Made by a program: the position numbers and the translations under genes. A stretch of DNA of 64,000 bases from the human T2T-CHM13v2.0 reference genome, Homo sapiens, in the NCBI GenBank assembly GCA_009914755.4, contig CP086569.2, positions 29,568,001 to 29,632,000 of the forward strand, in the 5' to 3' direction. A model generated the notes under the pieces. It ran no database searches. It had not been told where the DNA came from and was given only the letters and a program-made list of their open reading frames with translations. Shown here piece after piece: positions 1 through 64,000 of the stretch (its first letter is position 1; each line of letters starts with the position of its first letter).

Positions 1-176
1 AATGGAATGGAGTGCAGTGCAATGGAATGGAATGGAATGGAATGCAATGGAATGGAATGGAATGGAATGGAATGGAATGGAATGGAATGGGATGGAATGG
101 CATGGAATGGATAGTAATGGACTGGAGTGAAATGGACTGGAAAGGAATGGACTCAAATTGAAAGGGCTCGAAAGGA
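1..176. repeat. partial HOR unit (3' end of the upstream unit, including its near-perfect AATGG core)
   Basis: Matches the last ~176 bp of later units (e.g. 3555-3730). Confidence 0.8.
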
Positions 177-453
177 ATGGAGTCAAATGGAATGGTCTGG
201 AATGGAATGAACACGAATGTAATGCAATCCAATAGAATGGAAACGAATGGCATGGAATATAAAGAAATGGAATCGAAGAGAATGGAAACAAATGGAATGG
301 AATTGAATGGAATGGAATTGAATGGAATGGGAACGAATGGAGTGAAATTGTATGCAGTAGAAGAGAATAGAATGGAATGCAAGCGAAAGGAAAGGAATGG
401 ATTGGAATGGAATGGAATTCATTGGAATGGAAGGGAATGTAGTGTAATGGACA

Positions 454-457
454 GGCC
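454..457. other. the single GGCC (HaeIII) site per HOR unit, first occurrence
   Basis: It lies within gtaatggacaGGCCtggaataaag. The next occurrences are at 4008, 7541 and 10353, tracking the unit lengths 3554, 3533 and 2812. I found no other GGCC in the units I inspected. Confidence 0.7.
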
Positions 458-3400
458 TGGAATAAAGCGGAATGCTACGGTCTCGAATGGAATAAAAATG
501 TATGGAATGGAATGCAATGAAACGGAATCGAATGTCATAGAATGTAATGGAATGCAAAAAAATGGACTCCAAAATCATTGACTGGAAAGGCTGGGTGTCG
601 AAAGGAATTGACTCCAATGGAATGGAATCGAATGGAATGGAAGTGAATAGAATCAAACTAAATCGAATGGAATGGAATTGATAGGAACGGAATGGAAAGG
701 AATGCAATGATTTGGCATGGAATGGAATCGAATGGCATCGAATGGAATGGAATGGAATGCAATGGAATGGAATGTATTAGAATGTAATGAACTTTAATGG
801 AATGTACTCGAATGGATTCGACTGGAATGGAATGTTCTGGAAGTGAATGGACTCCAATGGAATGGATTCAAAAGGAATGGAATCGTGCGGAATGGAATCT
901 AATGGAATGGAATTAAATGGAAATGAATCAAATTGAATAGCACGGAATTGAATTGAATGGAATCGAATGCAATGGAATCTAATGAAACGGAAAGGAAAGG
1001 AATGGAATGGAATGGAATGGGCTGGAATGGAAAGGAATCGAAACGAATGGAATGGAATCGAACTGAAGAGACTGGAATGGAATGCACTGGAATGGAAGGG
1101 AGTGTAATGGAAGGTTCTCGACAAAAATGGAATCGAATGGAATGGAATTGAATGGAACGGAATAGAGTCGAATGGAATTGAATGGAATGGAATGGACTAG
1201 AGTGAAATGGAATCGAACCACAAGGAATGGACAGGAATAGAATGGTCTCGAATTGAATGGAATCGAATGAAATGGCATCAAACGGAATGGAATGTACAGC
1301 CACGGAATGGAATGCACTCGAATGCAATGGAGTCGAAACTAATGGACTGGAATAGAATGGACTCGACTGGTACGGACTCCAATGGAATGGAATCGAATGG
1401 AAGGGAATCGAATGGAATGGACTCGAAGGGAAAAGACTGCAATGGAAAGGTCTCGAATGGAATGGAAATTAATGGAATGGAATGGAATCGAATGAAATGG
1501 AGTCAAAAGGAATGGAATCGAATGGCAAGAAATCGAATGTAATGGAATTGCAAGGAATTGATGTGAACGGAACGGAATGGAATGGAATCCAAAGGAATGG
1601 AATAGAATGGAATGGAATCGAATGGAAAGGACTCGAATGGAAATCACTCGAATAGAATGCAATTTAATAAAATAGGATCAAATGTAATGGAATGGAATGG
1701 AAAGGAATCGAAACGAAAGGAATGGAGACAGATGGAATGGAATGGAACAGAGAGCAATGGTATAGAATGGAATGGAATCATCTGGAATGGAATTGAATGG
1801 AATGGAATAATATGAAATGGAATGGAATGGAATGGAATGCCCTTGAATTAAATGGACTGGAATGGAATGGACTCGAACAGAGTGGAATGGAAAGTGTTGA
1901 GATAGAATGGAATGGACTCCTTTGGAATGGTCTAGTATGCAATGCAATCGACTGGCAGGGAATCAAAAGGAATGTAATCGAATGGATTGGACTGGAATGC
2001 AATGGACTCGAATAGATTGGAAACGGAATGCAAAGGAATGGAATGGAATAGTATGGAATGGAATGGAAAGGAATGGAGTGGAATAGACTAGAGTGGAATG
2101 GAATGGACTCGAAAGCAATGGACTGGAATGGAACTTTCTTGAATGGACTGGAATCAAACGGAATGGAATGCAATGCAATCAAATGGCATGGAATAAAATA
2201 GAATGAAAGAGAATCAAATGGAACTGAATCGAATATAATCGAATGGATTGGAAAGGAATAGAATGGAATGGAATGGAATTGACTCAAATGGAATGGACTA
2301 GAATGGAATGGATTCGAATGGAAGGCAAATGAATGGAATCTATTGGAATGGACTGTAATGGAATGGAATGGAAGGGATTGGAATGGACTCGATTGTAATG
2401 GACTGCAATACAAAGGATGCGAATGGAATGAAAAAGAATTGAATGGAATAGAACAGAATGGAATCAAATCGCATGAAATGGAATGGAATAGAAAGGAATG
2501 GAATGAAATGGAATGGAAAGGATTCGAATGGAATGCAATCGAATGGAATGGAATCGAACGGAATGGAATAAAATGGAAGAAAACTGGCAAGAAATGGAAT
2601 CGAAATGAATGGAGTGTTATGGAACGGACTCAAAAGGAATTGAATGTAATAGAATGGAGTGGAGTGGACTCGAATATAATGGACTTGAATGGAATGAAAT
2701 CACATGGAATGGGAACGAATGGAATCGAATGGAAAGGAATCGAATCGAATGGAAAGGAATCGAATGGAAGGGAATGAAATTGAATCAACAGGAATGGAAG
2801 GGAATAGAATAGACGGTAATGGAATGGACTCGAATAGAATGGACACGAATGCTCAAATTGAATGGACTCGAATGGAATGGAAACGAAAGGAATGTCATCG
2901 AATGGAATTGAATCGATTGGAATGAAATCGCATAGAATGGAGTGGAATCAAATGGAATTGAATCGAAAGGAAAGGAAGCGAATGGACTGAAATGAAATGG
3001 AATGGAATTGAATGGAAAGTAATGCAATGGAATAGAATGGAACGAAATTTCACGGAATGGAATCAAACTGAATGGAATCAAATCAATGGAATCAAATCAA
3101 ATGGAATGGAAAGGAATTGAATGGAGTAGATTGGATTGGATGGGATTGGAATGAAATGTACTGGAAAGGACTCGAATTTCATGAAACGGAATGGAATGAA
3201 TTGGAACGGAATGGACTCGAATGGAATGGAATGTCATGGAATGGCATCAAATGGAATGGCATCAAATGGAATGGAATCGAATGCAATGGAATGCTATGGA
3301 ATGGAATGGAATGCATTGGAATGGAATGTCCTCTAATGGAATGGATTCGAGTGGAATGGAATCGAATATAATGGAGTCGAATGAAATGGAATTGAAAGGA

Positions 3401-3580
3401 ATGGGATCGAATACAATGGAATATACTGGAATGAAATGTAATGAACTCGAATGTAATTGACTGGAATGGAATGTACATGAATGGAATGTAATCGAATGGA
3501 AAGTAATCTAATGGAATAAAATCTAATGCAATAAAATCGACTCAGATAGAGTAGAATGTAATGGAATGGAGTGCAGTGCA

Positions 3581-3650
3581 ATGGAATGGAATGGAATGGA
3601 ATGCAATGGAATGGAATGGAATGGAATGGAATGGAATGGAATGGGATGGA
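3581..3650. repeat. example of the near-perfect (AATGG)n core found at the 3' end of every HOR unit
   Basis: Runs of 6-9 exact AATGG copies, interrupted only by aatgc/aatggg variants. The same feature is seen at 20-100, 7130-7190, 13450-13520, 48885-48975 and elsewhere. Confidence 0.8.
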
Positions 3651-3730
3651 ATGGCATGGAATGGATAGTAATGGACTGGAGTGAAATGGACTGGAAAGGA
3701 ATGGACTCAAATTGAAAGGGCTCGAAAGGA

Positions 3731-6700
3731 ATGGAGTCAAATGGAATGGTCTGGAATGGAATGAACACGAATGTAATGCAATCCAATAGAATGGAATCGA
3801 ATGGCATGGAATATAAAGAAATGGAATCGAAGAGAATGGAAACAAATGGAATGGAATTGAATGGAATTGAATTGAATGGAATGGGAACGAATGGAGTGAA
3901 ATTGTATGCAGTAGAAGAGAATAGAATGGAATGCAAGCGAAAGGAAAGGAATGGATTGGAATGGAATGGAATTCATTGGAATGGAAGGGAATGTAGTGTA
4001 ATGGACAGGCCTGGAATAAAGCGGAATGCTACGGTCTCGAATGGAATAAAAATGTATGGAATGGAATGCAATGAAACGGAATCGAATGTCATAGAATGTA
4101 ATGGAATGCAAAAAAATGGACTCCAAAATCATTGACTGGAAAGGCTGGGTGTCGAAAGGAATTGACTCCAATGGAATGGAATCGAATGGAATGGAAGTGA
4201 ATAGAATCGAACTAAATCGAATGGAATGGAATTGATAGGAACGGAATGGAAAGCAATGCAATGATTTGGCATGGAATGGAATCGAATGGCATCGAATGGA
4301 ATGGAATGGAATGCAATGGAATGGAATGTATTAGAAGGTAATGAACTTTAATGGAATGTCCTCGAATGGATTCGACTGTAATGGAATGTTCTGGAAGTGA
4401 ATGAACTCCAATGGAATGGATTCAAAAGGAATGGAATCGTACGGAATGGAATCTAATGGAATGGAATTAAATGGAAATGAATCAAATTGAATAGCACGGA
4501 ATTGAATTGAATGGAATCAAATGCAATGGAATCTAATGAAACGGAAAGGAAAGGAATGGAATGGAATGGAATGGGCTGGAATGGAAAGGAATCGAAACGA
4601 ATGGAATGGAATCGAACTGAAGAGACTGGAATGGAATGCACTGGAATGGAAGGGAGTGTAATGGAAGGTTCTCGACAAAAATGGAATCGAATGGAATGGA
4701 ATTGAATGGAACGGAATAGAGTCGAATGGAATTGAATGGAATGGAATGGACTAGAGTGAAATGGAATCGAACCACAAGGAATGGACAGGAATAGAATGGT
4801 CTCGAATTGAATGGAATCGTATGGAATGGCATCAAACGGAATGGAATGGACAGCCACGGAATGGAATGCACTCGAATGCAATGGAGTCGAAACTAGTGGA
4901 CTGGAATAGAATGGACTTGACTGGTACGGACTCGAAAGGAATGGAATCGAATGGAAGGGAATCGAACGGAATGGACTCGAAGGGAAAAGACTGCAATGGA
5001 AAGGTCTCGAATGGAATGGAAATTAATGGAATGGAATGGAATCGAATGAAATGGAGTCAAAAGGAATGGAATCGATTGGCAAGAAATCGAATGTAATGGA
5101 ATCGCTAGGAATTGATGTGAACGGAACGGAATGGAATGGAATCCAAAGGAATGGAATAGAATGGAATGGAATAGAATGGAAAGGACTCGAATGGAAATCA
5201 CTCGAATAGAATGCAATTTAATAAAATAGGATCAAATGTAATGGAATGGAATGGAAAGGAATCGAAACGAAAGGAATGGAGACAGATGGAATGGAATGGA
5301 ACAGAGAGCAATGGTATTGAATGGAATGGAATCATCTGGAATGGAATTGAATGGAATGGAATAATATGAAATGGAATTGAATGGAATGGAATGGAATGCC
5401 CTTGAATTAAATGGACTGGAATGGAATGGACTCGAACAGAGTGGAATGGAAAGTGTTGAAATAGAATGGAATGGACTGCTTTGGAATGGTCTAGTATGCA
5501 ATGCAATCGACTGGCAGGGAATCAAAAGGAATGTAATCGAATGGATTGGACTGGAATGCAATGGACTCGAATAGATTGGAAACGGAATGCAAAGGAATGG
5601 AATGGAATAGTATGGAATGGAATGGAAAGGAATGGAGTGGAATAGACTAGAGTGGAATGGAATGGACTCGAAAGCAATGGACTGGAATGGAACTTTCTTG
5701 AATGGACTGGAATCAAATGAATGGAATGCAATGCAATCAAATGGCATGGAATAAAATAGAATGAAAGAGAATCAAATGGAATTGAATCGAATGGAATCGA
5801 ATGGATTGGAAAGGAATAGAATGGAATGGAATGGAATGGACTAGAATGGAATGGATTCGAATGGAAGGCAAAGGAATGGAATCTATTGGAATGGTCTGTA
5901 ATGGAATGGAATGGAAGGGATTGGAATGGACTCGAATTGAATGGACTGCAATAGAAAGGATGCGAATGGAATGAAAAAGAATTGAATGGAATAGAACAGA
6001 ATGGAATCAAATCGCATGAAATGGAATGGAATAGAAAGGAATGGAATGAAATGGATTGGAAAGGATTCGAATGGAATGCAATCGAATGGAATGGAATCGA
6101 ACGGAATGGAATAAAATGGAAGAAAACTGGCAAGAAATGGAATCGAAATGAATGGAGTGTTATGGAACGGACTCAAAAGGAATTGAATGTAATAGAATGG
6201 AGTGGAGTGGACTCGAATATAATGGACTGGAATGGAATGAAATCACATGGAATGGGAACGAATGGAATGGAATGGAAATGAATGGAATCGAATGGAAAGG
6301 AATCGAATGGAAGGGAATGAAATTGAATCAACAGGAATGGAAGGGAATAGAATAGACGGTAATGGAATGGACTCGAATAGAATGGACACGAATGCTCAAA
6401 TTGAATGGACTCGAATGGAATGAAAAGGAAAGGAATGTCATCGAATGGAATTGAATCGATTGGAATGAAATCGCATAGAATGGAGTGGAATCAAAGGGAA
6501 TTGAATCGAAAGGAAAGGAAGCGAATGGACTGAAATGAAATGGAATGGAATTGAATGGAAAGTAATGCAATGGAAGAGAATGGAAGGAAATTTCACGGAA
6601 TGGAATCAAACTGAATGGAATCAAATCAATGGAATATAATCAAATGGAATGGAAAGGAATTGAATGGAGTAGATGGGATTGGATGGGATTGGAATGAAAT

Positions 6701-7263
6701 GTACTGGAAAGGACTCGAATTTCATGAAACGGAATGGAATGAATTGGAACGGAATGGACTCGAATAGAATGGAATGTCATGGAATGGCATCAAATGGAAT
6801 GGCATCAAATGGAATGGAATCGAATGCAATGGAATGCTATGGAATGGAATGGAATGCATTCGAATGGAATGTCCTCTAATGGAATGCATTCGAGTGGAAT
6901 GGAATCGAATATAATGGAGTCGAATGAAATGGAATTGAAAGGAATGGGATCGAATACAATGGAATATACTGGAATGTAAGGTAATGAACTCGAATGTAAT
7001 TGACTGGAATGGAATGTACATGAATGAAATGTAATCGAATGGAAAGTAATCCAATGGAATAGAATCTAATGCAATAAAATCGACTCAGATAGAGTAGAAT
7101 GTAATGGAATGGAGTGCAGTGCAATGGAATGGAATGGAATGGAATGCAATGGAATGGAATGGAATGGAATGGAATGGGATGGAATGGTATGGAATGGATA
7201 GTAATGGACTGGAGTGAAATGGACTGGAAAGGAATGGACTCAAATTGAAAGGGCTCGAAAGGA
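3731..7263. repeat. HOR unit U2 (3533 bp)
   Basis: Anchor-to-anchor spacing. Nearly identical ORF-track peptides to U1. Confidence 0.85.
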
Positions 7264-10075
7264 ATGGAGACAAATGGAATGGTCTGGAATGGAATGAACA
7301 CGAATGTAATGCAATCCAATAGAATGGAGTCGAATGGCATGGAATATAAAGAAATGGAATCGAAGAGAATGGAAACAAATGGAATGGAATTGAATGGAAT
7401 GGAATTGAATGGAATGGGAACGAATGGAGTGAAATTTTATGCAGTAGAAGAGAATAGAATGGAATGCAAGCGAAAGGAAAGGAATGGATTGGAATGGAAT
7501 GGAATTCATTGGAATGGAAGGGAATGTAGTGTAATGGACAGGCCTGGAATAAAGTGGAATGCTACGGTCTCGAATGGAATAAAAATGTATGGAATGGAAT
7601 GCAATGAAACGGAATCGAATGTCATAGAATGTAATGGAATGCAAAAAAATGGACTCCAAAATCATTGACTGGAAAGGCTGGGTGTCGAAAGGAATTGACT
7701 CCAATGGAATGGAATCGAATGGAATGGAAGTGAATAGAATCGAACTAAATCGAATGGAATGGAATTGATAGGAACGGAATGGAAAGGAATGCAATGATTT
7801 GGCATGGAATGGAATCGAATGGCATCGAATGGAATGGAATGGAATGCAATGGAATGGAATGTATTAGAATGTAATGAACTTTAATGGAATGTACTCGAAT
7901 GGATTCGACTGGAATGGAATGTTGTGGAAGTGAATGGACTCCAATGGAATGGATTCAAAAGGAATGGAATCGTGCCGAATGGAATCTAATGGAATGGAAT
8001 TAAATGGAAATAAATCAAATTGAATAGCACGGAATTGAATTGAATGGAATCGAATGCAATGGAATCTAATGAAACGGAAAGGAAAGGAATGGAATGGAAT
8101 GGAATGGGCTGGAATGGAAAGGAATCGAAACGAATGGAATGGAATCGAACTGAAGAGACTGGAATGGAATGCACTGGAATGGAAGGGAGTGTAATGGAAG
8201 GTTCTCGACAAAAATGGAATCGAATGGAATGGAATTGAATGGAACGGAATAGAGTCGAATGGAATTGAATGGAATGGAATGGACTAGAGTGAAATGGAAT
8301 CGAACCACAAGGAATGGACAGGAATAGAATGGTCTCGAATTGAATGGAATCGTATGGAATGGCATCAAACGGAATGGAATGGACAGCCACGGAATGGAAT
8401 GCACTCGAATGCAATGGAGTCGAAACTAATGGACTGGAATAGAATGGACTCGACTGGTACGGACTCCAAAGGAATGGAATCGAATGGAAGGGAATCGAAC
8501 GGAATGGACTCGAAGGGAAAAGACTGCAATGGAAAGGTCTCGAATGGAATGGAAATTAATGGAATGGAATGGAATCGAATGAAATGGAGTCAAAAGGAAT
8601 GGAATCGAATGGCAAGAAATCGAATGTAATGGAATCGCAAGGAATTGATGTGAAGGGAACGGAATGGAATGGAATCCAAAGGAATGGAATAGAATGGAAT
8701 GGAATCGAATGGAAAGGACTCGAATGGAAATCACTCGAATAGAATGCAATTTAATAAAATAGGATCAAATGTAATGGAATGGAATGGAAAGGAATCGAAA
8801 CGAAAGGAATGGAGACAGATGGAATGGAATGGAACAGAGAGCAATGGTATAGAATGGAATGGAATCATCTGGAATGGAATTGAATGGAATGGAATAATAT
8901 GAAATGGAATGGAATGGAATGGAATGCCCTTGAATTAAATGGACTGGAATGGAATGGACTCGAACAGAGTGGAATGGAAAGTGTTGAGATAGAATGGAAT
9001 GGACTCCTTTGGAATGGTCTAGTATGCAATGCAATCGACTGGCAGGGAATCAAAAGGAATGTAATCGAATGGATTGGACTGGAATGCAATGGACTCGAAT
9101 AGATTGGAAACGGAATGCAAAGGAATGGAATGGAATAGTATGGAATGGAATGGAAAGGAATGGAGTGGAATAGACTAGAGTGCAATGGAATGGACTGGAA
9201 AGCAATGGACTGGAATGGAACTTTCTTGAATGGACTGGAATCAAACGGAATGGAATGCAATGCAATCAAATGGCATGGAATAAAATAGAATGAAAGAGAA
9301 TCAAATGGAATTGAATCGAATGGAATCGAATGGATTGGAAAGGAATAGAATGGAATGGAATGGAATTGACTCAAATGGAATGGACTAGAATGGAATGGAT
9401 TCGAATGGAAGGCAAATGAATGGAATGTATTGGAATGGACTGTAATGGAATGGAATGGAAGGGATTGGAATGGACTCGAATGTAATGGACAGCAATAGAA
9501 AGGATGCGAATGGAATGAAAAAGAATTGAATGGAATAGAACAGAATGGAATCAAATCGCATGAAATGGAATGGAATAGAAAGGAATGGAATGAAATGGAA
9601 TGGAAAGGATTCTAATGGAATGCAATCGAATGGAATGGAATCGAACGGAATGGAATAAAATGGAAGAAAACTGGCAAGAAATGGAATCGAAATGAATGGA
9701 GTGTTATGGAACGGACTCAAAAGGAATTGAATGTAATAGAATGGAGTGGAGTGGACTCGAATATAATGGACTGGAATGGAATGAAATCACATGGAATGGG
9801 AACGAATGGAATGGAATGGAAAGGAATGGAATCGAATGGAAAGGAATCGAATGGAAGGGAATGAAATTGAATCAACAGGAATGGAAGGGAATAGAATAGA
9901 CGGTAATGGAATGGACTCGAATAGAATGGACACGAAAGGAATGTCATCGAATGGAATTGAATCGATTGGAATGAAATCGCTTAGAATGGAGTGGAATCAA
10001 ATGGAATTGAATCGAAAGCAAAGGAAGCGAATGGACTGAAATGAAATGGAGTCAAATTGAAAGGGCTCGAAAGGA
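7264..10075. repeat. HOR unit U3 (2812 bp), internal deletion variant
   Basis: Lacks about 728 bp relative to its neighbours. A ~38-bp piece is missing near 9926 (cacgaa|aggaatgtcatcg). A ~690-bp piece is missing at the junction near 10048 (gaaatgga|gtcaaattgaaagggctcg), corresponding to about 6548-7237 of U2. Confidence 0.85.
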
Positions 10076-13000
10076 ATGGAGTCAAATGGAGTGGTCTGGA
10101 ATGGAATGAACACGAATGTAATGCAATCCAATAGAATGGAATCTAATGGCATGGAATATAAAGAAATGGAATCGAAGAGAATGGAAACAAATGGAATGGA
10201 ATTGAATGGAATGGAATTGAATGGAATGGGGACGAAAGGAGTGAAACTGTATGCAGTAGAAGAGAATAGAATGGAATGCAAGCGAAAGGAAAGAATGGAT
10301 TGGAATGGAATGGAATTCATTGGAATGGAAGGGAATGTAGTGTAATGGACAGGCCTGGAATAAAGCGGAATGCTACGGTCTCGAATGGAATAAAAATGTA
10401 TGGAATGGAATGCAATGAAACGGAATCGAATGTCATAGATTGTAATGGAATGCAAAAAAATGGACTCCAAAATCATTGACTGGAAAGGCTGGGTGTCGAA
10501 AGGAATTGACTCCAATGGAATGGAATCGAATGGAATGGAAGTGAATAGAATCAAACTAAATCGAATGGAATGGAATTGATAGGAACGGAATGGAAAGGAA
10601 TGCAATGATTTGGCATGGAATGGAATCGAATGGCATCGAATGGAATGGAATGGAATGCAATGGAATGGAATGTATTAGAATGTAATGAACTTTAATGGAA
10701 TGTACTCGAATGGATTCGACTGGAATGGAATGTTCTGGAAGTGAATGGACTCCAATGGAATGGATTCAAAAGGAATGGAATCGTGCGGAATGGAATCTAA
10801 TGGAATGGAATTAAATGGAAATGAATCAAATTGAATAGCACGGAATTGAATTGAATGGAATCGAATGCAATGGAATCTAATGAAACGGAAAGGAAAGGAA
10901 TGGAATGGAATGGAATGGGCTGGAATGGAAAGGAATCGAAACGAATGGAATGGAATCGAACTGAAGAGACTGGAATGGAATGCACTGGAATGGAAGGGAG
11001 TGTAATGGAAGGTTCTCGAAAAAAATGGAATCGAATGGAATGGAATTGAATGGAACGGAATAGAGTGGAATGGAATTGAATGGAATGGAATGGACTAGAG
11101 TGAAATGGAATCGAACCACAAGGAATGGACAGGAATAGAATGGTCTCGAATTGAATGGAATCGTATGGAATGGCATCAAACGGAATGGAATGGACAGCCA
11201 CGGAATGGAATGCACTCGAATGCAATGGAGTCGAAACTAATGGACTGGAATAGAATGGACTCGACTGGTACGGACTCCAATGGAATGGAATCGAATGGAA
11301 GGGAATCGAACGGAATGGACTCGAAGGGAAAAGACTGCAATGGAAAGGTCTCGAATGGAATGGAAATTAATGGAATGGAATGGAATCGAATGAAATGGAG
11401 TCAAAAGGAATGGAATCGAATGGCAAGAAATCGAATGTAATGGAATCGCAAGGAATTGATGTGAACGGAACGGAATGGAATGGAATCCAAAGGAATGGAA
11501 TAGAATGGAATGGAATCGAATGGAAAGGACTCGAATGGAAATCACTCGAATAGAATGGAATTTAATAAAATAGGATCAAATGTAATGGAATGGAATGGAA
11601 AGGAATCGAAACGAAAGGAATGGAGACAGATGGAATGGAATGGAACAGAGAGCAATGGTATAGAATGGAATGGAATCATCTGGAATGGAATTGAATGGAA
11701 TGGAATAATATGAAATGGAACGGAATGGAATGGAATGCCCTTGAATTAAATGGACTGGAATAGAATGGACTCGAACAGAGTGGAATGGAAAGTGTTGAGA
11801 TAGAATGGAATGGACTCCTTTGGAATGGTCTAGTATGCAATGCAATCGACTGGCAGGGAATCAAAAGGAATGTAATGGAATGGATTGGACTGAAATGCAA
11901 TGGACTCGAATAGATTGGAAACGGAATGCAAAGGAATGGAATGGAATAGAATGGAATGGAATGGAAAGGAATGGAGTGGAATAGACTAGAGTGGAATGGA
12001 ACGGACTGGAAAGCAATGGACTGGAATGGAACTTTCTTGAATGGACTGGAATCAAACGGAATGGAATGCAATGCAATCAAATGGCATGGAATAAAATAGA
12101 ATGAAAGAGAATCAAATGGAATTGAATCGAATGGAATCGAATGGATTGGAAAGGAATAGAATGGAATGGAATGGAATTGACTCAAATGGAATGGACTAGA
12201 ATGGAATGGATTCGAATGGAAGGCAAAGGAATGGAATCTATTGGAATGGACTGTAATGGAATGGAATGGAAGGGATTGGAATGGACTGCAATAGAAAGGA
12301 TTCGAATGGAATGAAAAAGAATTGAATGGAATAGAACAGAATGGAATCAAATCGAATGAAATGGAATGGAATAGAAAGGAATGGAATGAAATGGAATGGA
12401 AAGGATTCGAATGGAATGCAATCGAATGGAATGGAATCGAACGGAATGGAATAAAATGGAAGAAAACTGGCAAGAAATGGAATCGAAATGAATGGAGTGT
12501 TATGGAACGGACTCAAAAGGAATTGAATGTAATAGAATGGAGTGGAGTGGACTCGAATATAATGGACTGGAATGTAATGAAATCACATGGAATGGGAACG
12601 AATGGAATGGAATGGAAATGAATGGAATCGAATGGAAAGGAATCGAATGGAAGGGAATGAAATTGAATCAACAGGAATGGAAGGGAATAGAATAGACGGT
12701 AATGGAATGGACTCGAATAGAATGGACACGAATGCTCAAATTGAATGGACTCGAATGGAATGGAAACGAAAGGAATGTCATCGAATGGAATTGAATCGAT
12801 TGGAATGAAATCGCATAGAATGGAGTGGAATCAAATGGAATTGAATCGAAAGGAAAGGAAGCGAATGGACTGAAATGAAATGGAATGGAATTGAATGGAA
12901 AGTAACGCAATGGAAGAGAATGGAACGAAATTTCACGGAATGGAATCAAACTGAATGGAATGAAATCAATGGAATATAATGAAATGGAATGGAAAGGAAT

Positions 13001-13598
13001 TGAATGGAATAGATTGGATTGGATGGGATTGGAATGAAATGTACTGGAAAGGACTCGAATTTCATGAAACGGAATGGAATGAATTGGAGCGGAATGGACT
13101 CGAATGGAATGGAATGTCATGGAATGGCATCAAATGGAATGGAATCGAATGCAATGGAATGCTATGGAATGGAATGGAATGCATTGGAATGGAATGTCCT
13201 CTAATGGAATGGATTCGAGTGGAATGAAATCGAATATAATGGAGTCGAATGAAATGGAATTGAAAGCAATGGGTTCGAATACAATGGAATATACTGGAAT
13301 GTAAGGTAATGAACTCGTATGTAATTGACTGGAATGGAATGTACATGAACGGAATGTAATCGAATGGAAAGTAATCCAATGGAATAGAATCTAATGCAAT
13401 AAAATCGACTCAGATAGAGTAGAATGTAATGGAATGGAGTGCAGTGCAATGGAATGGAATGGAATGGAATGCAATGGAATGGAATGGAATGGAATGGAAT
13501 GGAATGGAATGGGATGGAATGGTATGGAATGGATAGTAATGGACTGGAGTGAAATGGACTGGAAAGGAATGGACTCAAATTGAAAGGGCTCGAAAGGA
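10076..13598. repeat. HOR unit U4 (3523 bp), D-type
   Basis: Anchor spacing. Shares private markers with U15: the HFFREP and SRKKWN peptide variants and the same ~30 bp of missing sequence. Confidence 0.8.
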
Positions 13599-16500
13599 AT
13601 GGAGTCAAATGGAATGGTCTGGAATGGAATGAACACGAATGTAATGCAATCCAATAGAATGGAATCGAATGGCATGGAATATAAAGAAATGGAATCGAAG
13701 AGAATGGAAACAAATGGAATGGAATTGAATGGAATGGAATTGAATGGAATGGGAACGAATGGAGTGAAATTGTATGCAGTAGAAGAGAATAGAATGGAAT
13801 GCAAGCGAAAGGAAAGGAATGGATTGGAATGGAATGGAATTCATTGGAATGGAAGGGAATGTAGTGTAATGGACAGGCCTGGAATAAAGTGGAATGCTAC
13901 GGTCTCGAATGGAATAAAAATGTATGGAATGGAATGCAATGAAACGGAATCGAATGTCATAGAATGTAATGGAATGCAAAAAAATGGACTCCAAAATCAT
14001 TGACTGGAAAGGCTGGGTGTCGAAAGGAATTGACTCCAATGGAATGGAATCGAATGGAATGGAAGTGAATAGAATCGAACTAAATCGAATGGAATGGAAT
14101 TGATAGGAACGGAATGGAAAGGAATGCAATGATTTGGCATGGAATGGAATCGAATGGCATCGAATGGAATGGAATGGAATGCAATGGAATGGAATGTATT
14201 AGAATGTAATGAACTTTAATGGAATGTACTCGAATGGATTCGACTGGAATGGAATGTTCTGGAAGTGAATGGACTCCAATGGAATGGATTCAAAAGGAAT
14301 GGAATCTTACGGAATGGAATCTAATGGAATGGAATTAAATGGAAATGAATCAAATTGAATAGCACGGAATTGAATTGAATGGAATCGAATGCAATGTTAA
14401 ATAATGAAACGGAAAGGAAAGGAATGGAATAGAATGGAATGGGCTGGAATGGAAAGGAATCGAAACGAATGGAATGGAATCGAACTGAAGAGACTGGAAT
14501 GGAATGCAGTGGAATGGAAGGGAGTGTAATGGAAGGTTCTCGACAAAAATGGAATCGAATGGAATGGAATTGAATGGAACGGAATAGAGTCGAATGGAAT
14601 TGAATGGAATGGAATGGACTAGAGTGAAATGGAATCGAACCACAAGGAATGGACAGGAATAGAATGGTCTCGAATTGAATGGAATCGTATGGAATGGCAT
14701 CAAACGGAATGGAATGGACAGCCACGGAATGGAATGCACTCGAATGCAATGGAGTCGAAACTAATGGACTGGAGTAGAATGGACTCGGCTGGTACGGACA
14801 CCAAAGGAATGGAATCGAATGGAATGGAATCGAACGGAATGGACTCGAAGTGAAAAGACTGCAATGGAAAGGTCTCGAATGGAATGGAAATTAATGGAGT
14901 GGAATCGAATGAAATGGAGTCAAAAGGAATGGAATCGAATGGCAAGAAATCGAATGTAATGGAATCGGAAAGAATTGATGTGAACGGAACGGAATGGAAT
15001 GGAATCCAAAGGAATGGAATAGAATGGAATGGAATCGAATGGAAAGGACTCGAATGGAAATCACTCGAATAGAATGAAATTTAATAAAATAGGATCAAAT
15101 GTAACGGAATGGAATGGAAAGGAATCGAAACGAAAGGAATGGAGACAGATGGAATGGAATGGAACAGAGAGCAATGGTATAGAATGGAATGGAATCATCT
15201 GGAATGGAATTGAATGGAATGGAATAATATGAAATGGAATGGAATGGATTGGAATGCCCTTGAATTAAATGGACTGGAATGGAATGGACTCGAAGAGAGT
15301 GGAATGGAAAGTGTTGAAATAGAACGGAATGGACTCCTTAGGAATGGTCTAATATGCAATGCAATCGACTGGCAGGGAATCAAAAGGAATGTAATCGAAT
15401 GGATTGGACTGGAATGCAATGGACTCGAATAGATTGGAAAAGGAATGCAAAGGATTGGAATGGAATAGTATGGAAAGGAATGGAAAGGAATGGAGTGGAA
15501 TAGACTAGATTGGAATGGAATGGACTCGAAAGCAATGGACTGGAATGGAACTTTCTTCAATGGACTGGAATCAAACGGAATGGAATGCAATGCAATCAAA
15601 TGGCATGGAATAAAATAGAATGAGAGAGAATCAAATGGAATTGAATCGAATGGAATCGAATGGATTGGAAAGGAATAGAATGGAAAGGAATGGAATTGAC
15701 TCAAATGGAATGGACTAGAATGGAATGGATTCGAATGGAAGGCAAAGGAATGGAATCTATTGGAATAGACTGTAATGGAATGGAATGGAAGGGATTGGAA
15801 TGGATTCGAATGGAATGGACTGCAATAGAAAGGATTCGAATGGAATGAAAAAGAATTGAATGGAATAGAACAGAATGGAATCAAATCGAATGAAATGGAA
15901 TGGAATAGAAAGGAATGGAATGAAATGGAATGGAAAGGATTCGAATGGAATGCAATCGAATGGAATGGAATCGAACGGAATGGAATAAAATGGAAGAAAA
16001 CTGGCAAGAAATGGAATAGAAATGAATGGAGTGTTATGGAACGGACTCAAAAGGAATTGAATGTAATAGAATGGAGTGGAGTGGACTCGAATATAATGGA
16101 CTGGAATGGAATGAAATCACATGGAATGGGAACGAATGGAATGGAATGGAAAGGAATGGAATCGAATGGAAAGGAATCGAATGGAAGGGAATGAAATTGA
16201 ATCAACAGGAATGGAAAGGAATAGAATAGACGGTAAAGGAATGGACTCGAATAGAATGGACACGAATGCTCAAATTGAATGGATTCGAATGGAATGGAAA
16301 CGAAAGGAATGTCATCGAATGGAATTGAATCGATTGGAATGAAATCGCATAGAATGGAGTGGAATCAAATGGAATTGAATCGAAAGGAAAGGAAGCGAAT
16401 GGACTGAAATGAAATGGAATGGAATTGAATGGAAAGTAATGCAATGGAACAGAATGGAACGAAATTTCACGGAATGGAATCAAACTGAATGGAATCAAAT

Positions 16501-17157
16501 CAATGGAATCTAATCAAATGGAATGGAAAGGAATTGAATGGAGTAGATTGGATTGGATGGGATTGGAATGAAATGTACTGGAAAGGACTCGAATTTCATG
16601 AAACGGAATGGAATGAATTGGAACGGAATGGACTCGAATGGAATGGAATGTCATGGAAAGGCATCAAATGGAATGGCATCAAATGGAATGGAATCGAATG
16701 CAATGGAATGCTATGGAATGGAATGGAATGCATTGGAATGGAATGTCCTCTAATGGAATGGATTCGAGTGGAATGGAATCGAATATAATGTTGTCGAATA
16801 AAATGGAATTGAAAGGAATGGGATCGAATACAATGGAATATACTGGAATGTAATGTAATGAACTCGAATGTAATTGACTGGAATGGAATGTACATGAATG
16901 GAATGTAATCGAATGGAAAGTAATCCAATGGAATAGAATCTAATGCAATAAAATCGACTCAGGTAGAGTAGAATGTAATGGAATGGAGTGCAGTGCAATG
17001 GAATGGAATGGAGTGGAATGCAATGGAATGGAATGGAATGGAATGGAATGGAATGGAATGGAATGGAATGGGATGGAATGGTATGGAATGGATAGTAATG
17101 GACTGGAGTGACATGGACTGGAAAGGAATGGACTCAAATTGAAAGGGCTCGAAAGGA
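13599..17157. repeat. HOR unit U5 (3559 bp)
   Basis: Anchor spacing. Carries a 5-bp indel near 14893 relative to other units. Confidence 0.8.
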
Positions 17158-20100
17158 ATGGAGTCAAATGGAATGGTCTGCAATGGAATGAACACGAATG
17201 TAATGCAATCCAATAGAATGGAATCGAATGGCATGGAATATAAGGAAATGGAATCGAAGAGAATGGAAACAAATGGAATGGAATTGAATGGAATGGAATT
17301 GAATGGAATGGGAACGAATGGAGTGAAATTGTATGCAGTAGAAGAGAATAGAATGGAATGCAAGCGAAAGGAAAGGAATGGATTGGAATGGAATGGAATT
17401 CATTGGAATGGAAGGGAATGTAGTGTAATGGACAGGCCTGGAATAAAGTGGAATGCTACGGTCGCGAATGGAATAAAAATGTATGGAATGGAATGCAATG
17501 AAACGGAATCGAATGTCATAGAATGTAATGGAATGCAAAAAAATGGACTCCAAAATCTTTGACTGGAAAGGCTGGGTGTCGAAAGGAATTGACTCCAATG
17601 GAATGGAATCGAATGGAATGGAAGTGAATAGAATCGAACTAAATCGAATGGAATGGAATTGATAGGAACGGAATGGAAAGGAATGCAATGATTTGGCATG
17701 GAATGGATTCGAATGGCATCGAATGGAATGGAATGGAATGCAATGGAGTGGAATGTATTAGCATGTAATGAACTTTAATGGAATGTACTCGAATGGATTC
17801 GACTGTAATGGAATGTTCTGGAAGTGAATGGACCCCAATGGAATGGATTCAAAAGGAATGGAATCGTACGGAATGGAATCTAATGGAATGGAATTCAATG
17901 GAAATGAATCAAATTGAATAGCACGGAATTGAATTGAATGGAATCGAATGCAATGGAATCTAATGTAACGGAAAGGAAAGGAATGGAATGGAATGGAATG
18001 GGCTGGAATGGAATGGAATCGAAACGAATGGAATGGAAACGAACTGAAGAGACTGGAATGGAATGCACTGGAATGGAAGGGAGTGTAATGGGAGGTTCTC
18101 GAAAACAATGGAATCCAATGGAGTGGAATTGAATGGAACGGAATAGAGTCGAATGGAATTGAATGGAGTGGAATGGACTAGAGTGAAATGGAATCGAACC
18201 ACAAGGAATGGACAGGAATAGAATGGTCTCGAATTGAATGGAATCGTATGGAATGGCATCAAACGGAATGGAATGGACAGCCACGGAATGGAATGCACTC
18301 GAATGCAATGGAGTCGAAACTAATGGACTGGAATAGAATGGACTCGACTGGTACGGACTCCAATGGAATGGAATCGAATAGAATGGAATCGAAAGGAATG
18401 GACTCGAAAGGAAAAGACTGCAATGGAAAGGTCTCGAGTGGAATGGAAATTAATGGAATGGAATGGAATCGAATGAAATGGAGTCAAAAGGAATGGAATC
18501 GAATGGCAAGAAATCGAATGTAATGGAATCGCAAGGAATTGATGTGAACGGAACGGAATGGAATGGAATCCAAAGGAATGGAATAGAATGGAATGGAATC
18601 GAATGGAAAGGACTCGAATGGAAATCACTCGAATAGAATGCAATTTAATAAAATAGGATCAAATGTAATGGAATGGAATGGAAAGGAATCGAAACGAAAG
18701 GAATGGAGACAGATGGAATGGAATGGAACAGAGAGCAATGGTATAGAATGGAATGGAATTATCTGGAATGGAATTGAATGGAATGGATTAATATGAAATG
18801 GAATGGAATGGAATGGAATGCCCTTGAATTAAATGGACTGGAATGGAATGGACTCGAATAGAGTGGAATGGAAAGTTTTGAGATAGAATGGAATGGACAC
18901 CTTTGGAATGGTCTAGTATGCAATGCAATCGACTGGCAGGGAATCAAAAGGAATGTAATCGAATGGATTGGACTGGAAAGCAATGGACTCGAATAGATTG
19001 GAAACGGAATGCAAAGGAATGGAATGGAATAGTATGGAATGGAATGGAAAGGAATGGAGTGGAATAGACTAGAGTGGAATGGAATGGACTGGAAAGCAAT
19101 GGACTGGAATCGAACATTCTTGAATGGACTGGAATCAAACGGAATGGAATGCAATGCAATCAAATGGCATGGAATAAAATAGAATGAAAGAGAATCAAAT
19201 GGAATTGAATCGAATGGAATCGAATGGATTGGAAAGGAATAGAATGGAATGGAATGGAATTGACTCAAATGGAATGGACTAGAATGGAATGGATTCGAAT
19301 GGAAGGCAAAGGAATGGAATCTATTGGAATGGACTGTAATGGAATGGAATGGAAGGGATTGGAATGGACTCGAATGGAATGGACTGCAATAGAATGGATT
19401 CGAATGGAATGAAAAAGAATTGAATGGAATAGAACAGAATGGAATCAAATCGAATGAAATGGAATGGAATAGAAAGGAATGGAATGGAATGGAATGGAAA
19501 GTATTCGAATGGAATGCAATCGAATGGAATGGAATCGAACGGAATGGAATAAAATGGAAGAAACCTGGCAAGAAATGGAATCGAAATGAATGGAGTGTTA
19601 TGGAACGGACTCAAAAGGAATTGAATGTAATAGAATGGAGTGGAGTGGACTCGAATATAATGGACTGGAATGGAATGAAATCACATGGAATGGGAACGAA
19701 TGGAATGGAATGGAAAGGAATGGAATCGAATGGAAAGGAATCGAATGGAAGGGAATGAAATTGAATCAACAGGAATGGAAGGGAATAGAATAGACGGTAA
19801 TGGAATGGACTCAAATAGAATGGACACGAATGCTCAAATTGAATGGACTCGAATGGAATGGAAACGAAAGGAATGTCATCGAATGGAATTGAATCGATTG
19901 GAATGAAATCGCATAGAATGGAGTGGAATCAAATGGAATTGAATCGAAAGGAAAGGAAGCGAATGGACTGAAATGAAATGGAATGGAATTGAATGGAAAG
20001 TAATGCAATGGAATAGAATGGAACGAAATTTCACGGAATGGAATGAAACTGAATGGAATCAAATCAATGGAATATAATCAAATGGAATGGAAAGGAATTG

Positions 20101-20691
20101 AATGGAGTAGATTGGATTGGATGGGATTGGAATGAAATGTACTGGAAAGGACTCGAATTTCATGAAACGGAATGGAATGAATTGGAACGGAATGGACTCG
20201 AATGGAATGGAATGTCATGGAATGGCATCAAATGGAATGGAATCGAATGCAATGGAATGCTATGGAATGGAATGGAATGCGTTGGAATGGAATGTCCTCT
20301 AATGGAATGGATTCGAGTGGAATGGAATCGAATATAATGGAGTCGAATGAAATGGAATTGAAAGGAATGGGATCGAATACAATGGAATATAATGGAATGT
20401 AATGTAATGAACTCGAATGTAATTGACTGGAATGGAATGTACATGAATGGAATGTAATCGAATGGAAATTAATCCAATGGAATAGAAACTAATGCAATAA
20501 AATCGACTCAGATAGAGTAGAATGTAATGGAATGGAGTGCAGTGCAATGGAATGGAATGGAATGGAATGCAATGGAATGGAATGGAATGGAATGGAATGG
20601 AATGGGATGGAATGGTATGGAATGGATAGTAATGGACTGGAGTGAAATGGACTGGAAAGGAATGGACTCAAATTGAAAGGGCTCGAAAGGA
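17158..20691. repeat. HOR unit U6 (3534 bp), the most diverged unit
   Basis: Many private substitutions, e.g. atcttt at 17556 (others atcatt), ggacccc at 17830, gcatgtaatg at 17761. ORF-track peptides differ at several residues from every other copy. Confidence 0.8.
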
Positions 20692-23600
20692 ATGGAGTCA
20701 AATGGAATGGTCTGGAATGGAATGAACACGAATGTAATGCAATCCAATAGAATGGAATCGAATGGCATGGAATATAAAGAAATGGAATCGAAGAGAATGG
20801 AAGCAAATGGAATGGAATTGAATGGAATGGAATTGAATGGAATGGGAACGAATGGAGTGAAATTGTATGCAGTAGAAGAGAATTGAATGAAATGCAAGCG
20901 AAAGGAAAGGAATGGATTGCAATGGAATGGAATTCATTGGAATGGAAGGGAATGTAGTGTAATGGACAGGCCTGGAATAAAGTGGAATGCTACGGTCTCG
21001 AATGGAATAAAAATGTATGGAATGGAATGCAATGAAACGGAATCGAATGTCATAGAATGTAATGGAATGCAAAAAAATGGACTCCAAAATCATTGACTGG
21101 AAAGGCTGGGTGTCGAAAGGAATTGACTCCAATGGAATGGAATCGAATGGAATGGAAGTGAATAGAATCGAACTAAATCGAATGGAATGGAATTGATAGG
21201 AACGGAATGGAAAGGAATGCAATGATTTGGCATGGAATGGAATCGAATGGCATCGAATGGAATGGAATGGAATGCAATGGAATGGAATGTATTAGAATGT
21301 AATGAACTTTAATGGAATGTACTCGAATGGATTCGACTCTAAAGGAATGTTCTGGAAGTGAATGGACTCCAATGGAATGGATTCAAAAGGAATGGAATCT
21401 TACGGAATGGAATCTAATGGAATGGAATTAAATGGAAATGAATCAAATTGAATAGCACGGAATTGAATTGAATGGAATGGAATGCAATGGAATCTAATGA
21501 AACGGAAAGGAAAGGAATGGAATGGAATGGAATGGGCTGGAATGGAAAGGAATCGAAACGAATGGAATGGAATCGAACTGAAGAGACTGGAATGGAATGC
21601 ACTGGAATGGAAGGGAGTGTAATGGAAGGTTCTCGACAAAAATGGAATCGAATGGAATGGAATTGAATGGAACGGAATAGAGTCGAATGGAATTGAATGG
21701 AATGGAATGGACTAGAGTGAAATGGAATCGAACCACAAGGAATGGACAGGAATAGAATGGTCTCGAATTGAATGGAATCCTATGGAATGGCATCAAACGG
21801 AATGGAATGGACAGCCACGGAATGGAATGCACTCGAATGCAATGGAGTCGAAACTAATGGACTGGAATAGAATGGACTCGACTGGTACGGACTCCAATGG
21901 AATGGAATCGAATGGAAGGGAATCTAACGGAATGGACTCGAAGGGAAAAGACTGCAATGGAAAGGTCTCGAATGGAATGGAAATTAATGGAATGGAATGG
22001 AATCGAATGAAATGGAGTCAAAAGGAATGGAATCGAATGGCAAGAAATCGAATCTAATGGAATCGCAAGGAATTGATGTGAACGGAACGGAATGGAATGG
22101 AATCCAAAGGAATGGAATAGAATGGAATGGAATCGAATGGAAAGGACTCGAATGGAAATCACTCGAATAGAATGCAATTTAATAAAATAGGATCAAATGT
22201 AATGGAATGGAATGGAAAGGAATCGAAAGGAAAGGAATGGAGACAGATGGAATGGAATGGAACAGAGAGCAATGGTATAGAATGGAATGGAATCATCTGG
22301 AATGGAATTGAATGGAATGGAATAATATGAAATGGAATGGAATGGAATGGAATGCCCTTGAATTAAATGGACTGGAATGGAATGGATTCGAATAGAGTGG
22401 AATGGAAAGTTTTGAGATAGAATGGAATGGACCCCTTTGGAATGGTCTAGTATGCAATGCAATCGACTGGCAGGGAATCAAAAGGAATGTAATCGAATGG
22501 ATTGGACTGGAATGCAATGGACTCGAATAGATTGGAAACGGAATGCAAAGGAATGGAATGGAATAGTATGGAATGGAATGGAAAGGAATGGAGTGGAATA
22601 GACTAGAGTGGAATGGAATGGACTGGAAAGCAATGGACTGGAATGGAACTTTCTTGAATGGACTGGAATCAAACGGAATGGAATGCAATGCAATCAAATG
22701 GCATGGAATAAAATAGAATGAAAGAGAATCAAATGGAATTGAATCGAATGGAATCGAATGGATTGGAAAGGAATAGAATGGAATGGAATGGAATTGACTC
22801 AAATGGAATGGACTAGAATGGAATGGATTCGAATGGAAGGCAAAGGAATGGAATCTATTGGAATGGACTGTAATGGAATGGAATGGAAGGGATTGGAATG
22901 GACTCGAATGGAATGGACTGCAATAGAAAGGATTCGAATGGAATGAAAAAGAATTGAATGGAATAGAACAGAATGGAATCAAATCGAATGAAATGGAATG
23001 GAATAGAAAGGAATGGAATGAAATGGAATGGAAAGGATTCGAATGGAATGCAATCGAATGGAATGGAATCGAACGGAATGGAATAAAATGGAAGAAAACT
23101 GGCAAGAAATGGAATCGAAATGAATGGAGTGTTATGGAACGGACTCAAAAGGAATTGAATGTAATAGAATGGAGTGGAGTGGACTCGAATATAATGGACT
23201 GGAATGGAATGAAATCACATGGAATGGGAACGAATGGAATGGAATGGAAAGGAATGGAATCGAATGGAAAGGAATCGAATGGAAGGGAATGAAATTGAAT
23301 CAAAAGGAATGGAAGGGAATAGAATAGACGGTAATGGAATGGACTCGAATAGAATGGACACGAATGCTCAAATTGAATGGACTCGAATGGAATGGAAACG
23401 AAAGGAATGTCATCGAATGGAATTGAATCGATTGGAATGAAATCGCATAGAATGGAGTGGAATCAAATGGAATTGAATCGAAAGGAAAGGAAGCGAATGG
23501 ACTGAAATGAAATGGAATGGAATTGAATGGAAAGTAATGCAATGGAAGAGAATGGAAGGAAATTTCACGGAATGGAATCAAACTGAATGGAATCAAATCA

Positions 23601-24235
23601 ATGGAATCAAATCAAATGGAATGGAAAGGAATTGAATGGAGTAGATTGGATTGGATGGGATTGGAATGAAATGTACTGGAAAGGACTCGAATTTCATGAA
23701 ACGGAATGGAATGAATTGGAACGGAATGGACTCGAATGGAATGGAATGTCATGGAATGGCATCAAATGGAATGGCATCAAATGGAATGGAATCGAATGCA
23801 ATGGAATGCTATGGAATGGAATGGAATGCATTGGAATGGAATGTCCTCTAATGGAATGGATTCGAGTGGAATGGAATCGAATACAATGGAGTCGAATGAA
23901 ATGGAATTGAAAGGAATGGGTTCGAATACAATGGAATATACTGGAATGTAAGGTAATGAACTCGAATGTAATTGACTGGAATGGAATGTACATGAACGGA
24001 ATGTAATCGAATGGAAAGTAATCCAATGGAATAGAATCTAATGCAATAAAATCGACTCAGGTAGAGTAGAATGTAATGGAATGGAGTGCAGTGCAATGGA
24101 ATGGAATGGAATGCAATGGAATGGAATGGAATGGAATGGAATGGAATGGGACGGAATGGTATGGAATGGATAGTAATGGACTGGAGTGAAATGGACTGGA
24201 AAGGAATGGACTCAAATTGAAAGGGCTCGAAAGGA
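20692..24235. repeat. HOR unit U7 (3544 bp)
   Basis: Anchor spacing. Carries the 15-bp-shorter allele of the atggaatggcatcaa micro-repeat (20117-20302). Confidence 0.8.
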
Positions 24236-27200
24236 ATGGAGTCAAATGGAATGGTCTGGAATGGAATGAACACGAATGTAATGCAATCCAATAGAATGGA
24301 ATCGAATGGCATGGAATATAAAGAAATGGAATCGAAGAGAATGGAAACAAATGGAATGGAATTGAATGGAATGGAATTGAATGGAATGGGAACGAATGGA
24401 GTGAAATTGTATGCAGTAGAAGAGAATAGAATGAAATGCAAGCGAAAGGAAAGGAATGGATTGGAATGGAATGGAATTCATTGGAATGGAAGGGAATGTA
24501 GTGTAATGGACAGGCCTGGAATAAAGTGGAATGCTACGGTCTCGAATGGAATAAAAATGTATGGAATGGAATGCAATGAAACGGAATCGAATGTCATAGA
24601 ATGTAATGGAATGCAAAAAAATGGACTCCAAAATCATTGACTGGAAAGGCTGGGTGTCGAAAGGGATTGACTCCAATGGAATGGAATCGAATGGAATGGA
24701 AGTGAATAGAATCGAACTAAATCGAATGGAATGGAATTGATAGGAACGGAATGGAAAGGAATGCAATCATTTGGCATGGAATGGAATCGAATGGCATCGA
24801 ATGGAATGGAATGGAATGCAATGGAATGGAATGTATTAGAATGTAATGAACTTTAATGGAATGTACTCGAATGGATTCGACTGGAATGGAATGTTCTGGA
24901 CGTGAATGGACTCCAATGGAATGGATTCAAAAGGAATGGAATCTTACGGAATGGAATCTAATGGAATGGAATTAAATGGAAATGAATCAAATTGAATAGC
25001 ACGGAATTGAATTGAATGGAATCGAATGCAATGGTATCTAATGAAACGGAAAGGAAAGGAATGGAATGGAATGGAATGGGCTGGAATGGAAAGGAATCGA
25101 AACGAATGGAATGGAATCGAACTGAAGAGACTGGAATGGAATGCACTTTAATGGAAGGGAGTGTAATGGAAGGTTCTCGACAAAAATGGAATCGAATGGA
25201 ATGGAATTGAATGGAACGGAATAGAGTCGAATGGAATTGAATGGAATGGAATGGACTACAGTGAAATGGAATCGAACCACAAGTAATGGACAGGTATAGA
25301 ATGGTCTCGAATTGAATGGAATCGTATGGAATGGCATCAAACGGAATGGAATGGACAGCCACGGAATGGAATGCACTCGAATGCAATGGAGTCGAAACTA
25401 ATGGACTGGAATAGAATGGACTCGACTGGTACGGACTCCAATGGAATGGAATCGAATGCAAGGGAATCGAACGGAATGGACTCGAAGGGAAAAGACTGCA
25501 ATGGAAAGGTCTCGAATGGAATGGAAATTAATGGAATGGAATGGAATCGAATGAAATGGAGTCAAAAGGAATGGAATCGAATGGCAAGAAATCGAATGTA
25601 ATGGAATCGCAAGGAATTGATGTGAACGGAACGGAATGGAATGGAATCCAAAGGAATGGAATAGAATGGAATGGAATCGAATGGAAAGGGCTCGAATGGA
25701 AATCACTCGAATAGAATGCAATTTAATAAAATAGGATCAAATGTAATGGAATGGAATGGAAAGGAATCGAAAGGAAAGGAATGGAGACAGATGGAATGGA
25801 ATGGAACAGAGAGCAATGGTATAGAATGGAATGGAATCATCTGGAATGGAATTGAATGGAATGGAATAATATGAAATGGAATGGAATGGAATGGAATGCC
25901 CTTGAATTAAATGGACTGGAATGGAATGGATTCGAATAGAGTGGAATGGAAAGTTTTGAGATAGAATGGAATGGACCCCTTTGGAATGGTCTAGTATGCA
26001 ATGCAATCGACTGGCAGGGAATCAAAAGGAATGTAATCGAATGGATTGGACTGGAATGCAATGGACTCGAATAGATTGGAAACGGAATGCAAAGGAATGG
26101 AATGGAATAGTATGGAATGGAATGGAAAGGAATGGAGTGGAATAGACTAGAGTGGAATGGAATGGACTGGAAAGCAATGGACTGGAATGGAACTTTCTTG
26201 AATGGACTGGAATCAAACGGAATGGAATGCAATGCAATCAAATGGCATGGAATAAAATAGAATGAAAGAGAATCAAATGGAATTGAATCGAATGGAATCG
26301 AATGGATTGGAAAGGAATAGAATGGAATGGAATGGAATTGACTGAAATGGAATGGACTAGAATGGAATGGATTCGAATGGAAGGCAAAGGAATGGAATCT
26401 ATTGGAATGGACTGTAATGGAATGGAATGGAAGGGATTGGAATGGACTCGAATGGAATGGACTGCAATAGAAAGGATTCGAATGGAATGAAAAAGAATTG
26501 AATGGAATAGAACAGAATGGAATCAAATCGAATGAAATGGAATGGAATAGAAAGGAATGGAATGAAATGGAATGGAAAGGATTCGAATGGAATGCAATCG
26601 AATGGAATGGAATCGAACGGAATGGAATAAAATGGAAGAAAACTGGCAAGAAATGGAATCGAAATGAATGGAGTGTTATGGAACGGACTCAAAAGGAATT
26701 GAATGTAATAGAATGGAGTGGAGTGGACTCGAATATAATGGACTGGAATGGAATGAAATCACATGGAATGGGAACGAATGGAATGGAATGGAAAGGAATG
26801 GAATCGAATGGAAAGGAATCGAATGGAAGGGAATGAAATTGAATCAACAGGAATGGAAGGGAATAGAATAGACGGTAATGGAATGGACTCGAATAGAATG
26901 GACACGAATGCTCAAATTGAATGGACTCGAATGGAATGGAAACGAAAGGAATGTCATCGAATGGAATTGAATCGATTGGAATGAAATCGCATAGAATGGA
27001 GTGGAATCAAATGGAATTGAATCGAAAGGAAAGGAAGCGAATGGACTGAAATGAAATGGAATGGAATTGAATGGAAAGTAGTGCAATGGAATAGAATGGA
27101 ACGAAATTTCACGGAATGGAAAGAAACTGAAAGGAATCAAATCAATGGAATATAATCAAATGGAATGGAAAGGAATTGAATGGAGTAGATTGGATTGGAT

Positions 27201-27779
27201 GGGATTGGAATGAAATGTACTGGAAAGGACTCGAATTTCATGAAACGGAATGGAATGAATTGGAACGGAATGGACTCGAATGGAATGGAATGTCATGGAA
27301 TGGCATCAAATGGAATGACATCAAATGGAATGGAATCGAATGCAATGGAATGCTCTGGAATGGAATGGAATGCGTTGGAATGGAATGTCCTCTAATGGAA
27401 TGGATTCGAGTGGAATGGAATCGAATATAATGGAGTCGAATGAAATGGAATTGAAAGGAATGGGATCGAATACAATGGAATATACTGGAATGTAATGTAA
27501 TGAACTCGAATGTAATTGACTGGAATGGAATGTACATGAATGGAATGTAATCGAATGGAAAGTAATCCAATGGAATAGAATCTACTGCAATAAAATCGAC
27601 TCAGATAGAGTAGAATGTAATGGAATGGAGTGCAGTGCAATGGAATGGAATGGAATGGAATGCAATGGAATGGAATGGAATGGAATGGAATGGGATGGAA
27701 TGGTATGGAATGGATAGTAATGGACTGGAGTGAAATAGACTGGAATGGAATGGACTCAAATTGAAAGGTCTCGAAAGGA
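24236..27779. repeat. HOR unit U8 (3544 bp), A-type
   Basis: Shares the 167-aa ORF-track variant (24958-25461) with U10 and U16. Confidence 0.8.
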
Positions 27780-30700
27780 ATGGAGTCAAATGGAATGGTC
27801 TGGAATGGAATGAACACGAATGTAATGCAATCCAATAGAATGGAATCGAATGGCATGGAATATAAAGAAATGGAATCGAAGAGAATGGAAACAAATGGAA
27901 TGGAATTGAATGGAATGGAATTGAATGGAATGGGAACGAATGGAGTGAAATTGTATGCAGTAGAAGAGAATAGAATGGAATGCAAGCGAAAGGAAAGGAA
28001 TGGATTGGAATGGAATGGAATTCATTGGAATGGAAGGGAATGTAGTGTAATGGACAGGCCTGGAATAAAGTGGAATGCTACGGTCTCGAATGGAATAAAA
28101 ATGTATGGAATGGAATGCAATGAAACGGAATCGAATGTCATAGAATGTAATGGAATGCAAAAAAATGGACTCCAAAATCATTGACTGGAAAGGCTGGGTG
28201 TCGAAAGGAATTGACTCCAATGGAATGGAATCGAATGGAATGGAAGTGAATAGAATCGAACTAAATCGAATGGAATGGAATTGATAGGAACAGAATGGAA
28301 AGGAATGCAATGATTTGGCATGGAATGGAATCGAATGGCATCGAATGGAATGGAATGGAATGCAATGGAATGGAATGTATTAGAATGTAATGAACTTTAA
28401 TGGAATGTACTCGAATGGATTCGACTGGAATGGAATGTTCTGGAAGTGAATGGACTCCAATGGAATGGATTCAAAAGGAATGGAATCTTACGGAATGGAA
28501 TCTAATGGAATGGAATTAAATGGAAATGAATAAAATTGAATAGCACGGAATTGAATTGAATGGAATCGAATGCAATGGTATCTAATGAAACGGAAAGGAA
28601 AGGAATGGAATGGAATGGAATGGGCTGGAATGGAAAGGAATCGAAACGAATGGAATGGAATCGAACTGAAGAGACTGGAATGGAATGCACTGGAATGGAA
28701 GGGAGTGTAATGGAAGGTTCTCGACAAAAATGGAATCGAATGGAATGGAATTGAATGGAACGGAATAGTGTCGAATGGAATTGAATGGAATGGAATGGAC
28801 TAGAGTGAAATGGAATCGAACCACAAGGAATGGACAGGAATAGAATGGTCTCGAATTGAATGGAATCCTATGGAATGGCATCAAACGGAATGGAATGGAC
28901 AGCCACGGAATGGAATGCACTCGAATGCAATGGAGTCGAAACTAATGGACTGGAATAGAATGGACTCGACTGGTACGGACTCCAATGGAATGGAATCGAA
29001 TGGAAGGGAATCGAACGGAACGGACTCGAGGGAAAAGACTGCAATGGAAAGGTCTCGAATGGAATGGAAGTTAATGGAATGGAATGGAATCGAATGAAAT
29101 GGAGTCAAAAGGAATGGAATCGAATGGCAAGAAATCGAATGTAATGGAATCGCAAGGAATTGATGTGAACGGAACGGAATGGAATGGAATCCAAAGGAAT
29201 GGAATAGAATGGAATGGAATCGAATGGAAAGGACTCGAATGGAAATCACTCGAATAGAATGCAATTTAATAAAATAGGATCAAATGTAATGGAATGGAAT
29301 GGAAAGGAATCGAAAGGAAAGGAATGGAGACAGATGGAATGGAATGGAACAGAGAGCAATGGTATAGAATGGAATGGAATCATGTGGAATGGAATTGAAT
29401 GGAATGGAATAATATGAAATGGAATGGAATGGAATGGAATGCCCTTGAATTAAATGGACTGGAATGGAATGGATTCGAATAGAGTGGAATGGAAAGTTTT
29501 GAGATAGAATGGAATGGACCCCTTTGGAATGGTCTAGTATGCAATGCAATCGACTGGCAGGGAATCAAAAGGAATGTAATCGAATGGATTGGACTGGAAT
29601 GCAATGGACTCGAATAGATTGGAAACGGAATGCAAAGGAATGGAATGGAATAGTATGGAATGGAATGGAAAGGAATGGAGTGGAATAGACTAGAGTGGAA
29701 TGGAATGGACTGGAAAGCAATGGACTGGAATGGAACTTTCTTGAATGGACTGGAATCAAACGGAATGGAATGCAATGCAATCAAATGGCATGGAATAAAA
29801 TAGAATGAAAGAGAATCAAATGGAATTGAATCGAATGGAATCGAATGGATTGGAAAGGAATAGAATGGAATGGAATGGAATTGACTCAAATGGAATGGAC
29901 TAGAATGGAATGGATTCGAATGGAAGGCAAAGGAATGGAATCTATTGGAATGGACTGTAATGGAATGGAATGGAAGGGATTGGAATGGACTCGAATGGAA
30001 TGGACTGCAATAGAAAGGATTCGAATGGAATGAAAAAGAATTGAATGGAATAGAACAGAATGGAATCAAATCGAATGAAATGGAATGGAATAGAAAGGAA
30101 TGGAATGAAATGGAATGGAAAGGATTCGAATGGAATGCAATCGAATGGAATGGAATCGAACGGAATGGAATAAAATGGAAGAAAACTGGCAAGAAATGGA
30201 ATCGAAATGAATGGAGTGTTATGGAACGGACTCAAAAGGAATTGAATGTAATAGAATGGAGTGGAGTGGACTCGAATATAATGGACTGGAATGGAATGAA
30301 ATCACATGGAATGGGAACGAATGGAATGGAATGGAAAGGAATGGAATCGAATGGAAAGGAATCGAATGGAAGGGAATGAAATTGAATCAACAGGAATGGA
30401 AGGGAATAGAATAGACGGTAATGGAATGGACTCGAATAGAATGGACACGAATGCTCAAATTGAATGGACTCGAATGGAATGGAAACGAAAGGAATGTCAT
30501 CGAATGGAATTGAATCGATTGGAATGAAATCGCATAGAATGGAGTGGAATCAAATGGAATTGAATCGAAAGGAAAGGAAGCGAATGGACTGAAATGAAAT
30601 GGAATGGAATTGAATGGAAAGTAATGCAATGGAAGAGAATGGAAGGAAATTTCACGGAATGGAATCAAACTGAATGGAATCAAATCAATGGAATATAATC

Positions 30701-31332
30701 AAATGGAATGGAAAGGAATTGAATGGAGTAGATTGGATTGGATGGGATTGGAATGAAATGTACTGGAAAGGACTCGAATTTCATGAAACGGAATGGAATG
30801 AATTGGAACGGAATGGACTCGAATGGAATGGAATGTCATGGAATGGCATCAAATGGAATGGCATCAAATGGAATGGAATCGAATGCAATGGAATGCTATG
30901 GAATGGAATGGAATGCATTGGAATGGAATGTCCTCTAATGGAATGGATTCGAGTGGAATGGAATCGAATACAATGGAGTCGAATGAAATGGAATTGAAAG
31001 GAATGGGTTCGAATACAATGGAATATACTGGAATGTAAGGTAATGAACTCGAATGTAATTGACTGGAATGGAATGTACATGAACGGAATGTAATCGAATG
31101 GAAAGTAATCCAATGGAATAGAATCTAATGCAATAAAATCGACTCAGATAGAGTAGAATGTAATGGAATGGAGTGCAGTGCAATGGAAAGGAATGTAATG
31201 GAATGCAATGCAATGGAATGGAATGGAATGGAATGGAATGGAATGGGACGGAATGGTATGGAATGGATAGTAATGGACTGGAGTGAAATGGACTGGAAAG
31301 GAATGGACTCAAATTGAAAGGGCTCGAAAGGA
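27780..31332. repeat. HOR unit U9 (3553 bp), C-type
   Basis: Shares the FCSYQ variant (27786-28310) with U13 and U19. Confidence 0.8.
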
Positions 31333-34300
31333 ATGGAGTCAAATGGAATGGTCTGGAATGGAATGAACACGAATGTAATGCAATCCAATAGAATGGAATC
31401 GAATGGCATGGAATATAAAGAAATGGAATCGAAGAGAATGGAAACAAATGGAATGGAATTGAATGGAATGGAATTGAATGGAATGGGAACGAATGGAGTG
31501 AAATTGTATGCAGTAGAAGAGAATAGAATGAAATGCAAGCGAAAGGAAAGGAATGGATTGGAATGGAATGGAATTCATTGGAATGGAAGGGAAAGTAGTG
31601 TAATGGACAGGCCTGGAATAAAGTGGAATGCTACGGTCTCGAATGGAATAAAAATGTATGGAATGGAATGCAATGAAACGGAATCGAATGTCATAGAATG
31701 TAATGGAATGCAAAAAAATGGACTCCAAAATCATTGACTGGAAAGGCTGGGTGTCGAAAGGGATTGACTCCAATGGAATGGAATCGAATGGAATGGAAGT
31801 GAATAGAATCGAACTAAATCGAATGGAATGGAATTGATAGGAACGGAATGGAAAGGAATGCAATCATTTGGCATGGAATGGAATCGAATGGCATCGAATG
31901 GAATGGAATGGAATGCAATGGAATGGAATGTATTAGAATGTAATGAACTTTAATGGAATGTACTCGAATGGATTCGACTGGAATGGAATGTTCTGGACGT
32001 GAATGGACTCCAATGGAATGGATTCAAAAGGAATGGAATCTTACGGAATGGAATCTAATGGAATGGAATTAAATGGAAATGAATCAAATTGAATAGCACG
32101 GAATTGAATTGAATGGAATCGAATGCAATGGTATCTAATGAAACGGAAAGGAAAGGAATGGAATGGAATGGAATGGGCTGGAATGGAAAGGAATCGAAAC
32201 GAATGGAATGGAATCGAACTGAAGAGACTGGAATGGAATGCACTTTAATGGAAGGGAGTGTAATGGAAGGTTCTCGACAAAAATGGAATCGAATGGAATG
32301 GAATTGAATGGAACGGAATAGAGTCGAATGGATTTGAATGGAATGGAATGGACTACAGTGAAATGGAATCGAACCACAAGTAATGGACAGGTATAGAATG
32401 GTCTCGAATTGAATGGAATCGTATGGAATGGCATCAAACGGAATGGAATGGACAGCCACGGAATGGAATGCACTCGAATGCAATGGAGTCGAAACTAATG
32501 GACTGGAATAAAATGGACTCGACTGGTACGGACTCCAATGGAATGGAATCGAATGCAAGGGAATCGAACGGAATGGACTCGAAGGGAAAAGACTGCAATG
32601 GAAAGGTCTCGAATGGAATGGAAATTAATGGAATGGAATGGAATCGAATGAAATGGAGTCAAAAGGAATGGAATCGAATGGCAAGAAATCGAATGTAATG
32701 GAATCGCAAGGAATTGATGTGAACGGAACGGAATGGAATGGAATCCAAAGGAATGGAATAGAATGGAATGGAATCGAATGGAAAGGGCTCGAATGGAAAT
32801 CACTCGAATAGAATGCAATTTAATAAAATAGGATCAAATGTAATGGAATGGAATTGAAAGGAATCGAAAGGAAAGGAATGGAGACAGATGGAATGGAATG
32901 GAACAGAGAGCAATGGTATAGAATGGAATGGAATCATCTGGAATGGAATTGAATGGAATGGAATAATATGAAATGGAATGGAATGGAATGGAATGCCCTT
33001 GAATTAAATGGACTGGAATGGAATGGATTCGAATAGAGTGGAATGGAAAGTTTTGAGATAGAATGGAATGGACCCCTTTGGAATGGTCTAGTATGCAATG
33101 CAATCGACTGGCAGGGAATCAAAAGGAATGTAATCGAATGGATTGGACTGGAATGCAATGGACTCGAATAGATTGGAAACGGAATGCAAAGGAATGGAAT
33201 GGAATAGTATGGAATGGAATGGAAAGGAATGGAGTGGAATAGACTAGAGTGGAATGGAATGGACTGGAAAGCAATGGACTGGAATGGAACTTTCTTGAAT
33301 GGACTGGAATCAAACGGAATGGAATGCAATGCAATCAAATGGCATGGAATAAAATAGAATGAAAGAGAATCAAATGGAATTGAATCGAATGGAATCGAAT
33401 GGATTGGAAAGGAATAGAATGGAATGGAATGGAATTGACTGAAATGGAATGGACTAGAATGGAATGGATTCGAATGGAAGGCAAAGGAATGGAATCTATT
33501 GGAATGGACTGTAATGGAATGGAATGGAAGGGATTGGAATGGACTCGAATGGAATGGACTGCAATAGAAAGGATTCGAATGGAATGAAAAAGAATTGAAT
33601 GGAATAGAACAGAATGGAATCAAATCGAATGAAATGGAATGGAATAGAAAGGAATGGAATGAAATGGAATGGAAAGGATTCGAATGGAATGCAATCGAAT
33701 GGAATGGAATCGAACGGAATGGAATAAAATGGAAGAAAACTGGCAAGAAATGGAATCGAAATGAATGGAGTGTTATGGAACGGACTCAAAAGGAATTGAA
33801 TGTAATAGAATGGAGTGGAGTGGACTCGAATATAATGGACTGGAATGGAATGAAATCACATGGAATGGGAACGAATGGAATGGAATGGAAAGGAATGGAA
33901 TCGAATGGAAAGGAATCGAATGGAAGGGAATGAAATTGAATCAACAGGAATGGAAGGGAATAGAATAGACGGTAATGGAATGGACTCGAATAGAATGGAC
34001 ACGAATGCTCAAATTGAATGGACTCGAATGGAATGGAAACGAAAGGAATGTCATCGAATGGAATTGAATCGATTGGAATGAAATCGCATAGAATGGAGTG
34101 GAATCAAATGGAATTGAATCGAAAGGAAAGGAAGCGAATGGACTGAAATGAAATGGAATGGAATTGAATGGAAAGTAGTGCAATGGAATAGAATGGAACG
34201 AAATTTCACGGAATGGAAAGAAACTGAAAGGAATCAAATCAATGGAATATAATCAAATGGAATGGAAAGGAATTGAATGGAGTAGATTGGATTGGATGGG

Positions 34301-34891
34301 ATTGGAATGAAATGTACTGGAAAGGACTCGAATTTCATGAAACGGAATGGAATGAATTGGAACGGAATGGACTCGAATGGAATGGAATGTCATGGAATGG
34401 CATCAAATGGAATGACATCAAATGGAATGGAATCGAATGCAATGGAATGCTCTGGAATGGAATGGAATGCGTTGGAATGGAATGTCCTCTAATGGAATGG
34501 ATTCGAGTGGAATGGAATCGAATATAATGGAGTCGAATGAAATGGAATTGAAAGGAATGGGATCGAATACAATGGAATATACTGGAATGTAATGTAATGA
34601 ACTCGAATGTAATTGACTGGAATGGAATGTACATGAATGGAATGTAATCGAATGGAAAGTAATCCAATGGAATAGAATCTACTGCAATAAAATCGACTCA
34701 GATAGAGTAGAATGTAATGGAATGGAGTGCAGTGCAATGGAATGGAATGGAATGGAATGCAATGGAATGGAATGGAATGGAATGGAATGGAATGGAATGG
34801 AATGGGATGGAATGGTATGGAATGGATAGTAATGGACTGGAGTGAAATGGACTGGAAAAGAATGGACTCAAATTGAAAGGGCTCGAAAGGA
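31333..34891. repeat. HOR unit U10 (3559 bp), A-type
   Basis: Anchor spacing. From about 32.0 kb onward it is near-identical to U16. Confidence 0.8.
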
Positions 34892-37800
34892 ATGGAGTCA
34901 AATGGAATGGTCTAGGAATGGAATGAACACGAATGTAAGGCAATCCAATAGAATGGAATCGAATGGCATGGAATATAAAGAAATGGTATCAAAGAGAATG
35001 GAAACAAATGGAATGGAATTGAATGGAATGGAATTGAATGGAATGGGAACGAATGGAGTGAAATTGTATGCAGTAGAAGAGAATAGAATGGAATGCAAGT
35101 GAAAGGAAAGGAATGGATTGGAATGGAATGGAATTCATTGGAATGGAAGGGAATGTAGTGTAATGGACAGGCCTGGAATAAAGTGGAATGCTACGGTCTC
35201 GAATGGAATAAAAATGTATGGAATGGAATGCAATGAAACGGAATCGAATGTCATAGAATGTAATGGAATGCAAAAAAATGGAATCCAAAATCATTGACTG
35301 GAAAGGCTGGGTGTCGAAAGGAATTGACTCCAATGGAATGGAATCGAATGGAATGGAAGTGAATAGAATCGAACTAAATCGAATGGAATGGAATTGATAG
35401 GAACGGAATGGAAAGGAATGCAATGATGTGGCATGGAATGGAATCGAATGGCATCGAATGGAATGGAATGGAATGCAATGGAATGGAGTGTATTAAAATG
35501 TAATGAACATTAATGGAATGTACTCAAATGGATTCGACTGGAATGGAATGTTCTGGAAGTGAATGGACTCCAATGGAATGGATTCAAAAGGAATGGAATC
35601 GTACGGAATGGAATCTAATGGAATGGAATTAAATGGAAATGAATCAAATTGAATAGCACGGAATTGAATTGAATGGAATCGAATGCAATGGAATCTAATG
35701 AAACGGAAAGGAAAAGAATGGAATGGAATGGAATGGGCTGGAATGGAAAGGAATCGAAACGAATGGAATGGAATCGAACTGAAGAGACTGGAATGGAATG
35801 CACTGGAATGGAAGGGAGTGTAATGGAAGGTTCTCGACAAAAATGGAATCGAATGGAATGGAATTGAATGGAACGGAATAGAGTCGAATGGAATTGAATG
35901 GAATGGAATGGACTAGAGTGAAATGGAATCGAACCACAAGGAATGGACAGGAATAGAATGGTCTCGAATTGAATGGAATCGTATGGAATGGCATCAAACG
36001 GAATGGAATGGACAGCCACGGAATGGAATGCACTCGAATGCAATGGAGTCGAAACTAATGGACTGGAATAGAATGGACTCGACTGGTACGGACTCCAATG
36101 GAATGGAATCGAATGGAAGGGAATCGAACGGAATGGACTCGAAGGGAAAAGACTGCAATGGAAAGGTCTCGAATTGAATGGAAATTAATGGAATGGAATG
36201 GAATCGAATGAAATGGAGTCAAAAGGAATGGAATCGAATGGCAAGAAATCGAATGTAATGGAATCGCAAGGAATTGATGTGAACGGAACGGAATGGAATG
36301 GAATCCAAAGGAATGGAATAGAATGGAATGGAATCGAATGGAAAGGGCTCGAATGGAAATCACTCGAATAGAATGCAATTTAATAAAATAGGATCAAATG
36401 TAATGGAATGGAATGGAAAGGAATCGAAAGGAAAGGAATGGAGACAGATGGAATGGAATGGAACAGAGAGCAATGGTATAGAATGGAATGGAATCATCTG
36501 GAATGGAATTGAATGGAATGGAATAATATGAAATGGAATGGAATGGAATGGAATGCCCTTGAATTAAATGGACTGGAATGGAATGGATTCGAATAGAGTG
36601 GAATGGAAAGTTTTGAGATAGAATGGAATGGACCCCTTTGGAATGGTCTAGTATGCAATGCAATCGACTGGCAGGGAATCAAAAGGAATGTAATCGAATG
36701 GATTGGACTGGAATGCAATGGACTCGAATAGATTGGAAACGGAATGCAAAGGAATGGAATGGAATAGTATGGAATGGAATGGAAAGGAATGGAGTGGAAT
36801 AGACTAGAGTGGAATGGAATGGACTGGAAAGCAATGGACTGGAATGGAACTTTCTTGAATGGACTGGAATCAAACGGAATGGAATGCAATGCAATCAAAT
36901 GGCATGGAATAAAATAGAATGAAAGAGAATCAAATGGAATTGAATCGAATGGAATCGAATGGATTGGAAAGGAATAGAATGGAATGGAATGGAATTGACT
37001 GAAATGGAATGGACTAGAATGGAATGGATTCGAATGGAAGGCAAAGGAATGGAATCTATTGGAATGGACTGTAATGGAATGGAATGGAAGGGATTGGAAT
37101 GGACTCGAATGGAATGGACTGCAATAGAAAGGATTCGAATGGAATGAAAAAGAATTGAATGGAATAGAACAGAATGGAATCAAATCGAATGAAATGGAAT
37201 GGAATAGAAAGGAATGGAATGAAATGGAATGGAAAGGATTCGAATGGAATGCAATCGAATGGAATGGAATCGAACGGAATGGAATAAAATGGAAGAAAAC
37301 TGGCAAGAAATGGAATCGAAATGAATGGAGTGTTATGGAACGGACTCAAAAGGAATTGAATGTAATAGAATGGAGTGGAGTGGACTCGAATATAATGGAC
37401 TGGAATGGAATGAAATCACATGGAATGGGAACGAATGGAATGGAATGGAAAGGAATGGAATCGAATGGAAAGGAATCGAATGGAAGGGAATGAAATTGAA
37501 TCAACAGGAATGGAAGGGAATAGAATAGACGGTAATGGAATGGACTCGAATAGAATGGACACGAATGCTCAAATTGAATGGACTCGAATGGAATGGAAAC
37601 GAAAGGAATGTCATCGAATGGAATTGAATCGATTGGAATGAAATCGCATAGAATGGAGTGGAATCAAATGGAATTGAATCGAAAGGAAAGGAAGCGAATG
37701 GACTGAAATGAAATGGAATGGAATTGAATGGAAAGTAGTGCAATGGAATAGAATGGAACGAAATTTCACGGAATGGAAAGAAACTGAAAGGAATCAAATC

Positions 37801-38451
37801 AATGGAATATAATCAAATGGAATGGAAAGGAATTGAATGGAGTAGATTGGATTGGATGGGATTGGAATGAAATGTACTGGAAAGGACTCGAATTTCATGA
37901 AACGGAATGGAATGAATTTGAACGGAATGGACTCGAATGGAATGGAATGTCATGGAATGGCATCAAATGGAATGACATCAAATGGAATGGAATCGAATGC
38001 AATGGAATGCTCTGGAATGGAATGGAATGCGTTGGAATGGAATGTCCTCTAATGGAATGGATTCGAGTGGAATGGAATCGAATATAATGGAGTCGAATGA
38101 AATGGAATTGAAAGGAATGGGATCGAATACAATGGAATATACTGGAATGTAATGTAATGAACTCGAATGTAATTGACTGGAATGGAATGTACATGAATGG
38201 AATGTAATCGAATGGAAAGTAATCCAATGGAATAGAATCTACTGCAATAAAATCGACTCAGATAGAGTAGAATGTAATGGAATGGAGTGCAGTGCAATGG
38301 AATGGAATGGAATGGAATGCAATGGAATGGAATGGAATGGAATGGAATGGAATGGAATGGAATGGGATGGAATGGTATGGAATGGATGGTAATGGACTGG
38401 AGTGAAATGGACTGGAAAAGAATGGACTCAAATTGAAAGGGCTCGAAAGGA
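34892..38451. repeat. HOR unit U11 (3560 bp), B-type
   Basis: The anchor is altered to ggtctaggaatgg (34911-34923) and atggtatcaaag (34984-34995). Near-identical to U17. Confidence 0.8.
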
Positions 38452-41400
38452 ATGGAGTCAAATGGAATGGTCTAGGAATGGAATGAACACGAATGTAAGG
38501 CAATCCAATAGAATGGAATCGAATGGCATGGAATATAAAGAAATGGTATCAAAGAGAATGGAAACAAATGGAATGGAATTGAATGGAATGGAATTGAATG
38601 GAATGGGAACGAATGGAGTGAAATTGTATGCAGTAGAAGAGAATAGAATGGAATGCAAGTGAAAGGAAAGGAATGGATTGGAATGGAATGGAATTCATTG
38701 GAATGGAAGGGAATGTAGTGTAATGGACAGGCCTGGAATAAAGTGGAATGCTACGGTCTCGAATGGAATAAAAATGTATGGAATGGAATGCAATGAAACG
38801 GAATCGAATGTCATAGAATGTAATGGAATGCAAAAAAATGGAATCCAAAATCATTGACTGGAAAGGCTGGGTGTCGAAAGGAATTGACTCCAATGGAATG
38901 GAATCGAATGGAATGGAAGTGAATAGAATCGAACTAAATCGAATGGAATGGAATTGATAGGAACGGAATGGAAAGGAATGCAATGATGTGGCATGGAATG
39001 GAATCGAATGGCATCGAATGGAATGGAATGGAATGCAATGGAATGGAGTGTATTAAAATGTAATGAACATTAATGGAATGTACTCAAATGGATTCGACTG
39101 GAATGGAATGTTCTGGAAGTGAATGGACTCCAATGGAATGGATTCAAAAGGAATGGAATCGTACGGAATGGAATCTAATGGAATGGAATTAAATGGAAAT
39201 GAATCAAATTGAATAGCACGGAATTGAATTGAATGGAATCGAATGCAATGGAATCTAATGAAACGGAAAGGAAAAGAATGGAATGGAATGGAATGGGCTG
39301 GAATGGAAAGGAATCGAAACGAATGGAATGGAATCGAACTGAAGAGACTGGAATGGAATGCACTGGAATGGAAGGGAGTGTAATGGAAGGTTCTCGACAA
39401 AAATGGAATCGAATGGAATGGAATTGAATGGAACGGAATAGAGTCGAATGGAATTGAATGGAATGGAATGGACTAGAGTGAAATGGAATCGAACCACAAG
39501 GAATGGACAGGAATAGAATGGTCTCGAATTGAATGGAATCGTATGGAATGGCATCAAACGGAATGGAATGGACAGCCACGGAATGGAATGCACTCGAATG
39601 CAATGGAGTCGAAACTAATGGACTGGAATAGAATGGACTCGACTGGTACGGACTCCAATGGAATGGAATCGAATGGAAGGGAATCGAACGGAATGGACTC
39701 GAAGGGAAAAGACTGCAATGGAAAGGTCTCGAATGGAATGGAAATTAATGGAATGGAATGGAATCGAATGAAATGGAGTCAAAAGGAATGGAATCGAATG
39801 GCAAGAAATCGAATGTAATGGAATCGCAAGGAATTGATGTGAACGGAACGGAATGGAATGGAATCCAAAGGAATGGAATAGAATGGAATGGAATCGAATG
39901 GAAAGGACTCGAATGGAAATCACTCGAATAGAATGCAATTTAATAAAATAGGATCAAATGTAATGGAATGGAATGGAAAGGAATCGAAACGAAAGGAATG
40001 GAGACAGATGGAATGGAATGGAACAGAGAGCAATGGTATAGAATGGAATGGAATCATCTGGAATGGAATTGAATGGAATGGAATAATATGAAATGGAATG
40101 GAATGGAATGGAATGCCCTTGAATTAAATCGACTGGAATGGAATGGACTCGAATAGAGTGGAATGGAAAGTGTTGAGATAGAATGGAATGGACTCTTTGG
40201 AATGGTGTAGTATGCAATGCAATCGACTGGCAGGGAATCAAAAGGAATGTAATGGAATGGATTGGACTGGAATGCAATGGACTCGAATAGATTGGAAACG
40301 GAATGCAAAGGAATGGAATGGAATAGTATGGAATGGAATGGAAAGGAATGGAGTGGAATAGACTAGAGTGGAATGGAATGGACTGGAAAGCAATGGACTG
40401 GAATGGAACTTTCTTGAATGGACTGGAATCAAACGGAATGGAATGCAATGCAATCAAATGGCATGGAATAAAATAGAATGAAAGAGAATCAAATGGAATT
40501 GAATCGAATGGAATCGAATGGATTGGAAAGCAATAGAATGGAATGGAATGGAATTGACTGAAATGGAATGGACTAGAATGGAATGGATTCGAATGGAAGG
40601 CAAAGGAATGGAATCTATTGGAATGGACTGTAATGGAATGGAATGGAAGGGATTGGAATGGACTCGAATGGAATGGACTGCAATAGAAAGGATTCGAATG
40701 GAATGAAAAAGAATTGAATGGAATAGAACAGAATGGAATCAAATCGAATGAAATGGAATGGAATAGAAAGGAATGGAATGAAATGGAATGGAAAGGATTC
40801 GAATGGAATGCAATCGAATGGAATGGAATCGAACGGAATGGAATAAAATGGAAGAAAACTGGCAAGAAATGGAATCGAAATGAATGGAGTGTTATGGAAC
40901 GGACTCAAAAGGAATTGAATGTAATAGAATGGAGTGGAGTGGACTCGAATATAATGGACTGGAATGGAATGAAATCACATGGAATGGGAACGAATGGAAT
41001 GGAATGGAAAGGAATGGAATCGAATGGAAAGGAATCGAATGGAAGGGAATGAAATTGAATCAACAGGAATGGAAGGGAATAGAATAGAGGGTAATGGAAT
41101 GGACTCGAATAGAATGGACACGAATGCTCAAATTGAATGGACTCGAATGGAATGGAAACGAAAGGAATGTCATCGAATGGAATTGAATCGATTGGAATGA
41201 AATCGCATAGAATGGAGTGGAATCAAATGGAATTGAATCGAAAGGAAAGGAAGCGAATGGACTGAAATGAAATGGAATGGAATTGAATGGAAAGTAATGC
41301 AATGGAAGAGAATGGAAGGAAATTTCACGGAATGGAATCAAACTGAATGGAATCAAATCAATGGAATATAATCAAATGGAATGGAAAGGAATTGAATGGA

Positions 41401-41945
41401 ATAGATTGGATTGGATGGGATTGGAATGAAATGTACTGGAAAGGACTCGAATTTCATGAAACGGAATGGAATGAATTGGAACGGAATGGTCTCGAATGGA
41501 ATGCAATGTCATGGAATGGCATCAAATGGAATGGCATCAAATGGAATGGAATCGAATGCAATGGAATGCTATGGAATGGAATATAATGGAGTCGAATGAA
41601 ATGGAATTGAAAGGAATGGGTTCGAATACAATGGAATATACTGGAATGTAAGGTAATGAACTCGAATGTAATTGACTGGAATGGAATGTACATTAACGGA
41701 ATGTAATCGAATGGAAAGTAATCCAATGGAATAGAATCTAATGCAATAAAATCGACTCAGATAGAGTAGAATGTAATGGAATGGAGTGCAGTGCAATGGA
41801 ATGGAATGGAATGGAATGCAATGGAATGGAATGGAATGGAATGGAATGGAATGGAATGGGATGGAATGGTATGGAATGGATAGTAATGGACTGGAGTGAA
41901 ATGGACTGGAATGGAATGGACTCAAATTGAAAGGTCTCGAAAGGA
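38452..41945. repeat. HOR unit U12 (3494 bp), B-type with a ~60-bp deletion
   Basis: The deletion joins ggaatggaat|ataatggagtcg at about 41577. The identical deletion is present in U18. Confidence 0.8.
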
Positions 41946-44900
41946 ATGGAGTCAAATGGAATGGTCTGGAATGGAATGAACACGAATGTAATGCAATCCA
42001 ATAGAATGGAATCGAATGGCATGGAATATAAAGAAATGGAATCGAAGAGAATGGAAACAAATGGAATGGAATTGAATGGAATGGAATTGAATGGAATGGG
42101 AACGAATGGAGTGAAATTGTATGCAGTAGAAGAGAATAGAATGGAATGCAAGCGAAAGGAAAGGAATGGATTGGAATGGAATGGAATTCATTGGAATGGA
42201 AGGGAATGTAGTGTAATGGACAGGCCTGGAATAAAGTGGAATGCTACGGTCTCGAATGGAATAAAAATGTATGGAATGGAATGCAATGAAACGGAATCGA
42301 ATGTCATAGAATGTAATGGAATGCAAAAAAATGGACTCCAAAATCATTGACTGGAAAGGCTGGGTGTCGAAAGGAATTGACTCCAATGGAATGGAATCGA
42401 ATGGAATGGAAGTGAATAGAATCGAACTAAATCGAATGGAATGGAATTGATAGGAACAGAATGGAAAGGAATGCAATGATTTGGCATGGAATGGAATCGA
42501 ATGGCATCGAATGGAATGGAATGGAATGCAATGGAATGGAATGTATTAGAATGTAATGAACTTTAATGGAATGTACTCGAATGGATTCGACTGGAATGGA
42601 ATGTTCTGGAAGTGAATGGACTCCAATGGAATGGATTCAAAAGGAATGGAATCTTACGGAATGGAATCTAATGGAATGGAATTAAATGGAAATGAATCAA
42701 ATTGAATAGCACGGAATTGAATTGAATGGAATCGAATGCAATGGTATCTAATGAAACGGAAAGGAAAGGAATGGAATGGAATGGAATGTGCTGGAATGGA
42801 AAGGAATCGAAACGAATGGAATGGAATCGAACTGAAGAGACTGGAATGGAATGCACTGGAATGGAAGGGAGTGTAATGGAAGGTTCTCGACAAAAATGGA
42901 ATCGAATGGAATGGAATTGAATGGAACGGAATAGAGTCGAATGGAATTGAATGGAATGGAATGGACTAGAGTGAAATGGAATCGAACCACAAGGAATGGA
43001 CAGGAATAGAATGGTCTCGAATTGAATGGAATCGTATGGAATGGCATCAAACGGAATGGAATGGACAGCCACGGAATGGAATGCACTCGAATGCAATGGA
43101 GTCGAAACTAATGGACTGGAATAGAATGGACTCGACTGGTACGGACTGCAATGGAATGGAATCGAATGGAATGGAATCGAACGGAATGGACTCGAAGGGA
43201 AAAGACTGCAATGGAAAGGTCTCGAATGGAATGGAAATTAATGGAATGGAATGGAATCGAATGAAATGGAGTCAAAAGGAATGGAATCGAATGGCAAGAA
43301 ATCGAATGTAATGGAATCGCAAGGAATTGATGTGAAGGGAACGGAATGGAATGGAATCCAAAGGAATGGAATAGAATGGAATGGAATCGAATGGAAAGGA
43401 CTCGAATGGAAATCACTCGAATAGAATGCAATTTAATAAAATAGGATCAAATGTAATGGAATTGAATGGAAAGGAATCGAAACGAAAGGAATGGAGACAG
43501 ATGGAATGGAATGGAACAGAGAGCAATGGTATAGAATGGAATGGAATCATCTGGAATGGAATTGAATGGAATGGAATAATATGAAATGGAATGGAATGGA
43601 ATGGAATGCCCTTGAATTAAATGGACTGGAATGGAATGGACTCGAATAGAGTGGAATGGAAAGTGTTGAGATAGAATGGAATGGACTCTTTGGAATGGTG
43701 TAGTATGCAATGCAATCGACTGGCAGGGAATCAAAAGGAATGTAATGGAATGGATTGGACTGGAATGCAATGGACTCGAATAGATTGGAAACGGAATGCA
43801 AAGGAATGGAATGGAATAGTATGGAATGGAATGGAAAGGAATGGAGTGGAATAGACTAGAGTGGAATGGAATGGACTGGAAAGCAATGGACTGGAATGGA
43901 ACTTTCTTGAATGGACTGGAATCAAACGGAATGGAATGCAATGCAATCAAATGGCATGGAATAAAATAGAATGAAAGAGAATCTAATGGAATTGAATCGA
44001 ATGGAATCGAATGGATTGGAAAGGAATAGAATGGAATGGAATGGAATTGACTCAAATGGAATGGACTAGAATGGAATGGATTCGAATGGAAGGCAAAGGA
44101 ATGGAATCTATTGGAATGGACTGTAATGGAATGGAATGGAAGGGATTGGAATGGACTCGAATGGAATGGACTGCAATAGAAAGGATTCGAATGGAATGAA
44201 AAAGAATTGAATGGAATAGAACAGAATGGAATCAAATCGAATGAAATGGAATGGAATAGAAAGGAATGGAATGAAATGGAATGGAAAGGATTCGAATGGA
44301 ATGCAGTCGAATGGAATGGAATTGAACGGAATGGAATAAAATGGAAGCAAACTGGCAAGAAATGGAATCGAAATGAATGGAGTGTTATGGAACGGACTCA
44401 AAAGGAATTGAATGTAATAGAATGGAGTGGAGTGGACTCGAATATAATGGACTGGAATGGAATGAAATCACATGGAATGGGAACGAATGGAATGGAATGG
44501 AAAGGAATGGAATCGAATGGAAAGGAATCGAATGGAAGGGAATGAAATTGAATCAACAGGAATGGAAGGGAATAGAATAGACGGTAATGGAATGGACTCG
44601 AATAGAATGGACACGAATGCTCAAATTGAATGGACTCGAATGGAATGGAAACGAAAGGAATGTCATCGAATGGAATTGAATCGATTGGAATGAAATCGCA
44701 TAGAATGGAGTGGAATCAAATGGAATTGAATCGAAAGGAAAGGAAGCGAATGGACTGAAATGAAATGGAATGGAATTGAATGGAAAGTAATGCAATGGAA
44801 GAGAATGGAAGGAAATTTCACGGAATGGAATCAAACTGAATGGAATCAAATCATTGGAATATAATCAAATGGAATGGAAAGGAATTGAATGGAATAGATT

Positions 44901-45498
44901 GGATTGGATGGGATTGGAATGAAATGTACTGGAAAGGACTCGAATTTCATGAAACGGAATGGAATGAATTGGAACGGAATGGACTCGAATGGAATGGAAT
45001 GTCATGGAATGGCATCAAATGGAATGGCATCAAATGGAATGGAATCGAATGCAATGGAATGCTATGGAATGGAATGGAATGCATTGGAATGGAATGTCCT
45101 CTAATGGAATGGATTCGAGTGGAATGGAATCGAATATAATGGAGTCGAATGAAATGGAATTGAAAGGAATGGGTTCGAATACAATGGAATATACTGGAAT
45201 GTAAGGTAATGATCTCGAATGTAATTGACTGGAATGGAATGTACATGAACGGAATGTAATCGAATGGAAAGTAATCCAATGGAATAGAATCTAATGCAAT
45301 GAAATCGACTCAGATAGAGTAGAATGTAATGGAATGGAGTGCAGTGCAATGGAATGGAATGGAATGGAATGCAATGGAATGGAATGGAATGGAATGGAAT
45401 GGAATGGAATGGGATGGAATGGTATGGAATGGATAGTAATGAACTGGAGTGAAATGGACTGGAAAGGAATGGACCCAAATTGAAAGGGCTCGAAAGGA
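41946..45498. repeat. HOR unit U13 (3553 bp), C-type
   Basis: Anchor spacing. FCSYQ variant. Near-identical to the partial unit U19. Confidence 0.8.
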
Positions 45499-48400
45499 AT
45501 GGAGTCAAATGGAATGGTCTGGAATGGAATGAACACGAATGTAATGCAATCCAATAGAATGGAATCGAATGGCATGGAATATAAAGAAATGGAATCGAAG
45601 AGAATGGAAACAAATGGAATGGAATTGAATGGAATGGAATTGAATGGAATGGGAACGAATGGAGTGAAATTGTATGCAGTAGAAGAGAATAGAATGGAAT
45701 GCAAGCGAAAGGAAAGGAATGGATTGGAATGGAATGGAATTCATTGGAATGGAAGGGAATGTAGTGTAATGGACAGGCCTGGAATAAAGTGGAATGCTAC
45801 GGTCTCGAATGGAATAAAAATGTATGGAATGGAATGCAATGAAACGGAATCGAATGTCATAGAATGTAATGGAATGCAAAAAAATGGACTCCAAAATCAT
45901 TGACTGGAAAGGCTGGGTGTCGAAAGGAATTGACTCCAATGGAATGGAATCGAATGGAATGGAAGTGAAGAGAATCGAACTAAATCGAATGGAATGGAAT
46001 TGATAGGAACGGAATGGAAAGGAATGCAATGATTTGGCATGGAATGGAATCGAATGGCATCGAATGGAATGGAATGGAATGCAATGGAATGGAATGTATT
46101 AGAATGTAATGAACTTTAATGGAATGTACTCGAATGGATTCGACTGGAATGGAATGTTCTGGAAGTGAATGGACTCCAATAGAATGGATTCAAAAGGAAT
46201 GGAATCTTACGGAATGGAATCTAATGGAATGGAATTAAATGGAAATGAATAAAATTGAATAGCACGGAATTGAATTGAATGGAATCGAATGCAATGGTAT
46301 CTAATGAAACGGAAAGGAAAGGAATGGAATGGAATGGAATGGGCTGGAATGGAAAGGAATCGAAACGAATGGAATGGAATCGAACTGAAGAGACTGGAAT
46401 GGAATGCACTGGAATGGAAGGGAGTGTAATGGAAAGTTCTCGACAAAAATGGAATCGAATGGAATGGAATTGAATGGAACGGAATAGAGTCGAATGGAAT
46501 TGAATGGAATGGAATGGACTAGAGTGAAATGGAATCGAACCACAAGGAATGGACAGGAATAGAATGGTCTCGAATTGAATGGAATCCTATGGAATGGCAT
46601 CAAACGGAATGGAATGGACAGCCACGGAATGGAATGCACTTGAATGCAATGGAGTCGAAACTAATGGACTGGAATAGAATGGACTCGACTGGTACGGACT
46701 CCAATGGAATGGAATCGAATGGAAGGGAATCAAACGGAATGGACTCGAAGGGAAAAGACTGCAATGGAAAGGTCTCGAAAGGAGTGGAAATTAATGGAAT
46801 GGAATGGAATCGAATGAAATGGAGTCAAAAGGAATGGAATCGAATGGCAAGAAATCAAATGTAATGGAATCGCAAGGAATTGATGTGAACGGAACGGAAT
46901 GGAATGGAATCCAAAGAAATGGAATAGAATGGAATGGAATCGAATGGAAAGGACTCGAATGGAAATCACTCGAATAGAATGCAATTTCATAAAATAGGAT
47001 CATATGTAATGGAATGGAATGGAAAGGAATTGAAACGAAAGGAATGGAGACAGATGGAATGGAATGGAACAGAGAGCAATGGTATAGAATGGAATGGACT
47101 CATCTGGAATGGAATTGAATGGAATGGAATAATATGAAATGGAATGGAATGGAATGGAATGCCCTTGAATTAAATGGAATGGAATGGAATGGACTCGAAC
47201 AGAGTGGAATGGAAAGTGTTGAAATAGAATGGAATCGACTCCTTTGGAATGGTCTAGTATGCAATGCAATCGACTGGCAGGGAATCAAAAGGAATGTAAT
47301 CGAATGGATTGGACTGGAATGCAATGGATTCGAATAGATTGGAAACGGAATGCAAAGGAATGGAATGGAATAGTATGGAATGGAATGGAAGGGAATGGAG
47401 TGGAATAGACTAGAGTGGAATGGAATGGACTGGAAAGCAATGGACTGGAATGGAACTTTCTTGAATGGACTGGAATCAAACGGAATGGAATGCAATGCAA
47501 TCAAATGGCATGGAATAAAATAGAATGAAAGAGAATCAAATGGAATTGAATCGAATGGAATCGAATGGATTGGAAAGGAATAGAATGGAATGGAATGGAA
47601 TTGACTCAAATGGAATGGACAAGAATGGAATGGATTCGAATGGAAGGCAAAGGAATGAAATCTATTGGAATGGAATGTAATGGAATGGAATGGAAGGGAT
47701 TGGAATGGACTCGAATGGAATGGACTGCAATAGAAAGGATTCGAATGGAATGAAAAAGAATTGAATGGAATAGAACAGAATGGAATCAAATCGAATGAAA
47801 TGGAATGGAATAGAAAGGAATGGAATGAAATGGAATGGAAAGGATTCGAATGGAATGCAATCGAATGGAATGGAATCGAACGGAATGGAATAAAATGGAA
47901 GAAAACTGGTAAGAAATGGAATCGAAATGAATGGAGTGTTATGGAACGGACTCAAAAGGAATTGAATGTAATAGAATGGAGTGGAGTGGAGTCGAATACA
48001 ATGGACTGGAATGGAATGAAATCACATGGAAAGGGAACGAATGGAATGGAATGGAAAGGAATGGAATCGAATGGAAAGGAATCGAATGGAAGGGAATGAA
48101 ATTGAATCAACAGGAATGGAAGGGAATAGAATAGACGGTAATGGAATGGACTCGAATAGAATGGACACGAATGCTCAAATTGAATGGACTCGAATGGAAT
48201 GGAAACGAAAGGAATGTCATCGAATGGAATTGAATCGATTGGAATGAAATCACATAGAATGGAGTGGAATCAAATGGAATTGAATCGAAAGGAAAGGAAG
48301 CGAATGGACTGAAATGAAATGGAATGGAATTGAATGGAAAGTAATGCAATGGAATAGAATGGAACGAAATTTCACGGAATGCAATCAAACTGAATGGAAT

Positions 48401-49052
48401 CAAATCAATGGAATATAATCAAATGGAATGGAAAGGAATTGAATGGAGTAGATTGGATTGGATGGGATTGGAATGAAATGTACTGGAAAGGACTCGAATT
48501 TCATGAAACGGAATGGAATGAATTGGAACGGAATGGACTCGAATGGAATGGAATGTCATGGAAAGGCATCAAATGGAATGGAATCGAATGCAATGGAATG
48601 CTATGGAATGGAATGGAATGCATTGGAATGGAATGTCCTCTAATGGAATGGATTCGAGTGGAATGGAATCGAATATAATGGAGTCGAATAAAATGGAATT
48701 GAAAGGAATGGGATCGAATACAATGGAATATACTGGAATGTAATGTAATGAACTCGAATGTAATTGACTGGAATGGAATGTACATGAATGGAATGTAATC
48801 GAATGGAAAGTAATCCAATGGAATAGAATCTAATGCAATAAAATCGACTCAGATAGAGTAGAATGTAATAGAATGGAGCGCAGTGCAATGGAATGGAATG
48901 GAATGGAATGCAATGGAATGGAATGGAATGGAATGGGATGGAATGGAATGGAATGGAATGGAATGGGATGGAATGGTATGGAATGGATAGTAATGGAATG
49001 GAGTGAAATGGACTGGAAAGGAATGGACTCAAATTGAAAGGGCTCGAAAGGA
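45499..49052. repeat. HOR unit U14 (3554 bp)
   Basis: Anchor spacing. Its near-perfect AATGG core (about 48885-48975) is expanded by a few pentamers. Confidence 0.8.
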
Positions 49053-52000
49053 ATGGAGTCAAATGGAATGGTCTGGAATGGAATGAACACGAATGTAATG
49101 CAATCCAATAGAATGGAATCGAATGGCATGGAATATAAAGAAATGGAATCGAAGAGAATGGAAACAAATGGAATGGAATTGAATGGAATGGAATTGAATG
49201 GAATGGGAACGAATGGAGTGAAATTGTATGCAGTAGAAGAGAATAGAATGGAATGCAAGCGAAAGGAAAGGAATGGATTGGAATGGAATGGAATTCATTG
49301 GAATGGAAGGGAATGTGGTGTAATGGACAGGCCTGGAATAAAGTGGAATGCTACGGTCTCGAATGGAATAAAAATGTATGGAATGGAATGCAATGAAACG
49401 GAATCGAATGTCATAGAATGTAATGGAATGCAAAAAAATGGACTCCAAAATCATTGACTGGAAAGGCTGGGTGTCGAAAGGAATTGACTCCAATGGAATG
49501 GAATCGAATGGAATGGAAGTGAATAGAATCGAACTAAATCGAATGGAATGGAATAGATAGGAACGGAATGGAAAGGAATGCAATGATTTGGCATGGAATG
49601 GAATCGAATGGCATCGAATGGAATGGAATGGAATGCAATGGAATGGAATGTATTAGAATGTAATGAACTTTAATGGAATGTACTCGAATGGATTCGACTG
49701 GAATGGAATGTTCTGGAAGTGAATGGACTCCAATGGAATGGATTCAAAAGGAATGGAATCGTACGGAATGGAATCTAATGGAATGGAATTAAATGGAAAT
49801 GAATCAAATTGAATAGCACGGAATTGAATTGAATGGAATCGAATGCAATGGAATCTAATGAAACGGAAAGGAAAGGAATGGAATGGAATGGCATGGGCTG
49901 GAATGGAAAGGAATCGAAACGAATGGAATGGAATCGAACTGAAGAGACTGGAATGGAATGCACTGGAATGGAAGGGAGTGTAATGGAAGGTTCTCGAAAA
50001 AAATGGAATCGAATGGAATGGAATTGAATGGAACGGAATAGAGTCGAATGGAATTGAATGGAATGGAATGGACTAGAGTGAAATGGAATCGAACCACAAG
50101 GAATGGACAGGAATAGAATGGTCTCGAATTGAATGGAATCGTATGGAATGGCATCAAACGGAATGGAATGGACAGCCACGGAATGGAATGCACTTGAATG
50201 CAATGGAGTCGAAACTAATGGACTGGAATAGAATGGACTCGACTGGTACGGACTCCAATGGAATGGAATCGAATGGAAGGGAATCGAACGGAATGGACTC
50301 GAAGGGAAAAGACTGCAATGGAAAGGTCTCGAATGGAATGGAAATTAATGGAATGGAATGGAATCGAATGAAATGCAGTCAAAAGGAATGGAATCGAATG
50401 GCAAGAAATCGAATGTAATGGAATCGCAAGGAATGGATGTGAACGGAACGGAATGGAATGGAATCCAAAGGAATGGAATAGAATGGAATGGAATCGAATG
50501 GAAAGGACTCGAATGGAAATCACTCGAATAGAATGCAATTTAATAAAATAGGATCAAATGGAATGGAATGGGATGGAAAGGAATCGAAACGAAAGGAATG
50601 GAGACAGATGGAATGGAATGGAACAGAGAGCAATGGTATAGAATGGAATGGAATCATCTGGAATGGAATTGAATGGAATGGAATAATATGAAATGGAATG
50701 GAATGGAATGGAATGCCCTTGAATTAAATGGACTGGAATGGAATGGACTCGAACAGAGTGGAATGGAAAGTGTTGAGATAGAATGCAATGGACTCCTTTG
50801 GAATGGTGTAGTATGCAATGCAATCGACTGGCAGGGAATCAAAAGGAATGTAATGGAATGGATTGGACTGGAATGCAATGGACTCGAATAGATTGGAGAC
50901 GGAATGCAAAGGATTGGAATGGAATAGTATGGAATGGAATGGAAAGGAATGGAGTGGAATAGACTAGAGTGGAATGGAATGGACTGGAAAGCAATGGACT
51001 GGAATGGAACTTTCTTGAATGGACTGGAATCAAACGGAATGGAATGCAATGCAATCAAATGGCATGGAATAAAATAGAATGAAAGAGAATCAAATGGAAT
51101 TGAATCGAATGGAATCGAATGGATTGGAAAGGAATAGAATGGAATGGAATGGAATTGACTCAAATGGAATGGATTCGAATGGAAGACAAAGGAATGGAAT
51201 CTATTGGAATGGACTGTAATGGAATGGAATGGAAGGGATTGGAATGGACTCGAATGGAATGGACTGCAATAGAAAGGATTCGAATGGAATGAAAAAGAAT
51301 TGAATGGAATAGAACAGAATGGAATCAAATCGAATGAAATGGAATGGAATAGAAAGGAATGGAATGAAATGGAATGGAAAGGATTCGAATGGAATGCAAT
51401 CGAATGGAATGGAATCGAACGGAATGGAATAAAATGGAAGAAAACTGGCAAGAAATGGAATCGAAATGAATGGAGTGTTATGGAACGGACTCAAAAGGAA
51501 TTGAATGTAATAGAATGGAGTGGAGTGGACTCGAATATAATGGACTGGAATGGAATGAAATCACATGGAAAGGGAACGAATGGAATGGAATGGAAAGGAA
51601 TGGAATCGAATGGAAAGGAATCGAATGGAAGGGAATGAAATTGAATCAACAGGAATGGAAGGGAATAGAATAGACGGTAATGGAATGGACTCGAATAGAA
51701 TGGACACGAACGCTCAAATTGAATAGACTCGAATGGAATGGAAACGAAAGGAATGTCATCGAATGGAATTGAATCGATTGGAATGAAATCGCATAGAATG
51801 GAGTGGAATCAAATGGAATTGAATCGAAAGGAAAGGAAGCGAATGGACTGAAATGAAATGGAATGGAATTGAATGGAAAGTAATGCAATGGAATAGAATG
51901 GAACGAAATTTCACGGAATGGAATCAAACTGAATGGAATCAAATCAATGGAATATAATCAAATGGAATGGAAAGGAATTGAATGGAGTAGATTGGATTGG

Positions 52001-52576
52001 ATGGGATTGGAATGAAATGTACTGGAAAGGATTCGAATTTCATGAAACGGAATGGAATGAATTGGAACGGAATGGACTCGAATGGAATGGAATGTCATGG
52101 AAAGGCATCAAATGGAATGGAATCGAATGCAATGGAATGGTATGGAATGGAATGGAATGCATTGGAATGGAATGTCCTCTAATGGAATGGATTCGAGTGG
52201 AATGGAATCGAATATAATGGAGTCGAATAAAATGGAATTGAAAGGAATGGGATCGAATACAATGGAATATACTGGAATGTAATGTAATGAACTCGAATGT
52301 AATTGACTGGAATGGAATGTACATGAATGGAATGTAATCGAATGGAAAGTAATCCAATGGAATAGAATCTAATGCAATAAAATCGACTCAGATAGAGTAG
52401 AATGTAACAGAATGGAGTGCAGTGCAATGGAATGGAATGGAATGGAATGCAATGGAATGGAATGGAATGGAATGGAATGGAATGGAATGGGATGGAATGG
52501 TATGGAATGGATAGTAATGGACTGGAGTGAAATGGACTGGAAAGGAATGGACTCAAATTGAAAGGGCTCGAAAGGA
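49053..52576. repeat. HOR unit U15 (3524 bp), D-type
   Basis: Shares the HFFREP and SRKKWN variants and the ~30-bp-shorter length with U4, which lies 39 kb upstream. Confidence 0.8.
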
Positions 52577-55500
52577 ATGGAGTCAAATGGAATGGTCTGG
52601 AATGGAATGAACACGAATGTAATGCAATCCAATAGAATGGAATCGAATGGCATGGAATATAAAGAAATGGAATCGAAGAGAATGGAAACAAATGGAATGG
52701 AATTGAATGGAATGGAATTGAATGGAATGGGAACGAATGCAGTGAAATTGTATGCAGTAGAAGAGAATAGAATGGAATGCAAGCGAAAGGAAAGGAATGG
52801 ATTGGAATGGAATGGAATTCATTGGAATGGAAGGGAATGTAGTGTAATGGACAGGCCTGGAATAAAGTGGAATGCTACGGTCTCGAATGGAATAAAAATG
52901 TATGGAATGGAATGCAATGAAACGGAATCGAATGTCATAGAATGTAATGGAATGCAAAAAAATGGAATCCAAAATCATTGACTGGAAAGGCTGGGTGTCG
53001 AAAGGGATTGACTCCAATGGAATGGAATCGAATGGAATGGAAGTGAATAGAATCGAACTAAATCGAATGGAATGGAATTGATAGGAACGGAATGGAAAGG
53101 AATGCAATCATTTGGCATGGAATGGAATCGAATGGCATCGAATGGAATGGAATGGAATGCAATGGAATGGAATGTATTAGAATGTAATGAACTTTAATGG
53201 AATGTACTCGAATGGATTCGACTGGAATGGAATGTTCTGGACGTGAATGGACTCCAATGGAATGGATTCAAAAGGAATGGAATCTTACGGAATGGAATCT
53301 AATGGAATGGAATTAAATGGAAATGAATCAAATTGAATAGCACGGAATTGAATTGAATGGAATCGAATGCAATGGTATCTAATGAAACGGAAAGGAAAGG
53401 AATGGAATGGAATGGAATGGGCTGGAATGGAAAGGAATCGAAACGAATGGAATGGAATCGAACTGAAGAGACTGGAATGGAATGCACTTTAATGGAAGGG
53501 AGTGTAATGGAAGGTTCTCGACAAAAATGGAATCGAATGGAATGGAATTGAATGGAACGGAATAGAGTCGAATGGATTTGAATGGAATGGAATGGACTAC
53601 AGTGAAATGGAATCGAACCACAAGTAATGGACAGGTATAGAATGGTCTCGAATTGAATGGAATCGTATGGAATGGCATCAAACGGAATGGAATGGACAGC
53701 CACGGAATGGAATGCACTCGAATGCAATGGAGTCGAAACTAATGGACTGGAATAGAATGGACTCGACTGGTACGGACTCCAATGGAATGGAATCGAATGC
53801 AAGGGAATCGAACGGAATGGACTCGAAGGGAAAAGACTGCAATGGAAAGGTCTCGAATGGAATGGAAATTAATGGAATGGAATGGAATCGAATGAAATGG
53901 AGTCAAAAGGAATGGAATCGAATGGCAAGAAATCGAATGTAATGGAATCGCAAGGAATTGATGTGAACGGAACGGAATGGAATGGAATCCAAAGGAATGG
54001 AATAGAATGGAATGGAATCGAATGGAAAGGGCTCGAATGGAAATCACTCGAATAGAATGCAATTTAATAAAATAGGATCAAATGTAATGGAATGGAATTG
54101 AAAGGAATCGAAAGGAAAGGAATGGAGACAGATGGAATGGAATGGAACAGAGAGCAATGGTATAGAATGGAATGGAATCATCTGGAATGGAATTGAATGG
54201 AATGGAATAATATGAAATGGAATGGAATGGAATGGAATGCCCTTGAATTAAATGGACTGGAATGGAATGGATTCGAATAGAGTGGAATGGAAAGTTTTGA
54301 GATAGAATGGAATGGACCCCTTTGGAATGGTCTAGTATGCAATGCAATCGACTGGCAGGGAATCAAAAGGAATGTAATCGAATGGATTGGACTGGAATGC
54401 AATGGACTCGAATAGATTGGAAACGGAATGCAAAGGAATGGAATGGAATAGTATGGAATGGAATGGAAAGGAATGGAGTGGAATAGACTAGAGTGGAATG
54501 GAATGGACTGGAAAGCAATGGACTGGAATGGAACTTTCTTGAATGGACTGGAATCAAACGGAATGGAATGCAATGCAATCAAATGGCATGGAATAAAATA
54601 GAATGAAAGAGAATCAAATGGAATTGAATCGAATGGAATCGAATGGATTGGAAAGGAATAGAATGGAATGGAATGGAATTGACTGAAATGGAATGGACTA
54701 GAATGGAATGGATTCGAATGGAAGGCAAAGGAATGGAATCTATTGGAATGGACTGTAATGGAATGGAATGGAAGGGATTGGAATGGACTCGAATGGAATG
54801 GACTGCAATAGAAAGGATTCGAATGGAATGAAAAAGAATTGAATGGAATAGAACAGAATGGAATCAAATCGAATGAAATGGAATGGAATAGAAAGGAATG
54901 GAATGAAATGGAATGGAAAGGATTCGAATGGAATGCAATCGAATGGAATGGAATCGAACGGAATGGAATAAAATGGAAGAAAACTGGCAAGAAATGGAAT
55001 CGAAATGAATGGAGTGTTATGGAACGGACTCAAAAGGAATTGAATGTAATAGAATGGAGTGGAGTGGACTCGAATATAATGGACTGGAATGGAATGAAAT
55101 CACATGGAATGGGAACGAATGGAATGGAATGGAAAGGAATGGAATCGAATGGAAAGGAATCGAATGGAAGGGAATGAAATTGAATCAACAGGAATGGAAG
55201 GGAATAGAATAGACGGTAATGGAATGGACTCGAATAGAATGGACACGAATGCTCAAATTGAATGGACTCGAATGGAATGGAAACGAAAGGAATGTCATCG
55301 AATGGAATTGAATCGATTGGAATGAAATCGCATAGAATGGAGTGGAATCAAATGGAATTGAATCGAAAGGAAAGGAAGCGAATGGACTGAAATGAAATGG
55401 AATGGAATTGAATGGAAAGTAGTGCAATGGAATAGAATGGAACGAAATTTCACGGAATGGAAAGAAACTGAAAGGAATCAAATCAATGGAATATAATCAA

Positions 55501-56135
55501 ATGGAATGGAAAGGAATTGAATGGAGTAGATTGGATTGGATGGGATTGGAATGAAATGTACTGGAAAGGACTCGAATTTCATGAAACGGAATGGAATGAA
55601 TTGGAACGGAATGGACTCGAATGGAATGGAATGTCATGGAATGGCATCAAATGGAATGACATCAAATGGAATGGAATCGAATGCAATGGAATGCTCTGGA
55701 ATGGAATGGAATGCGTTGGAATGGAATGTCCTCTAATGGAATGGATTCGAGTGGAATGGAATCGAATATAATGGAGTCGAATGAAATGGAATTGAAAGGA
55801 ATGGGATCGAATACAATGGAATATACTGGAATGTAATGTAATGAACTCGAATGTAATTGACTGGAATGGAATGTACATGAATGGAATGTAATCGAATGGA
55901 AAGTAATCCAATGGAATAGAATCTACTGCAATAAAATCGACTCAGATAGAGTAGAATGTAATGGAATGGAGTGCAGTGCAATGGAATGGAATGGAATGGA
56001 ATGCAATGGAATGGAATGGAATGGAATGGAATGGAATGGAATGGAATGGGATGGAATGGTATGGAATGGATAGTAATGGACTGGAGTGAAATGGACTGGA
56101 AAAGAATGGACTCAAATTGAAAGGGCTCGAAAGGA
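52577..56135. repeat. HOR unit U16 (3559 bp), A-type
   Basis: Its first ~500 bp differ from U10 by about 1% and carry the B-type MILDSIFL variant. The remainder is near-identical to U10. Confidence 0.8.
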
Positions 56136-59100
56136 ATGGAGTCAAATGGAATGGTCTAGGAATGGAATGAACACGAATGTAAGGCAATCCAATAGAATGG
56201 AATCGAATGGCATGGAATATAAAGAAATGGTATCAAAGAGAATGGAAACAAATGGAATGGAATTGAATGGAATGGAATTGAATGGAATGGGAACGAATGG
56301 AGTGAAATTGTATGCAGTAGAAGAGAATAGAATGGAATGCAAGTGAAAGGAAAGGAATGGATTGGAATGGAATGGAATTCATTGGAATGGAAGGGAATGT
56401 AGTGTAATGGACAGGCCTGGAATAAAGTGGAATGCTACGGTCTCGAATGGAATAAAAATGTATGGAATGGAATGCAATGAAACGGAATCGAATGTCATAG
56501 AATGTAATGGAATGCAAAAAAATGGAATCCAAAATCATTGACTGGAAAGGCTGGGTGTCGAAAGGAATTGACTCCAATGGAATGGAATCGAATGGAATGG
56601 AAGTGAATAGAATCGAACTAAATCGAATGGAATGGAATTGATAGGAACGGAATGGAAAGGAATGCAATGATGTGGCATGGAATGGAATCGAATGGCATCG
56701 AATGGAATGGAATGGAATGCAATGGAATGGAGTGTATTAAAATGTAATGAACATTAATGGAATGTACTCAAATGGATTCGACTGGAATGGAATGTTCTGG
56801 AAGTGAATGGACTCCAATGGAATGGATTCAAAAGGAATGGAATCGTACGGAATGGAATCTAATGGAATGGAATTAAATGGAAATGAATCAAATTGAATAG
56901 CACGGAATTGAATTGAATGGAATCGAATGCAATGGAATCTAATGAAACGGAAAGGAAAAGAATGGAATGGAATGGAATGGGCTGGAATGGAAAGGAATCG
57001 AAACGAATGGAATGGAATCGAACTGAAGAGACTGGAATGGAATGCACTGGAATGGAAGGGAGTGTAATGGAAGGTTCTCGACAAAAATGGAATCGAATGG
57101 AATGGAATTGAATGGAACGGAATAGAGTCGAATGGAATTGAATGGAATGGAATGGACTAGAGTGAAATGGAATCGAACCACAAGGAATGGACAGGAATAG
57201 AATGGTCTCGAATTGAATGGAATCGTATGGAATGGCATCAAACGGAATGGAATGGACAGCCACGGAATGGAATGCACTCGAATGCAATGGAGTCGAAACT
57301 AATGGACTGGAATAGAATGGACTCGACTGGTACGGACTCCAATGGAATGGAATCGAATGGAAGGGAATCGAACGGAATGGACTCGAAGGGAAAAGACTGC
57401 AATGGAAAGGTCTCGAATTGAATGGAAATTAATGGAATGGAATGGAATCGAATGAAATGGAGTCAAAAGGAATGGAATCGAATGGCAAGAAATCGAATGT
57501 AATGGAATCGCAAGGAATTGATGTGAACGGAACGGAATGGAATGGAATCCAAAGGAATGGAATAGAATGGAATGGAATCGAATGGAAAGGGCTCGAATGG
57601 AAATCACTCGAATAGAATGCAATTTAATAAAATAGGATCAAATGTAATGGAATGGAATGGAAAGGAATCGAAAGGAAAGGAATGGAGACAGATGGAATGG
57701 AATGGAACAGAGAGCAATGGTATAGAATGGAATGGAATCATCTGGAATGGAATTGAATGGAATGGAATAATATGAAATGGAATGGAATGGAATGGAATGC
57801 CCTTGAATTAAATGGACTGGAATGGAATGGATTCGAATAGAGTGGAATGGAAAGTTTTGAGATAGAATGGAATGGACCCCTTTGGAATGGTCTAGTATGC
57901 AATGCAATCGACTGGCAGGGAATCAAAAGGAATGTAATCGAATGGATTGGACTGGAATGCAATGGACTCGAATAGATTGGAAACGGAATGCAAAGGAATG
58001 GAATGGAATAGTATGGAATGGAATGGAAAGGAATGGAGTGGAATAGACTAGAGTGGAATGGAATGGACTGGAAAGCAATGGACTGGAATGGAACTTTCTT
58101 GAATGGACTGGAATCAAACGGAATGGAATGCAATGCAATCAAATGGCATGGAATAAAATAGAATGAAAGAGAATCAAATGGAATTGAATCGAATGGAATC
58201 GAATGGATTGGAAAGGAATAGAATGGAATGGAATGGAATTGACTGAAATGGAATGGACTAGAATGGAATGGATTCGAATGGAAGGCAAAGGAATGGAATC
58301 TATTGGAATGGACTGTAATGGAATGGAATGGAAGGGATTGGAATGGACTCGAATGGAATGGACTGCAATAGAAAGGATTCGAATGGAATGAAAAAGAATT
58401 GAATGGAATAGAACAGAATGGAATCAAATCGAATGAAATGGAATGGAATAGAAAGGAATGGAATGAAATAGAATGGAAAGGATTCGAATGGAATGCAATC
58501 GAATGGAATGGAATCGAACGGAATGGAATAAAATGGAAGAAAACTGGCAAGAAATGGAATCGAAATGAATGGAGTGTTATGGAACGGACTCAAAAGGAAT
58601 TGAATGTAATAGAATGGAGTGGAGTGGACTCGAATATAATGGACTGGAATGGAATGAAATCACATGGAATGGGAACGAATGGAATGGAATGGAAAGGAAT
58701 GGAATCGAATGGAAAGGAATCGAATGGAAGGGAATGAAATTGAATCAACAGGAATGGAAGGGAATAGAATAGACGGTAATGGAATGGACTCGAATAGAAT
58801 GGACACGAATGCTCAAATTAAATGGACTCGAATGGAATGGAAACGAAAGGAATGTCATCGAATGGAATTGAATCGATTGGAATGAAATCGCATAGAATGG
58901 AGTGGAATCAAATGGAATTGAATCGAAAGGAAAGGAAGCGAATGGACTGAAATGAAATGGAATGGAATTGAATGGAAAGTAGTGCAATGGAATAGAATGG
59001 AACGAAATTTCACGGAATGGAAAGAAACTGAAAGGAATCAAATCAATGGAATATAATCAAATGGAATGGAAAGGAATTGAATGGAGTAGATTGGATTGGA

Positions 59101-59695
59101 TGGGATTGGAATGAAATGTACTGGAAAGGACTCGAATTTCATGAAACGGAATGGAATGAATTGGAACGGAATGGACTCGAATGGAATGGAATGTCATGGA
59201 ATGGCATCAAATGGAATGACATCAAATGGAATGGAATCGAATGCAATGGAATGCTCTGGAATGGAATGGAATGCGTTGGAATGGAATGTCCTCTAATGGA
59301 ATGGATTCGAGTGGAATGGAATCGAATATAATGGAGTCGAATGAAATGGAATTGAAAGGAATGGGATCGAATACAATGGAATATACTGGAATGTAATGTA
59401 ATGAACTCGAATGTAATTGACTGGAATGGAATGTACATGAATGGAATGTAATCGAATGGAAAGTAATCCAATGGAATAGAATCTACTGCAATAAAATCGA
59501 CTCAGATAGAGTAGAATGTAATGGAATGGAGTGCAGTGCAATGGAATGGAATGGAATGGAATGCAATGGAATGGAATGGAATGGAATGGAATGGAATGGA
59601 ATGGAATGGGATGGAATGGTATGGAATGGATGGTAATGGACTGGAGTGAAATGGACTGGAAAAGAATGGACTCAAATTGAAAGGGCTCGAAAGGA
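56136..59695. repeat. HOR unit U17 (3560 bp), B-type
   Basis: Near-identical to U11, with one substitution seen across ~3.5 kb in the ORF-track comparison. Confidence 0.8.
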
Positions 59696-62600
59696 ATGGA
59701 GTCAAATGGAATGGTCTAGGAATGGAATGAACACGAATGTAAGGCAATCCAATAGAATGGAATCGAATGGCATGGAATATAAAGAAATGGTATCAAAGAG
59801 AATGGAAACAAATGGAATGGAATTGAATGGAATGGAATTGAATGGAATGGGAACGAATGGAGTGAAATTGTATGCAGTAGAAGAGAATAGAATGGAATGC
59901 AAGTGAAAGGAAAGGAATGGATTGGAATTTAATGGAATTCATTGGAATGGAAGGGAATGTAGTGTAATGGACAGGCCTGGAATAAAGTGGAATGCTACGG
60001 TCTCGAATGGAATAAAAATGTATGGAATGGAATGCAATGAAACGGAATCGAATGTCATAGAATGTAATGGAATGCAAAAAAATGGAATCCAAAATCATTG
60101 ACTGGAAAGGCTGGGTGTCGAAAGGAATTGACTCCAATGGAATGGAATCGAATGGAATGGAAGTGAATAGAATCGAACTAAATCGAATGGAATGGAATTG
60201 ATAGGAACGGAATGGAAAGGAATGCAATGATGTGGCATGGAATGGAATCGAATGGCATCGAATGGAATGGAATGGAATGCAATGGAATGGAGTGTATTAA
60301 AATGTAATGAACATTAATGGAATGTACTCAAATGGATTCGACTGGAATGGAATGTTCTGGAAGTGAATGGACTCCAATGGAATGGATTCAAAAGGAATGG
60401 AATCGTACGGAATGGAATCTAATGGAATGGAATTAAATGGAAATGAATCAAATTGAATAGCACGGAATTGAATTGAATGGAATCGAATGCAATGGAATCT
60501 AATGAAACGGAAAGGAAAAGAATGGAATGGAATGGAATGGGCTGGAATGGAAAGGAATCGAAACGAATGGAATGGAATCGAACTGAAGAGACTGGAATGG
60601 AATGCACTGGAATGGAAGGGAGTGTAATGGAAGGTTCTCGACAAAAATGGAATCGAATGGAATGGAATTGAATGGAACGGAATAGAGTCGAATGGAATTG
60701 AATGGAATGGAATGGACTAGAGTGAAATGGAATCGAACCACAAGGAATGGACAGGAATAGAATGGTCTCGAATTGAATGGAATCGTATGGAATGGCATCA
60801 AACGGAATGGAATGGACAGCCACGGAATGGAATGCACTCGAATGCAATGGAGTCGAAACTAATGGACTGGAATAGAATGGACTCGACTGGTACGGACTCC
60901 AATGGAATGGAATCGAATGGAAGGGAATCGAACGGAATGGACTCGAAGGGAAAAGACTGCAATGGAAAGGTCTCGAATGGAATGGAAATTAATGGAATGG
61001 AATGGAATCGAATGAAATGGAGTCAAAAGGAATGGAATCGAATGGCAAGAAATCGAATGTAATGGAATCGCAAGGAATTGATGTGAACGGAACGGAATGG
61101 AATGGAATCCAAAGGAATGGAATAGAATGGAATGGAATCGAATGGAAAGGACTCGAATGGAAATCACTCGAATAGAATGCAATTTAATAAAATAGGATCA
61201 AATGTAATGGAATGGAATGGAAAGGAATCGAAACGAAAGGAATGGAGACAGATGGAATGGAATGGAACAGAGAGCAATGGTATAGAATGGAATGGAATCA
61301 TCTGGAATGGAATTGAATGGAATGGAATAATATGAAATGGAATGGAATGGAATGGAATGCCCTTGAATTAAATCGACTGGAATGGAATGGACTCGAATAG
61401 AGTGGAATGGAAAGTGTTGAGATAGAATGGAATGGACTCTTTGGAATGGTGTAGTATGCAATGCAATCGACTGGCAGGGAATCAAAAGGAATGTAATGGA
61501 ATGGATTGGACTGGAATGCAATGGACTCGAATAGATTGGAAACGGAATGCAAAGGAATGGAATGGAATAGTATGGAATGGAATGGAAAGGAATGGAGTGG
61601 AATAGACTAGAGTGGAATGGAATGGACTGGAAAGCAATGGACTGGAATGGAACTTTCTTGAATGGACTGGAATCAAACGGAATGGAATGCAATGCAATCA
61701 AATGGCATGGAATAAAATAGAATGAAAGAGAATCAAATGGAATTGAATCGAATGGAATCGAATGGATTGGAAAGCAATAGAATGGAATGGAATGGAATTG
61801 ACTGAAATGGAATGGACTAGAATGGAATGGATTCGAATGGAAGGCAAAGGAATGGAATCTATTGGAATGGACTGTAATGGAATGGAATGGAAGGGATTGG
61901 AATGGACTCGAATGGAATGGACTGCAATAGAAAGGATTCGAATGGAATGAAAAAGAATTGAATGGAATAGAACAGAATGGAATCAAATCGAATGAAATGG
62001 AATGGAATAGAAAGGAATGGAATGAAATGGAATGGAAAGGATTCGAATGGAATGCAATCGAATGGAATGGAATCGAACGGAATGGAATAAAATGGAAGAA
62101 AACTGGCAAGAAATGGAATCGAAATGAATGGAGTGTTATGGAACGGACTCAAAAGGAATTGAATGTAATAGAATGGAGTGGAGTGGACTCGAATATAATG
62201 GACTGGAATGGAATGAAATCACATGGAATGGGAACGAATGGAATGGAATGGAAAGGAATGGAATCGAATGGAAAGGAATCGAATGGAAGGGAATGAAATT
62301 GAATCAACAGGAATGGAAGGGAATAGAATAGAGGGTAATGGAATGGACTCGAATAGAATGGACACGAATGCTCAAATTGAATGGACTCGAATGGAATGGA
62401 AACGAAAGGAATGTCATCGAATGGAATTGAATCGATTGGAATGAAATCGCATAGAATGGAGTGGAATCAAATGGAATTGAATCGAAAGGAAAGGAAGCGA
62501 ATGGACTGAAATGAAATGGAATGGAATTGAATGGAAAGTAATGCAATGGAAGAGAATGGAAGGAAATTTCACGGAATGGAATCAAACTGAATGGAATCAA

Positions 62601-63189
62601 ATCAATGGAATATAATCAAATGGAATGGAAAGGAATTGAATGGAATAGATTGGATTGGATGGGATTGGAATGAAATGTACTGGAAAGGACTCGAATTTCA
62701 CGAAACGGAATGGAATGAATTGGAACGGAATGGTCTCGAATGGAATGCAATGTCATGGAATGGCATCAAATGGAATGGCATCAAATGGAATGGAATCGAA
62801 TGCAATGGAATGCTATGGAATGGAATATAATGGAGTCGAATGAAATGGAATTGAAAGGAATGGGTTCGAATACAATGGAATATACTGGAATGTAAGGTAA
62901 TGAACTCGAATGTAATTGACTGGAATGGAATGTACATTAACGGAATGTAATCGAATGGAAAGTAATCCAATGGAATAGAATCTAATGCAATAAAATCGAC
63001 TCAGATAGAGTAGAATGTAATGGAATGGAGTGCAGTGCAATGGAATGGAATGGAATGGAATGCAATGGAATGGAATGGAATGGAATGGAATGGAATGGAA
63101 TGGGATGGAATGGTATGGAATGGATAGTAATGGACTGGAGTGAAATGGACTGGAATGGAATGGACTCAAATTGAAAGGTCTCGAAAGGA
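59696..63189. repeat. HOR unit U18 (3494 bp), B-type with the ~60-bp deletion
   Basis: Near-identical to U12 and carries the same deletion, at about 62821. Confidence 0.8.
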
Positions 63190-64000
63190 ATGGAGTCAAA
63201 TGGAATGGTCTGGAATGGAATGAACACGAATGTAATGCAATCCAATAGAATGGAATCGAATGGCATGGAATATAAAGAAATGGAATCGAAGAGAATGGAA
63301 ACAAATGGAATGGAATTGAATGGAATGGAATTGAATGGAATGGGAACGAATGGAGTGAAATTGTATGCAGTAGAAGAGAATAGAATGGAATGCAAGCGAA
63401 AGGAAAGGAATGGATTGGAATGGAATGGAATTCATTGGAATGGAAGGGAATGTAGTGTAATGGACAGGCCTGGAATAAAGTGGAATGCTACGGTCTCGAA
63501 TGGAATAAAAATGTATGGAATGGAATGCAATGAAACGGAATCGAATGTCATAGAATGTAATGGAATGCAAAAAAATGGACTCCAAAATCATTGACTGGAA
63601 AGGCTGGGTGTCGAAAGGAATTGACTCCAATGGAATGGAATCGAATGGAATGGAAGTGAATAGAATCGCACTAAATCGAATGGAATGGAATTGATAGGAA
63701 CAGAATGGAAAGGAATGCAATGATTTGGCATGGAATGGAATCGAATGGCATCGAATGGAATGGAATGGAATGCAATGGAATGGAATGTATTAGAATGTAA
63801 TGAACTTTAATGGAATGTACTCGAATGGATTCGACTGGAATGGAATGTTCTGGAAGTGAATGGACTCCAATGGAATGGATTCAAAAGGAATGGAATCTTA
63901 CGGAATGGAATCTAATGGAATGGAATTAAATGGAAATGAATCAAATTGAATAGCACGGAATTGAATTGAATGGAATCGAATGCAATGGTATCTAATGAAA
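63190..64000. repeat. partial HOR unit U19 (first 811 bp), C-type
   Basis: Anchor at 63190. FCSYQ variant as in U9 and U13. Confidence 0.8.

What the first reader, a model, noticed from the sequence alone, without database searches (positions are those of the whole stretch)
31333..64000. Exact 21,244-bp (six-HOR-unit) offset duplication at >99.9% identity
Anchors at 31333, 34892, 38452 and 41946 each recur exactly 21,244 bp later (52577, 56136, 59696, 63190). Exact equality means there is no net indel across more than 10 kb. U11/U17, U12/U18 and U13/U19 give identical ORF-track peptides apart from isolated single-residue differences. The private ~60-bp deletion (about 41577 and 62821) is present in both copies, as is the unusual stop-free 303-aa frame (39954-40865 and 61198-62109). 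Identity falls to about 99% in the first ~0.6 kb (31.3-32.0 kb against 52.6-53.2 kb), which places a breakpoint there. This is a very recent segmental amplification inside the satellite, a super-HOR of six units.
Basis: seen in the sequence. Interest (0 to 1): 0.65.

Follow-up and report, generated by a model that had tools for sequence, protein, structure and literature searches.

The report
Recent six-unit duplication inside DYZ1 satellite
Inside an array of the human Y-chromosome satellite DYZ1, a stretch of at least 11 kb recurs exactly 21,244 bp (six repeat units) downstream at 99.93% identity; this is a real and recent duplication, but it is the ordinary way such satellite arrays grow.

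Summary
Window 31333-42756 matches 52577-64000 without gaps at an offset of exactly 21,244 bp, with 12 mismatches and no indels. Other unit pairs differ by 1.1-2.4% and carry 1-10 indels each. The 60-bp deletion is shared and private to the two copies.

Three corrections:
- The left edge of near-identity lies between 31724 and 32333. To its right, identity is 99.93% (8 sites, 7 events, in 11,033 bp).
- The 303-aa frame is not unusual. It also occurs at 43447-44358, and it is a stop-free artefact of ATTCC pentamers.
- Only two copies are visible. There is no copy at -21,244 bp, so a "super-HOR" is not shown.

The sequence is DYZ1/HSat3A6. It has 3.5-kb units, one HaeIII site per unit, 38.7% GC and 1 CpG per 35 bp, and published DYZ1 primers match collinearly.

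The best explanation is unequal sister-chromatid exchange with a six-unit register shift. The junction lies in the hybrid unit at 52577-56135. This exchange sits on top of older exchanges at one-unit and two-unit offsets. At the pedigree-based Yq12 mutation rate it is roughly 800 generations old.

Recent tandem duplications in Yq12 are already documented, so interest is low.

The parts
31724..42756 (+). Copy 1: the visible part of the near-identical tract. It is inferred to continue to about 52967, a full 21,244-bp block.
   Evidence: 8 mismatched sites (7 events) and no indels against 52968-64000.
52968..64000 (+). Copy 2: the near-identical tract, cut off by the end of the window.
   Evidence: Ungapped offset of 21,244 bp at 99.93% identity.
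31724..32333 (+). Interval holding the left edge of near-identity, in copy 1 coordinates.
   Evidence: The last difference at a polymorphism shared with other units is at 31723. The first derived allele shared only by the two copies is at 32333 (alignment column 1001).
52968..53577 (+). Inferred exchange junction inside the hybrid unit of copy 2.
   Evidence: Left of 52968 the unit carries alleles of other unit types (G at 52775, A at 52967). Right of 53577 it carries the private alleles of the unit at 31333.
52577..56135 (+). Hybrid junction unit (my U16). Its first ~400-1000 bp come from another unit type and the rest is a copy of unit 31333-34891.
41549..41608 (+). Site of the 60-bp (12-pentamer) deletion in unit 38452-41945. 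The junction is at about 41578/41579.
   Evidence: The multiple alignment shows the gap only in this unit and in its copy. The junction 30-mer occurs only at 41564 and 62808.
62793..62852 (+). The same 60-bp deletion in the copy unit 59696-63189. The junction is at about 62822/62823.
34892..38451 (+). Older recombinant unit (my U11), copied along with the block to 56136-59695. Columns 0-1282 are identical to the next unit. Columns 1284-3031 are identical to the unit at 24236, and apart from column 1523 also to the unit at 31333.
24236..27779 (+). Close relative (my U8) of the unit at 31333 and of its copy, 0.23% and 0.25% diverged. It marks an earlier exchange at a two-unit offset.

Best explanation
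The window lies inside a DYZ1 (HSat3A6) array of the human Y long-arm heterochromatin. A single unequal exchange between misaligned sister chromatids, six 3.55-kb units out of register, produced a head-to-tail duplication of a 21,244-bp block. Yq12 has no homologue to pair with, which is why the exchange is placed between sister chromatids.

The exchange point lies in the unit at 52577-56135, between 52968 and 53577. That unit is a hybrid. Its start belongs to the unit that originally followed the block, and the rest is a copy of the unit at 31333.

Since the event, the two copies have gained 7 private substitution events and no indels.

Shown here: the exact offset, the near-identity, the position of the edge, the shared private markers, and membership of DYZ1. 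Inferred: the exchange mechanism, that the copy runs the full 21.2 kb (to about 74.2-74.8 kb, outside the window), and the age.
For: **Offset and identity.** The offset is exactly 21,244 bp with 12 mismatches and no indels. The three full unit pairs differ by 0.08-0.14%, against a 1.1-2.4% background.

**Edge of near-identity.** Identity steps from background to near-identity at 31724-32333.

**Hybrid unit.** At 52775 and 52967 the copy-2 unit carries alleles found in other units. From column 1001 onwards it shares derived alleles found only in the unit at 31333.

**Shared markers that predate the event.** These are the 60-bp deletion and the recombinant unit at 34892/56136.

**Nature of the differences.** All 7 post-edge difference events are substitutions. 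In each, one copy keeps the window-wide consensus and the other carries a private allele (2 in copy 1, 5 in copy 2). That is what mutation after duplication would give.

**DYZ1 identity.**
- There is one HaeIII site per unit, giving 3.49-3.56-kb fragments, with GC 38.7% and 1 CpG per 35.5 bp. Hallast et al. describe the same features.
- Published DYZ1 primers C-F match exactly in 15-17 units. Primers A and B match with at most one edit. The matches are in collinear order.

**Literature.** T2T-Y reports recent iterative tandem duplications and smaller expansions in Yq12. It attributes them to unequal exchange, and found sister-chromatid exchanges in about 15% of Strand-seq libraries.
Against: - The far end of the duplication lies outside the window, so a full-length tandem copy is not shown.
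- A long non-reciprocal transfer would look identical within the window.
- No reads are available to exclude an assembly error.
- The edge rests on only two shared-polymorphism sites (31531, 31723), plus the dense differences left of 31250.
Confidence: 0.7

Rival explanations
1. The block is one period of a true multi-copy super-repeat. The same six-unit block would have been amplified iteratively to three or more copies, which continue to the right of the window.
For: T2T-Y reports iterative duplications in Yq12. The second copy runs to the window end at full identity, so further copies cannot be excluded.
Against: There is no copy one period to the left: 10076 vs 31333 is 1.79% diverged, and all other offset-6 pairs are at 1.13-2.11%. 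Only two copies are observed.
Confidence: 0.15
2. A long-tract non-reciprocal transfer overwrote three or more resident units with a copy of the units at 31.7-42.8 kb. This could be interlocus gene conversion or break-induced replication with template switching. The array length would not change by six units.
For: Pedigree data suggest that 17-29% of new Yq12 variants come from interlocus gene conversion. The pattern inside the window would be the same.
Against: - The tract is at least 11 kb with no interruption. From general knowledge, this is far longer than typical conversion tracts.
- None of the 7 later differences matches another unit in the window.
- Whole-unit gains and losses are the structural changes seen directly in pedigrees, for DYZ2.
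Confidence: 0.1
3. An assembly artefact: a false duplication of one real block during assembly of a highly repetitive array.
For: Satellite arrays are the hardest regions to assemble. Population Y assemblies report flagged issues in heterochromatin.
Against: - The copies differ at 7 substitution events and have no homopolymer or length differences, which would be the usual long-read error type.
- The second copy begins with a distinct hybrid unit rather than a repeat of the same junction.
Confidence: 0.05

Closest known systems
DYZ1 / HSat3A6 satellite of human Yq12
   Same: - Units of about 3.55 kb built from GGAAT/ATTCC pentamers, with a single HaeIII site per unit.
- 38.7% GC and 1 CpG per 35 bp.
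- Units mostly 98% or more identical.
- Published DYZ1 primers match in collinear order.
   Different: Nothing differs at the family level. The window is a typical stretch, with length variants of 3,494-3,560 bp and one truncated 2,812-bp unit.
Recent tandem duplications and expansions in Yq12 reported for T2T-Y (Rhie et al. 2023, Extended Data Fig. 8)
   Same: Near-identical blocks arranged head to tail inside DYZ1/DYZ2 arrays, attributed to unequal exchange.
   Different: Those highlighted are much larger, up to 5 Mb and spanning several arrays. This one is 21 kb and lies inside a single array. I found no individual description of it in the papers I read.
Alpha-satellite higher-order repeats and layered centromere expansions
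   Same: Identity between copies one period apart is far higher than identity between neighbouring units, and local homogenisation is by unequal exchange.
   Different: A higher-order repeat is defined by many consecutive periods. Only two copies are seen here, and the period is absent to the left.

Membership tests
DYZ1 / HSat3A6 | Tandem unit of about 3.5-3.6 kb, released as a single HaeIII fragment | tested here: met
   There are 19 GGCC sites, one per unit. Fragments are 3,493-3,560 bp, plus one of 2,811 bp. Hallast et al. report a modal fragment of 3,569 bp, and PMC3925983 reports a 3,564-bp unit.
DYZ1 / HSat3A6 | Built from the pentamer TTCCA/GGAAT and its derivatives | tested here: met
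   The five rotations of GGAAT make up 33% of all 5-mers. Self-identity peaks at every multiple of 5 bp.
DYZ1 / HSat3A6 | About 38% GC and about 1 CpG per 35 bp | tested here: met
   GC is 38.7% and there is 1 CpG per 35.5 bp, against 38% and 1 per 35 bp in Hallast et al..
DYZ1 / HSat3A6 | Sequence match to characterised DYZ1 clones | tested here: met
   Primers DYZ1 C, D, E and F from PMC3925983 Table 5 match exactly in 15-17 units. Primers A and B match with at most one edit in 18 and 14 units. Their order is as expected relative to the HaeIII site, in the opposite orientation to the window + strand. No full reference unit was available to align.
DYZ1 / HSat3A6 | Location on the human Y long arm (male-specific) | not testable with these tools
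   No human genome collection is available. The indirect evidence is that the same satellite turns up at 97-99% identity as a contaminant in metagenome contigs, one of which is labelled as a human gut metagenome.
Tandem duplication by unequal sister-chromatid exchange | Two head-to-tail copies, in register, at an integer number of units | tested here: met
   The offset of 21,244 bp is the sum of six consecutive unit lengths, and there is no indel over 11.4 kb.
Tandem duplication by unequal sister-chromatid exchange | A hybrid unit at the junction between the copies | tested here: met
   The unit at 52577 carries other-type alleles up to 52967. From 53577 onwards it carries the private alleles of the unit at 31333.
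Tandem duplication by unequal sister-chromatid exchange | The near-identical tract is as long as the period (21.2 kb) | not testable with these tools
   The second copy is cut off at 64000. The predicted end is at about 74.2-74.8 kb.
Higher-order repeat ("super-HOR") | Three or more consecutive periods with identity between periods well above identity within a period | tested here: not met
   To the left, every offset-6 pair is at 1.13-2.11%. To the right, the sequence is not in the window. Only two copies are seen.

The most novel reading that the evidence does not exclude
The 21.2-kb block is the visible start of a new, actively amplifying six-unit periodicity in this DYZ1 array, with three or more copies continuing beyond 64000. 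It would be young enough (about 10-50 thousand years at the pedigree Yq12 mutation rate) to be specific to one Y haplogroup. That would give a dated, lineage-marked example of a higher-order layer emerging in HSat3.
Probability: 0.12. Interest if true: 0.35.

Novelty: already known. Interest (0 to 1): 0.15.

Why it matters
It is a clean, base-resolved example of how satellite arrays turn over. Three nested unequal-exchange events, at offsets of one, two and six units, can be ordered from shared derived alleles, and two of the hybrid junction units are visible.

Combined with the pedigree mutation rate for Yq12, such blocks could serve as dated structural markers of Y lineages. Both the phenomenon and its mechanism are already established for Yq12 and for satellites in general, so this adds an instance and no new principle.

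Tried and rejected
**Coding potential.** I rejected it for the 303-aa frame. The translation is IPFHS-like pentamer text, and the frame recurs in every unit at 270 aa, or 303 aa in three units.

**Chance or uniform conservation.** I rejected this. Every other offset-6 pair is at background divergence.

**The copy at 52577 deriving from the unit at 24236 instead of the one at 31333.** I rejected this. Two derived substitutions (columns 1001 and 1523) and a 15-bp length variant are shared only by 31333 and 52577.

**Deletion junction in other samples.** I looked for the private 60-bp deletion junction in metagenome and genome contigs, to see whether other males carry it. There were no hits. Such contigs are few and short, so this says little.

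**Long metagenome contig for comparison.** I tried the contig BNJT01001888.1 (loci L004/L005) as an independent DYZ1 array. It has 40-60 single-base gaps per unit pair, so it is too error-laden to use.

**Classical Y1.1/Y1.2 primers.** I recalled these from memory, and they match nearly every unit. I could not find them in the paper library. I therefore rely instead on the primers printed in PMC3925983.
Full report
**What the window is**

The 64-kb window is strongly strand-asymmetric: A 40%, G 30%, T 21%, C 8%. GC skew is a constant +0.54 to +0.61 throughout. Self-identity peaks at every multiple of 5 bp and then at 3,554 and 21,244 bp.

A 400-bp probe finds 19 unit starts: 177, 3731, 7264, 10076, 13599, 17158, 20692, 24236, 27780, 31333, 34892, 38452, 41946, 45499, 49053, 52577, 56136, 59696 and 63190. 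Unit lengths are 3,494-3,560 bp, with one unit of 2,812 bp. I number these U1-U19.

The features match DYZ1/HSat3A6:
- There is exactly one HaeIII site per unit, GC is 38.7%, and there is one CpG per 35.5 bp. The five rotations of GGAAT make up a third of all 5-mers.
- Hallast et al. describe DYZ1/HSat3A6 in the same terms: about 3.5 kb, pentameric, 38% GC, 1 CpG per 35 bp and a modal HaeIII fragment of 3,569 bp. The T2T-Y paper agrees: HSat3, about 3.6 kb, most units over 98% identical.
- Primers published for the 3,564-bp DYZ1 unit (PMC3925983, Table 5) match once per unit. Four match exactly and two with at most one edit. They lie in the expected order relative to the HaeIII site and in the opposite orientation to the window + strand.

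I therefore treat the window as a stretch of a DYZ1 array. Its chromosomal location cannot be tested here.

**Checking the observation**

At an ungapped offset of 21,244 bp, 31333-42756 against 52577-64000 shows 12 mismatches in 11,424 bp and no indel. The mismatches are at 31496, 31531, 31594, 31723, 32511, 37226, 37576, 37919, 38685, 38686, 41457 and 42425. Six consecutive unit lengths (3559+3560+3494+3553+3554+3524) sum to 21,244.

Global alignments of all 153 unit pairs give the following:

| Comparison | Substitution divergence | Gap events |
|---|---|---|
| U10/U16 | 0.14% | 0 |
| U11/U17 | 0.08% | 0 |
| U12/U18 | 0.09% | 0 |
| Typical other pairs | 1.1-2.4% | 1-10 |

The partial pair U13/U19 has one mismatch in 811 bp. 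This is far beyond chance: at 1.5% divergence about 165 differences would be expected where 8 are seen.

**Where the near-identity starts**

A gapped alignment of 27780-33000 against 49053-54244 shows background mismatch density (about one per 60-70 bp, plus indels) up to 31249. It then shows four more differences at 31496-31723, and after that a single difference at 32511.

Two of those four (31531 and 31723) are polymorphisms shared with other units. At 31531, U10 carries the allele of U7/U8. At 31723, U16 carries the allele of U11/U12. The first derived allele found only in U10 and U16 is at 32333/53577.

The edge therefore lies in 31724-32333, which is 52968-53577 in the second copy. To its right there are 8 differing sites (7 events) in 11,033 bp, or 99.93% identity.

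- The 60-bp deletion is real. It removes exactly 12 pentamers, is flanked by GGAATG microhomology, and is found only in U12 and U18. Its junction 30-mer occurs only at 41564 and 62808.
- The 303-aa frame is on the minus strand at the stated positions. It also occurs in U13 (43447-44358), and most units have a homologous 270-aa frame. Its translation is IPFHS-like text, as expected from ATTCC repeats, which contain no stop codon in that reading. It is neither a gene nor a distinguishing mark.

**What the differences between the copies look like**

All 7 events to the right of the edge are substitutions: 4 transitions, 2 transversions and one GG-to-TT tandem change. In every case one copy keeps the allele of all other units in the window and the other has a private allele. 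Two of the private alleles are in copy 1 and five in copy 2.

That is the pattern expected from point mutation after the duplication. It is not what conversion from nearby units would give, nor typical long-read assembly error, which mostly affects homopolymer lengths.

**Age (inference)**

- With the pedigree estimate for Yq12 of 3.86e-7 per bp per generation (Porubsky et al. 2025), 7/(11,033 x 2 x 3.86e-7) gives about 820 generations. The Poisson range is roughly 330-1,700 generations, or about 10-50 thousand years.
- With a euchromatic Y rate of about 3e-8 per generation (my own knowledge, not checked here), the figure would be about ten times older.

**A layered history**

The block was already a patchwork before it was copied.

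- **U8 and U10.** U8 (24236) differs from U10 at 9 places and from U16 at 10. U10 and U16 share two derived substitutions and a 15-bp length variant that U8 lacks, so U10 and U16 are each other's closest relatives. U7 and U9 are 0.62% apart and share a 1-kb identical stretch. Together these point to an older exchange at a two-unit offset.
- **U11 as a recombinant.** U11 (34892) is identical to U12 over alignment columns 0-1282. From column 1284 it is nearly identical to U8/U10, while differing from U12 at 35 places. The order U10, U11 (U12-left plus U10-right), U12 is what a one-unit unequal exchange produces. Because U17 is the same hybrid, that event predates the six-unit duplication.

**Mechanism**

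The most likely cause is unequal sister-chromatid exchange six units out of register. It would give ...U15, [start of the unit that followed U15 + remainder of U10], U11', U12', ...

U16 fits the predicted hybrid unit. Its first 300 columns are closest to U5/U9/U13/U14, and the rest is closest to U10. The model predicts that near-identity continues for one full period, to about 74.2-74.8 kb, which is outside the window.

The T2T-Y paper attributes the recent tandem duplications of Yq12 to unequal exchange and saw sister-chromatid exchanges there in about 15% of Strand-seq libraries. Pedigrees show about one whole-unit structural change per Y transmission, in DYZ2.

**Rivals**

- **Iterated super-repeat.** This is possible only to the right of the window. 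No copy exists one period to the left (U4/U10 1.79%), and all other offset-6 pairs are at 1.13-2.11%.
- **Long-tract conversion or break-induced replication.** This would look the same inside the window. A tract of at least 11 kb is long for conversion.
- **Assembly artefact.** This is unlikely given the substitution-only private differences and the distinct hybrid junction, but it cannot be excluded without reads.

**Related sequences elsewhere**

- The deletion-junction 30-mer has no exact match in the metagenome or prokaryote-genome collections.
- A general DYZ1 23-mer finds 33 metagenome loci and 6 contigs filed under bacterial genomes. Many are 97-99% identical to units of the window, and the rest match at lower identity. 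These are best read as human male DNA contamination.
- They are too short, or in the case of the long-read contig L004 too error-laden, to say anything about the 21-kb period.

**Verdict**

The interpretation as a recent duplication stands, and "super-HOR" is an overstatement. The feature is an ordinary product of satellite turnover in a region where such events are already documented at many scales.

Noticed in passing
window 34892-38451 (copy at 56136-59695): This unit is a clean recombinant. Its first ~1,283 bp are identical to the following unit (38452). The next ~1,750 bp are identical to the unit at 24236 and one substitution away from the unit at 31333. It looks like the junction unit of an older one-unit unequal exchange.
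   Followed up: partly
window 20692-34891: There are traces of an older duplication at a two-unit offset (about 7.09 kb). Units 24236 and 31333 differ by 0.23%. Units 20692 and 27780 differ by 0.62% and share a 1-kb identical stretch.
   Followed up: partly
window 7264-10075: A truncated 2,812-bp unit. It has a 38-bp deletion near 9932 and a 704-bp deletion near 10045 relative to its neighbours. Neither length is a multiple of 5, unlike almost all other length variants in the window.
   Followed up: partly
whole window: Self-identity at offsets of 15 bp (0.684) and 30 bp (0.664) is higher than at 5, 10, 20 or 25 bp (about 0.637). This suggests a three-pentamer sub-period. Most length variants between units are also 15 bp or other multiples of 5.
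   Followed up: no
L034-L039 (e.g. BMRF01000076.1 Actinomadura cremea JCM 3308; BMTN01000077.1 Streptomyces kurssanovii JCM 4388; BNBB01000077.1 Streptosporangium violaceochromogenes JCM 3281): Contigs filed under bacterial species-representative genomes are 98-99% identical to units of this satellite. This is almost certainly human male DNA contamination of those assemblies.
   Followed up: partly
window 17891: There is an extra EcoRI site, private to the unit at 17158. It would split that unit's 3.5-kb EcoRI fragment into 495 and 3,039 bp.
   Followed up: no
window 38685-38686 vs 59929-59930: The only multi-base difference between the two copies is an adjacent GG-to-TT change in copy 2. It is probably a single tandem-base mutation.
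   Followed up: no
whole window: Base composition is extremely strand-biased (C only 8.4% on the + strand) and the skew is constant. All units therefore lie in one orientation, with no inversion in the 64 kb.
   Followed up: no
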